This document shows positions 1 through 64,000 of a stretch of 64,000 nucleotides of DNA, one piece after another. The notes under the pieces were generated by a model. That model did not search any database. It was given only the letters and a program-made list of their open reading frames with translations, and had not been told where the DNA came from. The stretch is from IMG/VR virus record IMGVR_UViG_3300046495_000014, positions 21,602 to 85,601 of that record; one strand, written 5' to 3'. Positions within the stretch are counted from its first letter, which is position 1, and each line of letters opens with the position of its first letter. Position numbers and translations under genes: made by a program. The DNA is from a virus (Duplodnaviria > Caudoviricetes).

Positions 1-443
1 TCGATGAACGGCGTGCGTCGTCGTCGGAACGCGAACGTGTTCGTCGTCGGATCCTGGCCCGCCACCGAATCCATCGGGAACCGGTCGAACGCGTTGTTCA
101 GTCGCCCGATGATTACGGGCCCCGCCGCTTCGTTCCCAGACGGTAGCGCCACCAGTACTTCGTCGCCCTTCACGAACGGGTGGTATTCCCCTTCCCCGTT
201 ACCCGCGATGACAGACGACAGCCGGCAATGCACTTCGTTCCGCGAGGGCATCAGCATTACGCACACCATCGGCTGACCAAGCTCCGCGTCGAACGTAACG
301 ATGTCCTTCGGATCGGTAGCGTGTACCAGGCCGTACGAAATCCATTGGCGCGGATCGATACCGGGCCGCGCCATCCCCGCTGCCGCCGTCGCCGAATCCA
401 GCGGTCGAACTACTTTCCGAACGGTCGATGTCGTCCTGCTCAT
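1..443 (-). CDS. Baseplate spike/puncturing protein (gpV-like), runs off window start
   Basis: Hand-translated from ATG 443 (ATGA overlap with hub stop): ...YHPFVKGDEVLVALPSGNEAAGPVIIGRL, an OB-fold spike-like motif; follows the hub gene. Confidence 0.65.
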   Translation of the reverse strand, partial: MSRTTSTVRKVVRPLDSATAAAGMARPGIDPRQWISYGLVHATDPKDIVTFDAELGQPMVCVMLMPSRNEVHCRLSSVIAGNGEGEYHPFVKGDEVLVALPSGNEAAGPVIIGRLNNAFDRFPMDSVAGQDPTTNTFAFRRRRTPFI

Positions 444-2242
444 ACGCCCTCGTCGATTACCACATTGACCGGTCCGGTCCCCGCGGTTTCCGCCGACTGA
501 ACGTCGGACGGTGAAATCTGCTCGTCGGCGTCCAGTTCCTGATCGTTCCGGATTTCGATGTAGTTCATGGCTTCCAGATCGATAGTCACGCCGCTCGATT
601 CCATATCCCAGTCGAGGCCAACCGTCTTGCAGCGGAACGTAGAAACCAAGCCGACGTTCCGGATCGCCTGCGAATACGCTTCCGCGAACGCCGCCGAATA
701 CCCCAGGCCAGTCAGGTATTCGCGAGGACGATCGCGCATCTGCGCCTGGATGTCCCCGAGCGTCGTACTGCGATTCGAGTCCGTCGGGGTCGTCGTCATC
801 TCGATGTCCAGTGCGTCGCCGGGCATCAGATCTAACGCGTCCGGATCGAGGTTACCACCGCCGAAACTGGCCAGATTCTTGGTTATGCAGCGAACTTCCA
901 GTTCGGCGCGCCCCTGCGATTCGTAGGTAGACTGGGCCAGAATCCGTGCCGTCTTTTCGTCCTTGATCTCGGGCCGAGTAACGACCCACCAGGTCTGTTC
1001 GTTCTGGTCCCCCGGCGACGGCTTCGACATCCGCTTCGCGACGTTCGTCGGAAACCGAGCGATGATCATCCGTTTTCTCGACGTATCGTACGACTGGATC
1101 TCGACGTTCCTCGGAACAGACGTGGTGTACTTCCGCTTGATCTTCAATTCCGTCAAATTGTGCCCGTACACGTACAGTCGATTCGTCAGTACGCGCCCGG
1201 ACGGCAGGATTCGCCCCGTGAACGGATCGTCTGGACGTCCCGCGAACCGTCGGTCGTACAACGTCCGCGGTCGCTGAACGACGATCGTCGTTCCTACCAT
1301 GCGGATATTGTGACCCACCATGCCGCACACGTCGGTGAGGTAGTCCCACACCTTTAGCTTCGACGCCGCTCCGCCACCGCCCGCTGCGCCGCCGCCGCCC
1401 GTTGGCGTAGGTCCGCGGTTGGGCTGCCCCGCGTGTTTCTGCACCGCCGCGCCCAACGTCGGTATCTTCGACGCGTCGATCTTGGGAGCGTACGCCACGG
1501 ACAGTCCCTGGAACTGCGGGAAGTTCGCCAGATAGTTCGCGATCGCCTGGTCGATCCGGATCTTCGGTTCGACCGTCAGTTGAGGGGGGGCGTCCTGGTC
1601 TAGTAGCAACCGGGTGTTATCAGTGCATTCGATCTGCACCGCTAGCGATTCGTTTTCCGGGAACATCGCTTCGTGATCGTCGATCCATCCCTCGAATCGT
1701 AGGTTCGTTCGCTGCCGCCCGTACGCGTCCACGTAGTCGTCCGGAACCACGTGTCGAGGCGTAGCGTTCCCGACGCTATCGGTTCGAGTCTCCCCCGCGA
1801 TCCCTCGCTGGTAATCGTCAGCCGTAACGCAGCCCAAGTAATACTGGACGGCGATCGATCGGATACAGCGCGGATCGATAGGCAGATCGACGAACGGGAT
1901 GGTCAACGATAGGTTCGACGCCGTTCGCATCCCGTTTCGGCGTAACGTCGCCCGCGCCGGAATGATGCCGTCGACGTAATGCGTGAACCCGTCTTCCGAC
2001 GCCGTTTGCTGTTGCGGGGTCCCCAGTCGGTTCGGCGACGAGCCTTCACCCTGTAAGGACCAGCCGCCGTTGACGTACGTCACAGTCAACTTCGCGTCCT
2101 TCGATTTTCCCGCCCCCTTCCGCAAGTGCGCCGGTAGTCGGGGGGGCTTGGCGATCTTCGGGTTGTTGTAATCCTCGAACCGCACGCACAGTCGCACGCG
2201 GGCCGACGGGTAGTAACTCTGATCAACGTCGTCGCTGGACAC
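440..2242 (-). CDS. Baseplate hub / late control D-like tail protein
   Basis: 600 aa, between LysM protein and spike; leaderless-type box upstream; called mainly on synteny. Confidence 0.55.
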   Translation of the reverse strand: MSSDDVDQSYYPSARVRLCVRFEDYNNPKIAKPPRLPAHLRKGAGKSKDAKLTVTYVNGGWSLQGEGSSPNRLGTPQQQTASEDGFTHYVDGIIPARATLRRNGMRTASNLSLTIPFVDLPIDPRCIRSIAVQYYLGCVTADDYQRGIAGETRTDSVGNATPRHVVPDDYVDAYGRQRTNLRFEGWIDDHEAMFPENESLAVQIECTDNTRLLLDQDAPPQLTVEPKIRIDQAIANYLANFPQFQGLSVAYAPKIDASKIPTLGAAVQKHAGQPNRGPTPTGGGGAAGGGGAASKLKVWDYLTDVCGMVGHNIRMVGTTIVVQRPRTLYDRRFAGRPDDPFTGRILPSGRVLTNRLYVYGHNLTELKIKRKYTTSVPRNVEIQSYDTSRKRMIIARFPTNVAKRMSKPSPGDQNEQTWWVVTRPEIKDEKTARILAQSTYESQGRAELEVRCITKNLASFGGGNLDPDALDLMPGDALDIEMTTTPTDSNRSTTLGDIQAQMRDRPREYLTGLGYSAAFAEAYSQAIRNVGLVSTFRCKTVGLDWDMESSGVTIDLEAMNYIEIRNDQELDADEQISPSDVQSAETAGTGPVNVVIDEGV

Positions 2243-2248
2243 GTTCCG

Positions 2249-2254
2249 AAGGTA
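2249..2254 (-). promoter_or_regulatory. Extended -10 box (TGG-TACCTT)
   Basis: 6 nt before GTG 2242. Confidence 0.6.
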
Positions 2255-2262
2255 CCACGTCC

Positions 2263-2284
2263 GACGCCGGATCGATCCGGCGTC
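2263..2284. repeat. 22-bp perfect palindrome GACGCCGGATCGATCCGGCGTC, copy 1
   Basis: Exact copy between divergent -10 boxes. Confidence 0.95.
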
Positions 2285-2289
2285 CGCGC

Positions 2290-2295
2290 CATAGT
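2290..2295 (+). promoter_or_regulatory. CGCGC-CATAGT -10-like box
   Basis: 6 nt before ATG 2302. Confidence 0.6.
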
Positions 2296-2301
2296 GCAGG
2301 C

Positions 2302-2490
2302 ATGCGAATCCTCGACGCGTACATCCAAACCACGTCCGACGACCATCTGGAAGACTTAGCCGAACCGCGATTGACCGTCACGATAGCCGTCGACGACCTA
2401 GCCGACGGCTTACGGCTACTTCAAGACATCGCCATGATGGTCAACCCGCCCGACGATCTAGACCGTCCAGAATCGCCCGAGTCGGAATGA
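2302..2490 (+). CDS. Small acidic hypothetical protein, antisense to tail operon
   Basis: 62 aa; conserved box 6 nt upstream; overlaps 3' end of LysM gene. Confidence 0.6.
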   Translation: MRILDAYIQTTSDDHLEDLAEPRLTVTIAVDDLADGLRLLQDIAMMVNPPDDLDRPESPESE

Positions 2491-3658
2491 CCAACGGCTT
2501 ACCGACTGGCGGGGAAATCGAATACGCCGCCAGTCCGTTCGCCTTCGCCAGCGCGCCCGCTACCGTATCGGTCTGGTAAAACTTCATCGCGATCTTCCCC
2601 AGCGTATCGCCGGCTCGCGGTAGGTAAACGGTGATGAGATCGCCAGTCTCCATCCGATTCCCCGACGCCGCCGACTGCACCCCGGCGCTACGCCTGCGAT
2701 TGGCGGCCTTCGCCAAGTCGGCGTTTACCGATACCATCCAGTTCGCAGAATCCTGGGCCTTGCTGTAATAGGCCGCCGACCGCGTAAGCATCGACACGCG
2801 CGATCGGGTCTGCGTTTCCTCGAGAGGCGTTCGACTGATGTCGTCCAAGAAGTTGTTCGCGGTCGAGACCGCGTAGTTCGCGACGTCCAGCGCCCTACCT
2901 ACCAGCGACACGGGTATGTCCCGGATCGTCAGTACCAGCGATCCTAGGTCGTGCATACGGCTCGTAACGCTATCCGCAGCCCGCGCGAAACTGTCGAACA
3001 TTTCGAACGGCCCCTTCGCGAACTGTTCTAGCGCCCCTAACGTAAGCCGAGTGGGCGACGCCTTCAGCGCCGTATTATTCGCCGCCGTCACGCCGTCCTG
3101 CGACGCGATCGCCGCCTGGATCTTCGCGATCAGATCGAACGATACGTCTTGCAGTTTCGCCGGTTCGGAATCGCCCTTCCCGATCCACACGAACGTAGCC
3201 GACCACGCGATGTCGTCCAGATTATCCGGGCGGGCTTCGAACGTCCCTAGCCGCCCGTCCCGCACCACCTTCAGCTTCCGTTGAGGCACGGCCCCCTTCG
3301 TCGACGGCGCCGATTCGTTCGACCACGTGACGCGCAGTAGCTGGCCGCCATCGCGGATCTTTTCGAAGATCGTCCAAAGGTCGTGGGCATACCCGACGTT
3401 GTGCGGCCCGTCTTCGTCGGTCCAGGTGCAGGGGTTCCGCAGTAGCGTGACCGTCCGCCAGCTACCTTGCCAGTCCGACGGCGCTACCTTCGTGGCCAGC
3501 ACCTGTTGCGACGCTCGTCGGTTCCCCGGGTAGAACTGCGTGGGCAACGTCGTTTCGCCGCCGTAGCCGGCGGGCCGTAGCGGTAGGCCCGACCCGCGCA
3601 GTTCTAACTTACGTTTCTTGCCGCTCAGTTCCTCGATCGTCAGATTGCTGGTGGCCAC
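2441..3658 (-). CDS. LysM-containing baseplate/tail tube initiator protein
   Basis: C-terminal RAGDTLGKIAMKFY...LAKANGL LysM-like motif; downstream of tape measure. Confidence 0.65.
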   Translation of the reverse strand: MATSNLTIEELSGKKRKLELRGSGLPLRPAGYGGETTLPTQFYPGNRRASQQVLATKVAPSDWQGSWRTVTLLRNPCTWTDEDGPHNVGYAHDLWTIFEKIRDGGQLLRVTWSNESAPSTKGAVPQRKLKVVRDGRLGTFEARPDNLDDIAWSATFVWIGKGDSEPAKLQDVSFDLIAKIQAAIASQDGVTAANNTALKASPTRLTLGALEQFAKGPFEMFDSFARAADSVTSRMHDLGSLVLTIRDIPVSLVGRALDVANYAVSTANNFLDDISRTPLEETQTRSRVSMLTRSAAYYSKAQDSANWMVSVNADLAKAANRRRSAGVQSAASGNRMETGDLITVYLPRAGDTLGKIAMKFYQTDTVAGALAKANGLAAYSISPPVGKPLVIPTRAILDGLDRRAG

Positions 3659-3664
3659 CCCAGC

Positions 3665-3670
3665 AATCTA
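3665..3670 (-). promoter_or_regulatory. Extended -10 box (TGA-TAGATT)
   Basis: 6 nt before GTG 3658. Confidence 0.6.
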
Positions 3671-3675
3671 TCACG

Positions 3676-4389
3676 TCAACCGGCCGCGTACCGCTTAGCC
3701 CATAGCGCTAGGGCTGGGGTCGCCTGCGGAATCGATCCAGGCGTAGGGGGGGCGGGTTGGTTCGTCTTCGCGTGGACCTGCGCCTGCGCCATCAGGGTTT
3801 CCAGGATCTCTAGTTTCTCTTTGATGTGGAGCCCCGCTTGCGCGATGCCGTCCGCGTCTTCGTCCTTCGCCGCCGCCGTAGCTTCCTTCATCAGCGATTC
3901 GATCTCGTCGATGTAATCGCCGGCTTCGTCTTTCAGATCCTCGATCGACTCGGGATCGCCGCCCTGGTCTTCCGACGCTTTCGCCTGATCGATCAGTTCG
4001 TCGAACTTGTCAGCGTACCCTTCAGCCGCCGACGCGACGGACTGGACCTGCGACAACAGCCCTTCGAAGTTCTCCGTGCCTTCGTCGGCTTCCTGCGCCT
4101 GTTCGTCGTCCGATTCGTTCGCTTCGTCTTCCAAGGTTTCGTCGTCTTCGCTGTGGTTCACTGGATTGTCTCCCGGTTGCGGTTCTATCGCAGGCGTATC
4201 CGTATCCGTGTCCACGGACGCGTTCGGATCGGTTTCGATCATCGATTCGTCCCCAGCGCCCGCCGACCATTCCGCAGCGACGTCGCACAAGTCGGTGATG
4301 TCGGCTTCCGACAGCGAATCCAAAACGTCCGTCAACGGACCTGCGACGCCTGAAGATTGGGTTAGGGCGGGGAGCACTGGCATGGACAT
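3676..4389 (-). CDS. Highly acidic hypothetical protein
   Basis: 237 aa, Asp/Glu-rich; GAGGT SD and TGC-TAGTGT box (4406-4411) upstream. Confidence 0.75.
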   Translation of the reverse strand: MSMPVLPALTQSSGVAGPLTDVLDSLSEADITDLCDVAAEWSAGAGDESMIETDPNASVDTDTDTPAIEPQPGDNPVNHSEDDETLEDEANESDDEQAQEADEGTENFEGLLSQVQSVASAAEGYADKFDELIDQAKASEDQGGDPESIEDLKDEAGDYIDEIESLMKEATAAAKDEDADGIAQAGLHIKEKLEILETLMAQAQVHAKTNQPAPPTPGSIPQATPALALWAKRYAAG

Positions 4390-4431
4390 AATCGACCTCG
4401 GGAAAACACTAGCACAGACCGGCCGCCGCTA

Positions 4432-6417
4432 TCACGTACCGAAGGGACTGGCGCTCGCCGACTGGTAACGCCGTTCCGCGGCCGCCAAAATGTCCCGCTG
4501 GAACACGACTGCGATTCGATCCGGGTCTTGATCTCGGAAGTCTTGTTGGATCTTGAAGGACTGCCCGCCGTTGAACTGGACCTTCGGCGTGCCCGCGGCC
4601 GACTTCTCCCGCTTCGCTGCCACCCCGGCCATGTCCTTCAGTAGGGAGGAGAATTCAGACGCCGAATCCTTCGTGGCGTTCGCCAACGCTTCGTACCCGA
4701 CCGACGTAAGTTCTGCCGACGATACGAACGCGTCTTGCAGGGTCTTAGACTTCGCCAGCAGATTGGCGATGTACGTCTGCGCGCCCGCGTCCGCGACGTC
4801 CACGGCCGTCTGGAACCCTTGGGCGAGAGGCGCGATCGTCGTCGCTTCGTTCGTATCGTGTCCGCCATTCATGAGTCGGGCGTTCTCTTCGATCTGCCGC
4901 GCCGCTTCTTCGGCGCCCGCCACCATGTTCCGGTTCGCGCGATGTTGATCCATCGCCGCGTCCGCGTACTTCTCGGCCTCGACTCGAGACATACCAATCA
5001 GTTTCGAATCGATCAGAAACCGATGCTTCGTCGTCTCGAAGTGGTCCATCGCGTTCTGGTCCATCGCCTCATAACCGGCGTTCTCCTTCTTCGCCATGTT
5101 CGTGAAGTATTCGTACCGCGCGCGAGTGTCCGATTTCTCACCGTCGTCCATCTCCTTCATCAGTTTCGCGCCCTGCGTCGCCGCTAAGGTCACGCTCCCG
5201 ATGGCCAGCGCGAACGCTCCTAGCGCCACCACGCCGCCCATCGCACCGGCTCCTAGCGCCGCCCCGCCTGCTTGCCCCATCGTCGTTACGCCGCCCGCTG
5301 CGCCTGCGGAATAGATAGCCTTCCCGGCGCCGAACGCCGACTGTGCGATCTGCGATCCCATTACGGTCTTGGCGCCGTACGCGATCGCCAACGCTTCCTT
5401 GTGCTCGATCGCGAACTGGATGACAGACTTCGCGAATCCCCAGGCCGCTACGATGTCTTCTTTGATCTCCGCGCTGTTTTCGCGGATGTACGCCCAGCCC
5501 TCGCGGATTACCCGCGCCGCTTCTTCGGCGTACTTCGACACGTCGACCGCCATGTGCTTCGCGAATTCTTCGATCGACCCGCTGCCAGCTTTCATCCACT
5601 CGACTAGCTTCCGCAGCTGCGGAACGATCGCTTGCAGTAGCGGCGTTCCCAACTGCTCCTTCGCGATGTCTTCCATCGTGTGCATCTGCTGGATTAGGGC
5701 GCCCATCCCCAACGGAGCCTGCCCTAGCTTTTCGGAGATGTGTTCCATCCCCTTTTCGAGCCGGTCCGACCGCTGTTCGTCGGTTAGTTTCGCCCATTCC
5801 GCCGCGGCCCCCTTCGTCTTGTCGCCGAAGATCCCAGTCGTTTGCAGCAACTGGAACATGTGCCCGCGGGTTCGCAAAATGCCTTCGCCCATCATCTGGT
5901 ACTCGCGGGCCATGCCTTCCGCGCTGCCGCCTAGTACACGAGACATGATCGCGATCTGCGCGATCGATCCCTTGGACTTTTCCAGATTCTCGACGCCCGC
6001 CCCGCCGATCTCCGTCAGCACCTGGAACGCGCCCTTCAGATCGTCGGCGTTCCGCCCCTGGTCCAACGCGAGTTGGTTCAAGTGCTCGTTGAGTTCCTTC
6101 GACTGCGACTTCGCCGCGTCCCACGGAACGTTCTGCATCGTCGCGATGAGTCCCGTCATCGCCCCGACGTATTTGCCGTTGTTCCGGGCCGCGTCTATGA
6201 ACGACGCCCCGAACTCTTCCACCTTGTGGATCGCCTGCGGGAGGTACGACCCGACGGCCATAGATAGGGTCGATTTGAAGAACCCCATGCCCGCCTGCGT
6301 CGCCTGCTGGGCCTGCGACGTTTGCTCGAACGCCTTCTTCAGTCCCTGAATAACCGACGAGCCGCCCGCGTCTTCGACGACTAACTTCGTTTTGACTTCA
6401 TGCGTTTCGGTGGACAC
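4432..6417 (-). CDS. Tape measure protein
   Basis: 661 aa, Ala/Gly-rich, helical; directly after tail chaperones. Confidence 0.85.
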   Translation of the reverse strand: MSTETHEVKTKLVVEDAGGSSVIQGLKKAFEQTSQAQQATQAGMGFFKSTLSMAVGSYLPQAIHKVEEFGASFIDAARNNGKYVGAMTGLIATMQNVPWDAAKSQSKELNEHLNQLALDQGRNADDLKGAFQVLTEIGGAGVENLEKSKGSIAQIAIMSRVLGGSAEGMAREYQMMGEGILRTRGHMFQLLQTTGIFGDKTKGAAAEWAKLTDEQRSDRLEKGMEHISEKLGQAPLGMGALIQQMHTMEDIAKEQLGTPLLQAIVPQLRKLVEWMKAGSGSIEEFAKHMAVDVSKYAEEAARVIREGWAYIRENSAEIKEDIVAAWGFAKSVIQFAIEHKEALAIAYGAKTVMGSQIAQSAFGAGKAIYSAGAAGGVTTMGQAGGAALGAGAMGGVVALGAFALAIGSVTLAATQGAKLMKEMDDGEKSDTRARYEYFTNMAKKENAGYEAMDQNAMDHFETTKHRFLIDSKLIGMSRVEAEKYADAAMDQHRANRNMVAGAEEAARQIEENARLMNGGHDTNEATTIAPLAQGFQTAVDVADAGAQTYIANLLAKSKTLQDAFVSSAELTSVGYEALANATKDSASEFSSLLKDMAGVAAKREKSAAGTPKVQFNGGQSFKIQQDFRDQDPDRIAVVFQRDILAAAERRYQSASASPFGT

Positions 6418-6423
6418 CTAGGC

Positions 6424-6429
6424 AGGGTA
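6424..6429 (-). promoter_or_regulatory. Extended -10 box (TGT-TACCCT)
   Basis: 6 nt before GTG 6417; 6 nt from palindrome copy 2. Confidence 0.6.
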
Positions 6430-6435
6430 ACACGG

Positions 6436-6457
6436 GACGCCGGATCGATCCGGCGTC
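6436..6457. repeat. 22-bp palindrome copy 2 (extends to 28 bp, 6433-6460)
   Basis: Exact copy with self-complementary flanks CGG/CCG. Confidence 0.95.
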
Positions 6458-6464
6458 CCGCTAC

Positions 6465-6857
6465 CTACCCGCCCGCGTCGAAGTCGCCGAATCCCCAGGG
6501 CGACATCGCTGGAACGGCGGGGGTCGGTTCGTTTCCGCCGTTCTCGTTTCGAATCAGTTCGGCCAACGCCGCTTCCCAGAGTTGGGCTTCTTCGTGCGTT
6601 AGCTCCCACGCCCAGTCGACAGACTGCCTAAGGTACCGGACGATCGCCGTCACGCGCGCGTACAGTTCCGTCAACGCCTGATTCGGATCCGGGTACATGA
6701 ACAAGAACGCCGCGTCGAATCCGACGTCGGCCCCCGTCCCTCCCGCGTACTTCCACGCCAGGCGGTGCAGTCGTTTCGCTACCCAATCGGGGTCTAGCGT
6801 CCAGCCGTTCGCGTCGACGGTCAGCCGCCCGCTAGACGTACTGCGACGCAGTTCTCG
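6465..6857 (-). CDS. Tail assembly chaperone, frameshift-extended part (gpT-like)
   Basis: Open -1 frame overlapping the 3' end of the chaperone gene, entered at TTTTTTC. Confidence 0.7.
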   Translation of the reverse strand, partial: RELRRSTSSGRLTVDANGWTLDPDWVAKRLHRLAWKYAGGTGADVGFDAAFLFMYPDPNQALTELYARVTAIVRYLRQSVDWAWELTHEEAQLWEAALAELIRNENGGNEPTPAVPAMSPWGFGDFDAGG

Positions 6858-7357
6858 AAAAAATCGGCCATCTCTTCCTGCTTCGCGACGTGCAGTTGGA
6901 CGAACAGTCGATCCAGAATCGAACGGCACTTCGGTCCGATCGCGTCCCACCAGATGTCGATGTTGCCGACGCCGGGTTCGCCGGTCCAGTCCGCCACGGC
7001 CCCGTCGACGGCGCGGATCATCTGTTTCGCCATCTGCTCGGCCATCTTGTTCGGGTCTTTATCGGACCGCATGATGGCTAGCTTTTGGTCGCCTAGGTTA
7101 TTCGACCAGATGATCGCCTGCCGTTCGCCCTTCGCCGGCGTGTCCGTCATCGTCGGGCGGAATCGGAGGTACATCACCTGCTTGTTGCGCGGTATCTTCA
7201 GACCCGGCGGTACCAGCACCCAGTCGGGGATCCCGCCGTCCGTCGCGTCGGGTAAGTCCACGCGTGGGGTTATCGGGATCGGAGTCTCGACGGCTTCCGC
7301 CATCGCGTTGGGGGTTACGTTCGGTGGTGGTGGGTCGGTATCGTTTCGATCGATCAT
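6821..7357 (-). CDS. Tail assembly chaperone (gpG-like)
   Basis: 178 aa between tube and tape measure; GAGGA SD; TGG-TAAGGT box at 7379-7384. Confidence 0.75.
   Translation of the reverse strand: MIDRNDTDPPPPNVTPNAMAEAVETPIPITPRVDLPDATDGGIPDWVLVPPGLKIPRNKQVMYLRFRPTMTDTPAKGERQAIIWSNNLGDQKLAIMRSDKDPNKMAEQMAKQMIRAVDGAVADWTGEPGVGNIDIWWDAIGPKCRSILDRLFVQLHVAKQEEMADFFENCVAVRLAGG
6857..6863 (-). other. -1 programmed ribosomal frameshift slippery site T TTT TTC
   Basis: X XXY YYZ heptamer in frame with gpG; -1 frame is the 6465 ORF. Confidence 0.75.
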
Positions 7358-7395
7358 GGGGTGTAGTCCTCGGCTCGAACCTTACCACAACCCCC

Positions 7396-7438
7396 AAAAC
7401 GGCAGCACCCCTGCATCCATCGGACGCCGGGGTGCCGT
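7396..7438 (-). terminator. Putative intrinsic terminator after tail tube gene
   Basis: GC-rich bulged stem (ACGGCACCCC...GGGGTGCTGCCGT) followed by TTTT on minus strand. Confidence 0.5.
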
Positions 7439-7468
7439 AGCCTCTAAGCGTACTCCCGCAGGGGGGGA

Positions 7469-7912
7469 CTAGAGCAACTGGTTGTTCGTCATCGACCGTT
7501 CGCTGCATGCGAACGTCAATTTGTGTTTCGCGAATTCCTTTCGGCTCGCGATCGACGACGCAGCCGGGCCCCAAGCCACGTCCATGTAAACGAACACGGT
7601 CGAATCGCCGTTGGCGTAAATGTCCGACCGAACGACGTTGAAGACGATGCCCGGATCTTTACGCTGCGCCCGCGACCGAATCGCTTCCACGAATTCGGTC
7701 CAGCCGCTGCGCGCCGACTGGAACTCTAGGTTCCCCTTGTAGCCGCTGAACACGTCCGAATACGTCGACGCAGTATGGCCTAGGAAGTTCTCTTCCTTGA
7801 TTTCGTTCTCCATCGTGTCGTCGAACGTCCCGATGGCGGTGATCTCCGACACCACCGTTCCGTCGCGAATTAGTCGAACGGTCACGTCCTGCCCTAATAG
7901 TCTTTGCTCCAT
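7469..7912 (-). CDS. Tail tube protein
   Basis: 147 aa directly after sheath; beta-strand-rich pattern. Confidence 0.75.
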   Translation of the reverse strand: MEQRLLGQDVTVRLIRDGTVVSEITAIGTFDDTMENEIKEENFLGHTASTYSDVFSGYKGNLEFQSARSGWTEFVEAIRSRAQRKDPGIVFNVVRSDIYANGDSTVFVYMDVAWGPAASSIASRKEFAKHKLTFACSERSMTNNQLL

Positions 7913-7924
7913 GGTGTTGGTTCC

Positions 7925-10153
7925 TTACGCCGCGGCCTTGATTACGAGAACGCCTTCGCCGATCTCGGTGTCCAGAACGATTACGTCCATCGACGGTAGC
8001 GTTCGAACTTTGATGATGCACCGGAATAGCCCCGCCGCCGTACTGTCCGGAGTGTTGCCCGATTTGTAGTCCGTCGACCAGTCTTCGATGCGCTGCGCGT
8101 CCGCGTTGTTATCTGACTTCAGTCCCTTCAGGAACGAATCGATCGTGCCGATTACGAGCCCGCGTCGCGTTCGCCCGTTGAGCTTCTTGGTGAACGGCTT
8201 GAGCCCTACCGACAAGCTATCTTGGATGAAATCCGCCATACGACGACGGGCTATGTTCTTCAGCCCCGGGTACACCGCGGGGTTTACCGACGTCACGCCG
8301 GATTCGACGATCGCAGTTCCGTCGTCGATCCGTAGAGCCGCGATGCCTGCCGCTTTGAACGCTTCATAATCGTTGATCGTCAGGTTCAGAACGTCCGGAT
8401 TCCCCTGTTCGATGTCGATCAGATTCGTCGCGAACGTCGTCTCTTGTCCCGGGTTTTCCTCGGGAGGCAACTGCGACATGATCGACGCCAGCCAGGTGTC
8501 GGAACCGACGTCGATCGTTCCGTCCGCCGTGAATCCAGCTCCGCCCGCGACGCCGACTTTAGCGATCGCCGGAATGAAAGTGTGGCCGCCGGGGAACGCG
8601 TAAACCACGCGTTGATCGCGGTACGCGCCGACGCCCGGTTGCGTCGTATCGCTGCGCGCCTGCGCCCGCGTAGTCGTCCCGAGCGGAGGGCGAATAACAG
8701 CTACGCGCCCGAACATTCCGTTGGCGGACGACAACAGCGCGTTCGACCGTAGCGCGTTACGAATCGCGTTCGACTGTCGCGCGCTAACGATGATGTTGGC
8801 CTGTTTCGCGATGCTGTTTAGATTCCGCGTCGCGTCGAACGCCGCGAGGTAGGCCGCGTCCAACGCCGGTTCGGTCAACGCCGCCGCGATCGACAGCGTG
8901 TTCGTAACAGCCCACAACCCCATGGCAACGGGCATCGCCGCGATCGTCGTAATCGCCGCCGGCAAAGCCGACGCCACAGTTCCGTCGTCGGTAGCCGGTC
9001 GGATTCGAGCCTTATACGGACCGGCTGAAGTCGCCGTCACCGCTACATCCACGGCGGTAACCCACTGATGGGTTCCAGCCGTATCCGTAACTTCGATCCC
9101 GGCGCTAAGCGTCCCGGCGGTCGCTCCCATTATCGCAGTCACGGCCGTGTCGAGCGGCGCGAATCCGAAGATCGTCGCCGCCGTACTCGTGGATACGACC
9201 TTGATCGACGGGGTGCCGGTCGTCGACTTCGACGCGATCCTCAAGTTTCCAGCCGAGTCGCGATCGATCTGCGTTCCCGACGACGCCGCGGTCACGACCG
9301 TAGCCACTTCGGCCGCCGTTACCGCCAGGATGTTTCCGACGTTCCCGGTTCCCGCCGTAATTCCAGCGGTAAGTCCGGTAGCAGTCGCCACCAGTCCGCT
9401 GATGGTTCCGATCTGCAAACTACCAGCGGTCCCGAGTACGACGCCCGACAACTTGATGCCGTTCCCGCCCGTATCCGTCGCCACCGCGTAGCTGAACGAC
9501 GCGTTGATTCGACTGATGACCTGCACCTTCGATTGGTCCGCGCTGGTGAACGTAACGACCACGGGCGCTGCGCCGTCGACCATGATTTGCAGGGTTTCGC
9601 CGCCGACGAACGTCGACGGGTAAACGCCGGTCCCGGTACGATTACCCACGGCCGCGTTGAACGTAGCCGTCGAATTCGCCGCCCCGTCGAGCGAGAACAC
9701 CAGCGTGGCTGCCGGCGCTAGGGTCCACGTCGAGTTGGCGTTGCCGAGGATGTACGGCAGCCGCGTGAACGATACTTCGCCCACCGTCGTATCGACGCGA
9801 CACAAGATCAGACGACTGAACGACTTCCCTGCTAACGCTACGTAGCCGTTGCCGTTCCAGTACTCCGGAACCGCTGCCGCGTCGGCGTTGCGAGATCGGG
9901 CGCACGGGAAGTTACCCGGTACGCCGTTGTAAACGAACCCGAACGCCCCGTATTGGGTAAGAACGTCTTGGCCGCCCATTACCTCTTGCGGGGTATACGG
10001 GCCCTTCTCAAATTCTGCGACCAAGCAAACCGTCCCGGATCCTGTTCCGATGATGGATGCAGCTGGTTCGCGGTCGATGATGACGACGCCTTCGATCGCC
10101 AGCAATTCGGCGAGCCCCGGGTCCTGCAAATAACGACGGATGAATCCGGACAT
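7925..10153 (-). CDS. Contractile tail sheath protein
   Basis: 742 aa; sheath-like C-terminus (NIARRRMADFI...PFTKKLN); AGGAG SD; TGA-TACTTT box at 10173-10178. Confidence 0.85.
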   Translation of the reverse strand: MSGFIRRYLQDPGLAELLAIEGVVIIDREPAASIIGTGSGTVCLVAEFEKGPYTPQEVMGGQDVLTQYGAFGFVYNGVPGNFPCARSRNADAAAVPEYWNGNGYVALAGKSFSRLILCRVDTTVGEVSFTRLPYILGNANSTWTLAPAATLVFSLDGAANSTATFNAAVGNRTGTGVYPSTFVGGETLQIMVDGAAPVVVTFTSADQSKVQVISRINASFSYAVATDTGGNGIKLSGVVLGTAGSLQIGTISGLVATATGLTAGITAGTGNVGNILAVTAAEVATVVTAASSGTQIDRDSAGNLRIASKSTTGTPSIKVVSTSTAATIFGFAPLDTAVTAIMGATAGTLSAGIEVTDTAGTHQWVTAVDVAVTATSAGPYKARIRPATDDGTVASALPAAITTIAAMPVAMGLWAVTNTLSIAAALTEPALDAAYLAAFDATRNLNSIAKQANIIVSARQSNAIRNALRSNALLSSANGMFGRVAVIRPPLGTTTRAQARSDTTQPGVGAYRDQRVVYAFPGGHTFIPAIAKVGVAGGAGFTADGTIDVGSDTWLASIMSQLPPEENPGQETTFATNLIDIEQGNPDVLNLTINDYEAFKAAGIAALRIDDGTAIVESGVTSVNPAVYPGLKNIARRRMADFIQDSLSVGLKPFTKKLNGRTRRGLVIGTIDSFLKGLKSDNNADAQRIEDWSTDYKSGNTPDSTAAGLFRCIIKVRTLPSMDVIVLDTEIGEGVLVIKAAA

Positions 10154-10198
10154 GAACTGTACTCCTGTCCGGAAAGTATCACGCCGCCCTGCAGGGCA

Positions 10199-10927
10199 CT
10201 AGCCCAACGTGTGGTACACGTTTCCGTCCCGTACGTTCGCTTCGCGGGGTCCGAAGTCGAGCAACACGCGCAGCCGGCGGTAGTCGATCAACGCGACTTC
10301 GGGCACCCACACTTCGACCCGTAGGTGGGCGATCCTCCGACCCGCTGCCGCCGCGCCGAAGTCGACGCTGTACCCGTCGCCGCTCACGATACTGAAGCAC
10401 GCGCCCTGGTCGAAGTACGCCGGGCATCGCAGGCACAGTTGGCCGCTGTCCGTGAAGTACCGCGTCGCGTAGCGGATCCCTTCGATAATCCCCCGCGTTA
10501 CTTCGGGCGTCGACGATATCGCCTCGACCGTCATTTGTTCGACGTAATACCCGGTGGTGAGCAGGACCGTCCCGGGGCCGTACCGGTCGATCGTGTCTTC
10601 GTCCGCTTCTGGTCTGCCCAGCGAGTACACCCACTTTTCGTCGTACGAATACGGGCCGGGAATGAATCCCACCCCGGTCAACTTCTGGTCCTCTTGCGAC
10701 TGGTCGGGGGGCGTCGGGAAGATCCGATCGCGAGGAACCTTGAAGGCCTGCGTTTCCGCGTCGGTAATCGTCCGCCGAAACACCAGCAGGCTGATGAAGT
10801 CCGCGAACCGATCCAGCGCGTGCCCCCGCGCCCCCTTGTGAGGTAACGGCCGAAGGGGCCGTTCCGGATAGGTCGCCCCTAGGTTCCGATCGACGTCTAT
10901 TAGGTCGCGCAATTCTGACAGGTTCAT
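10199..10927 (-). CDS. Tail completion/terminator-like protein
   Basis: 242 aa immediately upstream of sheath; synteny. Confidence 0.5.
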   Translation of the reverse strand: MNLSELRDLIDVDRNLGATYPERPLRPLPHKGARGHALDRFADFISLLVFRRTITDAETQAFKVPRDRIFPTPPDQSQEDQKLTGVGFIPGPYSYDEKWVYSLGRPEADEDTIDRYGPGTVLLTTGYYVEQMTVEAISSTPEVTRGIIEGIRYATRYFTDSGQLCLRCPAYFDQGACFSIVSGDGYSVDFGAAAAGRRIAHLRVEVWVPEVALIDYRRLRVLLDFGPREANVRDGNVYHTLG

Positions 10928-11466
10928 GGGGGGGTGCCGATCGCACGGGTTACTTCAGCAACTACGTATTCGCCGGTGTACCGCAAATTGCAGTCGCTCA
11001 TGATTTGCTGACCGCCGCCGCTGAATCGGTTGTGAAAGCCTTTACCAGCCGCGGCCTTCTTCGCTATCGCCCAGGCCATCGACATCGCCGCGTTCTGTGT
11101 GGCCGTCCCGTGGGCGTCGTTCTTCATCCGCAGTACCAACCCTTTACGGATTACCCACGCCGCCAGCGCCGCCAGTAACTTCCGCCCGATCTTGATGTTC
11201 GACGCCCGCACGCCGTGTTCGATAATCGCCGCCACCGGACTGTCGTTGTAGAACGCCGCCCCGTTGTCGAGCGGTTCGATCTTCCAGCCCGCGCGGTAGA
11301 TCCCGCGGTCGACCGGCTGCGGCGTGCGCGCCGGAATGATGACCGTCTGAATAGTCTGCACGCAGCGAGCCGCCGCCAGTTTACACCCGACGATCGCTTG
11401 CCTCTTACGACGTCCATCGAGTTCCCCGAAGAACGCCCCCGCGGCTTTTAGGTCGATAGTCGTCAC
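10924..11466 (-). CDS. Neck protein, HK97 gp10-like
   Basis: PVDRGIYRAGW...YNDSPVAAIIEHG motif. Confidence 0.6.
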   Translation of the reverse strand: MTTIDLKAAGAFFGELDGRRKRQAIVGCKLAAARCVQTIQTVIIPARTPQPVDRGIYRAGWKIEPLDNGAAFYNDSPVAAIIEHGVRASNIKIGRKLLAALAAWVIRKGLVLRMKNDAHGTATQNAAMSMAWAIAKKAAAGKGFHNRFSGGGQQIMSDCNLRYTGEYVVAEVTRAIGTPP

Positions 11467-11472
11467 ACCCGA

Positions 11473-11478
11473 ACGGTA
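11473..11478 (-). promoter_or_regulatory. Extended -10 box (TGG-TACCGT)
   Basis: 6 nt before GTG 11466. Confidence 0.6.
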
Positions 11479-11491
11479 CCACGCAGCCAGT

Positions 11492-11764
11492 TCAGGCGGT
11501 AACCCACCGACCGTCCCGGATGAATCCGTGGTGGCCGCACGCGCGACAAAGTACCGACGGTAACAGCGTTATCGGTTCAGCGGTTGCCAGCTGCCAGCCC
11601 ATTCCCGCAGGGCAGTGCTCACCTTCGACTGCGATCCATCCGGCATGCGCGCCCTTAGGACAGTCGTGCCAATAGGCGACGCCGGCCAATTCCCCATCGA
11701 TATATCGCTGTTCAATCGTAACCCCGGACCCGATGTCGATGATTTCGCGTTTGGTACAGTCCAC
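11492..11764 (-). CDS. Small Cys/His protein resembling DUF6527
   Basis: ITLLPSVLCRACGHHGFIRDGRWV; AGGAG SD. Confidence 0.55.
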   Translation of the reverse strand: MDCTKREIIDIGSGVTIEQRYIDGELAGVAYWHDCPKGAHAGWIAVEGEHCPAGMGWQLATAEPITLLPSVLCRACGHHGFIRDGRWVTA

Positions 11765-11783
11765 GATTATCGCTCCTAAGTTC

Positions 11784-11805
11784 GACGCCGGATCGATCCG
11801 GCGTC
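11784..11805. repeat. 22-bp palindrome copy 3
   Basis: Exact; overlaps TGA stop of 11804..12445. Confidence 0.95.
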
Positions 11806-12445
11806 AGTCCGGAACGTCCAACACGTCGTCGGCGCCCGTCGTCGGGTTACCTAACCGGTCGGTGTCGGACGACATCGGTTCGAGTACGACCGCCCACTGC
11901 GCGCCTTCTTCGTCCCGCCAGGGACTAGCGCCCAGCTTGTACCGACGGCGCATCGGCGGGTCGTCGCCGCGCCCGTCTTCCACGATCTCGTAAAAGAACA
12001 CGGTCGGATCCTGCGGCCCTAAGTAGGTCGCGATCGCCGCCGTCGACGGGCCAGGATCGCTCGTGCGCGCCTCGCACGCCGACTGGTCCGGGTAGTCGAC
12101 GGGAATTCGCACCCCGCGCAAATGGTCTTCCGTGAACCAGTACGCGCTGATCTCGTCGACGCGCACCGAGCCGTCGGCAACGATACCGATCGACAACGGA
12201 CGTCTAGTCGTCGACGTCAGATCGGCCACCCGCGGGGTCGGCAACAGTTCGATTCGGGCCCGGATGACGTCCTGGCCAGCCCCCGCCGTTTCCCCGGTCG
12301 ATTCGACCCACACCAAAAACACCCGGCGCGACCGCGTTCCGAACTTCGTATACAACTGTCGGACCCGATCTAATCGTCCCGTCAGTCGCTGCGCCAGCGT
12401 TCCCCTCGCTGCCGCAGGCCCTGGAAGCGGTCGCACGCGGGGCAC
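11804..12445 (-). CDS. Head closure/neck-like hypothetical protein
   Basis: 213 aa in neck cluster; synteny. Confidence 0.45.
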   Translation of the reverse strand: MPRVRPLPGPAAARGTLAQRLTGRLDRVRQLYTKFGTRSRRVFLVWVESTGETAGAGQDVIRARIELLPTPRVADLTSTTRRPLSIGIVADGSVRVDEISAYWFTEDHLRGVRIPVDYPDQSACEARTSDPGPSTAAIATYLGPQDPTVFFYEIVEDGRGDDPPMRRRYKLGASPWRDEEGAQWAVVLEPMSSDTDRLGNPTTGADDVLDVPD

Positions 12446-12446
12446 G

Positions 12447-12887
12447 TTATCTCTGCGCCTTCAGTAGAGTCACGCGCGCCTGCGCGTTCGCCACGACGTC
12501 GGAACGTACGTTCAAGACCTGCGACAGCGATAGTAAGTCTTCGAGCACCGTCGCGATCGCCGCGGTGAACGCCGATACGTCTAGGGTCTGGGCGTTCGCT
12601 TGGATAGCGGCCAAGATCGCGTCTTCTTCCGCCTGAAAGATCAGATCGCCCTTGATTACGATCTGCGTCAGTAGCTCCCGCTTGGCCGCCTGTTGGTCGG
12701 CGGGCAGCAACGGGATCATCGATTCCGCCGCCGTAGCTAAAACGTGGAACGTAGTCTTCGCGGATTCGGACGCCGCCTGCACAGCGTCCAGCGCGGAACT
12801 AACCTTTTGGTTGCCGCAGCCTGAAACGGGAATCACGCAGCAAACCATCACCATGAGGGCGAAGATCGCCGCAGTTATTTTGGTCAT
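12447..12887 (-). CDS. Putative lipoprotein (possible spanin-like)
   Basis: Hydrophobic N-terminus, lipobox VSGC, helical body. Confidence 0.55.
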   Translation of the reverse strand: MTKITAAIFALMVMVCCVIPVSGCGNQKVSSALDAVQAASESAKTTFHVLATAAESMIPLLPADQQAAKRELLTQIVIKGDLIFQAEEDAILAAIQANAQTLDVSAFTAAIATVLEDLLSLSQVLNVRSDVVANAQARVTLLKAQR

Positions 12888-12894
12888 CGAGTAC

Positions 12895-13293
12895 CTATCC
12901 CGCGACGCGAACGTTGACGCCCGACGTCGCTTGCAGTCGTTTGTCGAACGGGTTGCGAGGACAGCCGAGCATGTTCGACAGCGCCGCCACCCAGTAGTCG
13001 TAACTAGACACCAGTTGCTTCTGTTCTCTCGCGTTGATCTTGATTCCGCCCAGCGATTCGACTGCCATGTTCTCTAGGTCGCCGACCATCTGGCATTCGA
13101 TAGCGTCTAGGGTCGCCAAGATCTGACGGTAGCGCGGTAGCGCCGCTTCCAACAGCTTATCCATCGCCCCTTCGATGATGAACGTCGTTTCGACCGACGC
13201 CGGAGAACCCAAGACGAACGTGTACGCGTCGGCCACCTGTAGGTAACCCATGTGGTGGCGGGTCGCGATCCGTTCGTCTTCGGCTAGGGACAC
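12895..13293 (-). CDS. Head-tail adaptor-like protein
   Basis: 132 aa, helical, downstream of capsid gene; synteny. Confidence 0.5.
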   Translation of the reverse strand: MSLAEDERIATRHHMGYLQVADAYTFVLGSPASVETTFIIEGAMDKLLEAALPRYRQILATLDAIECQMVGDLENMAVESLGGIKINAREQKQLVSSYDYWVAALSNMLGCPRNPFDKRLQATSGVNVRVAG

Positions 13294-13311
13294 TGGCGTC
13301 GCCTTTCAAAT

Positions 13312-13650
13312 TCAGTCGATGATTTCGGGCGAGTAAGACTCTTCCCGCTGAAGTCGGATCCCCTGCCGTTGCAGGTGCTGGATGTCGTAGTTCAGAGAGT
13401 CGATGACCTTGCCCTCTTTTAGGTTCGTACGGAATCCCGCTTGCAGAACCGGGCCGCCGCGCACGACGACGTATCGTCGAACCTTCGGGATCTCTTCGGG
13501 CGCTGGTGCGTCCGGTAATTGCTTAGCCGTCGCGTCGGCTACTACGACCGCGGTGGCCGCGTCGTTGACGTTGGGTAGTTCGATCACGTGTTCTTCGTCG
13601 CTCAACACTGTGATGTTCTCGCCCTCTTTATCGCTTTTCTGTCTCGCCAT
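13312..13650 (-). CDS. Hypothetical protein (start reassigned to MARQKS)
   Basis: GGAGG SD before ATG 13650; TGG-TAGGGT box at 13674-13679. Confidence 0.65.
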   Translation of the reverse strand: MARQKSDKEGENITVLSDEEHVIELPNVNDAATAVVVADATAKQLPDAPAPEEIPKVRRYVVVRGGPVLQAGFRTNLKEGKVIDSLNYDIQHLQRQGIRLQREESYSPEIID

Positions 13651-13687
13651 AGTTCCTCCGATTCGGACGCCCCACCCTACCACGCTG

Positions 13688-13713
13688 CCGTCCGTCGTTC
13701 GAACGACGGACGG
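13688..13713. repeat. 26-bp perfect palindrome CCGTCCGTCGTTCGAACGACGGACGG
   Basis: Self-complementary; 8 nt upstream of an extended -10 box. Confidence 0.9.
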
Positions 13714-13836
13714 AAAATCCCGCGGCACGGGGTAACGTAGGCAGCCGCACGGGTAGAATCGGGGGACTACTTCGAGGAACGATAGGCGACGCACGCCGCG
13801 CTACTTCACCCGCGTGTCCCCCGTGCCGGAGGAAAC
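13714..13836 (-). terminator. Long stem-loop 3' of capsid gene ending in TTTT
   Basis: CGGCACGGGG pairs with CCCCGTGCCG about 90 nt away; inner GCGGGT/ACCCGT helix. Confidence 0.45.
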
Positions 13837-15225
13837 CTAGTTGAGCGCGTGCTCGATGACGATCGCGCGCTTGTAACGCTGTGGACCGCCGGTCGTAATG
13901 TCGGAGGGAACCGGGAACGAAGTCGAGATCGACCACGTAGCGGCCACGACGTCCTGAAGTCGGTTCATCGGAGCGCGAAGGATAAGCCGCACGCCGTTGG
14001 TATCGACGTTCACGCCGTTGTTGACGACCTGGAATTCGCCGACCTTACCGGTGATGCCGGCTTCGGTGACGTACTGCTTTTCATCCAACGCGCGTTCGAT
14101 CAGAGCGCCTCGACCGGTAACGACGATGCGCCCGATTCCGACGCCGCTTTCGTTGACAGTCTCAGATCCCATATCTTCGGAATACATGGCGCTCACGCCC
14201 GTCGCCGTCATGGCGCCGCTGTTCGTCGACTCAGGGGCTTCGTTGTTCAGGAAGAACGCGATGCCCGCCATCGTCCCGATGAACGCCTGTTGGTAGTAAG
14301 GCGAGTCGGGCAACGCGGTCAGTACTCGTTGGAGAGCCGGGTCCGCGAAGATCTGGCTGTTACCGTCGTTAGAAATGTGGGCGTGGTAATAGCCGTCCTC
14401 GTGCGGCATGACGTTATTCTTGCGCAACCGACTGGTAGCGTTGATCGCGTCCTGCAAGACGAACGTATCGCCGGATCCGATAGCGTCGACGGACGTTCCG
14501 CCGCCGGAGCGGATGACGAGAGGGGCGGCCACGGAAAGTACAGGGGAACGGGCGGCGCAGACTGCGCCGACGGTAGCGTCGAGCAACAGCGTGCCGGGGC
14601 CGTTCGCGTCGTCCGGATTGTCGAGATCGTACCCGATGACGTTTCGCGGACCGGTAGCGCCGGTGATCGTGATCGACAGGGGGGAAGACGGACTAACCGG
14701 GCGGGGTCGAGTGTTGACGCCCTTCGTCACGACGTCGGTAAACCCGTTGACGGAAGCTACGCGGATCGACTTCGAGCCTGACGCGGTAGCCGCGATCAGC
14801 ACGGTCTGTCCGCTGAGATACGCCTGGAACAGCGAGTTGCGCGGGATGCGGTTGATCGACATGCCCGCTTGGATTCCCAGCTGATGGATGTTCCGAAGGA
14901 ACTGATCGCTATTGCTAACGACGCTGGTGGGAATGTGGGTGTCGATCGTCGACGCGTAACGGCCGAGGGTAGCGCCCCACTGTTCGTACGATACGACCTG
15001 CGGAGTCGGATCCTGGCCTACTGCCAGCGACTTGGTGACGGGGGTAAGCAGACCGGGGCGAGTCATGAAGATCTCGGTGCCGGTGTTCGCGGGCCACTCT
15101 TCCCACGCGGCTTCGGCGCGATACAGCAACGACGGGACTAGGCCGTCGTGAAATGCGCGTTCCAGAAGACCAGACTGCACCAACTCCAACACTGCGGGAG
15201 GAACCCCAACGATCAAACCAGCCAT
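13837..15225 (-). CDS. Major capsid protein (resembles N4 gp56-like family)
   Basis: 462 aa, strong AGGAG SD, long 5' UTR, upstream of neck genes. Confidence 0.8.
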   Translation of the reverse strand: MAGLIVGVPPAVLELVQSGLLERAFHDGLVPSLLYRAEAAWEEWPANTGTEIFMTRPGLLTPVTKSLAVGQDPTPQVVSYEQWGATLGRYASTIDTHIPTSVVSNSDQFLRNIHQLGIQAGMSINRIPRNSLFQAYLSGQTVLIAATASGSKSIRVASVNGFTDVVTKGVNTRPRPVSPSSPLSITITGATGPRNVIGYDLDNPDDANGPGTLLLDATVGAVCAARSPVLSVAAPLVIRSGGGTSVDAIGSGDTFVLQDAINATSRLRKNNVMPHEDGYYHAHISNDGNSQIFADPALQRVLTALPDSPYYQQAFIGTMAGIAFFLNNEAPESTNSGAMTATGVSAMYSEDMGSETVNESGVGIGRIVVTGRGALIERALDEKQYVTEAGITGKVGEFQVVNNGVNVDTNGVRLILRAPMNRLQDVVAATWSISTSFPVPSDITTGGPQRYKRAIVIEHALN

Positions 15226-15395
15226 GACATTGCTCCTTTAGAATAAACGGGAAACGGTCGACGCCTGCGCGCCTGTTGCTTCGCCGCTACGTTCCCCGGG
15301 GAGCCACCTAGTTTTAACCGCCTGGTGGAAAGCGGGGGGTGGGGTGCCGTACCGACTACGAATCTGAACCTATCTGATACCCGACCGGATCGCAA

Positions 15396-15707
15396 CTAAG
15401 GACTTTTGAGGGGTTGCCCGTTCGGGTCGGCGGGTTGGTAGGGGACGACGTTGTTCGCGGCCCGCTGGTACGCGATAGGCAGGCGCCCGAATACGACGAG
15501 CGCGATCCCCTGAACTATCAGCCACGGGTCGGCGGGGAGTATCCCGCGCACCAGCTTTAGCCACCCAGCGCGTCGTGGGTTCCGGTAGCACCAGGCGTCG
15601 ATCTGCGACTTCCGTCCGACAGCGACCATCAGAACTAAGTAGAGGACGAACAAGCCGACGTTACGTTGGACGGTAGGGTTCGACGCTAGGGCTAATAGGT
15701 GGGGCAT
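15396..15707 (-). CDS. Membrane protein, possible holin
   Basis: 103 aa, two hydrophobic segments; TACGAT box (15714-15719) 6 nt before ATG. Confidence 0.5.
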   Translation of the reverse strand: MPHLLALASNPTVQRNVGLFVLYLVLMVAVGRKSQIDAWCYRNPRRAGWLKLVRGILPADPWLIVQGIALVVFGRLPIAYQRAANNVVPYQPADPNGQPLKSP

Positions 15708-15746
15708 CCGCCCATCGTAACGATCCGGTGCGAACTGGCAAGCGAC

Positions 15747-15768
15747 GACGCCGGATCGATCCGGCGTC
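15747..15768. repeat. 22-bp palindrome copy 4
   Basis: Exact; 3 nt after stop of 15772 gene. Confidence 0.95.
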
Positions 15769-15771
15769 AGC

Positions 15772-17466
15772 CTACGGTCGTTGACTGACGTACACCCCTT
15801 GTCCGAGCGGCGTTATGTACCAATCGTATGTTGAAACGTCAGCCGTAGATGTACTCAACGCGCGAAACCCTGTCGTGGTTCGATTCGCAGTGGGAGCCGA
15901 AACCGATGCCGTAGGTACACCACCAGCGTCATCGCGTTCGGTAAGCATTAGTCGTTGTCGAGTCCAATCCACGAACGGTACGGCAACGTTCACATATCCG
16001 GGTGCGGTTCCGCCGATCGTTAGGGTTCCAGACAACGCACCGTCCGAATAAAGCGTGGCTGCCGCCCAGGTCAACGACGAATACGTCGTGCTGGACGACT
16101 GAGCTTGAACCGCGGTCGTTCCGAGTACGTTCAAAATCCCCGTCGGGGTTACCTTCACCAGCTGGGTGTTGGCGCGTAGTCGAACGCCGATCAAGTTATC
16201 CCGCCCCGAAATACTCCCGTCGACCGTAACAGACGCCCCGTCTTCTAATTCCAACGCTACGTCCGGAGCGTCGAAGAACTGCGAATCCATAAAGACGATG
16301 CTTCCGGATTCGCAGCGCAACCGCACGCCCTGCACAATTGAATTCGAAATATACGACGGAGAATGCGCCCCGATCCCAACGTACGATAGGGAATTGGCAG
16401 CCGCTACGGATCCGACCAACAGACTGTTCAGTACGGAACAACCGGCGGGTAACAACTCGTGCATCGGTCTTACGTACGATCCGCAATAGAACGGATTCCC
16501 GTTAGTGATAGCGTCGCCGCCGTACATGTCGCATGTGCAGCTGCACCCCCACGTGTAGGTACCACCAGATCCACCGTATAACCCCAGGCCGCCGGTAATC
16601 GATAACAATTGGATCGTAGTATAAGACCCACCGTTCGCGTAAAGGTACGCCCCGGCGTTCACAATATTCAGATGAACGAACGTCGGAAGAACAGGGATGA
16701 TCCAATTGTCGTTTACCGACCACGTACCACCCGATGTGTAAATATCGATCGGTACCGACACCCGCGCTACGTTGTTCCCCAGCCCGTGGGGATTAGCTTT
16801 GGCGATAACAGCGACTGACCCCGTAGTCGCGTTTAGCATTACTTTTCCCACGTAGGGGGTAAGGTCAGCCACACCCGTAACGGTAACGTGAGTTCCAACG
16901 GGGGTCGTTCCGGTATGCGAAACCGGTGAAAATGCCGATACTTTACCAGCTGCCAAATTGGCGTATCCCTCGCCCACGATGTCGAATTCGATTCCGCTAG
17001 CCACGAGCGCGTACGTCAGGAACAACGACCCGTAACTTCCAGGCCTAACGTGAATGACGACTGTGTGGTCCCATTGGATCACATCGAATCCGAGGCGGTG
17101 GTTCAACTCTTCCGCCGTCCGCAATGCGGATCCCAAACTTGTCCCGGTATTGCTATCGTTTCCGTTTGATGAATCGAGATACCAGTCGGTTACTGCCCAA
17201 GCGTTACTATATCGGCTGTACTCACTTTGGACGCTAGCGCGCGGTTGCGCACAACAACCCGGCTTCGTCTATCGTACCGCCGCGCAATCTCAGAATCGTG
17301 ATCATCGACGCTGCCGCGGCTAACGCGGGGTTGGGCGTCGGTTCGAGTATCGCCCCGCCGACAGTAGTTTCGCGATCGGATCGACCAGCGAATCAACAAT
17401 CGCGCCCGGCCACAATCGCGATCCACCCGCTATTTGAACCGAATTGATTAGGTAGTAGGTGGTCAT
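15772..17466 (-). pseudogene. Fibre/beta-helix-like virion protein with three -1 frameshifts in its 5' part (or local sequence errors)
   Basis: ATG 17466 MTTYYLINS is paralogous to 23397; the frame continues WYLDSSNGNDSNTG upstream of the track's TTG 17136; three single-base insertions restore a 565-aa ORF. Confidence 0.6.
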
Positions 17467-17521
17467 CGGGTGGGGGAAGCTCCTTCCCTCCACCCTACCA
17501 AACCTAGTCCCCCGGCACTAC
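17341..17521 (-). repeat. Duplicated promoter plus N-terminal coding cassette, copy A
   Basis: 33-bp identical promoter block (17489-17521) and about 125 bp of near-identical coding sequence shared with 23271-23445. Confidence 0.9.
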
Positions 17522-17525
17522 GCGC

Positions 17526-17891
17526 CTAGCCAACGTCCGCGAACGACAGCGGATCCGGGACTACTTCGAACATGTAGTTGTCCTTTTGCGACGTCGCCCA
17601 GGCCGCCCCGTCCACAGTCAACGTTCCGCGCCCGCCTAGTTCGCAGTGCCCGATCTGGTTCGCCTGCAAGATGTAGGTGAAGACGTACACCCCGATGCTG
17701 TTCCGGAGCAACGCTTTGCCTAGTTCAGTCGGCGCCCCGTACACCGTCGCGTCTTCCCGCCCGTCTTCGCTTCGGATCGACGCGATAAACGGAACGGGAT
17801 CGAATAGCTCCATCGCGCCCGATACGGAATTCCGGCGTCGGCAAAAGAACGTGTATTGCAGCGTTGACCCCACCTTGTACTGGTCGCTCAT
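17526..17891 (-). CDS. Small beta-rich structural protein (start reassigned to MSDQYK)
   Basis: ATG overlaps TGA of fibre gene; 121 aa. Confidence 0.65.
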   Translation of the reverse strand: MSDQYKVGSTLQYTFFCRRRNSVSGAMELFDPVPFIASIRSEDGREDATVYGAPTELGKALLRNSIGVYVFTYILQANQIGHCELGGRGTLTVDGAAWATSQKDNYMFEVVPDPLSFADVG

Positions 17892-20800
17892 CTGGTCAAT
17901 CTCCCGGTAATCGATACCCACACCGACGGTCGTCCTTCGATCTCGACTAGTTCCGCCGGTTCGCCGACGATCGCCACGAACTGTATCGGGGATCCGGTAA
18001 TCGACCAAGGGATCGGAACCGGATTCGTCGTCGTATGGATAACGACCGGGGAACTAACGCTTCGGAATACCGTCGCCGACGTCGCTTGAATAACCCACGA
18101 CAGCGCCGCCGCTACGGGTCCTACCGCTCGCCCCCGACTTACCGGGGCCGCCGTAGCGAACGACGTCGACGAAAGGACGACGGCCGTCGTCGCCCGCTGT
18201 CGACCCGAGGCTACGGGATTGATCGCCGCTCCCGCGCCCGTCGGCGACGTAGTTCGAACGCGTCCGGTCGCCGACGGTAGAATTCCGACGCCAGCCACGG
18301 GAGAAGTCGACGCGCGGAGTAGAACGATCGGAACCGCGGACCACGACAAGAATCCCTGTTCGATCCCCGCCCAGCGACTACGGCTAGCGCTCGTCGGGGA
18401 ACTAGTAGCCCCGCCCGTTTCGACGCCCGTCGCCCGCTGTCGAACCGTAGGGGCGACCGACCACGCTACGGATACGCCGAACCCGCCGACGCTGCGCGCC
18501 TGAACGACAGACACCATAGTCGCGATCGACGTTCCCGCAGTTCCGACCGCCCCGACCGATCGTTGTCGACCCGCTGAACTAACGACTACAGACACGACGG
18601 CGCCCGCGGACGTTATGATCCCGCCCGTCGCTCGCTGAATCTGAACAGGCCACCACGCGAATACCGTCATCGTGGCCGTCGACGAAACCGCGGGAGCCGT
18701 CTTCGCCGAACTTAGTCCGGTCGATACCGCGATGGATTCAGAAGGCATGATGCCAGCGCGGTTAGCCGATCCGATCGTCGGCGTCATCGCGTTCGACTGC
18801 GTACCCGCGGCCCGCTGAGTCGCAGCCCCGACTACAGTCGCTCCGATCGATCCTGTCGTAGCCCCGACGGCCCGAACGGTCGTCGCCGAACCGACGACGC
18901 ACGCCGCGACCGATCCGGCTGTCGTCGTCGGCGAACCTACGGATCTAACTTCCGACGCCGACGACATCGACGCCGTAACCGTTCCGGAGACTTGCCCGAC
19001 TACGGGACCGCGAACGCCCGACCCCACCGCAGTAGTAACCGCGACCGTTTGCGTCCCAACCGCCCGCTGCGTCGCCGCGGGATTCACTACGCAGGATGCG
19101 ACGGCTCCCGCGATCGTCACGGGAGATCCGACCGACAGCGCGCGAACGCTACTCGTCGGCGTCATCGATTCGGACAGCCCCGGCGCCGTAACTGATCGAC
19201 CTACGTTCGATCCGACCGCCGAACACTGAACGAATCCCACAGTCGGTCCTGGCGTTCGCGACTTATTCGCCGGGGCGATCGCCGCTGCAGCCGCGCCGCC
19301 TGCCTGTCCGTTTGCGAGTAGTCGAACGCTGGACGCTAACGCCGTCGATCCTCCGACGACCGATGCCCCGACAGCCCGTTGTGCCGCGGTAGGGCTAGCC
19401 ACGCAGGACGCGACCGATCCGGCAACTACGCCCGGGGTAGGTACGTTGACCAACCTCGCGGTTCCCGCCTGCGCCGCGCCCAATGCGATCGCCATCTGAC
19501 TGACGTATCGCGTCGTCAAGCCCGGGGTAGTCGCGCCCAATACCAGTGTCGGCGTCGCGCCGGTCGCCCGCAGAATACTACTCGGCGTGGGCGTCGCCTG
19601 AACGGTCAACGCTGTTGGGCCCGATATGCCGGACCGACCAACTGGGGATTCTCCAAACGTCAGTCCGCCCGCGAGAGGCCCCAAAAACCTAGATCGCGCA
19701 GCTGATGACTGTGCGCTAGTTCCGCTTAGCCCTGTCGGTCCGACGCTGCGCGAAACCGTAGCCGGATTCACGACGGTCGCCGCTACCGATCCGGAGGCAA
19801 CCGAAATCGCCGATATTACCGACCACCGCAAGACCGGCGTCAGTGTGCAGACCGTCGCCGGATTCGTGTCGTCGACGCCCACAGCGGCGTACGCTGAGCC
19901 AGACGCCAGCGCCACCCACTTTCCGCCGCCCGATTTGATAACGGAATATGTCCCGCTGAACGGCAGCGTGACGTTGCACCAGTTTACACCGTCGACCGTT
20001 TGCGCCGCGACGCTACCGGTTCCGGGCACGACGATAATCTTCGTGGCGCTAGCCGCGATGGCTCTCGCCCCGACGCCGGTTAGCGGCCACGTTTGGTACT
20101 CCCAAGCGGTACCGTTTTGAGACGTCGCATAGCCAGCGTAGTCAGTCTCGGAACACGGAGACACCCAAGTTCCGCCTAGGTTCGCGATTCCGACCCACGT
20201 CTGGTGACCGATCGCTACGCCATCGTCGCCCCAGCCGAGCTCGGCCCACGTCGCGCCGCCGTCGTCTGAAACTTGTTCGAACGGGCCCGTCCCTTCGATT
20301 ACCCACCGCGATCCGACTTCGATCGTATCTTGCCAATGATGACCCTCATTGAGCGGGACCGAATTCCAGTTGATCCCGTCGGTCGTGTTGTAACTATCGG
20401 CGTCCACAAATGCGGCCAAAATAAATTTGCCGCTGGTTGGACCGAACGCGAATGTGTACCAAGTCGCAGCGACTGGCAGCGTGCGCGCCGTCCAGTTGAT
20501 GCCATTTGAACTCGTTAGGTACTGGTCTTGCGCGCCGCCCGTACTGCCGGCAACAATTATCCACAGCGGATTCCCGCCCACCAGACCGTACGCGCACAGG
20601 CACCAGGGCTGCGATGTAATGTTCGTAGAGTTGCAGGACAGCCACGTTTCGCCGCCGTCCGTCGAGTACGCAGGGATCCCGAAAGTTTGAACCGCCACCC
20701 ACATACCAGCGCCGTCGGTCGCCAACGCCTGCCAGTCGCCGCTCGCCGGTAACGCTTTTGACGCGAACGTTACAGCTGGTCCCGAATACGTCTTCGACGT

Positions 20801-21694
20801 GAGTGGACTCGAGATCGACGCCGTTGTGGAGACCGCGGTGCCGTCCCGTCCGTTCCCGCTACTGTCCGCGGTGGACCCTTCATTCAAATCCCAAAACAGC
20901 CACGCCCCGGTCGGGAATACTGTCTTGCTCGACTGCGCGATCAGCGCCGCGTCCGACATGGCCGACGCCATCATTCCGACGTACTGCAACGAGCCGCCCG
21001 TCGACAGCCCCAAGTTGAATTCGGTAAACGTGGCGGTAGTCGTGCTCAGGTTGACCACGCCCCACGTTATAGCCCCGCCAGGAGTCGTGATTACTCCGGC
21101 ACTAACGGTTGAAGCGTTCGTGAATTTGATGATGACGAAGACCCAGCCCGCCGTGTTGTAAGCGTACGGCGCGATCGTATAGTCACCTTCAAATGCCGCG
21201 CGGAGTTTCAGGAACCCGACTTCGGCCTTGATCGAGTATTTCGAGTCTGGTGCGGGGTAGTCGCCGGTGCATAACTCAAGGGTATTGTGTAGGCCTGCGG
21301 CCGAATCCAGCTTGAGCCACGCGAATACGGTCAGACCGGCAGCGGCGTCGGGAAACGTGTCGACGCGATAGATCTGCCCGGTCCCGTACGGAATTTTGGC
21401 GCCGTTCGCGACGATTACAGACGATCGAACGGCTGCGCCAGCGACGCAGTTGCGAACGATAGGGGACGCGGAATGCGTAGCCGTCGCTGCCATTGCCTCA
21501 GGCTTCGCTAGCCTAGGCCGTAGCACTGGCGTCGCGTAGCAACTGACGTCGTTCGGATTCCCGAGGTAGCCGTCCGTCGTCGTGACGATGGAGCTACGCG
21601 CGTTCGGAATCGTAGGAGTAGGCAAGGGCGCGCTTCGCAGCGTGCCCTGTGCCGTACTCATGCTCCCGCCGGGTGGGGTCCGGATTATCGCCAA
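17888..21694 (-). CDS. Large fibre-like protein: LamG-like domain, Asp-box propeller, repetitive shaft
   Basis: 1268 aa; six Asp-box-like motifs (STDGGETW, SSNGINW, TTDGINW, SDDGGATW, SQNGTAW, TVDGVNW); Ala/Ser/Thr/Val repeats. Confidence 0.75.
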   Translation of the reverse strand: MAIIRTPPGGSMSTAQGTLRSAPLPTPTIPNARSSIVTTTDGYLGNPNDVSCYATPVLRPRLAKPEAMAATATHSASPIVRNCVAGAAVRSSVIVANGAKIPYGTGQIYRVDTFPDAAAGLTVFAWLKLDSAAGLHNTLELCTGDYPAPDSKYSIKAEVGFLKLRAAFEGDYTIAPYAYNTAGWVFVIIKFTNASTVSAGVITTPGGAITWGVVNLSTTTATFTEFNLGLSTGGSLQYVGMMASAMSDAALIAQSSKTVFPTGAWLFWDLNEGSTADSSGNGRDGTAVSTTASISSPLTSKTYSGPAVTFASKALPASGDWQALATDGAGMWVAVQTFGIPAYSTDGGETWLSCNSTNITSQPWCLCAYGLVGGNPLWIIVAGSTGGAQDQYLTSSNGINWTARTLPVAATWYTFAFGPTSGKFILAAFVDADSYNTTDGINWNSVPLNEGHHWQDTIEVGSRWVIEGTGPFEQVSDDGGATWAELGWGDDGVAIGHQTWVGIANLGGTWVSPCSETDYAGYATSQNGTAWEYQTWPLTGVGARAIAASATKIIVVPGTGSVAAQTVDGVNWCNVTLPFSGTYSVIKSGGGKWVALASGSAYAAVGVDDTNPATVCTLTPVLRWSVISAISVASGSVAATVVNPATVSRSVGPTGLSGTSAQSSAARSRFLGPLAGGLTFGESPVGRSGISGPTALTVQATPTPSSILRATGATPTLVLGATTPGLTTRYVSQMAIALGAAQAGTARLVNVPTPGVVAGSVASCVASPTAAQRAVGASVVGGSTALASSVRLLANGQAGGAAAAAIAPANKSRTPGPTVGFVQCSAVGSNVGRSVTAPGLSESMTPTSSVRALSVGSPVTIAGAVASCVVNPAATQRAVGTQTVAVTTAVGSGVRGPVVGQVSGTVTASMSSASEVRSVGSPTTTAGSVAACVVGSATTVRAVGATTGSIGATVVGAATQRAAGTQSNAMTPTIGSANRAGIMPSESIAVSTGLSSAKTAPAVSSTATMTVFAWWPVQIQRATGGIITSAGAVVSVVVSSAGRQRSVGAVGTAGTSIATMVSVVQARSVGGFGVSVAWSVAPTVRQRATGVETGGATSSPTSASRSRWAGIEQGFLSWSAVPIVLLRASTSPVAGVGILPSATGRVRTTSPTGAGAAINPVASGRQRATTAVVLSSTSFATAAPVSRGRAVGPVAAALSWVIQATSATVFRSVSSPVVIHTTTNPVPIPWSITGSPIQFVAIVGEPAELVEIEGRPSVWVSITGRLTR

Positions 21695-21697
21695 AAG

Positions 21698-22153
21698 CTA
21701 CTCCTGCCAGTTTACGTAACAGGTCATTGATCCGAGAGTCGCGCCCGACGCCACAGCGTTAGCGATACATAATCCGGACGACACAGCGACGATCAACGGG
21801 TCCGGAAACGTCCAGATAATGCCCGAGCCCGCCGTCACGGGTAGGCCCATACCGCGCAGGAACGGACCGGTAGTCGTGAACGTTGGAGCCGCTGACCACA
21901 CAGTATCAAGAGTAACGGTAGAAGCCCCATCCGCTGGATCTAACGCCGTTCCGGCTATGGACGTCGTTGACGTGCCCAAGCCAGTTGACCTGGCCAGAAC
22001 GAACTGTGGCGCAGTCGTCGGAGCTACCGTGATGAATATGCCCACCTCTGTGATGCGCGCACGTTCTCCCGCCGCAGTCTTCAGCTGCCACATCACGGTG
22101 TTGGCGGTATTGACACCAGCTTTCGCGACACTCACCGACGCGTACGCGCCCAT
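21698..22153 (-). CDS. Small structural protein
   Basis: 151 aa, beta-rich, coupled to neighbours. Confidence 0.65.
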   Translation of the reverse strand: MGAYASVSVAKAGVNTANTVMWQLKTAAGERARITEVGIFITVAPTTAPQFVLARSTGLGTSTTSIAGTALDPADGASTVTLDTVWSAAPTFTTTGPFLRGMGLPVTAGSGIIWTFPDPLIVAVSSGLCIANAVASGATLGSMTCYVNWQE

Positions 22154-23037
22154 TACAGCCTCACTAGGCGGTTAGTCGCGTTGCTGAACGTTTCCGTCAG
22201 TGTGCCCGACGTGAGAGTTGCCGGAAGGCCTGAGCCAGTAACCGGGGCGTCGCCAGTATGGCCCGCCGCGATCGGTCCGGAAATAGCGGAAACCGTCAAC
22301 GACTTTTGCCCAGCGGTAGCACCAGCCGACAACGTAGCGGTCACGCCGTTGCTAAGTACGATCGCCGTACCGTTCGCGATGTCGCCTTCCAGAGTGCGCA
22401 CCCAAATCGTAGTAGCTGACGTAGCGGCGTCTGCCGTGACGTGGACATTTGTTTTGCCATCCTGAAACAGAATCGGGATGTTGCCCGCGGTGCCAGGCGT
22501 AGCGCCTAGAGCCAGGAGGAACGCCGAAACAGTACCGGTCCAGGCGGTCCACGAGGCGGGGTCGTCCGCGTCAATGATGCCGTTCGCGTTGATGACACAG
22601 TTGCTCAACGACTTATCCGCCTGGCCTCCGACCTTGGCGCCGTCGACGTCCGCGAACGTCGCGATCTTCGACAGGTTGATCATGCACGCGGTTCCAGCCC
22701 AAGTGCCGTTGCCCGTCGTATTGAGCGGCGTATCTTCGTCCGCCGACTGCAACGACAGGGTAGAGCCCGAAGGGGCAGTCACTCGGAATGTACCGATAGC
22801 TGCGGTGTTACCGTTCGCCCCGTTCGCCAGGATTACGACCAGATCGCCAGCCGCTGCGCCGTGCGCCGACGCCGTTGTCACTACGATAGGGGTGGCGTTA
22901 GTTGCGGCGGTGACTTGGCTAATAGCAGTGTCGGTGAGCGACCCGTCTAGTTTGAGGGGGGTGACGCACGCGCCTGCTAGCCAGCTGGTGGCACCAACGA
23001 GCGCGGTAAGGCCGATCGGAATCACTTGATTTGACAT
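22153..23037 (-). CDS. Structural protein with AATNATPIVVTTASAHG beta-barrel domain
   Basis: 294 aa, AGGAG SD; motif resembles the E1-FCCH-like domain seen in phage virion proteins. Confidence 0.6.
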   Translation of the reverse strand: MSNQVIPIGLTALVGATSWLAGACVTPLKLDGSLTDTAISQVTAATNATPIVVTTASAHGAAAGDLVVILANGANGNTAAIGTFRVTAPSGSTLSLQSADEDTPLNTTGNGTWAGTACMINLSKIATFADVDGAKVGGQADKSLSNCVINANGIIDADDPASWTAWTGTVSAFLLALGATPGTAGNIPILFQDGKTNVHVTADAATSATTIWVRTLEGDIANGTAIVLSNGVTATLSAGATAGQKSLTVSAISGPIAAGHTGDAPVTGSGLPATLTSGTLTETFSNATNRLVRL

Positions 23038-23115
23038 GTATTTCTCCTAATTCGTAATCTTTTGGGGTCTACGGTCTACGGTCTGCGACCTGATGGGAGG
23101 ATGGCGGGGAGGGGG

Positions 23116-23397
23116 TTAGAGGAGTGCGGCGACGCGCTTGATTGACGGCAGCAATGCGTTGGCTAGCCGCAGATACCCGGCGTTGAGCAGATGCGTCCCG
23201 TCATTGTAAATAGACGCGTCCGTATAGTCAGGAAAGAACTCCGACGCCGCAGCGAACTGATTCGATGTCGGTTCGAGTATCGCCCCTGCCGACTGTAGTT
23301 TCGCGATCGGATCGACCAACGAGTCCACGATCGTTCCAGGCCACAACAACGAACCACCTGCGATCTGAACCGAATTGATTAGGTAGTAGGTGGTCAT
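23116..23397 (-). CDS. Internally deleted remnant: fibre N-terminus fused to SGNH-hydrolase-like C-terminus
   Basis: N-terminus matches 17466 gene; ends DGTHLLNAGYLRLA (DxxH-type motif). Confidence 0.6.
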   Translation of the reverse strand: MTTYYLINSVQIAGGSLLWPGTIVDSLVDPIAKLQSAGAILEPTSNQFAAASEFFPDYTDASIYNDGTHLLNAGYLRLANALLPSIKRVAALL

Positions 23398-23445
23398 CGA
23401 ATAGCCTCGACGTCCACCCTACCAAACCTAGTCCCCCGGCACTAC
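23271..23445 (-). repeat. Duplicated promoter plus N-terminal coding cassette, copy B
   Basis: Direct repeat of 17341-17521; TGG-TAGGGT box at 23416-23421. Confidence 0.9.
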
Positions 23446-23464
23446 CGGCACTACCGGAACGACG

Positions 23465-23495
23465 AACGCCCGGAACCGTAGCGATCCCGGGCGTC
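23465..23495 (-). terminator. Hairpin after scaffold gene
   Basis: ACGCCCGG...CCGGGCGT stem; weak U tract. Confidence 0.5.
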
Positions 23496-23513
23496 GACTT
23501 CAGACCGTATCGG

Positions 23514-24542
23514 TTACCAGGGCTTGCGCCCGGTGGACCGCAAATGCGCGTTGAGTTCCTGCTTAGTCATCGAATTCGGCTGTCCGGGGCGAACCGTCTT
23601 CCCTGCGATCGTTCCCGGTTCCGGCGCCTTCGGGGCAGGCTTCGGGGGACCGCCCTTCGGCACGGCGCTCGTCGACAGGGGCACCCGTCGTACGGGAGGC
23701 TTCGCGATAGCCGCGGGACTGTTCGACGCGTCGACTGCCGGCGGGTTCGTCGCGTCCGTCGGTACGATGCTGAACCGCGGCTTGTCGTTCGCCAGTTTCT
23801 CGAACCAGCGCGTGATCGACCGCGGTGTCTGTCGCTTTAGGTCGGCGGGGTCCAGTCGGTTGACGTACCGCTGGAAGTCGCCCAACGCGTAGTCGAGCAT
23901 CGACGGGTCGATGAACTTACCTGCGATCTGCGTTAGTTCCTGCGTCTGCGCGCTAACGACCTGTCCGGTTTCCATCTCTTGGATGCGCGTCAACAGCGAT
24001 TCGTTTTCGGCCTTCAGCGCTGCCGCGTCGGCGGCCGCCCGTTGCTGTTCCGTCATCGCCTGACGATCCGACTCTTCCTTCTGAGCCTTCAGCGTCTTGT
24101 ATTCGTCAGCCTGCGCCAGCCGCAGTTGCTTGATCTTGGTAATCTCAGTCGGATCGGTCGTTCCGTATTCCGCGCGCAGCAATCGGTTGCGCTCCCGTTC
24201 GACTCGCGCTGATACGGCTTCCCCTGGGATAGTAGCGCCGCCTTTGCCCAGGACGGGCACGGGCGCTGCCGCCGGAGGGACGGGGGGCGGAGTCTCGACC
24301 GCGGTCGGCTGCGTTCCCGCTGCCGCCGGAGGGGATACCGCGGGAGCCGCTGCCGGCGCCTTAGGGGCGACCGCTGCCGTCGGGATGGTTCCCGGGGCGG
24401 GCGCTCTAGGCGTAGCTAGCAACTTCGCCGCGAACGGCCCCAGTTGAGACCGCGCGCCCGCCGGGCTAGGTGCCGCAGCGGGCGCTGGTGGTGGCGGACT
24501 AGCCGCCGGGGGGGTTTCAGCGTTGATCATTTCTGGTGGCAT
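23514..24542 (-). CDS. Capsid scaffolding protein
   Basis: Pro/Ala-rich ends, central coiled coil, in head cluster. Confidence 0.65.
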   Translation of the reverse strand: MPPEMINAETPPAASPPPPAPAAAPSPAGARSQLGPFAAKLLATPRAPAPGTIPTAAVAPKAPAAAPAVSPPAAAGTQPTAVETPPPVPPAAAPVPVLGKGGATIPGEAVSARVERERNRLLRAEYGTTDPTEITKIKQLRLAQADEYKTLKAQKEESDRQAMTEQQRAAADAAALKAENESLLTRIQEMETGQVVSAQTQELTQIAGKFIDPSMLDYALGDFQRYVNRLDPADLKRQTPRSITRWFEKLANDKPRFSIVPTDATNPPAVDASNSPAAIAKPPVRRVPLSTSAVPKGGPPKPAPKAPEPGTIAGKTVRPGQPNSMTKQELNAHLRSTGRKPW

Positions 24543-24591
24543 TGTTCCTCGTTTCCCTACCTACGCCGACGGTCCCCCGGCGGCTAGAGCC

Positions 24592-25284
24592 TTACAACGT
24601 GGTGGCGGTCGCTTCCAGGATCGAGCAAAGATCCTCGGCGGCTAGCACCATGAGCTTCAAACGGACCCGCACGATAGCGTCCGCGGCCGCGAGGGACACG
24701 GAGTTCTTGGCGACGTTGAGCGCCGCTAGCCCGGTCGTGGCGCTTCCGCCCGGTACCAGGATGCGGAGCTTACCGGTGAGCGTACCCTCGATCGACTCGG
24801 CTTCGAGTAGCAGCACGACGCCCTTCGCAGTGTACGACGCCGGGATCGCGACCGCGTTCGATACGACAGGGAACACCGCTTGAACGATGTCGCCGCGGTC
24901 GGGGAGGTAAACCACGTCCAAGTCGGTAATCGCGTCGGCGGCCAGCACAACGATGTCGCCGTTAGGCGCTACCGCGATCTGTCCGGTCGTCGGCGTGGTC
25001 CCGTAGGCCACGGGGGTTAGCTCGCCCGTAACGCCGCCGGCTCGCGACGTAGCGCGGACGATCGTACAAGCAGCGCCGCCGTCGGGTAGCTGAACCGCGT
25101 GCAGGGTGTTCAGGCAGTACCCGACCGTGCCCAGCGCGACTGGATTCAGTCGGCGACGAACCTGCGGGATCTGGCCTTGGAGCAACGAACCGAATGCGAT
25201 CTTCCGCAGTTCGTCCGAAATCGTGTTGGGGTTAGCCGAATCAATGGACGCGCGCTGCGTTCCGTCGGTCTTCGAAATACTCAT
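24592..25284 (-). CDS. Putative head decoration/structural protein
   Basis: 230 aa, beta-rich, GGAGGG SD. Confidence 0.55.
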   Translation of the reverse strand: MSISKTDGTQRASIDSANPNTISDELRKIAFGSLLQGQIPQVRRRLNPVALGTVGYCLNTLHAVQLPDGGAACTIVRATSRAGGVTGELTPVAYGTTPTTGQIAVAPNGDIVVLAADAITDLDVVYLPDRGDIVQAVFPVVSNAVAIPASYTAKGVVLLLEAESIEGTLTGKLRILVPGGSATTGLAALNVAKNSVSLAAADAIVRVRLKLMVLAAEDLCSILEATATTL

Positions 25285-25360
25285 TGGGAAAGCCCTCCTT
25301 CTTCGGTCGTTCCGCCCAGGGCAGGGCGGCCGAGAACCGGATCCGCCGGCACGACGCGAG

Positions 25361-25747
25361 TTAGGATTGGCCCGCGACCAAGTATTCTACGCGGCCGACG
25401 CCTTCGACTTCTAAGAGAGTCAACGGCGCCGCTTCCGCGAATTCTGTCACCAGTAGTCCGTCGACCATTACGACGGCGGTCGTCGATCCCGCTGTCATAC
25501 GAATCGACAACGGCCCGTCCGTGCGCACGTACAGCAAGCGCCCGGCTGTTACCGGACCCGCTGCGCCGACGCCCGGCATCGCGACGTACGCGCTAGCGCT
25601 GTTCACGTTCATCAGTCCCGCGGGACTAGACACGGCGTAGTCGTTATTGGTCGCCACCAGCGGGATCGTCGTTTCCGCGCCCGGAAAGGCTACGGACGAC
25701 CCGGACGGGCCCAGTACGATCACGCCGGATAGCGAGATTTGGCCCAT
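25361..25747 (-). CDS. Hypothetical structural protein
   Basis: 128 aa, TAATG-coupled. Confidence 0.6.
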   Translation of the reverse strand: MGQISLSGVIVLGPSGSSVAFPGAETTIPLVATNNDYAVSSPAGLMNVNSASAYVAMPGVGAAGPVTAGRLLYVRTDGPLSIRMTAGSTTAVVMVDGLLVTEFAEAAPLTLLEVEGVGRVEYLVAGQS

Positions 25748-26052
25748 TACGCGCCTAGCTTGTACGGCTTCGCGCCGTTACCCAAGGAGCCGACGCCGCC
25801 GGGTCTGGTAGCAGGGGGAGCGGCTTGGGGGATAAGTCCGCCCGGGGCCGCGTCCTGCGTGTTGTGGTCCGGCTTCGCCTTCGACTGCGCCCGACTGTTG
25901 TTGATTAGATCGCCCGATAGTTTCGCGGCCGTGCGGGTTCCGCCCGGGTTCGCGCCGAAATCATTGCCTGCCATAGATCCTCCTACGCTGCCGCCTTTGC
26001 CATCGCCGAACGGGCTGGTCTTCCCGTCGCCGGATTGTGATCCCTGTTGCAT
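25747..26052 (-). CDS. Small Gly/Pro-rich, probably disordered protein
   Basis: 101 aa, AGGAGG SD; ends GAKPYKLGA. Confidence 0.65.
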   Translation of the reverse strand: MQQGSQSGDGKTSPFGDGKGGSVGGSMAGNDFGANPGGTRTAAKLSGDLINNSRAQSKAKPDHNTQDAAPGGLIPQAAPPATRPGGVGSLGNGAKPYKLGA

Positions 26053-26073
26053 CGCTGCCTCCTAAGAGTCGGC

Positions 26074-26313
26074 CTAGCCGACCCGGAACGGTTTCTTGCC
26101 CGCGTCGGACGGTGGCCACGGAATCGGTTGAGACTTCGTGGGGGCCGTATTCTGACCGATACCCGGGGCCCATTTCTCAGGGGTTCCGCCCGTAGCCTCG
26201 ACCGTCAACGGATTCGCCGGACCTACCTGCGGCGCGCGTGGTTCCTGGAACCGACCGTTCGCACCCCGAACGATCGGCAACGGTTGATCTAGTCGAAACG
26301 GAGCGTTGGCCAT
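26074..26313 (-). CDS. Small Pro-rich protein
   Basis: 79 aa; TGA-TACCGT box (26320-26325) 6 nt before ATG; ends GKKPFRVG. Confidence 0.65.
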   Translation of the reverse strand: MANAPFRLDQPLPIVRGANGRFQEPRAPQVGPANPLTVEATGGTPEKWAPGIGQNTAPTKSQPIPWPPSDAGKKPFRVG

Positions 26314-26350
26314 GTCCAGACGGTATCAGTCGATCCGACCCGTCGCAACC

Positions 26351-26372
26351 GACGCCGGATCGATCCGGCGTC
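26351..26372. repeat. 22-bp palindrome copy 5
   Basis: Exact; between divergent promoters. Confidence 0.95.
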
Positions 26373-26378
26373 CCGCGT

Positions 26379-26384
26379 CATAGT
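26379..26384 (+). promoter_or_regulatory. CGCGT-CATAGT -10-like box
   Basis: 6 nt before ATG 26391. Confidence 0.6.
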
Positions 26385-26390
26385 AGGGGC

Positions 26391-26567
26391 ATGGCCAAAC
26401 CGAAATCCCAGCCCGTACCCGCCGACGACGGGGGGGCTTCGTCGTTCCTCGACTCCGACGCCGCTGAACTACTCCCGAAGAAGTCCTACATCGTCGCCCC
26501 TGCGGACCAGACCGATCCGAACTGGAAGATGACCGACGAACAGTTGGCGGAATTATTGAAAGACTAG
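26391..26567 (+). CDS. Small acidic protein convergent with MuF gene (start reassigned to MAKPKS)
   Basis: 58 aa; conserved box upstream. Confidence 0.6.
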   Translation: MAKPKSQPVPADDGGASSFLDSDAAELLPKKSYIVAPADQTDPNWKMTDEQLAELLKD

Positions 26568-29179
26568 CCCGGTCGCGACAACAGTTCCGCGTCGATCATT
26601 ACGGTTCGCCCGGGGGGGATTCGAACCCGAACCCGCGTCGGGGTAAAGCCTTCGACAGATCCCGTAATCACGTGGGACCGACCCGACCGCGTTACGACGT
26701 ACGACACAGTGTCCCCGACCGCGAACCGCGACACCAGCGGTCCACGCGATCGAGGCGTTCTAGCTGGCGGGGTCGTTATTTCCTTCGGCACGTCGGGGTT
26801 CTTCGCGCCGCGAACTACGATTTTGGCAGCCAGTCGGGCTTGATCGTCAGTAGCGCCTACCTTCATCGCCGCCTTCTTCGCCGCCCGTTCCTTCGCCCGC
26901 GTCGCGGTGTATTCGTCCAGGCGCGCCAGGGTTTCGGGGGACTTGAGGTTGAGTTCCAGATTGATAAGCCCCATCTCGGAATACCCGTGCGATCGTAGGA
27001 ATTCCTTGCCGACCGCGATCCCGTTGAATTCCAGCGCGGCCAATTCCTGAATCGACTTCACGTCTTTTATGATTCCGATCAAGTCGGTCGTGCTGATCGG
27101 TTCGGGGGTCGCCGGTTCCTTCATTACTTCCCCGACCTTGTTGACCTGCTTTCGCGTACCCTGCGCCCATCGCGAGAATTCTTGCTTGAACGCGCCCAGC
27201 TGGTTCGGGTTCTGCAACTCGAATCCCATCGACGGCCAAACGTACTGCCCATCCCACGCGGCGTGCGTTTCCACGACGTCGACGCCTAGCTTCCGATACG
27301 TCGCGAACTGGCTTTCGATCATGCGACTGCCCATCCCGCCGTCCTTCAGACTATCGGGGAGCGTAAACAGATTGTGGCCGACGCTAAGTTTCCCGTCGGA
27401 TGTTCGAGTGTACGACCTACTGAGCGAACCCGTTTTCCCGGTATTCGGATCGACGATCTTCGCCGACATGAAGAACTTTGAGGCGTCGGTGTAATGGTAC
27501 GCCCGGATCTGCGCGTCCTGGATCTCAACCCCGCTTAGCTCGTGCAGTCCTAACACGCCGCTGAAATCCCGAGCGTCGAATGAACGCCCGAAGACAACCT
27601 GCGACCCGTCGTTGATTTGGGTCGGCCCTTGATTGACGGTTACTTCGAACCCATTCGCGGCTTCGAACGATAGCGAATGCTGCTCGCCGATCGGAATCCG
27701 TTTCGCGATCGGCGGTTCTCCCGTCGTCCGTTTAGCCGTCGGATCGACAGTCGCCACCGCCGCCTGCGCGGCTTCGATGTACTTCGCCGGAACCTTCGCT
27801 TCGACCACGGTCGTCTTCGCGGCCTTCGCCTTCACCGTCGCTCGGGATTCGGCGATCCCCGCTTCGCGGATCGTCGCCTGCAACCGATCGAGGTTAGCCA
27901 CGACGGTCTCGACCTGCCGAGCCTGTCGCGTTTCAGCTTCCACCGCGCGTCGGGCTTCCGTAGCCTGTCGCGCCGCTATCTGGGCTTGTTCTTCCGCGGC
28001 CATCGCAGCGCGTAGTCGTTCGCGCCCTAGCTCCAACGAAGACGGCTGACGCGTCGCTCCCGGTTCCCCGGCGATCGTTCGCGCTACTGTCGCCGCCGCG
28101 ATCGACGGACGACCCTGCGCGGGGGGTGGCACCGGGGCGGCTACCGGCTGCGGTGCAGGCGTCTGCTCTTGCGCTACGGACGGCGCGGGCTTCCCGATCA
28201 GTTCGACGGGTACAGTCGTCATCAGCGGACGACCGGGGGGCGATCCCTTCCGCCCTTCCATCGCCCAGCGCTGGGCGATTTCCGAATCGGTCTTCTGTTT
28301 CAGATTCTCAGGGATCGGCCATTCGATGTGGTGAGGCACGATGATTTCGCGATCGTTCGGGCGGTTCGGTGGAGTCATGTACGACCCGAACCACGACGCG
28401 AACGGTTCGGTCATCCGCCGTATCTGACCGTGGACCGCGTAACTATCGGCGCCCGTCCTATCGTCGAACGTCGCGCACAAGATCCGCAGCATCTGGCCGC
28501 CGGTCTGCTCGTTGATCTCGAGTAACGCGTTGTTGCCCGCTACGTTGTGGGCTCCCATTAGCTCGGTGCGAACTATCCGTTCCGCCCAGTACTGCGGCGC
28601 GGCCTGTAGGAACGGCGATCCGGTTACCAACTGCGACCGTACGTCGTCCCACGGCGTACCCGCCACCAGCGACGTCTGCAACGTTCGCTCGAAATGGCCG
28701 ATCACCCCTTCGCCGTATCGCTCGATCACGCCCGGGTTCCCGGGGTGATCCGGATCCCCAGCGATGCGGCGAAGGACCGACGCGTTCGCGCCCGACACGG
28801 CGGGGTCTAGGACCGCCGCTGTTCGGATCCCCAGGCCTTCCCCAGCGACGCCGCGGAACTTCGCTTCGGCGTGGTTGAGGTACGACACAGTGGCCTTCGC
28901 GCTGTTCGTCGCCACGACGTTCGACGCCCCGACGACCGTCCCGAGTAAGTCCCGCTTGGTCATCTGCAAGACAGTCTCGACCTGCTTTAGCGTCGCCCGC
29001 ATCTGAACGGCGGTGAACGTTCGGTCGTTCGGGGGTATCCCATGCAAACGCTTCTTCAGATCCGCTTGCGACCGTTTCATTAGGTCGACCACCGCCGTGT
29101 TCGACGTCCGCGCCGCGTATCCCAGCGCCGCGCGCCGGGCCGCGTCTAATATCGATATCGGATCGCGGACGGTAGGCAC
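26564..29179 (-). CDS. MuF-like head morphogenesis protein with GNAT-like and SH3/KOW-like C-terminal extension
   Basis: MuF motifs RIVRTE, DDRT, PPNRPNDR; later LPDSLKDGGMGS...RKLG...DGQYVWPSMGF; TAACCT box 6 nt before GTG. Confidence 0.75.
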   Translation of the reverse strand: MPTVRDPISILDAARRAALGYAARTSNTAVVDLMKRSQADLKKRLHGIPPNDRTFTAVQMRATLKQVETVLQMTKRDLLGTVVGASNVVATNSAKATVSYLNHAEAKFRGVAGEGLGIRTAAVLDPAVSGANASVLRRIAGDPDHPGNPGVIERYGEGVIGHFERTLQTSLVAGTPWDDVRSQLVTGSPFLQAAPQYWAERIVRTELMGAHNVAGNNALLEINEQTGGQMLRILCATFDDRTGADSYAVHGQIRRMTEPFASWFGSYMTPPNRPNDREIIVPHHIEWPIPENLKQKTDSEIAQRWAMEGRKGSPPGRPLMTTVPVELIGKPAPSVAQEQTPAPQPVAAPVPPPAQGRPSIAAATVARTIAGEPGATRQPSSLELGRERLRAAMAAEEQAQIAARQATEARRAVEAETRQARQVETVVANLDRLQATIREAGIAESRATVKAKAAKTTVVEAKVPAKYIEAAQAAVATVDPTAKRTTGEPPIAKRIPIGEQHSLSFEAANGFEVTVNQGPTQINDGSQVVFGRSFDARDFSGVLGLHELSGVEIQDAQIRAYHYTDASKFFMSAKIVDPNTGKTGSLSRSYTRTSDGKLSVGHNLFTLPDSLKDGGMGSRMIESQFATYRKLGVDVVETHAAWDGQYVWPSMGFELQNPNQLGAFKQEFSRWAQGTRKQVNKVGEVMKEPATPEPISTTDLIGIIKDVKSIQELAALEFNGIAVGKEFLRSHGYSEMGLINLELNLKSPETLARLDEYTATRAKERAAKKAAMKVGATDDQARLAAKIVVRGAKNPDVPKEITTPPARTPRSRGPLVSRFAVGDTVSYVVTRSGRSHVITGSVEGFTPTRVRVRIPPGRTVMIDAELLSRPG

Positions 29180-29188
29180 CCGCCTAGG

Positions 29189-29314
29189 TTACACGTCGGA
29201 TCCAGGATCGACCACCTCGACCGCTACGGTAGGCTCGCGCGGTACGTCGACGACGACCGCCAGATCCCCAGTAACTTCGACCGTGACAGTAGGCTCCGCC
29301 GCCGCTTCAGTCAC
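29189..29314 (-). CDS. 41-aa Val/Glu-rich micro-protein
   Basis: Hand-translated; GTGA-coupled to upstream gene. Confidence 0.5.
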   Translation of the reverse strand: MTEAAAEPTVTVEVTGDLAVVVDVPREPTVAVEVVDPGSDV

Positions 29315-29685
29315 GGAGCCACCGATAGATAGAACGCCGCAGCGCGTCGCACGCCGTCCGGGATCGGGGTAGTAGCGGGGGGCGTCGGTTCCCGGTGGTA
29401 GATCAGTTCCGGAATTATCCGGTACCTACCCGGGGTGACCGTTTCGAGCCCCGCGACGTCGAAGACGTGTCGAACCACCAGCTTGTCGATCCGCTGTTGT
29501 AGGATCGTCGTCGTCCACACCGCGTCCACGTCCGACCGCGCACCGATACGCACGCGGAGTCGAACGGACGTCACCAGCGATAGGTCCAGCGCGTCGGGTC
29601 CCGGTCGGATCTCGCACGTCAGACCTTCGGGCGCTTTAGCCCGCGCGAATATAGACGGCTGGGCGAACTGTCGATCTGTGATCAC
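29311..29685 (-). CDS. Small beta-rich structural protein (start reassigned to GTG 29685)
   Basis: GTGA overlap with portal stop; 124 aa. Confidence 0.6.
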   Translation of the reverse strand: MITDRQFAQPSIFARAKAPEGLTCEIRPGPDALDLSLVTSVRLRVRIGARSDVDAVWTTTILQQRIDKLVVRHVFDVAGLETVTPGRYRIIPELIYHREPTPPATTPIPDGVRRAAAFYLSVAP

Positions 29686-31457
29686 GGGGTCCTCGCGGGG
29701 TCGGGTACTTCGCCGCCGATAGGGGGGAACATGGCCGAGTTGGCCGCCGATTGCTGCGCGGCCTTCGCAGCGGTTTCGCGCTGAACGCGGGCCCACTCTT
29801 CCTGACCGTCTCGATCGTGCGCGTTCGAGTGCAGTTCGACCGCCGTCTGTTGGCTCATGATCGGAACCGAACCCGCCGCCAGCGATAGCGCTTGGGCTTC
29901 TTCCTGGTCGTCTTTGGACGTCGGCTGGAAGTAGGGGCCCCACTCCAACCAGATCCGACCGTTACCAGGCGACCGATCCGTGACCTGCGTCAGCATCTTC
30001 CCAGTCGGCGCCCCGTCGGGCCCTAGTTCCGGTATCGACACGATCTTCGGCGGTAGGTTCACGGCGAATTCGATCGGTTCTTCCCCTACCTCGACGCCTT
30101 CTTCGTCGTACGTAGGCACGTGAACGTACCGGCTCTCATCCGACGCCGCTGCCGGATCCGGGGCGTATCGACGAACGAACGCCGTAATCTGTTCCAGCGT
30201 CGACGTGATGGCGCGCCCGTACTGGTACCGGAAGATCGAGCACTTCACCAGCATCGGGGAGTAAACCATTTTGAGAGCCACGGACGACGTACCCGCTGCC
30301 GCGATCGTATTCGGATCGGGCGATACGCATTCGGTGACTTCCAGGATCTGCGCCCGGCTGTTATCGACGAGCGAGATCCCCGCCGCTATCGACGACCCGG
30401 ACACCTCGAGGTATTTAGCATCCCCGTCCTTACCGGTTCGCAACGCGTTGTCGCTACCCTTCTGGACGACGGCCTTGCCGATGTCTTCTTCGTCCATACG
30501 CAGGACTAGCGTCGGATCCAGATTCTTGATCCCGCCCTGAACGTTGACGCTGTTCAGCATGTCGATCGACACGAGTTGTTCGTAGGCCACGGCGTAATCC
30601 GGAGCGCCGTCGCAGCTACTGTCATCGTCGTCGTCGGGTAGGTTCTCGATCCAGCAGAAATGGCACACCCCGTCGTTGTGCTCGAAAGACTGGGCCTGAT
30701 CGATGTCCCAATAGTCGGGGGTCTTCTTGTCGACCTCTACCGGCTTGAACGTAACGTCGGCGGTCTTCGTCCAGTCGCGTCGGCGCCACATCCACTTCTG
30801 TTTCCCCGACGTCGCTGTCGCTTTCGACTGGTACAGTTCGACGACGTGCGCCGGTATCCGTTGGGCTTCGTCTTCCCATTCCAGGCAGTGGATATGGTAC
30901 CCCTTGTGAACCTGCATCCGAACGTCGCCGTCGACGAGCGCCCAGGATATCCCGACCGTGCCGCAGCGCCCGCCTAGGTTCCGCGCGCGGATCATGTTGA
31001 TCTCGAGGCCCATCGCGTCGGATAGCGCCTGCGCCCAGTCCTGCGTGATCGGATCCTCGGAACGGAACTGCGGGAATCGGCCGTAACCGAATACCATCCC
31101 AGAAAACGACGTTACGATCTTCCGCGCCAGTCGGTACGGCGTGGACGGTCGGCGTTGGTCCAATGGAACGTACGTAGACGGAACAGCGCCGGACAGTAGC
31201 GGCTGATTCGATAGCTTCCCGGGGCGAATCATCCGCCCGTTCATGTCGAACAACTTATAGTCGTGGTTCGTCGCGGTGAAGAAGCTATCCCGGTATTGGA
31301 GTTCCCGCACGCGTTCCCCGTTGAACAACGCGTGCGCGTCGAAGTCCGGGCCTAGCGTCGTCAAATCCAGTCCGAATGAGGATTCGGTTTGAATTACGGG
31401 TCCGGCGATCGCGGGACCCGGCGCCGCCAACGGCATCTTGTAAACGTTCGCAGCCAT
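29682..31457 (-). CDS. Portal protein
   Basis: 591 aa upstream of MuF; SPP1-like layout (SSVALKMVYSPM). Confidence 0.8.
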   Translation of the reverse strand: MAANVYKMPLAAPGPAIAGPVIQTESSFGLDLTTLGPDFDAHALFNGERVRELQYRDSFFTATNHDYKLFDMNGRMIRPGKLSNQPLLSGAVPSTYVPLDQRRPSTPYRLARKIVTSFSGMVFGYGRFPQFRSEDPITQDWAQALSDAMGLEINMIRARNLGGRCGTVGISWALVDGDVRMQVHKGYHIHCLEWEDEAQRIPAHVVELYQSKATATSGKQKWMWRRRDWTKTADVTFKPVEVDKKTPDYWDIDQAQSFEHNDGVCHFCWIENLPDDDDDSSCDGAPDYAVAYEQLVSIDMLNSVNVQGGIKNLDPTLVLRMDEEDIGKAVVQKGSDNALRTGKDGDAKYLEVSGSSIAAGISLVDNSRAQILEVTECVSPDPNTIAAAGTSSVALKMVYSPMLVKCSIFRYQYGRAITSTLEQITAFVRRYAPDPAAASDESRYVHVPTYDEEGVEVGEEPIEFAVNLPPKIVSIPELGPDGAPTGKMLTQVTDRSPGNGRIWLEWGPYFQPTSKDDQEEAQALSLAAGSVPIMSQQTAVELHSNAHDRDGQEEWARVQRETAAKAAQQSAANSAMFPPIGGEVPDPARTP

Positions 31458-31463
31458 AGCGGT

Positions 31464-31469
31464 AAGCTA
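31464..31469 (-). promoter_or_regulatory. Extended -10 box (TGA-TAGCTT)
   Basis: 6 nt before portal ATG, no SD. Confidence 0.6.
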
Positions 31470-31491
31470 TCACGCCGCGCCGCGGTAGTCC

Positions 31492-31743
31492 CTACAGTCG
31501 ACGCCCGCGTCTATCCGCCAGGCTACCGACTAGCGGTGGGTCGTCGACGACGCCGGATCGATCCGGCGTCGCTTCGTCGCGTAACAGTCCCGCCGCCACC
31601 AGATCGGCGCGCGTCGGCGGGAGATCGATCGTCGCCTGGAACCCGTCCGATTCTAAGTCGGACTTGGGCGGAGTCGACTCGCTGTCGACCCGCGTCACCC
31701 CGACTCGCGCCCATGCCTTCAGTGCCCCGAAACTCCAAGTCAT
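31492..31743 (-). CDS. Hypothetical protein containing the palindrome in frame (TPDRSGV)
   Basis: 83 aa, ATGA-coupled to 31740 gene. Confidence 0.45.
   Translation of the reverse strand: MTWSFGALKAWARVGVTRVDSESTPPKSDLESDGFQATIDLPPTRADLVAAGLLRDEATPDRSGVVDDPPLVGSLADRRGRRL
31549..31570. repeat. 22-bp palindrome copy 6
   Basis: Exact; inside ORF 31492..31743. Confidence 0.95.
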
Positions 31744-32309
31744 ACTGGAACGCCGTCCTGCACTTCCACCTTCTCAGACGTTACCGAAACCGCCGACCAA
31801 AGCACGCGGACGTTCCGCCCGATCCCGTGGACGGACAGCCCTAGCATCCCAGGGCTCTGCACGCCGATCGCGCATCGTCCCCCGATAACCAAGCCGCCCT
31901 TCGGTCCCGGCGAATACTCCGCCAGCGTTCGCGCCCGGACGTCCTGCGATAGTCCCATCATCCCGCCCGCCGCGCCGTTCCCGATCATCCGCAGCTGCCC
32001 CGTCATCGGTTCCCCGTCGCGGATCGGCAAGACCTGCACGGCCCAGTACAACCAAGTCTGTTCCGTAACCGCGATCATCATCGGGCACCCGCGTTCTGGC
32101 GTCACGTTGTCGTACAGCCAGCCCTTGCCCCACGGTCGATACCCGAACCCGGGGGACGCCGAATAGAGCACCTGTGGGTCGGCAGGCAGTAGCACCACGC
32201 CTTTCCGCGCCTTCGCGACGGTGACCGCCGCTACCCCGTCGACTAGCTCACCGACTGCCAGCGATCCAGACGGATCCCATACGGTCACGAACTGCGTTGT
32301 TCTGCTCAC
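31740..32309 (-). CDS. Hypothetical protein
   Basis: 189 aa, GAGG SD. Confidence 0.65.
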   Translation of the reverse strand: MSRTTQFVTVWDPSGSLAVGELVDGVAAVTVAKARKGVVLLPADPQVLYSASPGFGYRPWGKGWLYDNVTPERGCPMMIAVTEQTWLYWAVQVLPIRDGEPMTGQLRMIGNGAAGGMMGLSQDVRARTLAEYSPGPKGGLVIGGRCAIGVQSPGMLGLSVHGIGRNVRVLWSAVSVTSEKVEVQDGVPV

Positions 32310-32637
32310 GGTTCCTCGATTCCGCGCCGCACTTCGATAGGTAGCCCCCGACGACTACGCCTATGAGCACGCCGACGATCGACAGTAGCAACGTCCGGGG
32401 CACCGCGCCCGCGCTGTAATGATGCGTCGGCTGAATATGCGGGGGGATCCGCATCGGCGCGTCCTCGCTCCTACATCCACCCCCGTCGGGTCTGCGGCAC
32501 GGCAACTGCCGCAGCATTTCGTTGCATTCGACGGCAGCGTCCGCCGCCCTGTGCGCCGCCCGTAGAATCGGGGCGTGCGACGCCTGAATCACCCGAACCA
32601 TGGTCGCCTGGTCAACGTATCGTCCGCGCCTGCGCAT
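32248..32637 (-). CDS. Hypothetical membrane protein
   Basis: One C-terminal hydrophobic helix; TGG-TACGGT box 5 nt before ATG; 62-nt overlap with next gene lowers confidence. Confidence 0.45.
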   Translation of the reverse strand: MRRRGRYVDQATMVRVIQASHAPILRAAHRAADAAVECNEMLRQLPCRRPDGGGCRSEDAPMRIPPHIQPTHHYSAGAVPRTLLLSIVGVLIGVVVGGYLSKCGAESRNREQNNAVRDRMGSVWIAGSR

Positions 32638-32640
32638 GCC

Positions 32641-32871
32641 CTACCGTACCACAGAGGGACGGTACATCGGATGCGTCGCCGATACGTTCGCCAGTTCCAG
32701 CACCCGCGCCTCGACCAACGCAATGCAACACGCCTCGACGGCTTCCGGCGGGAGGGATAACCGGGCGGCAAGGGTATCGACGCCGATGCCCTTGCCGTAG
32801 TCCGCCCAGTACGCGCGCGTGACGTTGTAGATCCGCAGCCGGTTGGTAGGGGTAGCCCGCATGATTCTCAC
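32641..32871 (-). CDS. Small winged-HTH-like protein (start reassigned)
   Basis: IGVDTLAARLSLPPEAVEACCIALVEARVL; CATAGT box 32881-32886 and AGGAG. Confidence 0.5.
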   Translation of the reverse strand: MRIMRATPTNRLRIYNVTRAYWADYGKGIGVDTLAARLSLPPEAVEACCIALVEARVLELANVSATHPMYRPSVVR

Positions 32872-32900
32872 GGTACTCCTACTATGGCGCGGAACGTTCG

Positions 32901-33671
32901 TCACGCGGCCTTCAGCGCTGTCATGTCCGCGGTCCACGTAGCCAGATCGACGCCCGCGATCGTCATGTTGTTCGCGATGTAGTCGGGCGACTGGATGCAG
33001 TAAACCTCGGTGCAGTACTTATCGAAAAAGGCCCAGGTCATTTCCTGCGGCTCGCCCCACGTCCGGCAGATCGGATTGCCCGCCTTCGATACGCCTTGGA
33101 ACGTAACGCAGTGACCGCCAGCGAATCCGCCGTCGTTCGCGAGGACGTCCCACAGTTTCGGGTACATCTGGTCCCAAATCGAATTCGGCAGGTCGAACGC
33201 CGTATAGATCCCGCCGAACAGATAGATCGCGGCGCGCACCATGTAATGGTGCTTCGGATTGATCGCGGCGTACGCGCCGATCTTCCGCCCAGCGATGCCC
33301 GTCCGCTGCCAGTACGACAGTGCAGACAGTAGATCCCAGCCCTGATCTGTACTCGGATCGGCGGGGTTGTAGCCCGCGCCCTTTTCGTAAACCGACAGGA
33401 TGTCCGCGTCGGTTACCGTCGCGATCGACCGCCCTAGCGATAGGTTCGCGGTCCACGACCGCTCCATCTTCGCCATGGCAGCGACTACGCAGTCGCCTAG
33501 GGAATTGTTCAGGTCGACCGAATCCGGTACGCACATCATCCAGTCGAACCCGGGGGGGACGAATTCCGTGAACTCTTGCGTCGCGTAGTTTTCTAGTTTC
33601 AGAACCTTCGCCAGCTTCTCGGGCTTCGCGGGGTTCGCGCCGTAACGGACGCCGTTTTGATCCAAGATCAT
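32901..33671 (-). CDS. Papain-like (C1 family) cysteine peptidase
   Basis: LGDCVVAA (Cys) and GGHCV (His) motifs. Confidence 0.7.
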   Translation of the reverse strand: MILDQNGVRYGANPAKPEKLAKVLKLENYATQEFTEFVPPGFDWMMCVPDSVDLNNSLGDCVVAAMAKMERSWTANLSLGRSIATVTDADILSVYEKGAGYNPADPSTDQGWDLLSALSYWQRTGIAGRKIGAYAAINPKHHYMVRAAIYLFGGIYTAFDLPNSIWDQMYPKLWDVLANDGGFAGGHCVTFQGVSKAGNPICRTWGEPQEMTWAFFDKYCTEVYCIQSPDYIANNMTIAGVDLATWTADMTALKAA

Positions 33672-33672
33672 C

Positions 33673-34200
33673 TTACAGTCTCCCGCAGCCTAGGCCGCAC
33701 TTGGTTTGCAGTTCCGACTTCGACGCCGCGTTCGCCAGGCACGGGACGTCACAGGTCACTTTCGAATTCGAACATCGTAGCTTCAGCGACGCCGCGCAGT
33801 TCGTCGGGGTACCCTCGGGGCATCCAAGTCGCTTGACGTTCGCGCACGCCGCGTCTTCGATCGCCAGGCTCCCGCCCGCCGCGGTAGTCCCGCCGACGCT
33901 AGGAGAGCCGCCCATCGACGTCGTACCGCCAGCGCTCGTGGTTCCTCCCGCAGCGGGGGGCGGGGGGTTGGGGTTAGGTATCGGGTGGCAGGCTAACGCC
34001 CAGCCCAAGCAGCCGTACACCAGTTGTCGCGTCTTCATGTCGTCCTTGTAGGGGGTGGTGAGTATGGCCTGGCATTTCGCCGGCACTGAATTGCAGTTCG
34101 TCGCCGCTATCGGTTTCGACGTCAGTAGTTCGTCGGTCGAACCCGGATCGGTCGGCGCGCACGCGGTTAGTCCCAACAGAATCAGAATCGCTAATCGCAT
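33673..34200 (-). CDS. Cys-rich lipoprotein
   Basis: Signal peptide with lipobox LTAC; TGC-TACCCT box (34207-34212) 6 nt before ATG. Confidence 0.7.
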   Translation of the reverse strand: MRLAILILLGLTACAPTDPGSTDELLTSKPIAATNCNSVPAKCQAILTTPYKDDMKTRQLVYGCLGWALACHPIPNPNPPPPAAGGTTSAGGTTSMGGSPSVGGTTAAGGSLAIEDAACANVKRLGCPEGTPTNCAASLKLRCSNSKVTCDVPCLANAASKSELQTKCGLGCGRL

Positions 34201-34223
34201 CGGCCGAGGGTAGCACCGGGCCC

Positions 34224-34245
34224 GACGCCGGATCGATCCGGCGTC
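34224..34245. repeat. 22-bp palindrome copy 7
   Basis: Exact; between divergent promoters. Confidence 0.95.
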
Positions 34246-34251
34246 GACGAT

Positions 34252-34315
34252 TGTTGTGGACTAGTGGAGCACGGTGCGCCATTAGTAGGGAGTCACGGGG
34301 AAGGAATCAGCCAGC
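34252..34315 (+). promoter_or_regulatory. Class II promoter-operator-RBS cassette, copy a
   Basis: TGGACT-17 nt-CATTAG; spacer holds TGGAGCACGGTGCGCCA; GGGGAAGGAATC RBS. Confidence 0.75.
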
Positions 34316-34546
34316 ATGACCGACCTAACGAAAACCCTAAGCGCTATCACCGCCGAGATCGACGGCCGAGGGAACGGGCTTCCCATCGTCGGCGACTACG
34401 TTCCAGCGGACGACGGTAACCTGTACCGCGTCGCCGCGATTATCAGCCGCGAAACCTCGCAGCGACTGATCGCGATCGTAACCGTCGCCCCTTGGAATTC
34501 CTGTTCTGACGACGACTGGTTCCCCGCCGCTACCCGAATCCTGTAA
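34316..34546 (+). CDS. Small hypothetical protein
   Basis: 76 aa behind class II cassette. Confidence 0.7.
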   Translation: MTDLTKTLSAITAEIDGRGNGLPIVGDYVPADDGNLYRVAAIISRETSQRLIAIVTVAPWNSCSDDDWFPAATRIL

Positions 34547-34550
34547 TCCC

Positions 34551-34841
34551 ATGGCCCACACAATCGCCGATACCCTAGACGCCATCGACAGTCTTTACAT
34601 CGCAGCCAGTCGCGCGAACCAGCAACCCCTAGCGAAGAACTGCGAACGGGTCGTCGAATCATGCGCAGTTCTTCGCGACATCAGCACCGGCCGTAAACTA
34701 TCGATGCGCGATCTCGAGATCACAGCCGGTAAGTACGTCGAACTGGTTTGCGAATCCTTAGACCTTCAGGCCGCTGGAAACTTCGGTCGATTCGGTTACG
34801 TCACCACCGAGCACAACGGCCATAAGGTCTTCGCGCGCTAA
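34551..34841 (+). CDS. Small hypothetical protein
   Basis: 96 aa, co-oriented with 34316 gene. Confidence 0.6.
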   Translation: MAHTIADTLDAIDSLYIAASRANQQPLAKNCERVVESCAVLRDISTGRKLSMRDLEITAGKYVELVCESLDLQAAGNFGRFGYVTTEHNGHKVFAR

Positions 34842-35665
34842 CGCACCGCTCGCGCCAGGGCGTCCCGTACCGCCAAGAACGTCGACGCTCGGATCGACGT
34901 CTTGCCGGCGTTGACGGCGCGGCACGACGATCCGGATCCGTACATCGAGTACATCGACCAGGCGTCGGACGCGAACGCGGGACCCGGGTTCAATCCCCGT
35001 TTCCGCAACGCCGCCGCTTCCGACTTCGCTTCCCAATCGCAGTGCGCCGACGCCGTAGCCAGCATGCGCAGGCCCGTCCGGAAACAGCGCACGAGGGATT
35101 CGCGATCGCGCCCGACTAGGGTCCGCATCAGCGCCTCCCGCTCTTCTCCCCCCTGCGCCGCCGCGTTCCGCTCTGCGTCGGATAGATCGGGAACGAACCG
35201 CCAAGCGATAGCCGGATGGATCTGCATGAGGCACGCTTCGTTGCCCGGCCCCCGTCCCTGTCCGCCCGCGTCGTCCGGGTGCTTCGCTCGGCCACGCCCC
35301 GTCTGGACGTCCTCGCGCAATCCCGACTCGGGGATCGCCGCGCCGAACAGCGCAGTCAACGCGGTTCGGCGGTTCCAGCGCTTTACCGTCGCAGGGTACG
35401 GCGTACATCCGTCGATCCGTTTCCCGTCGTCGTCCCGGCACAGTTCGGACTGCACGGCTTCGACTGCAGCGTCGGCGATCGTCGCGTACCGAAGGGCGCC
35501 TTCGTCCGCGGATTCCCTCTGCACCCATCCGTCGTAATACGTCGATCGCTGGTACCCGTCGCAGGCGTCCGCCCTACAGTCGACAGGGGACACGCTGAAC
35601 TTCGTGTTCCCCGGGGGTACCAGGACTAGCAGGGCGTGGAGTAACAGGGTGCCTAAAGTATTCAT
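34838..35665 (-). CDS. Exported lytic-transglycosylase-like protein (start reassigned to MNTLG)
   Basis: Hydrophobic N-terminus; IPESGL and ACLMQIHP resemble SLT ES and GLMQ motifs; TATTGT box 7 nt before ATG. Confidence 0.55.
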   Translation of the reverse strand: MNTLGTLLLHALLVLVPPGNTKFSVSPVDCRADACDGYQRSTYYDGWVQRESADEGALRYATIADAAVEAVQSELCRDDDGKRIDGCTPYPATVKRWNRRTALTALFGAAIPESGLREDVQTGRGRAKHPDDAGGQGRGPGNEACLMQIHPAIAWRFVPDLSDAERNAAAQGGEEREALMRTLVGRDRESLVRCFRTGLRMLATASAHCDWEAKSEAAALRKRGLNPGPAFASDAWSMYSMYGSGSSCRAVNAGKTSIRASTFLAVRDALARAVR

Positions 35666-35719
35666 CGCCCCTACAATAGCGCGGTCAACCATCTTCAGCG
35701 TTCGCAACGGCGGCCATCG

Positions 35720-35890
35720 TCAACATGCGACGAACGATCCGTTGTCCCTTGGGGGTAAGCTCAACGCCGCCGTAACTAGCCGTTGGCAGTTCGGTAGCTT
35801 CACCTCGACGTGGCCGCCCCAGTTCCGGGCGATCGTCTGCGCGCACCCGGCGCTAAGTAGCAGCGCGATTACTAGGATCGCCCGATTCAT
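35720..35890 (-). CDS. Small lipoprotein (56 aa, not in ORF track)
   Basis: Hand-translated MNRAILVIALLLSAGC lipobox; ATGA-coupled. Confidence 0.55.
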   Translation of the reverse strand: MNRAILVIALLLSAGCAQTIARNWGGHVEVKLPNCQRLVTAALSLPPRDNGSFVAC

Positions 35891-36222
35891 TTCAACCCCA
35901 GCGCTTTCGCGTTCCGCGCCGCCCGCGCCTTCTGTTCCTTCTGTTGCTTCTTCGTCGGCGCCTTCAGCGGTAGGGGCAACTTCACATCGTCCCGCCAGCG
36001 CTCGCCCAATCGTCGATCCTTAGCCCACCAGGACAGTACGACGATCTTGCCGGTCGTCCCCGCCTGGTAGACTTCCGAGTCATCATGCAGGCAGGACGTC
36101 GGGATCCACAGCAGGTCGTCCTTCCCGTCGATCGCAACCTGGATCGCCGTCGGTCTGACAGCGACGCACTTCCCCGTCCCTATCTGTTCCCCGTCGTTCC
36201 CCGAATCCCTACGCGTTTCCAT
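35887..36222 (-). CDS. Hypothetical protein (start reassigned to METRRD)
   Basis: GAAAGGA SD. Confidence 0.6.
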   Translation of the reverse strand: METRRDSGNDGEQIGTGKCVAVRPTAIQVAIDGKDDLLWIPTSCLHDDSEVYQAGTTGKIVVLSWWAKDRRLGERWRDDVKLPLPLKAPTKKQQKEQKARAARNAKALGLK

Positions 36223-36964
36223 CGTGATGTTCCTTTCCGCAGTCGTGACAGTACCGTTGTTCTGTTGATATCCGCTCGTGCCCGCAAGATAACGCAGGCG
36301 GTCGAGATCCGAATTCCTTAGGTCGAGCATGGTTCAGCGATTCCAATCCTATTCGAGTCAAGGCGCTGGCAGCGGCCGCGTCGACTTCGGCCTTCGCCGC
36401 CGATACGCGTTCCACGACCGCTTCGTTCATCATTTCGACGACGAACGGTGCCGCGTCGGTTAGCTTCCGCGCGACCCGTTCGAACATGGCCGCGACTTCC
36501 GCGCGGTCGGTCTTCGTCAACGTCTTCTGTTTCAGGATCTCCCGCGCCCGCAGTAGGTCCGTCCCCAGTACGTCGGCCGCCGTCGCTTCCAGTTCCGACT
36601 TGAACGTGGCCGCGATGTGCTCGACGCGCCCCGCCAGTTCGGGGGGCGGGGGGACGCTGCGGTTCTCCCATCGCCGTAGCGTCCCGGTGGTTCCGACGCC
36701 GACGTTCATCGTCGTTATCAGTTCGGCGAACTGCGCCGCGCTGAAGTCGATCTCGACTAGATCGCCGCCTAGCGCCCCGTCGTACCGGTCTCCGTGTTCG
36801 TCCCGCCGTAACGTCGCGCGACTGACCGTCAACGCCACGTACCCGTAGTGTTCAGGTATCTTCGTCCCGAACAACTGGGGATTCCCAGACCTGCGGGAGA
36901 ACGCCGCGACTACGTACGACGGGTGCTTGAATTCGACTTCTGTGTCCCTACGCGTCCGCGTCAT
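36209..36964 (-). CDS. Hypothetical protein
   Basis: 251 aa, AGGAGG SD. Confidence 0.75.
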   Translation of the reverse strand: MTRTRRDTEVEFKHPSYVVAAFSRRSGNPQLFGTKIPEHYGYVALTVSRATLRRDEHGDRYDGALGGDLVEIDFSAAQFAELITTMNVGVGTTGTLRRWENRSVPPPPELAGRVEHIAATFKSELEATAADVLGTDLLRAREILKQKTLTKTDRAEVAAMFERVARKLTDAAPFVVEMMNEAVVERVSAAKAEVDAAAASALTRIGLESLNHARPKEFGSRPPALSCGHERISTEQRYCHDCGKEHHDGNA

Positions 36965-37079
36965 CGCGAACCTCCTGATTCGGTTCGACGCCGGATCGAT
37001 CCGGCGTCGGTTCTTCTTCGTCTGCGTTCGGGATCGCCAACAGCGCGTCGACGATCGCCCCGTAATCGACTTCAGTCAT
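36948..37079 (-). CDS. 43-aa acidic ORF containing the palindrome in frame
   Basis: Hand-translated MTEVDYGAIV...EPTPDRSGVEP; CGCGC-CATCGT box 8 nt upstream. Confidence 0.4.
   Translation of the reverse strand: MTEVDYGAIVDALLAIPNADEEEPTPDRSGVEPNQEVRDDADA
36987..37008. repeat. 22-bp palindrome copy 8
   Basis: Exact. Confidence 0.95.
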
Positions 37080-37209
37080 ACCGGCTTACGATGGCGCGGT
37101 CGGGCGTCTTAGTCGATACGACGCCCGACGGACCGCGCGCCCGACACCTGTTCAAGTCCTTCAGAAACCGAACCCGCTGGGCGATCCGTTCCAGTCTATC
37201 CAGTTTCAT
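37072..37209 (-). CDS. Possible 45-aa basic protein
   Basis: MKLDRLERIAQRVRF..., starts 5 nt after upstream stop. Confidence 0.35.
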   Translation of the reverse strand: MKLDRLERIAQRVRFLKDLNRCRARGPSGVVSTKTPDRAIVSRYD

Positions 37210-37214
37210 ACAGC

Positions 37215-37403
37215 CTACATCGCTCGGTTGATCGTCAACTGGTACTGCGTCCCGTCCGCGAGGGTAACGACCAACCCGCGGTTCCGAGTCATGACGCCCG
37301 ACTCTTCGAACGTGTGAACGGCCTTCAGATCGGGCATGTCCCCGGTCGACTCGGCTTCGAGTAGTAGGGCTTGAAGAGCGCATTCGAATTCTGATTCGGA
37401 CAT
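37215..37403 (-). CDS. Small hypothetical protein
   Basis: 62 aa behind class II cassette. Confidence 0.7.
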   Translation of the reverse strand: MSESEFECALQALLLEAESTGDMPDLKAVHTFEESGVMTRNRGLVVTLADGTQYQLTINRAM

Positions 37404-37469
37404 GTGGGGCTGATTCCTTTCCCGTCTGCCAGTCTGTTATGGCGCACGGTGCGCCATTAGTCCACAACA
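37404..37469 (-). promoter_or_regulatory. Class II promoter-operator-RBS cassette, copy b
   Basis: TGGACT-17 nt-CATAAC; TGGCGCACCGTGCGCCA; GGAAAGGAATC. Confidence 0.75.
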
Positions 37470-37720
37470 TTCGACGAGCGATCTGCGTCCGCCTGCATCG
37501 GGAGGTAGATCGCGTCCACGACGAATTCGTAGAACGCCCGCACCCCCGCTTCCCAGTGCCCCGTGGTGCGGTCGATAGCCTGCACGATAGCCGGTCCCCT
37601 ACCTCGGACGTCGTACCCCGTCAGCCGCTCGAACTGCGCCAGCAACTCGGGTTCTTCCAGCGCCGCTAGTAGGCAGGTCATAAACAACTGCGGGTCGGTT
37701 ACCCGACGGTGGATCCTCAT
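37457..37720 (-). CDS. Hypothetical protein (start reassigned)
   Basis: ATGA-coupled; 87 aa. Confidence 0.6.
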   Translation of the reverse strand: MRIHRRVTDPQLFMTCLLAALEEPELLAQFERLTGYDVRGRGPAIVQAIDRTTGHWEAGVRAFYEFVVDAIYLPMQADADRSSNVVD

Positions 37721-37926
37721 GGCAACAGTTCCCCGTCGACGGATATCCGAATCCGATCCGCGAACCCGGCCCGCGCGTATCGGTCCGCGTCGATCGCGGT
37801 ATCCCAAGCGCATACGACCGGCGAATCGAACGGAACCCACATCGGCGCCATCGGTCCGTGCCGGTCGTCGCCGAAGAACAGGTCACCGCGCTGAACGTGG
37901 AACCTCACGATGTAGTCGCGGCTCAT
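37717..37926 (-). CDS. Hypothetical protein (start reassigned)
   Basis: ATGA-coupled; 69 aa. Confidence 0.55.
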   Translation of the reverse strand: MSRDYIVRFHVQRGDLFFGDDRHGPMAPMWVPFDSPVVCAWDTAIDADRYARAGFADRIRISVDGELLP

Positions 37927-38477
37927 CGCCCCGCCGATAGCGTCCAGGCCGCCAGGGTCTGGGCCACGTCCGGGGGTATTCGCCAGAATCCGAGTTGCCC
38001 CTTGCAGGGTACAAACGGCGTTAGCCTGGCCGCGTCCGTCGTAAACCCGTGGTGGTTCCCAAAGTGCCATCGCTTCCGGGGCATCACTTCCGGTTTCAGG
38101 TAATCCGTAAACGTCGCCCGCCCGACTATCCCACCCCGGTTCAGCCCGGGTAGTTCGGCGGCTACGACTTGCTCCCACGTCGGGAATAGTTCGACCGGTC
38201 CGCCCCACGCGTTCCAGACCGTCTGGGCCTTGTCGTACAGCGGTCGTTTCGCTTTCGCCGACGCATGGATCCAGACCGGTCCCCGAAAGTTGATCTGCAC
38301 GAACCCGGTCGGGCGGTTCTCGACGTCCTTCCTATAAGGCGAGTCGATCAGCATGAGGTACGCCCAGGGCTGACAGATCGACAGCGCCCGCGCCGGAATC
38401 CATACCGGGGAACGGTCGCCGACGACCACCAGTCGCTGCGTTCCGAATTCGTCCTTCGCGCGTTCGTCGGCGTTCAT
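37923..38477 (-). CDS. ASCH domain protein
   Basis: ALSICQPWA...KDVENR...RGPVWIHAS. Confidence 0.8.
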   Translation of the reverse strand: MNADERAKDEFGTQRLVVVGDRSPVWIPARALSICQPWAYLMLIDSPYRKDVENRPTGFVQINFRGPVWIHASAKAKRPLYDKAQTVWNAWGGPVELFPTWEQVVAAELPGLNRGGIVGRATFTDYLKPEVMPRKRWHFGNHHGFTTDAARLTPFVPCKGQLGFWRIPPDVAQTLAAWTLSAGR

Positions 38478-38848
38478 GACTTCGAACCCGCGTCGATCGA
38501 CGCCCGCAGTTGAGCGGCCTTCAGTTCCCCGGTTAGGTCGCGAACCTGATGGCGCATGTTCTCGTTGTGCGCGCGTTCAGCTTTGATCGTAGCGTCCCGA
38601 TCCCTAATCGCGGCGAGCAACGCCCGCGCGAAGTTCGCGCGGATAACGTCGGGCGCTCCCCCGACTTCTAGTTCGACGGTCAGGCCAACCGTTATCTTCG
38701 ACCGCCCGCTGTTGGGGTGCGCGACGATGGTGGCAGTCACCAGTTCCTCGGCCGTCAACGGGATGGTTACCCCGTCGGGTAACGTTACGGTCGCCACGAC
38801 CGGCGTCGCTTCCGCCCATCGTACGTGCTCGCTGTCGAATCCTTTCAT
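38474..38848 (-). CDS. Hypothetical protein
   Basis: 124 aa, coupled. Confidence 0.65.
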   Translation of the reverse strand: MKGFDSEHVRWAEATPVVATVTLPDGVTIPLTAEELVTATIVAHPNSGRSKITVGLTVELEVGGAPDVIRANFARALLAAIRDRDATIKAERAHNENMRHQVRDLTGELKAAQLRASIDAGSKS

Positions 38849-39060
38849 CGGCCATACCCTCCTTCGTCAGAGTACCAGAACACCCGAACCGTCAGGCGCG
38901 CCCAGCCCGACAGCGCGTAGCGGTTCCGCGTCGGTAGTCGCGTCCAGGTGTACCCGAACCGATCTCCGTTCCGCGTCCTATTCGACCAAGCCGGGCGGGA
39001 CTGCATGCCGCGGGGGAAGTACCAGAAGACCGGAAGACGAATCGCTAGGCCAGTTCGCAT
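38845..39060 (-). CDS. Small Arg/aromatic-rich hypothetical protein
   Basis: CATAGT box (39067-39072) 6 nt before ATG. Confidence 0.55.
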   Translation of the reverse strand: MRTGLAIRLPVFWYFPRGMQSRPAWSNRTRNGDRFGYTWTRLPTRNRYALSGWARLTVRVFWYSDEGGYGR

Positions 39061-39077
39061 GCCCCTACTATGGCGCG

Positions 39078-39099
39078 GACGCCGGATCGATCCGGCGTC
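39078..39099. repeat. 22-bp palindrome copy 9
   Basis: Exact; overlaps terminase TGA; 5 nt from CATAGT box. Confidence 0.95.
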
Positions 39100-40864
39100 A
39101 TCTGTAGTTCAGCGCCGCGACGGACGGGCCGCGGTTCCTGCGGACGTTCGCGCCCATCTTCTTCACCTGCCAGTCGGCTAGCCACGAGGCCATCAGGTAA
39201 TCGCCCGTATGGGCTTCGGGCGTGTACTGCCGCAGGTCCTGCAACCAGGCCTCGACGTTCGGGGGGGACTTCCCGTTCTGGCCGCAGGGGATCACCCACG
39301 CGCCCTGTTCGATCTCGATGAACATCGACTCGACGCCGTGGGTCGGGTCCGCCTTGTTCCGCCCAGTCGTGTGAGCCTTAATCGGCACCGACCGATCTTC
39401 TTCCCGCGCCCACTGTAGTAGGAAGTCCTGCGCCGCGTTGTTCTCGACGCGGACGATCGAACCGAACGCGGCGTTCTTCGCCAGGATCTTTTGGACGATC
39501 TCCCGCCCCGTCCAGCGCCCCGCTTCGATGTCCAGGATGATCCGGCGGTTCGACGGCGGTAAGACCGCGATGGTGAACAGCACGGTCCGCGCGTTCGCCT
39601 TCTTCTTCCCGATCGCTAAGTCGACGCCCGTGGCCACGATTAGGTCGATCCCGTCGGGCGCTCCCGCGTACAGCGTCGACGGTCTTACCGGGTCGTGATC
39701 CACCGCCGCTATCCGCAGGCGTAGATCATCGATCGAGGAACAGAACCCGTAGTGCCCCATGCGCTGCGCGTCGGTCTTCGACTGCGTGATCCAGCCCTCC
39801 TTGATTCGGTCCTCGGATTCGCCGCGGGCCTTCATCTCGTAGTTCTGGGCGAATTCGCGCGCGGTCGTTAGCTTCCGGATTTCCTCGATCGCCGATCGCG
39901 AATACTTCTGAGGCCAGAACGTCGTGGCTTCTTCGACGTCGACGTTCTGGTTCGCCGGCTCGCCTAGGTCCGGGGCGTCTTCGTACGTTTCCCGAATCAC
40001 TACCGGGTCGTCGTTACCCGATAGCCGATGACGCCCGTCGGGTCCGTCGCAGTCGTTCGCCGGTCGGATCTGATCGCTGTCGAAGTTCGGCGCGTTCGTC
40101 ACGAAGACGTCGCCCCAAATCGTAATCGTTAGGGTGGGCCAGCCCTTGGCTTCCAGCCAGTAGGTAAGGTCACCGGCGTCGGACGAAGTAGGCCCGACCC
40201 ACGGCGTGTTCGTAACGATCAGCCGCGATCCGTCGACGTCCATGCGCGACAGAACGGTGGACGTAAACAACTTCCGCACCGTCTCCCGCTGTTCGGGGGT
40301 CGCCGTATTCTCAGCGTTCAGGATGTCGTCCACCAGACACCAGCTAAGACGCGATCCGGGTAGTCGCCCGGTGACGCCGATCGCTACCAGCGACGGGTCG
40401 CGAATACCGAAGGGGCGGTCGACCGTAATCGCCGTCTGCGTCCAGGGGTCGCCGTCCACCTGCGACGGTCGCAGCGCCGGGTAGACCGCGTGCAGTTCGG
40501 CCGAGTGCATGATGTAGTTACGGACCAGCGACAGCGGCTTGGACGCCTGCCCCTGCGTGGCGCTGATGATAGCTCCGCGGGCCGTCGGGTCTTCCCCGAG
40601 TAAGTACAGCGTGAGCGCCGCCATGGTGTACGTCTTCGAGCCGCCGACGGGCAGTCGGATGACGCACTTCTCGTGCTCCATCGCGAACTGGAACACGAGC
40701 TTCTGGAACGGCAGCGTGCTGATGCGCGTCCTCGCGGTTTCCTCCCGCATCACGTATTCGTAGAACGCCGCCGGATCGGACCTAGCCCGCGTTAGGCGAC
40801 GCATCTGCGCCTTCAGTAACGCTTGGGCGTAGTCGGTCGAATCCCGATCTGGAACCACGGTCAT
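39098..40864 (-). CDS. terL: Terminase large subunit
   Basis: Walker A-like RLPVGGSKT, Walker B CLVDD, nuclease GVDLA, VENNAAQ, C-terminal GDYLMA. Confidence 0.9.
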   Translation of the reverse strand: MTVVPDRDSTDYAQALLKAQMRRLTRARSDPAAFYEYVMREETARTRISTLPFQKLVFQFAMEHEKCVIRLPVGGSKTYTMAALTLYLLGEDPTARGAIISATQGQASKPLSLVRNYIMHSAELHAVYPALRPSQVDGDPWTQTAITVDRPFGIRDPSLVAIGVTGRLPGSRLSWCLVDDILNAENTATPEQRETVRKLFTSTVLSRMDVDGSRLIVTNTPWVGPTSSDAGDLTYWLEAKGWPTLTITIWGDVFVTNAPNFDSDQIRPANDCDGPDGRHRLSGNDDPVVIRETYEDAPDLGEPANQNVDVEEATTFWPQKYSRSAIEEIRKLTTAREFAQNYEMKARGESEDRIKEGWITQSKTDAQRMGHYGFCSSIDDLRLRIAAVDHDPVRPSTLYAGAPDGIDLIVATGVDLAIGKKKANARTVLFTIAVLPPSNRRIILDIEAGRWTGREIVQKILAKNAAFGSIVRVENNAAQDFLLQWAREEDRSVPIKAHTTGRNKADPTHGVESMFIEIEQGAWVIPCGQNGKSPPNVEAWLQDLRQYTPEAHTGDYLMASWLADWQVKKMGANVRRNRGPSVAALNYR

Positions 40865-41295
40865 GCTGACGGGTGTACCAAGGATTCGTCGAAGAAGGTA
40901 CCGCCCGGTCGGGTAATCTCAGTCGTCGACGCCGCGCGCAACACCCAGTCGCCGCGGCGTCGGGCGGCTCGGTGCATGTACTTCGTCGGGCCGCAGATCA
41001 CCCAGCGGGAGGCGTCCCACGCGATGCGGACCATCACCCAGCTATCCGGACCCGCTTCGCTGTTCACGTTCGCCCCGACCACGACGTACAGCCCGGCGTG
41101 CCTCGAATGACTCAGTAGCTCCCAAACATCGTCGACCTGCACCGGGCGATCCGCTAGCGCCCGACGTCGTTCGTCTTCCCCGATCGTCGTCGTCGACCAC
41201 CAGTGCAGGACGACCAGCACGAACAGCACGGCCAGTAGCAGCCCGAGGCATGTGATGCCCAAAACGATCCCCGTCGCAAAGTTGGTAGTTCCCAT
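40861..41295 (-). CDS. Membrane-anchored hypothetical protein
   Basis: N-terminal TM helix; GAAGGA SD. Confidence 0.65.
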   Translation of the reverse strand: MGTTNFATGIVLGITCLGLLLAVLFVLVVLHWWSTTTIGEDERRRALADRPVQVDDVWELLSHSRHAGLYVVVGANVNSEAGPDSWVMVRIAWDASRWVICGPTKYMHRAARRRGDWVLRAASTTEITRPGGTFFDESLVHPSA

Positions 41296-41305
41296 CGTAG
41301 TTCCT

Positions 41306-41791
41306 TCACGTAGTGATCCACGTCGGCGCGTCTTCTGTCCAGCGCCCCGAGCGCTGCACCAGCTTCCAGTCGCGTAGCTTTAGTTGCCGGGTCGATACGA
41401 ACACCCGGGCGTCGTCCCCGCCCAACGGGTACTGATTCAGATACCCGATCTTGTGTAGCTCCCACGCGTACTCGCGGTGGTTCTCGACCGTTATCCGATC
41501 CTCGACCCGATACAGGCGCGGAACGCTGCCGGGCGACTGCCAGACGTCGCCGATCTGCGCCCAGCTTCGCTTGGAGACGACGTGCGAGCAGTGGAAGCAG
41601 TACCGGTACCGACGCCCAGGCGTCCGAGCTAATCCGCAGCGGGCGCAGATCGCCGACTCCGGCGGTAACGCCCGCGCGTCGTGGCACGTCTGGCAGTCCC
41701 TAGCGTACGGCGCCCGGGGGAAGTTCCGACCGCACTTCCGGCACAGTCGTCCTACCTTCGACGGATTACAGTTGTGCGACTTCTTCGCCAT
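41306..41791 (-). CDS. Cys-rich (zinc-finger-like) hypothetical protein
   Basis: Four CxxC pairs; CATAGT box 41801-41806. Confidence 0.65.
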   Translation of the reverse strand: MAKKSHNCNPSKVGRLCRKCGRNFPRAPYARDCQTCHDARALPPESAICARCGLARTPGRRYRYCFHCSHVVSKRSWAQIGDVWQSPGSVPRLYRVEDRITVENHREYAWELHKIGYLNQYPLGGDDARVFVSTRQLKLRDWKLVQRSGRWTEDAPTWITT

Positions 41792-41810
41792 CGTCCCCCG
41801 ACTATGGCGC

Positions 41811-41832
41811 GACGCCGGATCGATCCGGCGTC
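41811..41832. repeat. 22-bp palindrome copy 10 (extends to 30 bp, 41807-41836)
   Basis: Exact with GCGC/GCGC flanks. Confidence 0.95.
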
Positions 41833-41842
41833 GCGCGTTCGT

Positions 41843-42139
41843 TCAGCGTCGGGGGTGGGCGCGCCTAACCGCTACCGTGATCACAGCTTCCCCGCCCCGA
41901 TAGTCGTCCGACATGCTGATGCAGGGACGGATCACACAGTCGCCTTCGATCCGCAGGGTCTGCGTCGACACGACTTCGAACTGATCGCAGCGTTCCGGGG
42001 AAACGGGGGGCTTCCACGGTCGGGCGCTGCCGCAGGGGCACCGATCCTGTTCCGGATCCGTATCCTTCGGGGCGTGCGTTCGCCCGCACGGGCAGTAGTA
42101 GGTCAAGTCGTGCGCGTTCGTCGAACTATCGTTTTGCAT
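41843..42139 (-). CDS. Small zinc-binding-like protein (start reassigned to MQNDS)
   Basis: Two CPCG motifs; GAAAGGA SD. Confidence 0.55.
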   Translation of the reverse strand: MQNDSSTNAHDLTYYCPCGRTHAPKDTDPEQDRCPCGSARPWKPPVSPERCDQFEVVSTQTLRIEGDCVIRPCISMSDDYRGGEAVITVAVRRAHPRR

Positions 42140-42170
42140 CGCTTTTCCTTTCGCGTAACCGGTCCCGAGT

Positions 42171-42824
42171 CTATTCCGCGGCAGTCGACATCGGCAACGC
42201 GCGCCGGGCGAGCGCTTCCAGTTCGAGTTGCTCCCGTACCATCGCGTCACGTTCGTCGTCCGTCAGATCGACGATGACAGCGGCTAGCGAAACCTTCAGC
42301 GACGCCATGACGTCGACTTCGACGCGGATAGGTTGGAGCGTCCCCATGATCCGCCCGAGTAATTCTTCGTGCCCGCGTATCGCCTGGAAGGACGGGTTCG
42401 CCCTCGCGCGCTGCCGGGCCAAATCCTGGCGCAGTCGCTCCACCTGTCGCGCCCGTTCGTTGTGGGCGAACTCCTTGAAGTCGGCGTCCCACTCTTCCGA
42501 GATCCGCTTGATAGTCGTCCAGACCTGTCGGCGGTCGTAGCCGAACCCTTTGACCTTCGCATTCTTCGACGCGAGCCCGTGCTCCGCCAGGATGAGTCGC
42601 GTGGCTACGCGTAAGCCCAGCCCGGACGCTAGGGCCGTGGCGCAGATAGCGTCCAGTTCCGTCACCTGTTGCTCGACCACTTCGACGGCTACGTCGGGCG
42701 CTGCGTCGGGGGGTGGGTTCAGTATCTTCGGATCTGCCAGCACCCCGATCGGGTGCGTGTTAGGGCTGCGCGGCTTCGGTTCCGGGGGTGGCGTGGATTC
42801 GGATTGGTTCCTTAGTATTCTCAT
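42171..42824 (-). CDS. Probable terminase small subunit
   Basis: HTH-like segment, helical oligomerisation region, upstream of terL. Confidence 0.5.
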   Translation of the reverse strand: MRILRNQSESTPPPEPKPRSPNTHPIGVLADPKILNPPPDAAPDVAVEVVEQQVTELDAICATALASGLGLRVATRLILAEHGLASKNAKVKGFGYDRRQVWTTIKRISEEWDADFKEFAHNERARQVERLRQDLARQRARANPSFQAIRGHEELLGRIMGTLQPIRVEVDVMASLKVSLAAVIVDLTDDERDAMVREQLELEALARRALPMSTAAE

Positions 42825-42905
42825 GCGAAGTAGTTCCCACCGCCCAGTGTGACGCCGGGAGGGGGAAGCGCGCAACAGTTATGGGGAATTCGGGGTTCAG
42901 CTTCG

Positions 42906-43049
42906 CTATCGCTCGTTGATTACATCGTCGTTCTCTTCCCGATTCCGGCGGTACGCCAAGACGCTAAGTACGCGTCGACTTCGGACCCGTTCCACGTTAC
43001 GGCGTAGATCGTTGAGGTTCGCCTCTAGTTCGGCGGTGGACCTGGGCAT
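42906..43049 (-). CDS. 47-aa coiled-coil-like protein
   Basis: Hand-translated MPRSTAELEANLNDLRRN. Confidence 0.45.
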   Translation of the reverse strand: MPRSTAELEANLNDLRRNVERVRSRRVLSVLAYRRNREENDDVINER

Positions 43050-43136
43050 AGCGTTACGGGTCCAGTCGAAAGCCTTCGGGGAGTTGGTCGCGCAGTACCC
43101 ACGACGTGATTCGGGCTGATTCGGACAACGGCGGAT

Positions 43137-43463
43137 CTAGCCACGGTGTTGACCGTTAGCTTCGCGCGCCCGCTTCGCCCGGTAAACGTCGATCAGCCGC
43201 TGAAGTCCCGTCAACAAGTCCCCGTCGCCGGTTTCATTGATGATCCGTCGTCGCGCCAGCAACCAGTCGTGGATCGGTATCCCGTCCAGCGTATCGGGCA
43301 TTCGCGCTAGGTCGTGGATCGGTATCTTCTGGTGGTACAACAGATCCACGGCGACGTTAGCGCCGACGCTCCGCGGAGTCGTGGAACCGTCCCGCCCGAT
43401 ATCCATTCCCCAGTCGAACGTCGGGGGAATCAGCGGGGTCTTGCGATCTTGCTCGTCGTCCAT
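43137..43463 (-). CDS. Hypothetical protein
   Basis: CATAGT box (43469-43474) 5 nt before ATG. Confidence 0.65.
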   Translation of the reverse strand: MDDEQDRKTPLIPPTFDWGMDIGRDGSTTPRSVGANVAVDLLYHQKIPIHDLARMPDTLDGIPIHDWLLARRRIINETGDGDLLTGLQRLIDVYRAKRAREANGQHRG

Positions 43464-43469
43464 GCCCTA

Positions 43470-43664
43470 CTATGACGCAGATCGCACGCGAGGATTCGGC
43501 GCCCCGTCCGCGGTCGGCGCTATCGGATGCACACCGCTGTTCCGAGGGGCGGGTATCGACGATCGACGGATCCCTATCTCCAATCGATCTAGCGATTCGC
43601 GCAACTGGTTCGTAGCCGCTTCCAACCCCAGGTTTGCCGCCTTCAGATTCGTTTTGGTGTCCAT
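43470..43664 (-). CDS. Small hypothetical protein
   Basis: 64 aa, GAGGGA SD. Confidence 0.5.
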   Translation of the reverse strand: MDTKTNLKAANLGLEAATNQLRESLDRLEIGIRRSSIPAPRNSGVHPIAPTADGAPNPRVRSAS

Positions 43665-43729
43665 CGTTTGGTCCCTCTTACCCAAACCCGAACGGCGTAC
43701 GACGCCCCTACTTTAGCCCTAATCGACGT

Positions 43730-44044
43730 CTAGCACTTCGCCGCCGGATTCAGGAATTCAGCCAGGGCGTGCAGGACTTCCGCACCGCTATCGCCAGCCC
43801 ACGCGATATCGATCGCCAGTCGGGTAGCCGTCGCGTCCAGCGGTATGAACCGAACGCCGTCACAGCCGCAGCCGTACTCGTGTCGGATCCGGTACGCCAT
43901 GCGGTTCGCACTGTAATCCACCATCTTCCGGTACTTCGCCGCCGAGTAGTTGCGCTGCGCGACCTTCAGCCACGCTAGTTCCGCGGTTAGCGCCGCGTGT
44001 ACTGCGGCCGCCGTTACGAGTGGATGTTCGATTCGATTCGGCAT
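43730..44044 (-). CDS. Hypothetical protein
   Basis: 104 aa; CATAGT box at 44151-44156 upstream. Confidence 0.6.
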   Translation of the reverse strand: MPNRIEHPLVTAAAVHAALTAELAWLKVAQRNYSAAKYRKMVDYSANRMAYRIRHEYGCGCDGVRFIPLDATATRLAIDIAWAGDSGAEVLHALAEFLNPAAKC

Positions 44045-44151
44045 GGGTCCCCTAAATAGAGAACGCCCGACTAACGTATCGCGCCCGGACGACAGAGGGG
44101 GGGGGATGGAATCAACCCGGGGCGACTTCGTTAGTCGAACGTTCGCCCATA

Positions 44152-44913
44152 CTATGGCGCAGAACGCATCGTCGGGGGGTGATAATCGTCCGTCATCAGC
44201 GCGTTCCAGGTTTTATCGCCGATGATCCCGTCCGGCGTCAGTCCGCGCGCCAGTTGGTACGCCTTCGTCGCCGCGTCCATGATCGGTCCGAAGATCCCGT
44301 CGGCGGCTAGCTGCAACTCCATCTGCGCCTGCTTTACGTCGGAGCCGACGCATCCCCGCTTCAACACGCGTTCCAGTACGACAGCGCCGGGAGGGGGAAC
44401 CACGATCGGAGTTGTCCCTAGGACAACCAGCGCCCGGTTGATCCCCTTCGCCATGGCCCTGGCGTGGTTCGCGATACGGTCGGCCGCCGTCTTACCGAAC
44501 CCTTCGTAGTATCCGGTGGAATACATACCGGCTGACACGCCCTGCCAGTCTTCGTTGATCGCCGCTTCGCGCACACAGTCCCTGCGCCCCGCGTACATTA
44601 CTCGGGCTAGGTCGTCCCACCCCTTCTGTTCCGTCGCGTACCGTCGGAAGCAAGCCGAGTACGTCGACGACGACCCGTCGGGGTTCGGGTGCGTGTCGGT
44701 ATAGACGAATCGATCTCCCGTCCAGGGTCCGCACTGGATCGCGCCCTGGTTGTAGCTCCCGACGCCTCCGCCCTTCCAGTAATACCCGAACCCGGATTCG
44801 TGGAGCGAGCACGCGAACAGCGCCGCGATCTCGCCCGTCGTCGGTACCGGTACGTCGAACACGTCGTCCACTGCCTGGTTCGCCAGCCTCACCGCGCCTG
44901 CGTCGGAAATCAT
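44152..44913 (-). CDS. Endolysin: glucosaminidase-like catalytic domain plus PG-binding domain
   Basis: C-terminal LKRGCVGSDVKQAQ...DGIFGP...DGIIGDKTWNAL; HESG and GYY motifs; ATGA-coupled start. Confidence 0.75.
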   Translation of the reverse strand: MISDAGAVRLANQAVDDVFDVPVPTTGEIAALFACSLHESGFGYYWKGGGVGSYNQGAIQCGPWTGDRFVYTDTHPNPDGSSSTYSACFRRYATEQKGWDDLARVMYAGRRDCVREAAINEDWQGVSAGMYSTGYYEGFGKTAADRIANHARAMAKGINRALVVLGTTPIVVPPPGAVVLERVLKRGCVGSDVKQAQMELQLAADGIFGPIMDAATKAYQLARGLTPDGIIGDKTWNALMTDDYHPPTMRSAP

Positions 44914-45194
44914 AGCCGACTGTACCACTGCGCCAGCGGATCTGGAACGGACTGAAGATCGAGCATTTGTAGCCAGCTGGTGACTACGCGAATCAGGATC
45001 CGATGACAGTCCGGTTCAGGTCCGATCCGATGAACGACGTGCGCGACGAACAGCGGGGAGACTTCCAGCGCCGGGTGTGGCGTACCGGTTCCGGCCTCCC
45101 GCAGATCCAAAACGTCGCCGATTCTAGGGGTTACCCCTAGATCGTATTCCTTCGAATCCAAGCCGAATTCCGTACTAACGATGGTTACACGCAT
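44910..45194 (-). CDS. Hypothetical protein
   Basis: CATAGT box (45201-45206) 6 nt before ATG with no SD. Confidence 0.6.
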   Translation of the reverse strand: MRVTIVSTEFGLDSKEYDLGVTPRIGDVLDLREAGTGTPHPALEVSPLFVAHVVHRIGPEPDCHRILIRVVTSWLQMLDLQSVPDPLAQWYSRL

Positions 45195-45317
45195 GCTCTG
45201 ACTATGACGCGCTCGCTAACTATCTGGGCGATTCACCCTAGCGCATTCCAAATGTAACCACATACTAGTCGGATGAGAGCCTACTAGCCCCCTAGGGGGC
45301 GAAGGACGATACCCCCC

Positions 45318-45596
45318 ATGAACACGCTAGAATTCAAGATCCAAGTTCCGCAGTTCCGCCAGTTCGTAACCGGCACCCAGCTCGCGAACCAATCGACGTT
45401 CGACGTCGAACCGACGGTTCCCGCAGCCGTCGGGCATCACGTCCTGTTGCAAGAATTCGACGCTAAGGCCGACTTCACCGGGCAATGGATCCGAACCCGC
45501 ATCGTCGACGTCGACGCTACCGGGGCCCGCAAGGTTCTGACGCTGAAACTGATCGCCAAGAATTCAGTATCCCCGATGCGTCGGCGCGCCGCCTAA
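45318..45596 (+). CDS. DUF3850/ASCH-PUA-like protein
   Basis: LEFKI...AVGHHVLLQEFD...FTGQW; GAAGGA SD. Confidence 0.55.
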   Translation: MNTLEFKIQVPQFRQFVTGTQLANQSTFDVEPTVPAAVGHHVLLQEFDAKADFTGQWIRTRIVDVDATGARKVLTLKLIAKNSVSPMRRRAA

Positions 45597-46121
45597 CTAC
45601 GGCTTCGGATTCCCCAGTGATAGTTGCAGCGCTTCCAGGTCGTCCCGACTGTGCCCGGTCAGTATCATCACCCGGGTGATCGCGTCTAGCGCGTTGCGCC
45701 CGGCGTCGTTCGCCCGGTACATATCGTTCGCGCGTACGAACAGCGCGGCCTTCCCCACCCAGCCCATCGCCGACGTCGCGTCCACCGCCAGCGTCGACGA
45801 CTGAAGTCGACCCTGCAGCATAATCAACCAGTCAAACAGCCCGTCGATCGCTTCGGCCAATCCCCGTAAGTGTTCGGGTGTAGGCGCTACTATTACAGCG
45901 CGAATGTGGTTCGCGAATTCCTTCCCTAACACCTGCGGGGCGTACAACTGCGGGTTCAGGAAATCGCGAATATGAAGCGCCGTCGCTTCCGCCAACCCCA
46001 GCTGAATCGCCAACTGGTCGTTCGTCGGGGTTACGACGTACCCGCGTCCGTCCTTCGTCACGCGGATCGACGCCGCGGCGTTCGCCCGGAACTGTTCCCG
46101 CCGTTCGTCTAAGGTCTTCAT
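45597..46121 (-). CDS. Hypothetical protein
   Basis: 174 aa, AGGAGG SD. Confidence 0.7.
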   Translation of the reverse strand: MKTLDERREQFRANAAASIRVTKDGRGYVVTPTNDQLAIQLGLAEATALHIRDFLNPQLYAPQVLGKEFANHIRAVIVAPTPEHLRGLAEAIDGLFDWLIMLQGRLQSSTLAVDATSAMGWVGKAALFVRANDMYRANDAGRNALDAITRVMILTGHSRDDLEALQLSLGNPKP

Positions 46122-48046
46122 CGGCTACCTCCTAGCATCTTGGATACGACGTCCAGCGACCGGTGCAGTTCGACGCCAGCTGGCAACGATCGAACGTACT
46201 TCGCGCCGTACGGCTTATCGACGATCCGCCGGTCGCATACGACGATCACGCCGCGGTCCGTCCGCGACCGAATCAATCGCCCGAACCCCTGCCGGAATTC
46301 GATGATCGACTTCGGCAATGAATACCCCATGAACCAGCCGCGGGGATCTCGCTCCACGATAGCCTCGAACACTGGATCGTCGGGGTGCTCAAACGGTAGC
46401 CGGTCGATAACGACAGCCGATAACGCTTCCCCCTGAACGTCTATCCCTTCCCAGAACGACGACGTGCCCAGTAGGACCGACGACACGTCGGAACGGAACG
46501 CGTCGATCAACTGCGTCCGCGGCATGTCCCCCTGCTTGAGTATTCGGTACGGTAGCCGCTGCGCGACCAGATGACGGTGGGCTTCCTCGAGTACCCGATA
46601 CGACGTGAACAGCGCCAGCGTTCGCCCGCGCGCCCCGCGTACGGTATCCGCGACCACCTCGGCCACGACTTCGGCGAACATAGCGTGCTTCGGATCCGGT
46701 AGATCCCGCGGGACTACCAGCACAGCTGCGCCGTGGTGGTCGAAGGGAGATGGAACGATCAGTTCGTCCGCGCTGTACGCGCCCAGCTGGTGGGTTATGA
46801 AGTCGAACTTACCAGCGGTCGTGAGCGTCGCCGACGTCGCGACGATCGCCCGTATCGACTCGGATTCGAACAGCGCCCCCGAAAGGATCTTCGCGACGTC
46901 GATCGCCTTCATTCCCACCGACCAGTAGCCCTTGGGGTTATTCGCGCGTTCAGCGAAGTACACGCAGTTGTCCGACCCGGCTAGGGTATCCAACGCCCGT
47001 AGCTGGGCGGATAGCGACCGCGTTCGGGTTTCGCACTTTTCCAGCTTGGCCTTGTCGGTCTGAACCATCTCGATCGCCTTCCGCTGCCCGATCTTCGCAG
47101 CCGCGCCGTCCAGTAGGTTCGCCAACGCTTCCCCGTCGACTTCGCCGGGCTTGATGATCCGTAGCTTCACCCGTTCCTTATTCGGCCCGGGGCCTACCGC
47201 TACCCGTTTGAAATACGACTGTGCTGCAGTCACCACGCGGTCTTGATCGGCGGCCGGAAGCATCCGGGTCGCCCAGCGCACCATGCCCATCGTTACGCGC
47301 CAGCCGAAGAAGTCCCGGCTGATATCCGCGGCCTGGTGCGCTTCGTCCAGGACCACTAGGCTGTACGCCGGTAGGATCCCCGACGTATCGGCTTCCGCCG
47401 ACTTGATCGCTAGGTCGGCGAAAAAAAGGTGGTAGTTCGTGATGATGACCTGCGCCGCGTTTACCCTTCGGCGCGCGGCCATGCCGTGGCATTCCGCGTA
47501 GTGCGAGCACTTCTTCCCGATGCAGTCGTCGGCCGTCGTCGTAATCGACGCCCTGGTTCGGGGGGGTAGCTCGATCGGAAGCTCTGACAAGTCCCCCTGG
47601 ATCGTCTGGTTCTTCCAGTCGGTAAGCATATTCCAGGTCGCGCGGTCGTCGTCGTTGTGAAGTAGCGATTCGGCTTCGGCGTCCTGCCATTTCTCCAAGC
47701 AAAGGTAGTTGCCGATCCCCTTCGCTAGCGCGTACTGGAACGGCCACTCAGGTAACGCCGCTTGAAGCATCGGCAGGTCCTTCGCGATCAACTGTTCCTG
47801 CAACGCGATGTTCGCAGTAACGACTACGGTCCGCGTCGAATTCCGCGCCGCCTGGTAAATCGCTGGCACTAAGTACGCGTGTGACTTACCGGTTCCCGTC
47901 GGAGCTTCGACGAACAGACAGCCGCCGTCTTCGAACGTCCGAGCGATAGCAGCGGCCATCGTTACCTGTCCGGCTCTAACTTCGTAGCGCGGCCCGGTCG
48001 CCAGCGCTAACGGCCCGCCTGGGGCGAATACTTCGGGGATCGTCAT
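46118..48046 (-). CDS. dinG: DinG/YoaA-family helicase (start reassigned to MTIPEV)
   Basis: EAPTGTGKS, Fe-S cysteines, DEAH, QGFGRLIR; CATAGT box 7 nt before ATG. Confidence 0.92.
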   Translation of the reverse strand: MTIPEVFAPGGPLALATGPRYEVRAGQVTMAAAIARTFEDGGCLFVEAPTGTGKSHAYLVPAIYQAARNSTRTVVVTANIALQEQLIAKDLPMLQAALPEWPFQYALAKGIGNYLCLEKWQDAEAESLLHNDDDRATWNMLTDWKNQTIQGDLSELPIELPPRTRASITTTADDCIGKKCSHYAECHGMAARRRVNAAQVIITNYHLFFADLAIKSAEADTSGILPAYSLVVLDEAHQAADISRDFFGWRVTMGMVRWATRMLPAADQDRVVTAAQSYFKRVAVGPGPNKERVKLRIIKPGEVDGEALANLLDGAAAKIGQRKAIEMVQTDKAKLEKCETRTRSLSAQLRALDTLAGSDNCVYFAERANNPKGYWSVGMKAIDVAKILSGALFESESIRAIVATSATLTTAGKFDFITHQLGAYSADELIVPSPFDHHGAAVLVVPRDLPDPKHAMFAEVVAEVVADTVRGARGRTLALFTSYRVLEEAHRHLVAQRLPYRILKQGDMPRTQLIDAFRSDVSSVLLGTSSFWEGIDVQGEALSAVVIDRLPFEHPDDPVFEAIVERDPRGWFMGYSLPKSIIEFRQGFGRLIRSRTDRGVIVVCDRRIVDKPYGAKYVRSLPAGVELHRSLDVVSKMLGGSR

Positions 48047-48064
48047 CGCCCCTACTATGACGCG

Positions 48065-48086
48065 GACGCCGGATCGATCCGGCGTC
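48065..48086. repeat. 22-bp palindrome copy 11
   Basis: Exact; 5 nt from CATAGT box 48054-48059. Confidence 0.95.
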
Positions 48087-48105
48087 CGTTTACATCCTCC
48101 CGATA

Positions 48106-48447
48106 TCAAGCATTGGCGAAATCGCGAACGTTCGCCCAGTCTTCATCGTGGTCCTGTTCGCAAAACTCCTTTAGTTCAGCGAACGACGCAAATGTGACGA
48201 CCCGATACCCACCATTCCGAATCTGCTCTTGAGTCGGAACTAAACTCGCAGCGTCTTCGTCGGTGTTGTCGTAATTGTCGAACCCGTAGTTGTCCCACAT
48301 TGCCGACCAGACGTCGCCGTGCGCTGCCCCGATTGAACCGGCAGACTCGCCGTAATACGCCGCAAACGTCGCGTCTCCCTGCTTTAGCTGAATGGTGACG
48401 CCGCCGCCGTTGTCGAAGATTACCGTCGCAGTTACTGGTGTTTTCAT
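48106..48447 (-). CDS. Acidic hypothetical protein
   Basis: 113 aa behind class II cassette. Confidence 0.7.
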   Translation of the reverse strand: MKTPVTATVIFDNGGGVTIQLKQGDATFAAYYGESAGSIGAAHGDVWSAMWDNYGFDNYDNTDEDAASLVPTQEQIRNGGYRVVTFASFAELKEFCEQDHDEDWANVRDFANA

Positions 48448-48511
48448 GGTGGTTGATTCCTTCCCCGTGACTCCCTAGTTATGGCGCACCGTGCGCCAGT
48501 AGTCCACAACA
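48448..48511 (-). promoter_or_regulatory. Class II promoter-operator-RBS cassette, copy c
   Basis: TGGACT-17 nt-CATAAC; TGGCGCACGGTGCGCCA; GGGGAAGGAATC. Confidence 0.75.
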
Positions 48512-48517
48512 ATCGAC

Positions 48518-48539
48518 AGCGCCGGATCGATCCGGCGTC
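48518..48539. repeat. 22-bp palindrome variant (2 mismatches); partial CGGATCGATCCG at 48552-48563
   Basis: Core CGCCGGATCGATCCGGCG intact. Confidence 0.85.
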
Positions 48540-48541
48540 CG

Positions 48542-48877
48542 TCAGTACCAGCGGATCGATCCGGTTCCAGCCCGGTCGCATAGCTCTAGTAGTCGCGCCG
48601 TCGTTTCCCGTAGGTAACCCGGACGCCGGGCGAACTGAATCCGCCGCCCCTCGACCGTCGCGGCCGATCCCGCGTCGTCGTTCCGGGGTATCGGCCAGAG
48701 TCGGCGACGGCACTTCGCGGCGACTTCGCCGACGGGTAGTTCGCCGACTAATACGTCGAACGTCGGCAAGCCGATCCAGGTCATTAGATCTGCAGCGTTG
48801 ACGTTCGCAAGACTAACGAACGTCAACGGATCGTCATAGTCGACCTGGATCGCGGACGCTGAAAAAGTGACGGACAT
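48542..48877 (-). CDS. Hypothetical protein (start reassigned to MSVTF)
   Basis: TAATG-coupled. Confidence 0.6.
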   Translation of the reverse strand: MSVTFSASAIQVDYDDPLTFVSLANVNAADLMTWIGLPTFDVLVGELPVGEVAAKCRRRLWPIPRNDDAGSAATVEGRRIQFARRPGYLRETTARLLELCDRAGTGSIRWY

Positions 48878-49086
48878 TAGCGGGCCGAATCCATATTGGG
48901 GGTTAGGTCTTCGACCGAAATGCAGTGACAGATCGGGCAGCAAGCGACGATGATCGCGTCAACAAGCGGGTTTTTATTATGGGCCGATCCCAGTTCAGCC
49001 CCCAGCGTAACGGCCTTACACTTCAGGCATTCGAACCGGTGGTTCGGATCCAGGATTTCGGGGACTACTGCGTTCGGGTGCGCCAT
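48877..49086 (-). CDS. Small zinc-binding-like protein
   Basis: CLKC and CPIC motifs; ATG lies in last tandem repeat. Confidence 0.6.
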   Translation of the reverse strand: MAHPNAVVPEILDPNHRFECLKCKAVTLGAELGSAHNKNPLVDAIIVACCPICHCISVEDLTPNMDSAR

Positions 49087-49140
49087 GTGTCAACAATGGT
49101 GCGCCATGTGTCAACAATGGTGCGCCATGTGTCAACAATG
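49078..49140. repeat. 3 x 21-bp tandem repeat CATTGTTGACACATGGCGCAC (minus strand)
   Basis: Three exact units. Confidence 0.95.
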
Positions 49141-49163
49141 GCGCACCATGCCCCACTGGTCCA
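49135..49163 (-). promoter_or_regulatory. Class II promoter variant, copy e
   Basis: TGGACC-17 nt-CATTGT; degenerate operator TGGGGCATGGTGCGCCA. Confidence 0.6.
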
Positions 49164-49165
49164 AC

Positions 49166-49447
49166 TCAATCGTCAGCCGGGTTTCCGATTCTTCGCGACC
49201 CGGCTCCGACTACTACCGGGGCCGACAGCGGATCCCCGTGCAGGTGCACGATGGCGAACCGCTGGATGTGCTTCCGGACCTGACCACTATCGCAAGCGCC
49301 CCGGTGGTCGTGCTTGCAGACGTCGCAGGTCGCCCCCCACATTTGGGTCTCGGGCATCCCGTCGTCGTCGTACTGCCGTACTTCGTACCAGCCACGGACG
49401 TGCGGGGCGAACTGCGGTGACCAGTCGACGCGTTCAGGGAACGCCAT
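49166..49447 (-). CDS. Small Cys/His protein
   Basis: CDVC...C...H motifs; GAAAGGT SD. Confidence 0.6.
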   Translation of the reverse strand: MAFPERVDWSPQFAPHVRGWYEVRQYDDDGMPETQMWGATCDVCKHDHRGACDSGQVRKHIQRFAIVHLHGDPLSAPVVVGAGSRRIGNPADD

Positions 49448-49748
49448 CGCAACCTTTCAACGCCTCGATCAACGCTACCAATTCTCGATCGTACCCGTCC
49501 GCCGAATCCTTAGTGTCGGGCGGTTCGATCCGATTCATAACGAATGACGTCGCTAACCCGATAACCTTACGAGTCACCACGTCCCGGTTCTGCAACTGAA
49601 TGTTCGCCGCCGCCAGTTCGGCGATCTGTTTCTCCCGCGCCGCCGCGCGCTGTTCGGCGTCCGCCACCCGGGTCGTTAGTTCCTTCATCACGGCGGTGTA
49701 AAACCCTACGACTGACACAATCGCGTTCGACGCAGCTTCGATGCTCAT
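49434..49748 (-). CDS. Coiled-coil hypothetical protein
   Basis: 104 aa, coupled. Confidence 0.65.
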   Translation of the reverse strand: MSIEAASNAIVSVVGFYTAVMKELTTRVADAEQRAAAREKQIAELAAANIQLQNRDVVTRKVIGLATSFVMNRIEPPDTKDSADGYDRELVALIEALKGCDGVP

Positions 49749-50227
49749 TTGGGATCGTCCTCGTATTGTAACGGTTCAGGGATCACACGGATGTCTTGCC
49801 CGCGCGCCAGTAGGTCGAAGAACGCGCGCTTGTCCGGGGCGGATACGTTCGCCAGCGGATCGGCGGGGTCGTACCCCGCTTCCAGTATTCGACGGACCTT
49901 CGGGTTCGCCGCTGCCAGCGACCAGTCTTCCAACTGTAGTTCCGCCAGCACTTCCGGGGCCGACGTCGGCCCGGTCCACCCGCGTTCCTGCCATTCGTAG
50001 CCGCGAACGAACCCGTCCCGGTACGCGGCTTCCAGTAGGTAACGGCAGTATCCGGCGACGACTTCCCGGGGCGCGTCGGGGTTCAGCGCCAGCCACAGTT
50101 GCAGTTCTTCCGTCACCCGCCGGGGTACTTCCGGGCCTTCGTAGTAACGATCGAACAGTCGATCGACTAACCGCTTCAACGCGCGCATTAGCCGCGACGG
50201 CCGGACCCGCTTCGGTTTAGTCGCCAT
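49745..50227 (-). CDS. Hypothetical protein
   Basis: 160 aa. Confidence 0.7.
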   Translation of the reverse strand: MATKPKRVRPSRLMRALKRLVDRLFDRYYEGPEVPRRVTEELQLWLALNPDAPREVVAGYCRYLLEAAYRDGFVRGYEWQERGWTGPTSAPEVLAELQLEDWSLAAANPKVRRILEAGYDPADPLANVSAPDKRAFFDLLARGQDIRVIPEPLQYEDDPK

Positions 50228-52691
50228 CGGTTCCCCCGTCGACGTACTGCGTCAGATCGTCGGGTACGCAGTTCGAGATGTCGCCGCAGGATTCGACGGC
50301 CTTCTTCATATCGCCCTTGAGGAACACGAGTACCGTCTGGTGCGTCCGGCATAGTTTGCGCCCAGCGATGAAGTGCTTGGCCGCGCGTAGGGGTACGCTG
50401 TTCAGCGACGTCACGAGGATCGCTTCGTTGTAATACGACAACCCAGCGTCCGCGAACGCCTGGATCGTACCGGGAACGAATCCGCGGTACGCCCCCGACT
50501 TCGATCGAGCGTCCCGAACTTCGCCGATCACCCAGACCGCGAACCGGTTGTTCGCCAGTCGGGCGCACGACTTCGCGATGATGTCCCGATAGACAGCCCA
50601 AAACGCTTCCGCCCCCATCACGCTGATGTCGCGCGGATCGTCCGAGTAAGTCTCGAGATCCATATACGGGGGGCAACTGAAGATCAGATCGACGTTGTTC
50701 GGGCCGTTATGCGGGTCGGCTAAGTACGTCGACGAATCGGCGGCTACCCACTCCACACCGCCCTGGTCCGACCGGAACCGATGTCCGATCTGGTTCGCTT
50801 GGTACTGGTTCGCTTCGACCTGTTCGGGTCGTAGATCGATCCCGCAGTACCGAAGGCCCAGCCGCTGCGCGACCAGTCCGCGGACGCTCCCGCCCGCGAA
50901 CGGATCCAGCACGGCCGCACCGACGTGCCCGAACCACCGATAAGCCAGTTCGGCCAGTACCGGATCGAATATGCTCAACGTCGTCTGAATCTCGCTGGTG
51001 TCCAGCGGCTGGCCTAGCGCGTCCCCTTGAGTCACCATCCCAGCGGCCCCCACCCGAACCCGGTTCCCGTCGCCGTCCACGCGTCGCGCCGAAGGTAGGA
51101 TGCCCTTCGGCGGCTTCGGCGGCCGGGTCTTCGTCCCCGACTCCGGAACGAACGTCGCCGTATTCTCACGCCCCAAGTACGACTTCAGACCTAGATCGAT
51201 CCACGCCTTCTTCCGATCCTTCCAGTACCCTTGGCGCGCGTCCAGCACCGTGAAGGGGGGGACGGTAAACCGTTCGGCTAGCGTCGTCGTCGCGCGCTCC
51301 ACGTTCGCGTCCGTATCCGGAGCGCTGCCGCCCAGTAGTCGCGACAACTCCGACTGGTCCCACCCAAGTTGTAACGCGCGACCGTCGGGCAAATGCTTCA
51401 GTAATCCGGACAACTTCGACTGGTCCCACGTAGCCAGTTCGCTGGCCTTGTTGTCGGCTAGCGCCAGTTCGTTCGCCTGCGTCCGCGTTAGGTCGGCGCG
51501 GATTCGAACAGGCACGCGCCCAGTACGAACGGCTTGGATCGCTCCCGGATGCCACGTCGATCGTTCTTCCTGCCCGGCCGCTGCGTACCGCTTAGCTAGA
51601 ATGAACATGGCCTTCTTGCGGGTATGCCCCGCGATCAGCCGCTCCCGCCCATCCCGATCCGGATCGGGCCACGCCGATAATGGGGCCGCGAATCCGTACA
51701 GCACGATCAGATCGGCGACGACTTCCGCCGCCCCGTCGTTGTCCCTTGGGTTCTCATCCCAGTCGTCCAACTCAGTAAAGAGCCGCCACACGGCGGGCGC
51801 TTCGTCGGGGTCGCGATCGTCCAACGGTACGTACGGCGCCGACTCCACCGCAACTGGCACAGCAACGGATACAGTGCGGGACCCACCGGCGTCAACCGGC
51901 GCCCCATTACCGCGGTGTCCGACTAGCCACAACAAATCCCCAGCCTGTAAGAACGGAACGCACTTCGCTTCGTAGATCGGATCCAGCGCCACCCCGTCGA
52001 CGGCAACCCCGTCGCACGACTGGCTGTACTCCATCGGCGACTTCACGATCGTCAGCACTGACCGCCAATTCATCGGAGCGTATTCGTCCAACCGCTTTAT
52101 CGGATCCGCCCCCACCTGCACGCCCATTACCGTCGCCGGGTGGTTCCGTTCGAGCAACCCAGCGACTACACCAGCCGCCGACATCCCCGACCCGATGGGC
52201 ATCACGATTCGTCGGATCGTATCGGGGATCGACGCCACTTGCCCGGCGGTAGCCGTTACCGCTTCGGGGCACACCATCCCGAACGGGATATAGAATCGGC
52301 CGGGTTCCGCGGCGTACGCCTTCGCCCTAGCTACGATGACCGAATTGTACCCGGGGCGGTGTTGCTGCACCTGCGCCCCTAACGCCTGGGCCGCCGTAAT
52401 CTCAGCGCCTAGTTCCCCGGCTGGAACGTGGACGGTCACGGTCAGTCCGACCGCGTTTCCCAGCGCCGCCACGATGTGACACTGCGGTGAGTGCCGGCTA
52501 CCCGCCGTCACCAGTTCACAAAATCCCAACTCGACCGCCCTGGTTACTAGGTTGTGGCAGGTGCGGACCTTACCGCCGAAGATGCCAGCGACGCTGAACA
52601 AGTCGTCCCGCTTCAACCACCAGTCCCCGCGCCGTTCCACCGGCGTCAATTCGTCTCCATCGTACAATCGCGTGCGTAATTTGCGTGCCAT
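50217..52691 (-). CDS. Fusion: PLP-dependent ACC-deaminase-like enzyme + ParB-like domain + DNA amino-methyltransferase
   Basis: LTPV...LKRDD...GGKVR; WDENPRDN...LIAGHTR; VLDPFAGG and DLIFSCPPY. Confidence 0.85.
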   Translation of the reverse strand: MARKLRTRLYDGDELTPVERRGDWWLKRDDLFSVAGIFGGKVRTCHNLVTRAVELGFCELVTAGSRHSPQCHIVAALGNAVGLTVTVHVPAGELGAEITAAQALGAQVQQHRPGYNSVIVARAKAYAAEPGRFYIPFGMVCPEAVTATAGQVASIPDTIRRIVMPIGSGMSAAGVVAGLLERNHPATVMGVQVGADPIKRLDEYAPMNWRSVLTIVKSPMEYSQSCDGVAVDGVALDPIYEAKCVPFLQAGDLLWLVGHRGNGAPVDAGGSRTVSVAVPVAVESAPYVPLDDRDPDEAPAVWRLFTELDDWDENPRDNDGAAEVVADLIVLYGFAAPLSAWPDPDRDGRERLIAGHTRKKAMFILAKRYAAAGQEERSTWHPGAIQAVRTGRVPVRIRADLTRTQANELALADNKASELATWDQSKLSGLLKHLPDGRALQLGWDQSELSRLLGGSAPDTDANVERATTTLAERFTVPPFTVLDARQGYWKDRKKAWIDLGLKSYLGRENTATFVPESGTKTRPPKPPKGILPSARRVDGDGNRVRVGAAGMVTQGDALGQPLDTSEIQTTLSIFDPVLAELAYRWFGHVGAAVLDPFAGGSVRGLVAQRLGLRYCGIDLRPEQVEANQYQANQIGHRFRSDQGGVEWVAADSSTYLADPHNGPNNVDLIFSCPPYMDLETYSDDPRDISVMGAEAFWAVYRDIIAKSCARLANNRFAVWVIGEVRDARSKSGAYRGFVPGTIQAFADAGLSYYNEAILVTSLNSVPLRAAKHFIAGRKLCRTHQTVLVFLKGDMKKAVESCGDISNCVPDDLTQYVDGGTDGD

Positions 52692-52715
52692 AGTTCCCGC
52701 CCGAACTATGGCACG
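52684..52715. promoter_or_regulatory. 13-bp inverted repeat spanning CATAGT box and ATG of the fusion gene
   Basis: CGTGCCATAGTTC-6 nt-GAACTATGGCACG. Confidence 0.8.
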
Positions 52716-52740
52716 AACCTAGTTCGGGCGCGCGACCCGT

Positions 52741-53058
52741 TCAGTCCGCGATATCCCAGGGCCATACGACCAGCGTTCGACGCTTCCCCTGCGCCGTCTG
52801 GTAAACCTTCGTCCCGTTTCGCACCGCAGACTTCTGGTAGTGACAGACCGTTGCGGTTTCGACTATCAGTCGACCCGTAAGCATCGTCGATCCGGACAGC
52901 ACGTCGCGCCGAATCACTCGGGCTTCGTACGCGAACGTATTCCGCAGCGGTCCGTACATCCCCATGTCTTCCGCGTAAATCCGAACGACACGGCCCGGCT
53001 CGAACTTCATCGACTGGACGACCGCCGCCGCCCGCTTCGGTAGCGCGAACCGGGTCAT
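52741..53058 (-). CDS. Basic hypothetical protein
   Basis: 105 aa, coupled. Confidence 0.6.
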   Translation of the reverse strand: MTRFALPKRAAAVVQSMKFEPGRVVRIYAEDMGMYGPLRNTFAYEARVIRRDVLSGSTMLTGRLIVETATVCHYQKSAVRNGTKVYQTAQGKRRTLVVWPWDIAD

Positions 53059-53345
53059 ACGCCCGACGCCTTCCCTACCGCGCTGAACCCGTACAACCCG
53101 CCGGGGGTAACCCGGATCTGATATCGAAACCCGCCGGCCTCGAAACGACAGCCGAACGGCTTCTTCGACGCGCTAACGAATACGCCGCCTAGTTCTTCGA
53201 CCTTCGCTTTCATCGCCGTCGCGTAGTCGTCGAAGTTCTCGAAAGTCTTTTCGATCTTCCAGCGACCGACGAGCATCAAAAGTAGGTCTTCCATCCCGTC
53301 GAATACGATCGACGCCGGGCCCTTCTGATTTACCGGCGCATTCAT
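53055..53345 (-). CDS. Hypothetical protein
   Basis: 96 aa, ATGA-coupled. Confidence 0.65.
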   Translation of the reverse strand: MNAPVNQKGPASIVFDGMEDLLLMLVGRWKIEKTFENFDDYATAMKAKVEELGGVFVSASKKPFGCRFEAGGFRYQIRVTPGGLYGFSAVGKASGV

Positions 53346-53560
53346 GACATCCCCGCTACCGCTACGCCGGATCGATCCGACGTCAGTCCGTACATCGACG
53401 CGAAGTACTCGTCGAACGAATCGCAGATCTCGAGTTGTTGGCGAGCCTGTCGCTTATTCGCGAACGGGTCCGTCGACGTCAGACGGGCCGCGTATTCGTT
53501 CCGCTTCCGAAGGTTCTCTTCGTAGTTTTCCAGGACTGTCGTTGTTGCTGGTCTAAACAT
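53342..53560 (-). CDS. Small hypothetical protein (start reassigned to MFRPA)
   Basis: Behind class II cassette; carries palindrome variant in frame. Confidence 0.6.
   Translation of the reverse strand: MFRPATTTVLENYEENLRKRNEYAARLTSTDPFANKRQARQQLEICDSFDEYFASMYGLTSDRSGVAVAGMS
53363..53384. repeat. 22-bp palindrome variant TACGCCGGATCGATCCGACGTC
   Basis: 2 mismatches to consensus. Confidence 0.85.
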
Positions 53561-53625
53561 GGTGGGCTGATTCCTTCCCCGTCTCCCGTATGTTATGGCG
53601 CACGGTGCGCCAGTAGTCCACAACA
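53561..53625 (-). promoter_or_regulatory. Class II promoter-operator-RBS cassette, copy d
   Basis: TGGACT-17 nt-CATAAC; TGGCGCACCGTGCGCCA; GGGGAAGGAATC. Confidence 0.75.
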
Positions 53626-53634
53626 TTCGATCGA

Positions 53635-54144
53635 CTAAATCCAGATCCTCGGATCGGTCCGCAACAAATCGGCCGCGAAGTACGCCGCGGGGATTACCTC
53701 TACCCCACGCCGAACTACTAGGTTCGACGCGTGCCAACGGAACCGCGGCGATAAAGCTCCCACAGTTTCGGTTATCTGCGCCAGCGGTAGAACGACGAAC
53801 CAGTTGCCCTTGGACCGCCGCGCCCACAGCATCGGCTGTTTCTCGATCGACTTCGCGTCCCGTATCGCCTGCGCCCACCAGGCCCAGACTGGGGAAGCGA
53901 ACCCGTCCAAGAACCGTTTCGGTGACCAATTCTCGTGCCGCTTTACCTCGACGGACCACGGGAACTTCGACCCGGGGGTCACCAGTAGATCACCGGCTGT
54001 CTGTTGATCCGACGCCGCGTGCCAGCCGCCCGACAACGGGGCACGGTTGAACTTAGTCTTCGGTTCAGCCTGCGCCCACCAGTCCTGCAAGTAATCGCGA
54101 ACGTCCCGTTCCCCGTCGGCGCCCTTTCGATGTCGGTTTATCAT
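53635..54144 (-). CDS. Holliday junction resolvase-like PD-(D/E)XK nuclease (start reassigned to MINRH)
   Basis: KGADGER, GDLL, SVEVKR; TAATG-coupled to sbcC. Confidence 0.7.
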   Translation of the reverse strand: MINRHRKGADGERDVRDYLQDWWAQAEPKTKFNRAPLSGGWHAASDQQTAGDLLVTPGSKFPWSVEVKRHENWSPKRFLDGFASPVWAWWAQAIRDAKSIEKQPMLWARRSKGNWFVVLPLAQITETVGALSPRFRWHASNLVVRRGVEVIPAAYFAADLLRTDPRIWI

Positions 54145-56045
54145 TATCCGACCTCTACCTTCGACCACGCGCCGTCCGCTGTTATTACCAGCCGATTGGG
54201 TACGGCTTCCAGTACGTCGTCGCTGTGCGCGACCACGAAGGCTTGTTCGAATCCGTCGCCGGCTAGTACAGATAACGTCTGTGCCAGCGCCTTCCTGTTG
54301 TACGCGTCGCAGGCGCCGAAGGGTTCGTCTAGGGCTACGACCGACCATTGCGATCCCCGCGCCAGTCTTCGCCAGCGAGCCGCCGCCAGCTGAATCGCGA
54401 TCCCCGCTAGGTCTTCCGCCGCTCCCGATACAGTAGACAAGTTGATGTAAAGCTTTTCATCCCGCTTCTTCCCGCGAGGGGCGGCGCACTGCTCGCAGAT
54501 CCGGACCGCCGCAGATCGGGGGAACGCTCGCCCGCAGGGGCATACCGCCGCGATCTCTTGCAGTTCCCGCCCGTAGTCGATCTTCACGGATAGATCGACG
54601 GCGCTACGGTGCAGCAGGTCGTTCGCCAGTTGCTCGATCGAACCTAGCACCCGGGTCGCGATCTGACGCTGCGCGCCGCCCTTGCCGAGTATCCGCAGGG
54701 CCAGCCGCAAGACGGACTGCGACCGGGTAGCTCGATCGATCTGCGACCGTAGGTCGTCGACTTCGGTCTTCGCTGCGTCGTACCGATCGAGATCGGTTTC
54801 AGCTTCGACAGCGACCCGAACCGCTTCGTCGACGGACATCGACCCGGCTTCGACGACCGGCTCTAGTTCCATCGGAACCGGTGGGCATAGCTCCTTCAGC
54901 GCGTCGGCCTTCGCGATCGCGGCCTTTAGTTCCTCGGACCATCGAACCCACGTTCGGTTCGTTTCGTTCGCGGTCCCTAACTTCACGCGATTCGCTTCCC
55001 AGTTGTTCCGCGCGTCCGTCGCCGCGATCTTGGCCAGCTTTAGCGCCTTAGCGATCGCGGCCTTCGATCCGGTTACCAATTCCCGAACCGGGCATTCCGA
55101 ACACGTAACGGGGCACGTTCCGTCGAATTCCCCACCATGTAACGCAGTCAGTCGACGAACTTCGGCGTCCGCCACGCCGTACAGTCGTTGCAGTTCCAGA
55201 TCGCCGGTCCGTAATGCTTCCAGCATCGTCGCGTCGACTGGTTTCGGCTGCCGCGCTTCCAGTTCCGTGACCGCGGCTTCCGCCGCCTTGTACCCCAGCA
55301 GCCGGTTGGTCTGCGTCGTCCACTCCGCCAACGCCAACTGCGATTGTGTAACCGCGGCCGCTTCGACCTTTACCCGTTCGACATCCTCCCGCGCCCGAAC
55401 TACAGCGGCCGACAGCGCCGGGCGATCTAACGCCAGCGCCGGAGCGAGCCGATCGACGTTCGCCGCCAGTAGCGTCAAGCGCGAATCGCACGCCGCTAGC
55501 TTCCGGGCGACTAGTTCCGATGCCTGTTCCAGCTGTCCGAGGTTCAGCCAGTCGACGACAACCCGCGTCCGCTCCGCAGGGGCGGCCCGTACCAGTCGTG
55601 ACATCGCCTTCTGGCCCATCCATACCGTGTTGTCGAAGTCGACCAGCCCCATCCCCAGTCGCGCAACGATCTCGGACTGCGCCTGGTCCTGCGCCAACGA
55701 GATCTCGTGGACGCCATCCGGAGCGGGCACGATCACCTTCAGCTGGGCCGACTGCCCGCGCCGCTTCGTACGGCTGATGAACGTCCCGTCGGTTAGCTCC
55801 ATATCCCCGCCGACTTCCTTTTCGCCCGTACTGATCACAGCGTCCTGCGAATCCCAGGCGTCACTCAGCGCCCCGAACAGCGTCCAACGGATCGCCGACA
55901 GTAGCGTGGTCTTCCCCGACCAGTTAGACCGGCGGGCGTCCGTCGCGTGGCGAGCCACAATCGCGTACACGCCAGCGCTCAAGTCCAGTTCGTGGTCCCC
56001 GCGGAACCGGCCGAAGTTCGTAAGTCGTAGCCCGTTGATCCTCAT
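54144..56045 (-). CDS. sbcC: SbcC/Rad50-like ATPase (start reassigned to MRING)
   Basis: LTNFGRF, NWSGKTT, coiled coil with CPVTC hook, VALDEPFG, VVAH. Confidence 0.88.
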   Translation of the reverse strand: MRINGLRLTNFGRFRGDHELDLSAGVYAIVARHATDARRSNWSGKTTLLSAIRWTLFGALSDAWDSQDAVISTGEKEVGGDMELTDGTFISRTKRRGQSAQLKVIVPAPDGVHEISLAQDQAQSEIVARLGMGLVDFDNTVWMGQKAMSRLVRAAPAERTRVVVDWLNLGQLEQASELVARKLAACDSRLTLLAANVDRLAPALALDRPALSAAVVRAREDVERVKVEAAAVTQSQLALAEWTTQTNRLLGYKAAEAAVTELEARQPKPVDATMLEALRTGDLELQRLYGVADAEVRRLTALHGGEFDGTCPVTCSECPVRELVTGSKAAIAKALKLAKIAATDARNNWEANRVKLGTANETNRTWVRWSEELKAAIAKADALKELCPPVPMELEPVVEAGSMSVDEAVRVAVEAETDLDRYDAAKTEVDDLRSQIDRATRSQSVLRLALRILGKGGAQRQIATRVLGSIEQLANDLLHRSAVDLSVKIDYGRELQEIAAVCPCGRAFPRSAAVRICEQCAAPRGKKRDEKLYINLSTVSGAAEDLAGIAIQLAAARWRRLARGSQWSVVALDEPFGACDAYNRKALAQTLSVLAGDGFEQAFVVAHSDDVLEAVPNRLVITADGAWSKVEVG

Positions 56046-56542
56046 AAGCCAGCTCCCGTCATCGCGACGTCCAAGACTTCTTCCAGGTAATTCCGATCTT
56101 CGAGGCTGAGCCCCGCCGACGCTTCCAGCGCCAGATCGCCGACGACTTCGCGCATCGTCGCCGACGTTTCGACGGACGTTCGAACCGCGGCTTCCGTTAG
56201 TATCGCGTCGACCGCCTGCCGCGGCTTGTACCGAACTGGAACGCAGGCAGATCGCAACGCCTGTTCGACGACTTCCCCCGATACCCCAGCGGGCGGGTCT
56301 AACCACACGAACGCGTCTGCGTTCCGCGCCGTTTTCACAATCGTCGCCAACAGCGTTGATATGACGTCCGGGTCCCCGACCTTCCAAAATTCGTCATTCG
56401 GTCCTATTACCCGGATCGGTCGACTCGCGATCGGGAACGCCTTCACCCCGACTGCGATCGGGATCCCGGCGCCGTCGCTCGGTTCCGGCTCGCCGCCGAT
56501 CTTCACCAGCGTCTGAACCTGCGTTCGTCGTACCCGCGTCAT
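56042..56542 (-). CDS. Probable separate C-terminal (capping/Rad50-binding) part of SbcD
   Basis: 166 aa, ATGA-coupled on both sides, between nuclease domain and sbcC. Confidence 0.5.
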   Translation of the reverse strand: MTRVRRTQVQTLVKIGGEPEPSDGAGIPIAVGVKAFPIASRPIRVIGPNDEFWKVGDPDVISTLLATIVKTARNADAFVWLDPPAGVSGEVVEQALRSACVPVRYKPRQAVDAILTEAAVRTSVETSATMREVVGDLALEASAGLSLEDRNYLEEVLDVAMTGAGL

Positions 56543-57303
56543 AGGGCTATCTCCAAAAACCTAGGGGAATTGTTCGCCTCGCCCAGCGTCAGGCGCGCGA
56601 TCGATCCGGGAATGTGGATCGACTTGTAAAGCTGGCCTTCGTGGTAATGCCCGTTGACGATCGGTACGTCGGGCCATGTCTTCCGCAGTCCCTCGATCGG
56701 AAGGAATAGATCCCGCCCCCGCGCGAAGTCATTCGTTTCCGAGCCGACGCTGATGCCTTCCAGCATCAGGTGGCCGACTATCAACGTGGGTTCTTCGTCG
56801 ACGTACCTCGCGATGACGTCCGTCGGTACGTACGCGTGCGACCGCGGAACGTAAGGGAAGCACAAGATCCCGGGTCCCCTGGTTCGACTGGTCGAATACG
56901 AAAACGGAAACACCAGTTTTGGCATCGCGACTACGACCCCGTGCGCCCCCGCGTCCTGCGGCAATCGCGTATCGATCGGCATCAGCGAGTGCGATCCGTA
57001 TCCGTCTTCCAGCACGTCGTGGTTACCAGCGATCCAGATCGACGGGATCCCATGGTATTCCAGCCGCCTAGACAACTGGGCCGCGTACTCGACAGCCCGC
57101 CAGCACCGGGGGGGATCCGGGTTGGTAAGGTCCCCAGCGAAAACGAACAGCGACCGCGAGTCGCCGCGGTCGCTTTCGATAGCGTAATTCGCGACTTGAT
57201 CCGCGGCCCGCGTTACGTCCGCGAACCGTTCTTCCCCCGCGGTTACCGCGTCCAGGTGCCAGTCGGACGAAACGATCGCCCGCACCCCGTACTTACTTAT
57301 CAT
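56539..57303 (-). CDS. sbcD: SbcD/Mre11-like metallophosphoesterase
   Basis: SDWHL, AGDL, AGNHD, GHYH motifs. Confidence 0.85.
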   Translation of the reverse strand: MISKYGVRAIVSSDWHLDAVTAGEERFADVTRAADQVANYAIESDRGDSRSLFVFAGDLTNPDPPRCWRAVEYAAQLSRRLEYHGIPSIWIAGNHDVLEDGYGSHSLMPIDTRLPQDAGAHGVVVAMPKLVFPFSYSTSRTRGPGILCFPYVPRSHAYVPTDVIARYVDEEPTLIVGHLMLEGISVGSETNDFARGRDLFLPIEGLRKTWPDVPIVNGHYHEGQLYKSIHIPGSIARLTLGEANNSPRFLEIAL

Positions 57304-57496
57304 CGACGAACCTCCTACGATGCAGCCCCTCGGCGCGTTCGGTCTTCGTGTATCCGTCTTGGGCGATCCGAACCTCCCGCCCAGCGTGAAGCCAGCACAA
57401 CGATCTGCCGGCTACGGTTTCCGTCGCGGCTTCGGGGCACCGGTGTTTCCGGTGCCCGTACAGTCCGCGCAACTCGATCGATTCGCACTGCGGCAT
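57293..57496 (-). CDS. Small Cys/His protein
   Basis: CATAGT box (57503-57508) 6 nt before ATG. Confidence 0.55.
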   Translation of the reverse strand: MPQCESIELRGLYGHRKHRCPEAATETVAGRSLCWLHAGREVRIAQDGYTKTERAEGLHRRRFVDDK

Positions 57497-57513
57497 GCCC
57501 CTACTATGGCGCG

Positions 57514-57535
57514 GACGCCGGATCGATCCGGCGTC
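57514..57535. repeat. 22-bp palindrome copy 12
   Basis: Exact; overlaps recA TGA; 5 nt from CATAGT box. Confidence 0.95.
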
Positions 57536-58730
57536 AGATGAGCGTGCCCGCCACCCTAGACTTCGCCGATAGGTTCCGAACCGCTTCTTCGACTCGGTTC
57601 AGTAGGTCGGCGTCCTTATGCAGTTTCGCCACCGCCGACTCGATCCCCTGCCCTAACGACGTCTTGCCAAACTTGACCCAACTACCTTCGACCTGAACGC
57701 CGCCGATCTCTATCCCGAGGGCTATAACGTCCCTAGGTCGGTCGAACCCGACGTGCCCCGATACCCCGTTGGCCGTGTGGAACCAGGCTTCGGGGGTCCG
57801 GTCCATCTTCCCCGCGACCTTCGTCTTATGGATCTCGAGTCGATGCTTTTCGCCCACGACGATATCGCCGGCCTTGATCCAGCCGCGCGTGATGCGGATG
57901 TCCAAACTGGCTTCGTAGTAGAGGGCAGTGCCGCCGCCGATCTTCCAGGTCTTCGACGACCACATATCGGCGTCCGGGTCTTCCGTCTCCCGAGCGATGA
58001 CGGCCATCGCCATCCGGGTATCGGCTAGCAGGGGTATCAGTTCGTCGACCCACGCCGCGTTCAGCGCGGCCTTGATCTGCCCCGCCCGTCCGCCCATGCC
58101 GTCTATCCCCGACGGCGCCTTGGCGCGTTTACCGCGCTTGGGCTTCGCTTCTTCTTCGTCCGCCTTCGTAGCCTTCGCCAGTTCGTCCCACAGTTTCTTC
58201 GGCACCAGCTTCCGGATCGAGTCGACGACGACGAGCCCCGACGTTTCCGGGGGTAACTTCCCCTTCGCCCTGGCGTTCGCGATCGTCTCGCAGTAGTTCC
58301 GGACGCTGCCGCGCACCTGTTCGTACGTCCCGACCGGAAGCGCGCTGAACCCGGGGTTGTCGGCTAAATCGCCCATCAGCGACCGAACCCACGCGTCGGT
58401 CGTCGTCCGCTCCGCGTCGACCAGTCCCGCGAAGTGATACCGCTGCAAGAACGACGCGATCAACCCCAAGCAGAATTCGGTCTTGCCCTCGTTCGACGGT
58501 CCGTGGACTAGCGCGAACCTCGAGATCGGATGACCGCCGACGCCCGTCACGTGGTCGTACCAGGGGAAGATCGTCGGTACGGCTTCGACGTTCCGGATGA
58601 CTTCGGCCCGCGGCCGGAAGTCGCTGAACTGTCCAGCGACTTCCGCGATCGCCGCGAATCGATCCCGAGCGTCCCGCGCCGCTTCCGCCTGCACTACGCC
58701 TGCGCCTGTGGCGCGGGATGTTCGGGCCAT
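57534..58730 (-). CDS. recA: RecA-like recombinase
   Basis: GPSNEGKT, VVVDS, GGTALYYEASL, KTKVA. Confidence 0.9.
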   Translation of the reverse strand: MARTSRATGAGVVQAEAARDARDRFAAIAEVAGQFSDFRPRAEVIRNVEAVPTIFPWYDHVTGVGGHPISRFALVHGPSNEGKTEFCLGLIASFLQRYHFAGLVDAERTTTDAWVRSLMGDLADNPGFSALPVGTYEQVRGSVRNYCETIANARAKGKLPPETSGLVVVDSIRKLVPKKLWDELAKATKADEEEAKPKRGKRAKAPSGIDGMGGRAGQIKAALNAAWVDELIPLLADTRMAMAVIARETEDPDADMWSSKTWKIGGGTALYYEASLDIRITRGWIKAGDIVVGEKHRLEIHKTKVAGKMDRTPEAWFHTANGVSGHVGFDRPRDVIALGIEIGGVQVEGSWVKFGKTSLGQGIESAVAKLHKDADLLNRVEEAVRNLSAKSRVAGTLI

Positions 58731-58733
58731 GCC

Positions 58734-59960
58734 TTACGCCTTACCCTTCGACCGCGTTCGCGGCTTCGGTTCCTGTTTCGGGTCGGGCTTCGGCCACTCC
58801 CCGCGTTTCAGAATCGCATTGGTCTTCGGATCGTACTGCGTCCCGCAGTGAGGACACTCGAAGACGGTTCCAGGCATTACGCCGCTGCATACGTCGCACT
58901 CCACAATGTCGTCGTCCGCTGCCGCAGTCGTAGCTGCGGACGCTGCGTTGTCCCCGTAGTCGAACGCCGTCGGATCGTCGTCTTCCGGTCCGTCGTCGTC
59001 CGCGACGTCGACGCCCGCGAAGATCTCATTCCACGGCGGGCGGACCGTCTTATGGCACCAATGCGCCTCGAACGACGCCCGCAGTTCTTTGACGTTCGAC
59101 GGCCGAACTAGTTCGTTGATCGACGGTGGTTCCACGTCGAAGACCGCTTGCAGTTCGGGCGTAATCTCCATAGCCGACATCAACCGGGCTTCGTACTTCT
59201 TGGAGAATTCCGCCTTGTCGTCGTACGCCCAGCGGATCGCGTAGGGGTTCTGGAACGGGTCGCCCTTTACTCGACCCACGTCGTCGATCCGATCTGCGAT
59301 TACCCGTCGAACCTTGTCGCCCAGCGCTTGGGCTTCCAGCGCTATCAAACAGCCCTCGGCCGGCGCCGCGTTCTTTACGACGCGGAAGATGTACTGCATC
59401 CGTGGTTGCGCCGACTCCTTCCACGCTTCGTCACGTCGGATCCCCGCCTGTCGTAGCTCCTTCACTTCGTCGCGATCCATGTCCTTGTTGTTGAACAGCC
59501 CGGCGAATCCGCCCGCGTGGATAACGGTCGGATCTCCCGGGATCTCGTCGAATAGAAAGATCTCATCGACCCAACTCAACGTTCGGGACTTGATCGCCTG
59601 GTAGACCCATTCCAACATCCGACTGAACGGGCACGCCTCCGGAGGGTATTCGCGTTCCCCGGTCTTATCATCGCGATAGTTCCGCTTCTTGAGTATGACT
59701 TCGCGCTCCATCGAATTGAAGCGAACCGACCGCAAAACCGGATCGTGAGTCTCCCGGTCCTTCCCGATCGTGTACCAATTGTGACTCCATAGTGGGATGA
59801 TTTTGGCCTTCGGATGCAACCAGATATCGATCCGCTCGTCATCCTTCCAGTTCTTCAAGAACGTCCCGCCCCCTCCCGAGGAGCCCGAGTGTCCTAGGAA
59901 TGCGTCTAGATCCAGTTCTTCCACTGTTGTCCGTCCCATGTTTTTTTCCGTTCTTTCCAT
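58734..59960 (-). CDS. Putative ssDNA-binding protein with C-terminal zinc ribbon
   Basis: GGGTFLKNWK N-terminus, acidic tract, CDVC/CPHC; next to recA; CATAGT box 59996-60001. Confidence 0.5.
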   Translation of the reverse strand: MERTEKNMGRTTVEELDLDAFLGHSGSSGGGGTFLKNWKDDERIDIWLHPKAKIIPLWSHNWYTIGKDRETHDPVLRSVRFNSMEREVILKKRNYRDDKTGEREYPPEACPFSRMLEWVYQAIKSRTLSWVDEIFLFDEIPGDPTVIHAGGFAGLFNNKDMDRDEVKELRQAGIRRDEAWKESAQPRMQYIFRVVKNAAPAEGCLIALEAQALGDKVRRVIADRIDDVGRVKGDPFQNPYAIRWAYDDKAEFSKKYEARLMSAMEITPELQAVFDVEPPSINELVRPSNVKELRASFEAHWCHKTVRPPWNEIFAGVDVADDDGPEDDDPTAFDYGDNAASAATTAAADDDIVECDVCSGVMPGTVFECPHCGTQYDPKTNAILKRGEWPKPDPKQEPKPRTRSKGKA

Positions 59961-59973
59961 TTGGGTCGCCCAG

Positions 59974-60660
59974 CTAAACGCTACGCGACGCCCCTACTAT
60001 GGCGCGTAAGTCCCGCGCGCGTTCGACTGCACGTTCGCACATGTTCTCGATTAGGTCGACCGATCGCCGCGCTTTCGATTCCTGTTCCTGACAGGACTTC
60101 CACTCGTCGGGGAACATCGTCGCGACGGCGCCCGTCACGTCGGCCTCCGTGATCGCCTTCTTCCGCGTACCCGCATCTTTTTCGCGTTCTAACTGCGATA
60201 GTGCTTGATCTCGCATCGCCGACTTCAGCACGGCCGATTCACGCTCCACCGCGTCGAACGTCACCTTCGTGTTTACCAGTAGTCCGCGCGCCTTCAGCGC
60301 TACCGCCTGCGCATCGTCCAGCGCGTCTAATAGTTCCGACATCGACGCCCTGGAAGCCTTGATCGGCTTTATTCCCGCTAGCACTTCTTCGTATATCGAT
60401 TTGGGATCCGGTAGGTTGAAGACGCTGTTGACGATCGCGGAGTACCCGGCGGGCAACGGCGGAACCTGTCCCGAGTAGGGGAGCATGGCCGCGAACACCC
60501 GGTCGTTCGACGTCTCCCGCGAATTGACCACCGGGGGTTTCGGTAACGTCGCCGCCGCAGTTAGTTCTCGATCGGGGGTGGCCGCCGCCCCTTCCGGCGG
60601 GGTCCCCCCGTCGTTCGTCGTTCCTGATTCAGATACCGGCTTGGATGTTCGACTGCGCAT
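59974..60660 (-). CDS. Helical protein, possibly UvsY-like recombination mediator (start reassigned)
   Basis: CATAGT box (60667-60672) 6 nt before ATG; ITEADV...PDEW; next to SSB-like gene. Confidence 0.45.
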   Translation of the reverse strand: MRSRTSKPVSESGTTNDGGTPPEGAAATPDRELTAAATLPKPPVVNSRETSNDRVFAAMLPYSGQVPPLPAGYSAIVNSVFNLPDPKSIYEEVLAGIKPIKASRASMSELLDALDDAQAVALKARGLLVNTKVTFDAVERESAVLKSAMRDQALSQLEREKDAGTRKKAITEADVTGAVATMFPDEWKSCQEQESKARRSVDLIENMCERAVERARDLRAIVGASRSV

Positions 60661-60667
60661 GCCCCTA

Positions 60668-61357
60668 CTATGGCGCGGACGGTTTCTTCGTCGCCCGTTC
60701 CGCCTTCCGAACGTCGTCGTCGATCGTCCTATCGTCAAGCCAGTCTAGAATGTCGAACCCAGTCGACCGCCGCGCGCCAGGCGCCCAGACCACAAGAGCG
60801 TACGCCGCTGAATCCGTCCCGGGGCCTTCCCTGAACTTCGGCCGGGGCGTGATCAGATAGACGTGCGCCGGCTTCCCTTCGCAGTCCAACCACTGTTGGC
60901 GAGTCCGATCCTTCCCACCCTGCGCGGTAAACCACCCGATCGGGAGTAGCTGCGCCAGAATCCCCGTGGGGGTTAGCGCGTTGAAACTAACTTCCAGATG
61001 CGCCATCGTGTCGTTATACGGCGGGTTGCCGACTATCAGATCGAATTCGCAAAATTCGGCGTTCAAGAAGTTCTGCGATTCGAACCGGACGCCATGTAAA
61101 TCTTCCGGTATCTCAGCGACAGCATCCAGATTCAGATCGTTCGCCAGTATTCGAACAGCCGGAATCCCTATCGCGATTGCGGCGCGGACCCACGCGAACG
61201 CACCGCACGATGGTTCGAGCATGCGAACCACTTCGGGGTTCCGGATCCATCCGTCCTGCACCAGTCGTCGCATGCACGCCCGCGCCAGTCCGGGGGGCGT
61301 GTAACAGGCGTCCGACGCTGCCAACCGATCGTCCTTACTTCTATGCGTTACCGACAT
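60668..61357 (-). CDS. DNA adenine (N6) methyltransferase
   Basis: YTP, LEPSCG, DLIVGNPPY. Confidence 0.85.
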   Translation of the reverse strand: MSVTHRSKDDRLAASDACYTPPGLARACMRRLVQDGWIRNPEVVRMLEPSCGAFAWVRAAIAIGIPAVRILANDLNLDAVAEIPEDLHGVRFESQNFLNAEFCEFDLIVGNPPYNDTMAHLEVSFNALTPTGILAQLLPIGWFTAQGGKDRTRQQWLDCEGKPAHVYLITPRPKFREGPGTDSAAYALVVWAPGARRSTGFDILDWLDDRTIDDDVRKAERATKKPSAP

Positions 61358-61367
61358 TGAGTCCCTT

Positions 61368-63812
61368 TCAAAACAGTTTCCCTTGTTCCTCTGGTACCGA
61401 TCGCCGACGCCTAGCCGCTGCCGGTTTCGCCGGGTCGATTACCTTAGCCGCCCGCGCCTTCTTCGGGCGCACCGATCCGTACTTCGCCGACCATTTGACG
61501 ACAGGGATCGCGCATTCCAAGACGCGTTCGGTCGCCGGCCATACCAGTTGTTCCCAGAGGTAGAACCGATCTTCAGCGCCGTCCGTGTAGTCGGCGACGG
61601 GTATGGCCTTCAGCGGGGTAGCCGACCCGTCCACAACGACGTACTCGACCCGCGCCCCTTCGCCAGTATCGAATCCGCGCGCCTTCAGTATCTTCGCGAT
61701 CTCGACGTGCGGTGGCTGCGCCGCGTTCGTCCCGTCCTTCTTCTGTTTCTGCGCGTACGCCCCGACGTCCTTCGATAGGGTCTTGGACAGCACGAAGTCT
61801 TTAGGAACCAACTGCCCGTCGACGATGCGCGCCCGCCAGCGTTCTGCGATCGCGTCGTACGTTTCCGGGCGTTCGTCGCCGGTCATCAGCGCCTGGATCA
61901 CTTCGTACTGAAGATCGCGAGCTAGCTTCACGGTATCGCCGCGCTTGTACTCGAGACCCTTCACCTCGGGCTTGGATTCCGCCGTTGCCCGCGTCCCCTT
62001 GTAATGGGCGAACCGCCCCGCGTACCGCTTCTTGCCTACCAGTACCAGCACGTCGAATTCCTTTTCGTATGCGATCCGGATCTCATTGACCGGGCAGTGC
62101 AGGTCAGCCAGCAGCGACGGGTAAAAGTCGACGTTGCACCAGTCGACGAACGCGCGGAATTCGGCTTCGGTTACGTCGCTGATGAAGGTCGAATCTGTAT
62201 CGCCGTAGATCCCGGACATCCCCCGCTTCTCAGCCGCGCCCATCGTCTCACGTATCAACCAGCGCCCCGCAGCCGTTACCGCGCTAGCCGTTCGCTTGTC
62301 GTAGAACCGCGACGACGGCGCCCCCATCACACCGTAGAACGTATTGGCCGCGACCTTGTACGCGTTTGACTTACGGCCGGCGTCGTGCCACTCAGGCGTA
62401 CCGGGAACGGCATTCGACTTGACGTCGTTCCAGTGCTTCCGAAGTCGCTTCAGCTCCGCGATGGCGCGTGGTATCAAACCCAACGGCGCCTTCTGAAAAC
62501 AGCACCCACCAGGGACCTGGCAAACGTCGTCCGGCAACGGGTAGGTCTTCGGCGGTAAGTGCTTCAGATACGCGGGCCGCGACGCCGCGTCTTCGACAGT
62601 TACGTCGTCCGCTCGGATCGTCTCGGGAGAAATGTTCCAGGTCTGGATGATCGACGGGTACATCCCAGAAAAGTCGGCGACGTGGATCCCGCGCAATAAT
62701 CCCTTGCGCGTCGGCTCCATCACGAATGCGCCTTCGAATCGATCCCCCGATTCGTAATCCCAGTTGGACCGGAACCGTAGCCCCTCGGCGCGCCCCATCT
62801 TCAGTAGGTAGCCTTCGACAAAGTTCGTTCCGTTACTGCCGCGCGAATCGGGGAGCGTGTGACAGACCTGGCAGATCACCAGCTGCGTGTCCAAGTACCC
62901 GGTTTCCAGTTCGATCAACCGCAAAAGGTCGGAGTCCCGAACGTTGTAACGGAACAGCGCTTCGCGCGATTCCCCTCCCGCCGCCCAGCGTTCCCAGGTC
63001 TTCGACGCGTCTAGGTCGTCTTTCGTTTCGCCCAGTACTGCCGTAGCGATTCGGCCTAACGCGAACGACTGCTTCTCGTCGCCGGATTCGCTCACGTGCA
63101 TGTTCATTGACTTGAAGATCTCGAGGTGGTCGATCCACAGCCAGCCCGCGAACGCGACGCGGATCCCCGCCTGTTCCGTCCTCGCCTTCAGCACGGGGAA
63201 GTCGAATCGATCCCCGTTCCAGGCCGCCACCTGATCGTACTGTTCCAGCGCTTCCCAGATGTCTTTGAGCATCGACGCTTCGGCCGCGTCGGTATCCTCG
63301 GGAAGAATGTCGCCGACCCAATCCCCGGTATCATGATCGACGACCACCCAGGACAAGATCCGGGCGTCTTCCTTTCTCCCGAACGGCACTCGACTGTCGG
63401 TTTCCAAGTCTAGGTAGCAGCGCCGCGGCCGCTGGATCTCGACATCGTGTTCGGTCAAAAATCGGCGTACCGGGTAAACGTCGGCTTCGAATACCGTCAA
63501 CCCCAGGCGTTCGAATAGCGATTCAGTCCCGCCCAGGGTTTCGTGCGGGTACCGCGACTTCGACGTCGCTTCCTTCAGATCGCGCCACGAATGCCAGCCG
63601 ACACGGATCCAATCCCCCTCTACTTTCCACGATCGGATCTTGGGCCAGGCTCTCAACTTCGACGAAACCGTGTCGGATACCGCGGACGTCTGCAAAAAAC
63701 ACGAGTACTCGGCTGGGTAGGCCTTTAGCTTCCGGCCGTCTTCGGCCCGGGTGACAACCACGATGTTGTCACCGGACCAATACGCGTTCACCAGCGGGAT
63801 CGATTTCGACAT
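61368..63812 (-). CDS. polB: Family B DNA polymerase (start reassigned to MSKSI)
   Basis: LDLET exonuclease, DFSGMYPSII, KVAANTFYG, YGDTDS; CATAGT box 63828-63833. Confidence 0.95.
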   Translation of the reverse strand: MSKSIPLVNAYWSGDNIVVVTRAEDGRKLKAYPAEYSCFLQTSAVSDTVSSKLRAWPKIRSWKVEGDWIRVGWHSWRDLKEATSKSRYPHETLGGTESLFERLGLTVFEADVYPVRRFLTEHDVEIQRPRRCYLDLETDSRVPFGRKEDARILSWVVVDHDTGDWVGDILPEDTDAAEASMLKDIWEALEQYDQVAAWNGDRFDFPVLKARTEQAGIRVAFAGWLWIDHLEIFKSMNMHVSESGDEKQSFALGRIATAVLGETKDDLDASKTWERWAAGGESREALFRYNVRDSDLLRLIELETGYLDTQLVICQVCHTLPDSRGSNGTNFVEGYLLKMGRAEGLRFRSNWDYESGDRFEGAFVMEPTRKGLLRGIHVADFSGMYPSIIQTWNISPETIRADDVTVEDAASRPAYLKHLPPKTYPLPDDVCQVPGGCCFQKAPLGLIPRAIAELKRLRKHWNDVKSNAVPGTPEWHDAGRKSNAYKVAANTFYGVMGAPSSRFYDKRTASAVTAAGRWLIRETMGAAEKRGMSGIYGDTDSTFISDVTEAEFRAFVDWCNVDFYPSLLADLHCPVNEIRIAYEKEFDVLVLVGKKRYAGRFAHYKGTRATAESKPEVKGLEYKRGDTVKLARDLQYEVIQALMTGDERPETYDAIAERWRARIVDGQLVPKDFVLSKTLSKDVGAYAQKQKKDGTNAAQPPHVEIAKILKARGFDTGEGARVEYVVVDGSATPLKAIPVADYTDGAEDRFYLWEQLVWPATERVLECAIPVVKWSAKYGSVRPKKARAAKVIDPAKPAAARRRRSVPEEQGKLF

Positions 63813-63848
63813 CAGCGACTTACCCCAACTATGGCGCAACGTTCAATT

Positions 63849-64000
63849 CTACTTAGCGGCCTTGGCTGGCTTCGCGGCCTTGGCTGGCTTCGCGGCCTTG
63901 GCTGGCTTCGCGGCCTTGGCTGGCTTCGCGGCCTTGGCTGGCTTCGCTGCCTTCGCAGGCTTGGCGGGTTTCGCCGCCTTAGCTGGCTTCACTGCCGGTT
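63849..64000 (-). CDS. C-terminus of a histone H1-like PAKAAK-repeat protein (starts outside window)
   Basis: 18-bp tandem repeats read ...KPAKAAKPAKAAK then TAG at 63849-63851. Confidence 0.75.
   Translation of the reverse strand, partial: PAVKPAKAAKPAKPAKAAKPAKAAKPAKAAKPAKAAKPAKAAKPAKAAK

Follow-up and report, generated by a model that had tools for sequence, protein, structure and literature searches.

A 22-bp palindrome, GACGCCGGATCGATCCGGCGTC, recurs across all modules of the 85-kb myovirus-like genome of an uncultured, probably lytic soil phage, in nearly all cases at gene junctions. The reading that we favour, and that we hold to be about evenly balanced between right and wrong, is that it represents a multi-copy operator, at which a dimeric DNA-binding protein docks and keeps RNA polymerase out or blocks it. 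Judged from the sequence, the palindromes are probably protein-bound, their reader protein would most likely be phage-encoded, and the effect on transcription has slightly less than an even chance of being negative. The window (64,000 nucleotides, bases 21602-85601 of the 85,601-bp virus record) holds 12 exact and 2 near copies (Table 1), against an expectation of 0, as no match was obtained in 100 dinucleotide shuffles. This bears out the recurrence noted in the sequence-only reading, whose coordinates for the 12 exact and both 2-mismatch copies were all correct. The whole 85.6-kb record of the phage under study (G000) contains 15 exact and 3 near copies, together with two degenerate ones, one in the window (~48547-48568) and one outside it that carries a 1-nt insertion at its centre; no isolated half-sites of the palindrome were found. 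The palindrome is a perfect 22-bp dyad whose symmetry continues through the central 4 nt, and it carries two GATC sites.

The element is shared, at the same gene junctions, by related uncultured phages, referred to here as A, B, C, D and E (G003 denotes a distant relative). Over 56 unique copies from at least five related genomes, 49 were identical to the consensus of their own genome, and the element was found to end sharply at 22 bp. The proteins of the relatives are 45-85% identical and the flanks are scrambled, yet the palindrome is invariant; purifying selection is acting on every base of it. Positions 5/18 carry a symmetric allele. G000 shares C/G with D and E, whereas T/A is found in both A and B and A/T in C, with G/C perhaps being a fourth. 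The alleles are unmixed within any one genome, two hybrid sites excepted, and this concerted symmetric switch points to a trans-acting reader that co-evolves with its sites. Single-copy variants, in turn, were one-sided, with 7 of 9 changed pairs broken without compensation. A true hairpin 20 nt away showed the opposite behaviour, in that its stem sequence differs in every phage while pairing is kept, whereas the sequence of the palindrome is constant. Taken together, the invariance with a sharp 22-bp edge, the central dyad, the symmetric allele switching, the lack of arm covariation and the lack of half-sites give indirect support to the earlier proposal of a dimeric-protein site. The symmetry of the central 4 nt also favours an operator, since it is dispensable for a hairpin loop. 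In G003, an unrelated palindrome likewise has its dyad through the centre, and its arms vary independently (57 versus 56 expected, P = 0.44). It had further been suggested that the flanks extend the stem. Stems of 28 bp (6433-6460) and 30 bp (41807-41836) do exist, but flank complementarity over the 56 copies was at chance level (101 versus 99 expected, P = 0.43), so the element as such has no extended stem, and the longer stems do not speak for a hairpin, cruciform or terminator.

Most copies precede a start codon by 11-23 nt, and they usually adjoin a leaderless promoter, being placed just upstream of its -10 box or touching it, at a variable spacing (site-to--10 distances of -1, 1, 4, 5, 6, 8, 10, 11 and 14 nt were seen). 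A -10-like hexamer was confirmed 4-11 nt from eight exact copies (2263, 6436, 26351, 34224, 39078, 41811, 48065 and 57514), followed by ATG or GTG ~6 nt on. Likewise, the same repeated promoter cassette does follow two copies, the one at 34224 (on its plus side) and the one at 48518, at an equal distance. A second palindrome family sits in the -35/-10 spacer of this cassette, and the phage thus demonstrably makes use of palindromic operators. At 2263 and at 26351, one copy lies between two divergent promoters, a single site serving both, which favours an operator; in phage C (L059), a single copy with the class I spacer motif GGCGCCAT on both sides suggests the same arrangement. Some copies precede a promoter with both -35 and -10 elements, or SD-led genes that have no promoter, and the palindrome is missing from about half of the promoters of class I and from most of those of class II. 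The close association with stop codons, claimed earlier for most copies, is real for about 10 of the 18, and at 11784, 39078 and 57514 the TGA overlaps the first two bases.

Table 1. Palindrome copies in the window (window coordinates) and their counterparts in related phages.
Position	Copy	Surroundings in G000	Related phages
2263..2284	exact	between two leaderless starts that diverge; on the minus side, GTG at 2242 (600-aa gene) 6 nt after TGgTACCTT; on the plus side, ATG at 2302 (62-aa ORF) 6 nt after CATAGT	kept in A (G001:32259), B (L046:12990)
6436..6457	exact	7 nt past stop of ORF 6465-6950; then TGtTACCCT, 6 nt, GTG at 6417 (661-aa gene)	junction in A (G001:28170), B (L047:3056)
11784..11805	exact	overlaps TGA stop of gene 11804-12445; then SD AGGAG, GTG at 11764; no intervening promoter	junction in A (G001:23118), B (G002:2450), copy immediately before leaderless extended -10 promoter
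15747..15768	exact	3 nt past stop of gene 15772-17136; 5 nt upstream of full promoter (TTGCCA, 16 nt, TACGAT, 6 nt, ATG at 15707)	junction in A (G001:18447), B (G002:6761), C (L037:748)
26351..26372	exact	between two starts that diverge; on the plus side, ATG at 26391 (58 aa) 6 nt after CATAGT; on the minus side, ATG at 26313 (79 aa, ~75% conserved) after TTGCGA, 17 nt, TACCGT, 6 nt	kept in A (G001:10088), B (G002:14105), E (L051:2918)
31549..31570	exact	within conserved ORF 31492-31743; 79 nt upstream of portal gene -10 box	G000 only
34224..34245	exact	on the minus side, ATG at 34200 (175 aa, lipoprotein-like) 6 nt after TGcTACCCT; on the plus side, repeated promoter cassette with second palindrome family	kept in A (G001:1777)
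36987..37008	exact	then SD AGGAGG, ATG at 36964 (251-aa gene, phrog_6452); no intervening promoter visible	none found at corresponding place in A
39078..39099	exact	overlaps TGA stop of large terminase gene (39098-40864); then class I block CGCGC, CATAGT, AGGGGC, ATG at 39060 (71 aa)	junction in A (L061:8398, 1 mismatch), B (L050:7514), C (L059:286)
41811..41832	exact	4 nt before CATAGT, then ATG at 41791 (161-aa protein, zinc-ribbon motif-rich)	
48065..48086	exact	5 nt before CATAGT, 7 nt, ATG at 48046 (likely the true start of DinG/XPD-type helicase)	junction in A (L056:281), B (L057:11414)
48518..48539	near	2 one-sided mismatches, outer end; 2 nt past stop of gene 48542-48943; upstream of repeated promoter cassette leading to ATG at 48447	
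48547..48568	degenerate	inner core CGGATCGATCCGG alone retained	
53363..53384	near, hybrid	one arm G000 allele, other arm A/B allele at 5/18; then SD-like GGGGA, ATG at 53345	parallel C/A hybrid in B (L050:9298)
57514..57535	exact	overlaps TGA stop of RecA-like gene (57534-58730); then class I block, ATG at 57496 (67-aa basic Cys/His protein, conserved)	junction and stop overlap kept in A (L034:4904), B (L057:2947)

In the operator reading, a homodimer would read the double-stranded 22-bp site base by base at transcription-unit borders, either over -10-only leaderless promoters or in the read-through path before SD-led genes. As the sites cover promoters or this path, an occupied site would exclude or stop RNA polymerase, resulting in global repression, roadblock or insulation. 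At -10-only leaderless promoters, the palindrome covers the -18 to -39 region in G000 and -12 to -33 in A and B. At the A/B equivalents of the copy at 57514, the final palindrome base is also the first base of the -10 hexamer, and with the site touching the hexamer in this way, the bound protein and RNA polymerase could not coexist there. What speaks against an operator is that a global repressor would have no obvious purpose in a lytic-looking phage without integrase or resolvase, that no binder emerged from the candidates considered, and that in either class numerous promoters have no palindrome.

The same placement could instead reflect positive control, in which a palindrome-bound dimer replaces the -35 element and recruits RNA polymerase, perhaps with an ECF-like sigma, to -10-only leaderless promoters. 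The Lpa box of the P1 late promoter, MerR-type spacer operators and T4 MotA boxes are precedents for this, and the Lpa box is a dyad beside the -10 box in promoters without a -35. The palindrome resembles the Lpa box and MerR-type operators in these respects, but their distance to the -10 box is fixed, whereas here it is variable (-1 to +11 nt and more). Lpa is the late-promoter activator of phage P1 (PMC8198154). In accordance with positive control, at least eight copies occupy the -35 place before -10-only promoters, the site centre in A and B is at ~-22.5, and the phage encodes a 208-aa ECF-like sigma, of which region 2 alone is detectable and whose gene always follows a palindrome copy. 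However, even in one and the same genome the site can be anywhere from -1 to +11 nt away from the -10 box, and at orthologous promoters its position in A/B is shifted by 6 bp relative to G000. Furthermore, there are the copies before complete promoters or promoterless SD-led genes, and the many promoters of both classes without a palindrome work without it. We regard positive control as quite unlikely.

Alternatively, the palindrome may act at the RNA level as a 9-bp hairpin with the loop UCGA that is read by a sequence-specific RNA-binding or processing factor, for mRNA 3'-end definition or protection or for factor-dependent termination, a possibility to which we give a small chance. The hairpin is stable (-16.3 kcal/mol) in a genome that lacks canonical terminators (9 found versus 14 in shuffles) and in which no perfect-stem hairpin has a T-run, and this weighs against the operator as well. 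So does the location of copies on or just past stop codons, with a TGA overlap conserved in three phages, which is also expected of a 3'-end RNA hairpin. The palindrome is transcribed, as SD-led genes show, and the 5/18 change preserves Watson-Crick pairing. Also, the degenerate copy with the central insertion retains an 8-bp stem with a 5-nt loop, whereas the insertion would break the spacing of a dimer. Against an RNA element, no copy is followed by a T-tract, the loop is palindromic and invariant, the stem has no copy-to-copy compensatory variation, variants break pairs, the covarying hairpin nearby behaves differently, and the copies between divergent promoters are outside both transcripts. 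Mycobacterial RNA polymerase reportedly requires a U-tract at intrinsic terminators (Czyz et al. 2014, mBio). A canonical or U-less terminator is not supported, given the missing T-tracts and several SD-led genes that need transcription through the palindrome; in a terminator scan, the sole match at a copy was on the non-coding strand (36985). Of the terminator-promoter insulator that had been envisaged, only the form of a protein roadblock may still apply. In such a scheme, which we likewise consider quite unlikely, the bound dimer would replace intrinsic terminators, end upstream transcripts at the stop codon and shield the next leaderless promoter, and the 5/18 alleles would be incompatible insulation groups. 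If true, co-infecting relatives would fall by allele (C/G, T/A, A/T, perhaps G/C) into groups that correspond, for lytic phages, to immunity groups.

A function in DNA transactions, be it as a hot spot where modules recombine or are shuffled, as a signal for priming or nicking, or as a miniature mobile element, with copies kept identical by spread or gene conversion, is very unlikely. Cassette indels do adjoin copies (the gene at 11492-11764, a Bro-N gene between two copies, the block 15772-23037 and the 62-aa gene at 2302), similar to Cluster O repeats, which also flank indels, and a 42-bp palindrome-plus-promoter block is exactly duplicated at 39078 and 57514. The phage also encodes RecA-like and SbcCD-like proteins, and the PeSL cassettes of T4-type phages offer a parallel for module shuffling. 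Nonetheless, most junctions are stable across phages with 45-85% protein identity. The single lineage-specific copy, at 31549, has ordinary coding sequence as its counterpart in the orthologues from A and B, aligns with it without indels, and hence arose in place. Moreover, the palindrome is absent from cellular genomes, and neither integrase (PF00589) nor resolvase (PF00239) was matched in the 93%-complete genome, nor a Y1 (RAYT) transposase (PF01797) at E<=0.1.

An ordinary feature, namely a simple terminator (intrinsic or bidirectional), a REP of the host or a GATC-methylation switch, is largely refuted and highly improbable. The palindrome is a GC-rich intergenic inverted repeat with two GATC sites, and its end, CGTC, resembles that of CGTC-tagged REPs (PMC3733652). 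In these REPs, however, the stem measures 8-9 bp and begins with A/T, the tail is unpaired and the tag is confined to one end, which does not fit the palindrome (PMC3733652). Its sequence is invariant and lacks a T-tract. Among 185,579 species genomes, there was one exact match, in a 72% GC MAG without phage homologues, which is a chance match; a REP of the host was rejected on this ground. Control by GATC methylation, as had been suggested, is not supported either, as the genome has 1022 GATC sites, 38 of them within palindromes, and does not avoid them. No copy of the palindrome was found in cultured phages or plasmids, no cultured relatives of the phage were found, and metagenome matches outside the phage relatives were single copies.

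The statement that no phage element of this sequence had been described holds for the sequence, but not for the kind of element, which has been published (PMC4351075, PMC7302621, PMC9283540); the palindrome is a new example of a repeat kind known from several groups of actinobacteria phages. Its layout matches that of two published analogues, which favours the operator reading (PMC7302621, PMC4351075). Cluster EG Microbacterium phages carry 18-bp inverted repeats, GATCAACCNNGGTTGATC (PMC7302621). As here, these phages are lytic without repressor or integrase, and the repeats have GATC within the arms and are conserved among relatives despite diverged surroundings. In contrast to EG, the sequence here is another one, of 22 bp without free central bases, copies occur in all modules rather than at one genome end, and there are an explicit tie to -10-only leaderless promoters and three symmetric alleles among relatives. 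Cluster O mycobacteriophages have more than 30 copies of the 17-bp repeat TGTTCGGNNNCCGAACA, for which binding of a dimeric regulator was proposed (PMC4351075). These also share invariant arms, absence from host genomes, positions mostly common to relatives and repeat-flanked indels, but they have a variable 3-bp centre, and one third of the copies are intragenic and few are near promoters, whereas here nearly all are junctional and most are beside a -10 box. Like both types, the palindrome occurs in many copies with invariant arms, is kept in relatives and is absent from the cellular genomes searched, and where these lie in short intergenic regions ~14-22 bp upstream of starts, 15 of 20 palindrome sides here are 11-23 nt from the start codon (median 18.5 nt). 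No binding protein or function has been established so far for palindromes of the Cluster O and EG types. The present lineage amounts to a natural experiment, with the same element at the same junctions in at least five genomes and one position that comes in three or four symmetric allelic forms. If further complete relatives were added, simple covariation between allele and protein residue could reveal the reader protein.

Similarity extends to the stoperators of Cluster A mycobacteriophages, of the L5 gp71 type (PMC9283540, PMC6550527). Stoperators are many near-identical sites spread genome-wide in short intergenic regions, of which some are on promoters and others block elongation, and their sequence and the repressor specificity co-evolve between subclusters. 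They differ in being 13 bp, asymmetric, orientation-dependent and monomer-bound, as opposed to a perfect 22-bp dyad, and the phages that carry them are temperate and encode an immunity repressor, whereas no repressor or integrase gene is detectable here. In the KorB-OB regulon of the IncP plasmid RK2 and with the conserved inverted repeats (CIRs) of the Streptomyces phage phiC31, one dimer binds at least a dozen identical palindromes at or near many promoters for global repression; in phiC31, a temperate phage, the protein on the CIRs is the immunity repressor. The present sites are not homologous to KorB-OB or CIRs, and there is no ParB_N protein.

Indeed, the ParB-domain protein put forward earlier as a binder was not recovered, PF02195 (ParB_N) having no match at E<=0.1 in six frames of the whole genome; the PLP-methylase fusion has PALP and N6_N4_Mtase domains only. 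No immunity repressor was recognised in the genome, and no structural relatives of binder candidates were found. The best HTH candidate is a 109-aa protein encoded behind the copy at genome position 3971. Its recognition helix is identical in G000 and phage B despite their different alleles, which counts against it as the reader, and its promoter in phage B has no palindrome. The genome lacks canonical terminators and brings together leaderless -10-only promoters, a phage sigma of ECF-like type and two palindromic operator families, which makes it a compact model for transcription-unit organisation in such phages. The leaderless -10-only promoters, the ECF-like sigma and a GC content of 62% fit an actinobacterial host, short of proving it.

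All 14 copies of the 22-bp palindrome listed in the sequence-only reading were confirmed (12 exact and two with two mismatches), and 100 dinucleotide-preserving shuffles of the window gave no match to the 22-mer, ruling out a chance origin. The full IMG/VR record (85,601 bp, with the window at bases 21602-85601; completeness 93% by CheckV) held 15 exact and three near copies, with two degenerate ones in addition. Nearly all genes of this phage, G000, lie on the minus strand. Pfam and PHROG scans identified structural genes (tail sheath, portal, large terminase, baseplate J), replication genes (PolB, DnaG-like primase, DnaB, a DinG/XPD-type helicase and an intein-bearing helicase), RecA-like and SbcCD-like proteins, two DNA methylases and a lysin with a peptidoglycan-binding domain. 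The genome has no integrase, resolvase or Y1 transposase, and its gene content therefore points to a myovirus-like bacteriophage that is probably lytic. It encodes no tRNA genes. Cultured relatives were found neither for the DNA nor for the sheath protein or cassette, and the PolB reached only about 27% identity, to a haloarchaeal virus PolB.

The palindrome lies close to gene starts. In the direction of transcription, the start codon lay 11-23 nt away on 15 of the 20 sides; the median was 18.5 nt. In at least nine cases, a -10 hexamer followed 1-11 nt past the palindrome, with ATG or GTG about 6 nt further on; promoters of this layout are predicted to be leaderless. They fall into class I (CGCGC, CATAGT, AGGGGC, ATG) and class II (extended -10 TGnTACCYT, 6 nt, start codon). 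The small ORFs after class I promoters encode proteins conserved in relatives and mostly show a coding-type GC pattern, so these starts are real. Sigma-70-type -35/-10 promoters were scarce in the whole window, and leaderless promoters with only a -10 box appear to serve most genes. The palindrome is missing from many class I and class II promoters and is thus an accessory element, not a promoter part. Two copies are flanked by divergent starts, two have complete -35/-10 promoters directly downstream, and at three the TGA of the upstream gene shares the first two bases of the palindrome. Four copies precede SD-led genes without a visible promoter, and the palindrome must therefore be transcribed at those places. 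Spacing to the -10 box ranged from -1 to +11 nt within single genomes: the class I hexamer starts on the last base of the palindrome in the related phages A and B, and after 5 nt in G000. This range speaks against a stereospecific activator, as do the copies at SD-led genes and those in front of complete promoters.

Three related viral contigs were found through the sheath protein, and none through DnaB or PolB. When metagenome contigs were screened for the palindrome, allowing any base at positions 5 and 18, 32 loci were returned; by tblastn with G000 proteins, these include most of the remainder of phages A (sample Ga0184616) and B (Ga0075359) and fragments of phages C (Ga0055513), D (Ga0069005) and E (Ga0302321). 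Gene order in the relatives is colinear and the palindrome occupies the same junctions: before the sigma gene, the helicase, the baseplate or tail genes and the capsid block, on the RecA and terminase stops, and at the MuF junction. Positions 5 and 18 form symmetric alleles. Apart from one hybrid, all copies in A and B read T/A at these positions, those of phage C read A/T, and D and E have the G000 allele, C/G; a second hybrid site occurs in G000. Phage D has the G000 allele, yet the N-terminus of its sigma protein resembles those of A and B more closely than that of G000, so the allele is not simply phylogenetic. Ten loci had no detectable homologues; six of them were also symmetric at 5/18, compared with one quarter expected by chance, and these symmetric loci include a G/C form. 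The 80.8-kb contig L055 has a single exact 22-mer, with no homologues and no repeat family.

Positions of the features discussed (window coordinates unless marked genome or contig)
Feature	Location	Remark
Copies flanked by divergent starts	2263; 26351	
Copies with a complete promoter directly downstream	15747; 26351	26351 on the minus side
Copies sharing bases with an upstream TGA	11784; 39078; 57514	39078, large terminase; 57514, RecA-like
SD-led genes behind a copy	11764; 36964; 53345	also the sigma gene
Hybrid 5/18 sites	53363; L050:9298	G000; phage B
Copy before the 109-aa HTH protein	genome 3971	
Sigma gene	genome 1302-1928 (L001:863-1489)	minus strand; outside window; 208 aa
Second hairpin	genome about 1975-2015	outside window; flanked by the gene 2019-3539 stop codon and the copy at 1940
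ORF containing a copy	31492-31743	
Winged-helix-like protein	32641-32937	
Cys/His protein	57293-57496	orthologues L057:2980-3180, L034:4686-4892
TGGCGCACNGTGCGCCA family	34265-34281; 37440-37456; 48482-48498; 53596-53612	degenerate copy 49139-49155
Overlapping ORF pair	6465-6950; 6821-7357	
408-aa protein	58734-59960	
PLP-domain/methylase fusion	50217-52691	
Intein-split helicase gene and tandem repeat array	genome 9102-12002; 12143-12520	outside window

As RNA, the palindrome would form a stable hairpin (9 bp, loop UCGA, -16.3 kcal/mol), and several observations distinguish such a structure from a site on duplex DNA. Over 56 unique copies, the six positions outside the 22-mer were complementary in 101 cases, with 99 expected (P=0.43). 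The palindrome thus has a sharp edge at 22 bp, and the two long stems described in the sequence-only reading are explained by chance. Single-copy variants were one-sided, with seven of nine altered pairs broken and two left as wobble. A second hairpin, upstream of the sigma gene and a candidate structured RNA element, has a stem that differs among G000, A and B while pairing and the loop GAGAGGAACC are kept; such change would represent structure-only evolution in these phages, and the palindrome behaves otherwise. Its dyad also takes in the central four bases, for which a hairpin loop gives no reason. The distant relative G003 has a palindrome of unrelated sequence (12-22 bp, 20 copies; L014-L018, 88.8 kb) with the core GAACCCGGGTTC, often inside GACG...CGTC-like 22-bp frames, in which the symmetry likewise extends across the centre. 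Each arm varies independently of the other about a symmetric consensus (57 vs 56 expected, P=0.44), and the one asymmetric position would yield A-C mismatches in the sense RNA. Because the flanks in G003 differ and lack the leaderless promoter layout, this palindrome served solely as an analogous family. No isolated half-sites of the 22-mer were found. Finally, the copy inside an ORF is specific to G000. Its counterpart in A and B is ordinary coding sequence that aligns without indels, so the copy was built in place by substitutions and not inserted.

These tests, the homogeneity of the copies across the genome and the concerted, symmetric change of allele call for a sequence-specific trans-acting reader, and a homodimer on duplex DNA fits them better than a folded RNA. 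A role at the RNA level, with a sequence-specific RNA-binding factor, may nonetheless apply: copies are placed on stop codons, one degenerate copy has a 5-nt loop with the stem intact, and the allele change keeps Watson-Crick pairing.

Other readings fared less well. A host REP element was rejected, as the exact 22-mer had a single hit among 185,579 species genomes, in a MAG of 72% GC without phage homologues; it was absent from cultured phages and plasmids, and CGTC-tagged REPs (PMC3733652) have only the terminal tetranucleotide in common with it. A mobile element was likewise rejected, given the missing transposase, integrase and resolvase and a lineage-specific copy that is not an insertion. 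Control through GATC methylation, proposed from the two sites within each palindrome, was not borne out: GATC is common and shows no bias in any of the four genomes, its 1022 sites in G000 match the frequency predicted by a Markov model, and only 38 of them lie inside palindromes. Nor is the palindrome a canonical terminator: no T-run follows any copy or any other perfect-stem hairpin of the genome. A standard scan gave nine terminator-like sites against 14.1 +/- 3.9 in shuffles, and canonical intrinsic terminators are lacking across the whole window.

We considered which protein might read the site. ParB was rejected, as the genome has no ParB_N domain; Pfam ParB_N did not detect the middle domain of a methylase fusion that had been called ParB-like. 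A 109-aa HTH protein is unsupported as specificity determinant: its HTH matches were sub-threshold, its recognition helix is identical in the other allele class, and it had no homologues among 5.8 billion proteins. In the ECF-like sigma protein, Sigma70 region 2 is significant and region 4 went undetected; the protein is conserved in A and B, and D has an orthologous N-terminus whose frame is broken after 62 residues. In every case its gene is SD-led with a palindrome copy upstream, and over these 62 residues, the limit set by phage D, the four orthologues show only two class-specific positions. The Cys/His protein is conserved and basic (67-70 aa), has an invariant C...C...CW[LV]H motif and is probably zinc-binding; at the RecA stop, its gene invariably comes first after the palindrome. 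Neither it, the winged-helix-like protein nor the other candidates (small proteins of basic or zinc type encoded behind copies) had sequence relatives in Pfam, PHROG, NCBIfam or PDB.

The variable spacing, the copies at SD-led genes and those ahead of complete promoters are compatible with a bound protein that occludes the promoter or blocks elongation. Since canonical terminators are lacking and transcription has to start anew at every leaderless gene, the sites could also insulate transcription units. Cassette indels adjoin copies, which suggests that the palindromes also act, at least incidentally, as recombination points, as proposed for the repeats of Cluster O mycobacteriophages (PMC4351075).

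The closest published parallels are those 17-bp repeats, which occur in more than 30 invariant copies and for which a dimeric regulator has been proposed (PMC4351075), and the 18-bp inverted repeats that lytic Microbacterium cluster EG phages carry in 8-10 copies, usually 14-22 bp ahead of a start codon (PMC7302621). Stoperators are alike in multi-site logic and in co-evolution of site and protein (PMC9283540, PMC6550527), but are asymmetric, monomer-bound and found in temperate phages. The palindrome is thus a new, well-documented case of a known kind of repeat, with a set of symmetric specificity alleles as a useful extra.

Palindromic operators occur elsewhere in this phage too: a second palindrome family, the 17-bp TGGCGCACNGTGCGCCA, lies between a TTGTGG -35 and the -10 box of a promoter-leader-SD cassette repeated four to five times. 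This spacer location is a classic operator position, and the family probably marks the regulon of a separate regulator.

Further features were observed. An ORF overlaps the 3' end of another in a different frame, directly downstream of the sheath and tube genes and ahead of a 661-aa gene; the two resemble a programmed frameshift pair of the tail-chaperone type. For a 408-aa protein, conserved in phages A and B, the only family match was a faint TnpB-type zinc-ribbon hit (PF07282, 14 bits, below cut-off). Another gene fuses a PLP-dependent (ACC-deaminase/D-cysteine-desulfhydrase-like) domain to an N6/N4 DNA methylase. An intein with an HNH endonuclease interrupts a helicase gene, and upstream of it a short tandem repeat array with units of about 24 nt adjoins a palindrome copy.

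Follow-up and report, generated by a model that had tools for sequence, protein, structure and literature searches.

Some enzymes are carried in the phage head and enter the cell along with the DNA; T4 Alt, the P1 Dar proteins, and the MuF toxins are examples. Such enzymes act before phage gene expression and can decide whether host defences win. The MuF minor head protein of phage SPP1, gp7, binds the portal and is present in 1-2 copies per capsid (PMC5576092). In the MuF polymorphic toxins, a MuF N-terminus is joined to a swappable C-terminal enzymatic domain, and these toxins have been described in temperate phages only (Jamet et al. 2017, PMC5576092); acetyl or acetyltransferase cargo has 0 occurrences in that paper, and work on the APK domain also deals with MuF polymorphic toxins (PMC12226406). 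Iyer, Burroughs, Anand, de Souza, and Aravind (2017) described MuF and portal proteins fused to effectors in phages, distinguished two GNAT families in the polyvalent proteins of phages and plasmids, read these GNATs as injected protein-modifying effectors, and cited gp113 of Mycobacterium phage Alice as a solo GNAT (PMC5512222). No experimental test of these GNAT cargos, which were predicted by comparative genomics in 2017, was found in the literature searchable here.

The window analyzed here, a stretch of 64,000 nucleotides from a metagenome-derived viral record (85.6 kb, 93% complete), contains a gene at 26564..29179 on the minus strand, whose 871-aa product, according to the ORF list and its translation, comprises a MuF-like domain, a linker, a GNAT-like domain, and an SH3-like tail. 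Our preferred reading, which we hold with moderate confidence, is that this product is a portal-associated, MuF-type minor head protein, that it bears a divergent GNAT acyltransferase-fold domain as cargo on a flexible linker of ~165 residues, followed by a basic SH3-like barrel, and that the cargo is an injected effector. The analyses below document the domain architecture of the protein and the fold and family membership of its GNAT domain, and they show that this domain recurs in fusions with head proteins.

The gene begins with a GTG at 29179 and ends with a TAG stop at 26564-26566. A sequence-only reading of this DNA had proposed an ORF at 26564-29179; its 871 codons are indeed uninterrupted, but its strand needed correcting to minus, and a plus-strand reading was rejected because that frame is full of stops. 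All four parts described in that reading are present, at about the residues it gave. The public record's version of the protein starts at Met34 and is 838 aa long; however, residues 1-33 are kept in two relatives, P0003 and P0004, and the GTG at 29179 is therefore the better start. A megablast search with its gene against 50,697 phage records gave no match, a phmmer search with the whole protein against PDB sequences gave a chance hit only, and an NCBIfam search returned nothing. Just two relatives of the C-terminal half, and none of the tail, were recovered by a word-based homolog search, and a related-locus search with a closer alignment yielded two viral loci only.

Upstream of this gene lies a portal protein gene (29682..31457, minus strand, 591 aa), identified by (i) a match to the portal family phrog_64 (E 3.8e-11), (ii) a Pfam SPP1_portal score of 26.6 bits, the cut-off being 25.5, and (iii) tblastn matches to genes annotated as portal in Ralstonia and Komagataeibacter phages. 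The MuF-GNAT gene thus follows the portal gene in a head module that runs in one direction, with two small ORFs in between, and a position after the portal gene is shared with the MuF minor head proteins SPP1 gp7 and Mu gpF. The same portal-to-MuF-GNAT order was found at five loci (L002, L004, L008, L009, and L010), four of them on related contigs and one on a Mu-like contig, which carries Portal_Mu, a MuF-GNAT gene, and a Mu-like protease gene in that order. No Pfam family is matched by the two ORFs that separate the MuF gene from the portal gene (about 112-122 aa and 41 aa) or by the two Gly/Pro-rich ORFs downstream of the MuF-GNAT gene. These four small neighbors were also considered as antitoxins and set aside, since by eye they are unlike RHH antitoxins.

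The N-terminal domain (aa 1-324; 28208..29179, minus strand; core motif region aa 170-294) had been called MuF over about aa 1-320, and conservation among the relatives does extend to ~aa 324; the assignment itself comes from transitive and profile evidence. Pfam Phage_Mu_F (PF04233) aligns to aa 170-275 over profile positions 10-106 of 112, with an E-value of 0.073 and a score of 14.2 bits, which is under the Pfam gathering cut-off of 29.6 bits, and phrog_18477, annotated as 'head morphogenesis', matches with an E-value of 0.0067. For an independent comparison, a MuF profile was seeded with P0005 and P0008, both of which score above the Pfam cut-off, and close relatives were excluded. Against this profile, hhalign aligned the N-termini of the protein's own lineage at a probability of 86% and an E-value of 4.7e-6 (aa 218-286, 69 columns), and HMMER alone gave marginal domain scores of ~6-9 bits. 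An earlier, very strong match to a MuF profile was discarded as an artefact, since the close relative P0007 was among the seeds. Further, a transitive link leads from the N-terminus of our protein (P0001) to P0007 at 2e-140, and from P0007 to PF04233 at 1.5e-5. These comparisons support the view that the N-terminus is a divergent MuF domain, with profile-level homology to bona fide MuF proteins. Its core motif region can be aligned to MuF profiles, but two differences from typical MuF proteins stand out, namely (i) the absence of the Cys-Arg-Cys with which the motif ends, the relatives' consensus PPxxxxCR being replaced by PPNRPNDRE, and (ii) the presence of ~550 additional C-terminal residues. 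The MuF parts of P0001, P0005, and P0008 could not be aligned by BLASTP, whereas their GNAT domains are homologous.

The MuF-like domain is followed by a low-complexity linker (aa 325-489; 27713..28207, minus strand), which was delimited by composition. It had been described as rich in Ala, Glu, and Arg, and the composition of aa 386-489 agrees with this (27% Ala, 12% Arg, and 12% Glu), after a Pro/Ala-rich stretch at aa 325-385. Among the relatives, the linker varies in length and is weakly conserved; the close relative P0007 lacks ~150 aa of it, such that its GNAT domain starts from aa 361.

The cargo itself, a divergent domain of the GNAT fold (acyl-CoA N-acyltransferase-like), occupies aa 490-775 (26855..27712, minus strand) and is ordered from ~aa 519. 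The protein's own domain matches no Pfam GNAT model at E<=1 and no NCBIfam model; relatives match Acetyltransf_7, _10, and _1. Among the short relatives, 11 of 29 match Acetyltransf_7 or _10 (best 3.4e-6), and in P0016, GNAT model matches above the cut-off overlap stretches that are homologous to the domain. When a profile of the clade was compared with the PDB, all four matches at E<=1 were GNAT acetyltransferases, the best of them (2q0y, E 0.023) being aligned over motifs A and B. The candidate CoA pyrophosphate-binding loop, K612-D-G-G615-M-G617 (27329..27346, minus strand), was located by a regex match, and the clade profile places this KDGGMG stretch opposite motif A of 2q0y and 6k5m. Motif A has the form Q/R-x-x-G-x-G/A, and the clade consensus at this site is Q-G-x-G-x-G, whereas our protein has Lys-Asp in place of Q-G, with Lys612 at the first position instead of Q/R. 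The two glycines are widely kept, position 615 being G in 158 of 175 family segments and position 617 being G or A in 160 of the 175. Moreover, the protein retains 12/12 clade-conserved residues (R588, G596, H602, G615, G617, Y628, G632, G644, Y646, W648, G652, and F653), and the GNAT-like motifs quoted in the sequence-only reading are real and coincide with the most conserved positions of this large family.

Structural comparisons point in the same direction. An AF2 model of the domain (pLDDT 88) shows features that fit the GNAT fold, including a mixed beta-sheet, a beta4/beta5 split, and an alpha3 helix after the CoA loop, with KDGGMG sitting between the beta4-like strand and alpha3. In the structure searches that the sequence-only reading had suggested for this region, the top lists obtained with this predicted model consisted almost entirely of GNAT enzymes. 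The PDB matches listed by Foldseek (probability 0.9-1.0, with a moderate E of about 3e-3) were without exception GNAT or GNAT-like structures, among them NatC, Naa50, Naa10, TacT, and AtaT. With VIA, 49 of the best 50 matches were of the acetyl/acyl-transferase type (GNAT-type and p300/CBP HAT), the exception being a designed fusion protein. The best of them, a CoA complex (1yre), aligned over 136 residues at an rmsd of 4.3 A with a Z-score of 7.6, which is moderate and falls below 8, where the tool warns of a possible common arrangement. The best structural matches are thus Nat/Rim-type protein N-acetyltransferases (NatC/Naa50/NatD and RimI/J/L) and GNAT toxins (TacT and AtaT), with which the domain has the motif A loop in common. 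However, it differs from these enzymes in (i) a sequence identity of just 7-15%, (ii) an insert of ~80 residues, for the most part helical, that precedes the last strand, together with a long C-terminal helix, and (iii) a Trp at the motif-B Tyr position. Taken from profile and model together, these data support aa 490-775 as a divergent GNAT-fold domain, which would presumably use acyl-CoA.

The motif-B tyrosine of GNATs is the general acid; throughout this clade an invariant Trp (W648) stands in its usual place, so the chemistry of the clade may differ or be absent. H602, Y628, Y646, and R588 are further conserved candidates for the catalytic base or acid. The Trp raises the alternative that the module is non-catalytic, namely a ligand-binding, protein-binding, or structural domain inside the head that has kept the fold without transferase activity. 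Such a role would agree with the Trp found throughout the clade, with a motif A that begins Lys-Asp against the Q-G of the clade, and with the failure of any GNAT HMM to recognize the protein. We nevertheless regard it as unlikely, since the Gly-x-Gly of the CoA loop is conserved over 175 domain copies along with W648 and other invariant residues of polar or aromatic character (R588, H602, Y628, and Y646), which has the appearance of an active-site pattern rather than of a decaying enzyme.

The GNAT domain belongs to a large clade, with at least 549 cluster representatives matching it at E<=1e-3 (HMMER). Among the mid-length relatives, Phage_Mu_F is present in 34 of 70; some others are portal fusions (P0017, with Portal_Mu); in giant relatives, the domain is present more than once, alongside Gln_amidase, ART, 2H/Acb1-like, and hydrolase domains; and short stand-alone proteins of the same domain are also present. 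Searches of INPHARED (50,697 phage records) by tblastn, with the domain and with relative P0009, gave no match in cultured phages; structural look-alikes in BFVD include proteins of the cultured Bacillus phages CP-51 and JL. The clade profile returned nothing from Mycobacterium phage Alice, the phage of the gp113 GNAT, in a search of this one genome that had no positive control. As in the published polyvalent-protein GNATs (PMC5512222), clade relatives reside on portal or MuF proteins and within giant proteins that combine several effectors (ART, glutamine deamidase, 2H phosphoesterase, and hydrolase domains), whereas our protein has one effector domain only. Because of these MuF, portal, and multi-effector fusions among its relatives, the MuF-GNAT protein is a further case of a known and widespread class of putative enzyme cargos on phage head proteins, and adds to the effector cargos already known on MuF and portal proteins.

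These architectures also bear on whether the enzyme might act earlier, in the producing cell or prohead, by acetylating scaffold, capsid, or portal proteins (at N-termini or lysines) or DNA-condensing polyamines, with the MuF part merely positioning it at the portal. The domain's fusion partners include two different proteins of the portal vertex, MuF and portal, which mark the site of assembly and packaging, and among its nearest folds are N-terminal and ribosomal-protein acetyltransferases, with a spermidine acetyltransferase listed as well. But the same domain occurs both in giant multi-effector proteins, beside toxin-type domains (Gln_amidase, ART, and 2H/Acb1-like), and in short stand-alone proteins, forms more in keeping with conflict effectors than with an enzyme of assembly, and we consider an assembly role improbable.

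The injected effector that we prefer would work in four steps. As shown for SPP1 gp7, the MuF part would bring a few copies of the protein to the portal during prohead assembly; the cargo would be packaged in the head and would exit with the DNA at infection; and the GNAT domain would then modify an amine on a host component with acetyl- or acyl-CoA, possibly for early takeover or anti-defence. Because the nearest solved folds are Nat/Rim-type protein N-acetyltransferases and tRNA-acetylating toxins, a protein or other alpha-amino substrate seems most likely. In a fourth step, the SH3-like tail may act as a tether between the cargo and either DNA or a target. An enzymatic cargo carried in the virion would fit both the position of the gene after the portal gene and the repeated MuF and portal fusions elsewhere. 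The domain boundaries (aa 490-775), the confident model, the invariant residues, the hundreds of relatives, and a candidate partner gene offer material for tests, and an activity and target, if found, would extend to a large family beyond one metagenomic phage.

The candidate partner is a convergent gene for a 58-aa acidic protein (26391..26567, plus strand), whose stop overlaps that of the MuF-GNAT gene by 4 nt. Homologous antisense ORFs occupy the same place in L002/L003 and L011, and a copy in L004 is cut by the contig end. Its GC content by codon position (0.59/0.41/0.78) is like that of the MuF gene, and its differences from L002 fall 27/16/29 on the three codon positions. A word-based homolog search with it returned only itself. 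The antisense ORFs that follow the MuF-GNAT genes of more distant loci (L005, L007, and L008) were examined and rejected as homologs: they look alike by eye, but a profile search gave no homology support. The 58-aa protein is a candidate inhibitor or partner of the GNAT domain; however, its gene is detectable in the closest lineage only and may therefore track that lineage rather than the domain. In a bolder version of the effector model, the GNAT clade would form a class of its own, made up of acyltransferases that the capsid delivers and that act on a conserved host target (such as a component of defence or translation), and in this phage lineage the 58-aa protein would hold the enzyme in check in the producing cell. 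We give this version a low probability; if true, the phage would carry a GNAT effector together with its inhibitor, a pairing with no relation to the RHH-GNAT toxin-antitoxin systems.

The same gene enters the rival reading of a MuF polymorphic toxin (Jamet et al. 2017), a class that the sequence-only reading had named. Here the GNAT domain would be a bactericidal or bacteriostatic toxin in bacterial competition, acting for example by aminoacyl-tRNA acetylation as TacT and AtaT do, and the 58-aa convergent gene would confer immunity on the producing cell. The architecture of a MuF domain with a variable C-terminal enzyme matches that class, and the fold searches did return TacT and AtaT, but these two score no better than many other GNATs, and the RHH-type antitoxin gene of GNAT toxins is absent from this locus. 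Unlike MuF polymorphic toxin loci, ours has no co-directional immunity gene; the conserved 58-aa ORF downstream runs on the opposite strand and is not detectable beside distant MuF-GNAT genes. The class has, moreover, been reported exclusively in temperate phages, with no GNAT cargo named (PMC5576092), whereas neither a tyrosine integrase (PF00589) nor a serine recombinase (PF07508) was matched in our 85.6-kb record, of which 7% may be missing. The integrase result argues against a temperate MuF polymorphic toxin, and this frame fits the locus poorly; we judge it very unlikely.

Between the GNAT domain and the C-terminus lie a basic Ala/Pro/Arg-rich spacer (aa 776-815; 26735..26854, minus strand), delimited by composition and with a pLDDT below 52 in the tail model, and a small SH3/Tudor/KOW-like beta-barrel (aa 816-871; 26567..26734, minus strand), assigned from an AF2 model. 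Among the 153 family proteins, this tail is limited to P0001/P0002 and P0003. It matches phrog_2251 (E 1.5e-4), and its nearest predicted look-alikes are phage proteins of 59-105 aa whose function is unknown. The proposal of an SH3/KOW-like tail stands as to a small-barrel fold, according to the predicted model and the suggested structure search, but not as to KOW family membership: the tails of our protein and of P0003 match no Pfam family (KOW, SH3, or Tudor) at E<=5, and KOW therefore holds as a shared small-barrel fold only. The AF2 model, built on an alignment of two sequences, shows a 4-5-stranded barrel with a pLDDT of 80-90. Foldseek relates it, at a probability of 1.0 and an E-value of about 0.02, to Tudor domains, the Spt5/NusG KOW domain, the beta domain of MscS, and a designed SH3 barrel, on which it superposes at an rmsd of 2.0-2.7 A over ~55 residues, with TM-scores by target of up to 0.80.

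The MuF-GNAT gene is an uninterrupted ORF of 871 codons on the minus strand (26564..29179), running from a GTG at 29179 to a TAG at 26564-26566, and the plus strand over the same interval contains stops throughout. The sequence-only reading of this protein (P0001) had the domain layout right and the strand wrong. The window comes from an 85.6-kb IMG/VR virus record (G+C ~62%), which is rated 93% complete and in which the public form of the protein (P0002) begins at Met34 and comprises 838 aa. Alignment showed that aa 1-33 (29080..29179, minus strand) are kept in the two closest relatives, P0003 and P0004, and the GTG at 29179 is therefore the likelier start. A 41-aa ORF just upstream (29189..29314) shares the MuF-GNAT frame, with one TAA and three codons in between; this arrangement is probably coincidental, as it recurs in the related metagenomic contig L004 but not in L002.

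The gene follows a portal gene (29682..31457, minus strand; 591 aa) that matches phrog_64 (E 3.8e-11) and, above cut-off, Pfam SPP1_portal, and that aligned by tblastn (~27% identity) with genes annotated as portal in Ralstonia and Komagataeibacter phages. Phage-record searches with the portal and MuF-GNAT genes found no close cultured relative of this phage. Two small ORFs lie between the two genes, and the same order occurs in four related contigs (L002/L003, L004, L008, and L009), while a Mu-like contig has the order Portal_Mu, MuF-GNAT, and Mu-like protease. No Pfam family matched one ORF in the interval (29314..29679, minus strand; ~112-122 aa), which has syntenic counterparts of 109-112 aa in L002, L003, L004, and L008.

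Position and profile evidence together support a divergent MuF domain at aa 1-324. Searched against the whole protein, Phage_Mu_F aligned over nearly its full model (aa 170-275) at a below-threshold 14.2 bits (E 0.073), and phrog_18477 (‘head morphogenesis’) matched at E 0.0067. The relative P0007, strongly similar to the N-terminus (2e-140), matches Phage_Mu_F at 1.5e-5. An independent MuF profile, seeded with two proteins above the Pfam cut-off and expanded without close relatives of the window protein, gave only marginal scores in HMMER alone; compared by hhalign with the profile of the protein's own lineage, it aligned over aa 218-286 with 86% probability (E 4.7e-6). The core of the alignment corresponds to the MuF signature D-D-R-T ... 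H-G-Q ... P-P, after which the Cys-Arg of typical relatives is replaced, giving PPNRPNDRE. A much stronger MuF profile score was discarded because P0007 was in its seed. The linker that follows (aa 325-489) is weakly conserved and variable in length among relatives, with the GNAT domain of P0007 beginning as early as aa 361; it contains 20% Pro and 20% Ala at aa 325-385, and 27% Ala, 12% Arg, and 12% Glu at aa 386-489. [quoted passage not shown]

No Pfam or NCBIfam model matched aa 490-775 of the window protein, the GNAT-like domain. Searching 1.84 billion cluster representatives exhaustively with HMMER gathered 549 proteins at E<=1e-3 (103 at E<=1e-10). Long relatives have above-cut-off Pfam GNAT matches at homologous stretches, and 11 of 29 short relatives match Acetyltransf_7 or _10 (best 3.4e-6). 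Against the PDB, the family profile gave four matches at E<=1, every one a GNAT acetyltransferase; the best, 2q0y (E 0.023), aligns across motifs A and B. An AlphaFold2 model built with the family alignment (pLDDT 88, pTM 0.86) has the GNAT order of elements, plus ~80 mostly helical residues inserted ahead of the final strand and a long helix at the C-terminus. Every PDB match listed by Foldseek was GNAT or GNAT-like (NatC, Naa50, Naa10, TacT, AtaT, and the ICL2 GNAT-like domain), with probabilities of 0.9-1.0 and E values of only ~3e-3. A second structural scan, independent of Foldseek and covering 48,161 chains, was equally uniform: of its 50 best rows, 49 were acetyl/acyl-transferase-type (GNAT-type or related p300/CBP HAT), the exception being a designed fusion protein; the best was a CoA complex (Z 7.6, rmsd 4.3 A, 136 residues aligned). 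Since a Z below 8 is not decisive on its own, the uniformity of the match list and the sequence links carry the argument for the GNAT fold, in agreement with the GNAT-like region first noticed.

Twelve residues are conserved over 175 domain copies (R588, G596, H602, G615, G617, Y628, G632, G644, Y646, W648, G652, and F653), and the window protein keeps all of them. Profile alignment and motif pattern place a candidate motif A CoA loop at K612-D-G-G615-M-G617. In GNATs, the usual general acid is the motif-B tyrosine, at whose position in 2q0y the invariant W648 falls; this leaves transferase chemistry plausible but not certain, and we consider it improbable that the domain is a non-catalytic module.

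The relatives place this domain in a cargo setting. Phage_Mu_F was found at E<=1e-3 in 34 of 70 relatives of 428-979 aa, portal fusions occur (P0017 with Phage_portal_3, another with Portal_Mu), and an ART domain is present in one mid-length relative. Giant relatives of up to 7,601 aa (P0013; also P0006, P0011, P0026, and P0060) hold 4-8 domain copies; among those scanned for partner domains, P0006 adds a glutamine deamidase toxin and alpha/beta hydrolase domains, and P0016 pairs the GNAT-like domain with a 2H/Acb1-like phosphoesterase. The giants resemble polyvalent or polymorphic effectors in which the GNAT module has been multiplied; at the other extreme, the domain occurs in short stand-alone proteins. 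Among the BFVD look-alikes, all uncharacterised phage proteins, two come from Bacillus phages JL and CP-51 and one bears the annotation ‘phage head morphogenesis domain’. Between P0001, P0005, and P0008, the GNAT domains are readily alignable but BLASTP does not align the MuF parts, a cassette-like pattern typical of cargo domains. The protein belongs to a known kind, enzymatic cargo on MuF or portal proteins, in a context already reported by Iyer et al. 2017 (PMC5512222), and its GNAT clade is large and experimentally unexplored. Jamet et al. 2017 (PMC5576092), who defined MuF polymorphic toxins, reported them only from temperate phages and make no mention of an acetyltransferase cargo; the window protein carries a GNAT-like cargo, and neither an integrase nor a serine recombinase was detected in the 85.6-kb, 93%-complete record.

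From the observed architecture and family relations, we infer packaging, ejection, cofactor, substrate, and role as follows. By analogy with SPP1 gp7, a MuF protein of which few copies are brought to the portal at assembly (cited in PMC5576092), the MuF part would bring a few copies to the portal; the long linker would let the cargo sit in the head and then thread out with the DNA; and, early in the infection, the GNAT domain would then acylate an amine carried by a host component. We favour this delivery of GNAT cargo by a MuF-type head protein with slightly better than even confidence, and the virion-delivered acetyltransferase effector proposed earlier is a reasonable suggestion. An enzyme acting during assembly seems unlikely, and a true toxin with immunity slightly more so.

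The gene has a candidate partner, a 58-aa acidic ORF of no known family (26391..26567, plus strand), which is convergent with the MuF-GNAT gene, overlaps it by 4 nt at the stop codons, and breaks an otherwise one-direction head module. Its GC by codon position is coding-like (0.59/0.41/0.78), its differences from the L002 counterpart fall 27/16/29 by codon position, and homologues lie at the corresponding position in L002/L003, L011, and L004, the last truncated at the end of its contig. No relationship to this ORF could be detected for antisense ORFs that follow more distant MuF-GNAT genes, so it may be a feature of the phage lineage and not of the domain.

The last 56 residues (aa 816-871), preceded by a basic, disordered spacer, were modelled as a small barrel (pLDDT 80-90). 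Foldseek matched Tudor domains, the KOW of Spt5 and NusG, the MscS beta domain, and a designed SH3 barrel (probability 1.0, E ~0.02, rmsd 2.0-2.7 A over ~55 residues). Pfam had no match to the tail; the only family match was the uncharacterised phrog_2251 (E 1.5e-4), and the ESM-Atlas structural neighbours are uncharacterised phage proteins of 59-105 aa. Of the SH3/KOW-like assignment, the SH3-like part is supported at the level of fold, whereas KOW family membership is not supported. Among 153 family proteins retrieved, the tail occurs only in the window protein, its record form, and P0003, marking it as a lineage-specific addition; this basic SH3-like barrel may contact nucleic acid or a target.

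Stand-alone clade members (P0015, P0053, P0059, P0064, P0087, P0150, and P0103; alignment A2) have in common an N-terminal motif of the form H-P-R-x-x-D-G-K/R-F/W and, after it, a Gly run; this motif, which the window's protein lacks, may serve in processing or as a packaging signal. Downstream of the MuF-GNAT gene, two Gly/Pro-rich small proteins on the minus strand end in G-K-K-P-F-R-V-G (26074..26313) and G-A-K-P-Y-K-L-G-A (25747..26052). The C-terminal G-x-K-P-aromatic motif is conserved across contigs, since a small ORF of contig L009 (5318..5536, plus strand) terminates in G-R-K-P-F-A-L-G-G-G.

What the first reader, a model, noticed from the sequence alone, without database searches (positions are those of the whole stretch)
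50217..52691. PLP enzyme-ParB-DNA methyltransferase triple fusion: candidate new base-modification enzyme
Seen: aa about 1-260 resemble fold-type II ACC deaminase/D-cysteine desulfhydrase, with the putative PLP lysine (GGKVR) kept. Residues about 300-440 are ParB/Srx-like. The C-terminal part has amino-methyltransferase motifs DPFAGG and SCPPY. Established: ParB-methyltransferase fusions are common in phages, and PLP enzymes act in some phage hypermodification pathways. I do not know of this three-way fusion. Inference: coupled chemistry beyond methylation, for example transfer of a SAM-derived aminocarboxypropyl or other amino-acid group followed by PLP-dependent elimination, or sulfur mobilisation. 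A separate NPPY methyltransferase (60668) could cover ordinary methylation.
Basis: partly seen in the sequence, partly recalled or inferred. Interest (0 to 1): 0.8.

Follow-up and report, generated by a model that had tools for sequence, protein, structure and literature searches.

The report
PLP enzyme fused to phage ParB-methyltransferase
A phage gene joins a vitamin-B6 (PLP) enzyme, a ParB DNA-targeting domain and an unusual DNA methyltransferase-like enzyme in one protein; this pairing recurs in hundreds of uncultured phages but is unstudied, so it may make a DNA mark other than simple methylation.

Summary
It has a compact ACC-deaminase/D-cysteine-desulfhydrase-like PLP domain (aa 12-262, Lys41 kept), a disordered linker, a ParB/Srx domain (about 300-464) and a class I amino-methyltransferase module (471-804). 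In that module motif I (DPFAGG) comes before motif IV, and motif IV reads CPPY, with Cys where D/N/S is normal.

The fusion is not unique and not a chimera. At least 190 protein clusters carry this PLP domain fused to this CPPY methyltransferase in three orders: inserted inside the methyltransferase (about 150), C-terminal (31) and N-terminal (about 10, as here). Split gene pairs also exist (Mycobacterium phage Vincenzo gp1/gp2). The PLP clade is found almost only with this family. The methyltransferase is far commoner without PLP, including in the two closest syntenic phages.

This points to functional coupling, but the chemistry is unknown. My preferred reading (about 0.38) is a SAM-derived amino-alkyl mark on DNA that the PLP domain trims. 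The main rival (about 0.27) is ordinary methylation with PLP-dependent disposal of SAH or SAM.

I found no paper on this fusion. This scan has noted the same family on other DNA.

The parts
50217..52691 (-). Whole ORF, 824 aa plus stop (P0001): PLP - linker - ParB - methyltransferase module
   Evidence: the identical protein P0002 (816 aa, gene call starting 8 codons later) lies on 2 contigs
51906..52658 (-). Compact fold-type II PLP domain (aa 12-262), ACC deaminase/D-cysteine desulfhydrase-like
   Evidence: Pfam PALP E 6e-16; phrog_3650 E 5.7e-35; pLDDT above 90; Foldseek best hits 4d8t, 1j0a, 1tzk; hhalign against E. coli DcyD gives probability 98.5%
52569..52571 (-). Codon of Lys41, the predicted PLP Schiff-base lysine (in GGKVR)
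   Evidence: aligns with the PLP lysine of 1j0a, of DcyD, and with K36 of M6 gp52; a Lys sits at this motif in 235 of 241 PLP domains scanned
51963..51974 (-). YEAK (aa 240-243): catalytic Tyr plus an acidic residue at the ACC-deaminase Glu295 position (Thr in DcyD)
   Evidence: invariant in alignment A7; DcyD aligns as YTGK; M6 gp52 aligns as YDLK
51795..51905 (-). Disordered linker (aa 263-299) between the PLP and ParB domains
   Evidence: pLDDT below 50 for aa 264-289
51300..51794 (-). ParB/Srx-like N-terminal-type domain (aa about 300-464), with GHTRKKA at 355-361
   Evidence: phrog_620 E 7.6e-18 and four further ParB PHROGs; well modelled for aa 300-430; Pfam ParB_N does not match this copy
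51162..51281 (-). Conserved N-terminal element of the methyltransferase module (aa 471-510; PPF-VLD-R-G-W--RK--W)
   Evidence: invariant columns P479, G488, W490, R493, W497, G507, R508. In L093 the gene between the PLP gene and the methyltransferase gene has a faint PF11307 hit, but the motif itself lies at the start of the methyltransferase gene
50280..50975 (-). Class I SAM-dependent amino-methyltransferase-like catalytic domain (aa 573-804), motif order I before IV
   Evidence: phrog_498 E 8.5e-91; domain model pTM 0.82; best folds TrmN Z 17.5, aTrm11 Z 17.1, Trm14, and METTL5 at rank 7, Z 15.7
50889..50906 (-). Motif I DPFAGG (aa 596-601), the SAM-binding loop
   Evidence: D596, P597, G600 and G601 are invariant
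50664..50678 (-). Motif IV SCPPY (aa 672-676): Cys673 replaces the canonical D/N/S
   Evidence: aligned with TSPPY of 2zie; CPPY in 299 of the 300 proteins that match the motif pattern, with or without PLP
60668..61357 (-). Context: a separate conventional NPPY (gamma-type) DNA methyltransferase, 229 aa
   Evidence: phrog_799 E 4e-23; LIVGNPPY and motif I seen in the translation; its counterpart is kept in the PLP-less relatives L003 and L090

Best explanation
The ORF encodes one real polypeptide that works as a self-contained phage DNA-modification enzyme. The ParB domain brings it to DNA. The CPPY methyltransferase-like domain binds SAM and modifies an exocyclic amino group of a flipped-out base. 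The N-terminal ACC-deaminase/DcyD-like domain is an active PLP enzyme whose substrate comes from the methyltransferase reaction.

The mechanism I commit to has two steps and yields a hypermodification rather than plain methylation. The side chain put on DNA comes from the amino-acid end of SAM. In one variant, 3-amino-3-carboxypropyl is transferred and the PLP domain then decarboxylates or otherwise trims it on DNA. In an equivalent variant, the PLP domain first decarboxylates SAM and the methyltransferase fold then transfers aminopropyl. Either way the base ends up carrying a cationic aminopropyl-type group that would block restriction.

Shown: the domain composition, intact catalytic motifs, recurrent and exclusive PLP-methyltransferase association, and modular gain and loss. 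Inferred: DNA as the substrate, the base and atom targeted, the group transferred, and the PLP reaction type.
For: 1. Rosetta-stone coupling. The same PLP domain (about 50-59% identical) is fused to the same methyltransferase family in three orders: inserted between motifs I-II and III-IV (150 clusters), C-terminal (31) and N-terminal (about 10). It also occurs as a neighbouring gene, as in Vincenzo gp1/gp2, L092 and L093.

2. Exclusivity. Against 1.84 billion representative proteins the PLP domain has only 996 hits at E<=1e-3. The best 150 are fusions or free-standing proteins of about 250-330 aa. Every fused partner examined carries CPPY, apart from one SPPY.

3. The PLP domain is under selection as an enzyme. 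K41, S68-P69-Q70, G167-S168, Y222, Y240-E241, K243, W255 and G258 are invariant, and G169 nearly so. E241 and V257 match the ACC-deaminase state (Glu295/Leu322, from my own knowledge). That state gives a stronger electron sink than DcyD's Thr/Thr.

4. Precedent. Compact viral PLP enzymes of this fold decarboxylate amino acids tethered to bases in DNA (M6 gp52 and ViI gp226, PMC8989533). The domain is homologous to gp52: phrog_7093 E 3.3e-13 and hhalign probability 96.6%. In the ESM Atlas, a 50%-identical free-standing homologue matches by structure a viral PLP domain fused to the amino-acid:DNA transferase ADDT/aGPT-Pplase.

5. Extra tailoring domains. Three family members add an Asp/Asn-beta-hydroxylase-type 2OG oxygenase next to the PLP domain, in two permutations.

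6. The phage already has an ordinary NPPY methyltransferase. It has no 5-hydroxymethyl-pyrimidine pathway that could supply another PLP substrate.

7. Phage methyltransferase homologues can transfer non-methyl groups (CmoX with carboxy-SAM, PMC12783734).
Against: The methyltransferase domain has canonical SAM motif I. Its nearest solved folds are plain N-methyltransferases of exocyclic amines (TrmN, Trm11, METTL5). No alkyl-transferase signature was found.

Most family members have no PLP domain or gene, including the two closest syntenic phages. No position in the methyltransferase core distinguishes PLP-plus from PLP-minus members. The methyltransferase reaction must therefore be complete on its own.

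The PLP family scores higher against cellular DcyD, a beta-eliminating deaminase (hhalign E 1.5e-15), than against the gp52 decarboxylase (5.8e-10).

Aminocarboxypropyl or aminopropyl DNA bases were not found in my literature search. There are no chemical data for any family member.
Confidence: 0.38

Rival explanations
1. Ordinary (probably promiscuous) DNA N-methylation, with cofactor housekeeping. The CPPY domain is a normal m6A, m4C or m2G methyltransferase. The PLP domain destroys the amino-acid by-product SAH by decarboxylation or gamma-elimination/deamination, or it tunes SAM levels. This relieves product inhibition while a whole phage genome is methylated.
For: Canonical amino-methyltransferase motifs and a fold closest to m2G/m6A methyltransferases. 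Identical methyltransferase cores with or without PLP, and frequent gain and loss of PLP on the methyltransferase tree. Both fit an optional helper. SAH and SAM are amino-acid-nucleoside conjugates with a free alpha-amine. The ACC-deaminase-like Y-E/V state suits chemistry that ends in 2-oxobutyrate. A prophage ParB-methyltransferase (M.BceSVII) is a promiscuous m6A enzyme (PMC3526280, PMC3459991).
Against: A general SAH scavenger should also turn up with the far commoner Dam-like, Dcm-like and other phage methyltransferases, yet it is seen only with the CPPY family. The co-fused 2OG oxygenase in some members has no role in SAH disposal. Gamma-elimination from a thioether is not known for this fold (my own knowledge). 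Whether M.BceSVII belongs to the CPPY family could not be checked.
Confidence: 0.27
2. Independent functions on one chain (polyvalent-protein logic). The PLP domain acts on a free small molecule unrelated to the methyltransferase, such as D-cysteine, D-serine, ACC or a host signalling or defence metabolite. It is fused only for co-expression or co-packaging.
For: The best cellular relatives are DcyD, CuyA, XcbE and ACC deaminase, which act on free amino acids. A disordered linker of about 35 aa separates the domain from ParB. Phage polyvalent proteins do combine unrelated activities (PMC5512222).
Against: Polyvalent domains mix with many partners, whereas this PLP clade is tied to a single methyltransferase family. 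It is most often inserted inside that catalytic domain. All curated cellular family cut-offs are missed by a wide margin (25-38 bits against 289-450). The canonical Asn of the substrate loop is replaced by an invariant Pro.
Confidence: 0.15
3. The PLP domain supplies an altered cofactor or a sulfur atom to the methyltransferase. It might make a SAM analogue in the way CmoA does for CmoX, or load a persulfide on the invariant Cys673.
For: The CmoA/CmoX precedent for a partner enzyme remodelling SAM (PMC12783734). The invariant Cys in motif IV. The desulfhydrase kinship of the PLP domain.
Against: Cys673 is equally invariant in the PLP-less majority, and no residue in the methyltransferase core tracks PLP presence. 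CmoX, by contrast, has a diagnostic Arg for its altered cofactor.
Confidence: 0.08
4. Artefact or decayed domain: the fusion is an assembly chimera, or the PLP domain is a non-catalytic relic.
For: The closest relatives (66-73% identical) lack the domain.
Against: Composition is uniform across the ORF. The same protein lies on two contigs. Other lineages independently show the same order. Every catalytic residue is kept and the domain is confidently folded.
Confidence: 0.02

Closest known systems
Phage/prophage ParB-N6/N4 DNA methyltransferase fusions (e.g. M.BceSVII = BCE_0392; ParB-CTPase-fold survey, PMC12704722)
   Same: A ParB N-terminal-type domain is fused upstream of a SAM-dependent amino-methyltransferase. 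These fusions are enriched in phages and prophages and often sit near replication or terminase genes.
   Different: This family has motif I before motif IV, an invariant Cys in motif IV (CPPY) and a conserved extra N-terminal element. In a minority of members, including this one, there is also a PLP enzyme domain. I could not test whether M.BceSVII belongs to the CPPY family.
PLP-dependent decarboxylases of amino-acid:nucleobase conjugates in DNA: Pseudomonas phage M6 gp52 and Salmonella phage ViI gp226 (PMC8989533)
   Same: They are compact viral fold-type II PLP enzymes modelled on 1j0a. They share the Lys, the Ser, the Gly-rich loop and a Tyr-acid-x-Lys motif. Homology is significant.
   Different: Identity is only about 23-25%. 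The window's domain is closer to cellular DcyD. The gp52 pathway partners (5-hmdU kinase, aGPT-Pplase, radical SAM enzyme, thymidylate-synthase homologue) are absent from this genome. Here the partner is a methyltransferase fold.
ACC deaminase / D-cysteine desulfhydrase family (PDB 1tzk, 1f2d, 4d8t, 1j0a; TIGR01274/TIGR01275)
   Same: The fold, the PLP lysine, Ser78, Tyr294/287, the phosphate loop and a Glu at the ACC-deaminase 295 position are shared.
   Different: The domain is about 80 residues shorter. The substrate-loop Asn is replaced by an invariant Pro. Scores fall far below the curated cut-offs. The clade is viral and always tied to a methyltransferase.
CmoA/CmoX carboxymethylcytosine system of Synechococcus phage S-B43 (PMC12783734)
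   Same: A phage DNA methyltransferase homologue is coupled to a second enzyme so that a non-methyl group reaches DNA. ParB-domain genes are frequent neighbours.
   Different: CmoX is a C5-cytosine methyltransferase homologue that uses carboxy-SAM made by CmoA, which is not a PLP enzyme. No cofactor-specific residue was found here.
SAM-dependent aminocarboxypropyl and aminopropyl transferases with a methyltransferase fold (TYW2, spermidine synthase; from my own knowledge, not tested)
   Same: A class I methyltransferase fold can transfer the C3/C4 amino-acid part of SAM or dcSAM instead of methyl.
   Different: No specific sequence or fold similarity was seen. The best folds are plain N-methyltransferases.

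Membership tests
Fold-type II PLP enzymes, ACC deaminase/D-cysteine desulfhydrase group | PALP domain match and fold | tested here: met
   Pfam PALP 59 bits against a cut-off of 35; Foldseek best hits 4d8t, 1j0a, 1tzk at E about 1e-11; hhalign against DcyD gives 98.5%
Fold-type II PLP enzymes, ACC deaminase/D-cysteine desulfhydrase group | Schiff-base lysine and glycine-rich phosphate loop | tested here: met
   K41 aligns with the PLP lysine. G167 and S168 are invariant and G169 nearly so. A Lys sits at this motif in 235 of 241 PLP domains scanned
Fold-type II PLP enzymes, ACC deaminase/D-cysteine desulfhydrase group | Substrate loop Ser-Asn-His/Gln | tested here: not met
   The loop reads S68-P69-Q70. 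Pro is invariant where Asn is expected
Fold-type II PLP enzymes, ACC deaminase/D-cysteine desulfhydrase group | Score above the curated cut-off for ACC deaminase, DcyD, CuyA or XcbE | tested here: not met
   25-38 bits against cut-offs of 289-450
ACC deaminase proper | Glu295 and Leu322 signature (against Thr/Thr in DcyD; from my own knowledge) | tested here: inconclusive
   E241 aligns with the Thr of DcyD's YTGK. I matched V257 to the 322 position by eye. ACC-deaminase activity cannot be tested here
ParB/Srx N-terminal domain | Profile match to a ParB N-terminal domain | tested here: inconclusive
   Five ParB PHROGs match, E down to 7.6e-18. Pfam PF02195 does not match this copy at E<=1, but it does match homologues
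ParB/Srx N-terminal domain | NTP binding or nicking activity | not testable with these tools
   A GHTR arginine motif is present at aa 355-358; no activity data exist
N6/N4 amino-DNA methyltransferases (PF01555, beta class) | SAM-binding motif I | tested here: met
   DPFAGG aligns with motif I of 2zie, CcrM and M.PvuII
N6/N4 amino-DNA methyltransferases (PF01555, beta class) | Catalytic motif IV (D/N/S)PP(Y/F) | tested here: not met
   The motif reads CPPY. Cys is found in 299 of the 300 proteins matching the motif pattern
N6/N4 amino-DNA methyltransferases (PF01555, beta class) | Motif order IV before I, and Pfam gathering score | tested here: not met
   The order is I (596) before IV (673). 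Pfam gives 26.4 bits against 26.7, and only the motif I end of the model is matched
Class I SAM-dependent methyltransferase fold acting on exocyclic amines (Trm11/TrmN/METTL5-like) | Rossmann-like methyltransferase fold with an xPPY loop after strand 4 | tested here: met
   VIA-align Z 17.5 (TrmN), 17.1 (aTrm11) and 15.7 (METTL5)
Phage PLP decarboxylases of DNA-tethered amino acids (M6 gp52 family, phrog_7093) | Homology to gp52 | tested here: met
   phrog_7093 E 3.3e-13; BLASTP 1e-5; hhalign 96.6%
Phage PLP decarboxylases of DNA-tethered amino acids (M6 gp52 family, phrog_7093) | gp52 family is the nearest relative | tested here: not met
   DcyD scores higher (108 against 71). The domain's own family is phrog_3650
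Phage PLP decarboxylases of DNA-tethered amino acids (M6 gp52 family, phrog_7093) | Gene context of 5-hmdU kinase, aGPT-Pplase and dUMP hydroxymethylase | tested here: not met
   No BLAST-detectable homologues in the 85.6-kb genome; PF00303 is absent
Phage PLP decarboxylases of DNA-tethered amino acids (M6 gp52 family, phrog_7093) | Decarboxylase activity on DNA | not testable with these tools
   Needs biochemistry

The most novel reading that the evidence does not exclude
The CPPY methyltransferase-like family transfers the amino-acid arm of SAM (aminocarboxypropyl or aminopropyl) rather than methyl to an exocyclic amine of a DNA base. The fused PLP domain, and in some members a 2OG oxygenase, tailors that arm. 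This would be a new, SAM-derived class of phage DNA hypermodification on purines or cytosine, made by a single polypeptide.
Probability: 0.33. Interest if true: 0.9.

Novelty: new variant of a known kind. Interest (0 to 1): 0.68.

Why it matters
Known phage DNA hypermodification pathways mostly start from 5-hydroxymethyl-pyrimidines, 7-deazaguanine or glycosylation.

Here a PLP enzyme is tied exclusively to one unusual methyltransferase family, one that is present in many thousands of phage and prophage protein clusters. That link points either to an undescribed SAM-derived mark on DNA or to a new way of keeping a hyperactive methyltransferase free of product inhibition.

Either outcome would affect several things:
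- how restriction, BREX and type IV systems see these phages;
- how nanopore and SMRT signals from them are read;
- the enzyme toolbox for DNA labelling.

The question can be tested directly, because cultured phages carry the pair: Pseudanabaena phage Pam4 and Mycobacterium phages Vincenzo and AlanGrant.

Tried and rejected
1. Plus-strand reading of the coordinates gives only stops. The gene is on the minus strand.

2. No near-identical DNA in 50,697 phage records.

3. Literature searches found nothing on this fusion or motif. They covered ParB + methyltransferase + PLP/ACC deaminase, 'CPPY', Pam4, and aminocarboxypropyl DNA. The VarioGold and Dnd papers were irrelevant.

4. I expected the PLP domain to be specifically closest to the M6 gp52 decarboxylase family. 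hhalign showed cellular DcyD is closer, so I dropped that claim.

5. I looked for residues in the methyltransferase core that track PLP presence, as a sign of an altered cofactor. None was found (fixed-offset windows only).

6. I tried to place M.BceSVII (BCE_0392) in or out of the CPPY family.

7. The large mixed alignment A2 misaligned the query's PLP domain and was discarded in favour of A3.

8. The first ESM Atlas call failed. A free-standing homologue 50% identical to the window's PLP domain was used instead.

9. Complex prediction (PLP domain against the methyltransferase domain). No result was obtained.

10. The full-length AlphaFold model has pTM 0.46, so it says nothing about how the domains pack.

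11. The BFVD fold search added nothing beyond Vincenzo gp1 and unnamed viral proteins.


Full report
OBSERVATION. The coordinates 50217-52691 hold one uninterrupted ORF of 824 codons on the minus strand; the plus strand gives only stops. The window is the right-hand 64 kb of an 85.6-kb IMG/VR virus record with 62% GC, estimated 93% complete, with nearly all genes on the minus strand. The gene sits in the replication/recombination module. Upstream are family B DNA polymerase, an NPPY methyltransferase, a UvsX/RecA-like protein and SbcD/SbcC. Downstream is a helicase, and further on are terminase and portal.

DOMAINS. Pfam PALP matches aa 23-202 (E 6e-16). PHROGs place aa 15-199 in phrog_3650 (function unknown) and aa 22-245 in phrog_7093. 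Five ParB PHROGs match aa 306-516, and phrog_498 'DNA methyltransferase' matches aa 574-816 at E 8.5e-91.

Lys41 of GGKVR aligns with the PLP lysine of the ACC-deaminase homologue 1j0a. AlphaFold2 models three confident domains joined by disordered linkers: PLP 12-262, ParB about 300-430 and methyltransferase about 575-800. With pTM 0.46, the packing of the domains is undefined. The PLP domain's best solved folds are Salmonella D-cysteine desulfhydrase, 1j0a and ACC deaminase.

The methyltransferase module modelled alone (pTM 0.82) is a class I SAM methyltransferase. Its nearest solved relatives are the exocyclic-amine N-methyltransferases TrmN, Trm11 and Trm14 (Z 17-17.5), with METTL5 at rank 7 (Z 15.7). 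Motif I (DPFAGG, 596-601) precedes motif IV (672-676). The residue at the D/N/S position of motif IV is Cys.

THE FUSION IS WIDESPREAD AND PERMUTED. A search of 5.8 billion proteins returned well over a hundred clusters with PALP plus N6_N4_Mtase, with or without a ParB_N call. Mapping the query's segments on all collected proteins gave these counts:
- 150 clusters with the PLP domain inserted inside the methyltransferase, between motifs I-II and III-IV;
- 31 with the PLP domain at the C-terminus;
- about 10 with it at the N-terminus, as here;
- 44 free-standing PLP proteins.

Pseudanabaena phage Pam4 gp70 is an inserted-type member, annotated only as 'pyridoxal-phosphate dependent enzyme'. 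Mycobacterium phages Vincenzo and AlanGrant carry the pair as adjacent genes in the reverse order, next to the terminase. Two free-standing PLP genes examined on contigs lie one to three genes from a CPPY methyltransferase gene. A Loktanella MAG has a C-terminal fusion.

The association is nearly exclusive from the PLP side. Against 1.84 billion representatives the PLP domain has only 996 hits at E<=1e-3 and 362 at 1e-30. The top 150 are all fusions or free-standing proteins of about 250-330 aa.

From the methyltransferase side it is the opposite. The ParB-CPPY family is very large (7,241 hits among 8,000 scored candidates) and occurs in prophages of many bacterial phyla, mostly without PLP. 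CPPY is found in 299 of the 300 proteins that match the motif pattern, whether or not they carry PLP.

MODULARITY. On a tree of methyltransferase cores the PLP states are interspersed. Well-supported branches force at least 8-12 changes. The window's protein nests with 99% local support among six PLP-less proteins, and that group is sister to an inserted-type clade.

The two closest phages, L003 and L090, have ParB-methyltransferases 66-73% identical to the window's, and L003 is syntenic from polymerase to helicase (L090 over the same genes from the end of the polymerase gene). Neither has a PLP domain or PLP gene within 10 kb. Their proteins share the first six residues with the window's protein, so the PLP cassette looks like an in-frame insertion right behind the start codon. 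GC and GC3 are uniform along the ORF. No position in the methyltransferase core separates PLP-plus from PLP-minus members (Jensen-Shannon at most 0.17).

IS THE PLP DOMAIN AN ENZYME, AND WHICH KIND? K41, S68-P69-Q70, G167-S168, Y222, Y240-E241, K243, W255 and G258 are invariant among 26 family members, and G169 nearly so. A Lys sits at the GG-K motif in 235 of 241 PLP domains scanned.

Profile comparison shows clear homology to E. coli DcyD (98.5%, E 1.5e-15) and to Pseudomonas phage M6 gp52 (96.6%, E 5.8e-10). M6 gp52 and ViI gp226 are experimentally PLP-dependent decarboxylases of amino acids tethered to thymine in DNA, and gp226 was modelled on 1j0a (PMC8989533). The kinship is therefore real, but the window's domain is not specifically closest to gp52.

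Relative to DcyD, the substrate-loop Asn is an invariant Pro and the Thr after the catalytic Tyr is Glu. gp52 has Asp at that position. With V257, this resembles the ACC-deaminase Glu295/Leu322 state (my own knowledge). All curated NCBIfam cut-offs are missed by far. In the ESM Atlas a 50%-identical free-standing homologue has only viral neighbours. By structure these include PLP domains fused to ADDT/aGPT-Pplase amino-acid:DNA transferases.

CONTEXT CLUES. The genome has no detectable thymidylate-synthase/hydroxymethylase, 5-hmdU kinase, aGPT-Pplase or radical SAM partner. The PLP substrate therefore cannot come from the known thymidine pathway.

The neighbourhoods of other members show no conserved accessory gene, so the protein looks self-contained.

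Three long members add a conserved Asp/Asn-beta-hydroxylase-type 2OG oxygenase next to the PLP domain, in two permutations. One adds a second methyltransferase, and one carries an intein. Staphylococcus phage Alsa_1 has a more distant PLP homologue about 1 kb from an SPPY relative of the methyltransferase.

INTERPRETATION. The evidence is: three permutations plus split pairs, exclusivity on the PLP side, intact catalytic residues, and co-travelling tailoring domains. Together these make functional coupling of PLP chemistry to the methyltransferase reaction very likely (about 0.8).

The only PLP-compatible molecules that a SAM-dependent transferase offers are the amino-acid arm of SAM (on DNA after transfer, or on SAM itself) and SAH. 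I favour a SAM-derived amino-alkyl mark trimmed by the PLP domain (0.38), for four reasons:
- the association is exclusive to one odd methyltransferase family;
- there is viral precedent for PLP enzymes acting on DNA-tethered amino acids;
- some members add a fused oxygenase;
- the phage has a separate ordinary NPPY methyltransferase.

Plain methylation with SAH/SAM housekeeping (0.27) fits better with the canonical methyltransferase motifs, the identical cores with and without PLP, and the frequent loss of the domain. An unrelated free-metabolite function (0.15), a cofactor or sulfur supply role (0.08) and an artefact (0.02) are less likely.

LITERATURE AND EARLIER NOTES. ParB-methyltransferase fusions are known to be enriched in phages (PMC12704722). 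One prophage example, M.BceSVII, is a promiscuous m6A enzyme with nicking activity (PMC3526280, PMC3459991, PMC3592412). I could not establish whether it is a CPPY member. I found no paper on the PLP fusion or the CPPY motif. Phage methyltransferase homologues that transfer non-methyl groups exist (CmoX; PMC12783734). This scan has already noted the same family in three other genomes; I re-tested those leads here.

LIMITS. No chemistry was measured. The target base, the atom and the transferred group are inferred.

Noticed in passing
window 60668-61357 (-): A separate 229-aa gamma-type DNA methyltransferase with LIVGNPPY and a motif I, next to the family B DNA polymerase. Its counterpart is kept in the PLP-less relatives L003 and L090.
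   Followed up: partly
window 52658-52691 (-) compared with P0003-P0007: The first six residues (M-A/T-R-K-L-R) are shared with the PLP-less closest relatives. The PLP cassette therefore looks like an in-frame insertion just behind the start codon of an ancestral ParB-methyltransferase gene.
   Followed up: partly
P0087, P0091, P0174 (metagenomic homologues): An Asp/Asn-beta-hydroxylase-type 2OG oxygenase domain (53-65% identical among the three) is fused next to the PLP domain. It is inserted inside the methyltransferase in two proteins and C-terminal in the third.
   Followed up: partly
L089 (Staphylococcus phage Alsa_1) 1831-2817 and 3863-4591: A Twort-like phage has a distant PLP homologue (31% identical) about 1 kb from a methyltransferase that reads SPPY..LE.Y instead of CPPY.
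   Followed up: partly
L093 5027-5602 and 5602-6657: A 191-aa gene with a faint PF11307 (Rv0495c) hit lies between the free-standing PLP gene and the CPPY methyltransferase gene. The same faint family hit appears inside the fused proteins P0015 and P0022.
   Followed up: no
L090 3119-5380: In the closest PLP-less relative, the RecA-like recombinase is 753 aa and has a LAGLIDADG hit (a probable intein). The window's copy (57534-58730) is 398 aa.
   Followed up: no
L007 6487-7038: A gamma-glutamylcyclotransferase-like (GGACT) gene lies two genes downstream of the oxygenase-carrying fusion P0087. It may be another tailoring enzyme.
   Followed up: no
window 52692-52760 (-): A CATAGT box lies about 15 nt upstream of the ORF's ATG, followed by a G-rich stretch. 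Earlier notes on this genome describe CATAGT-type -10 boxes and many leaderless genes, which would fit an actinobacterial host.
   Followed up: no
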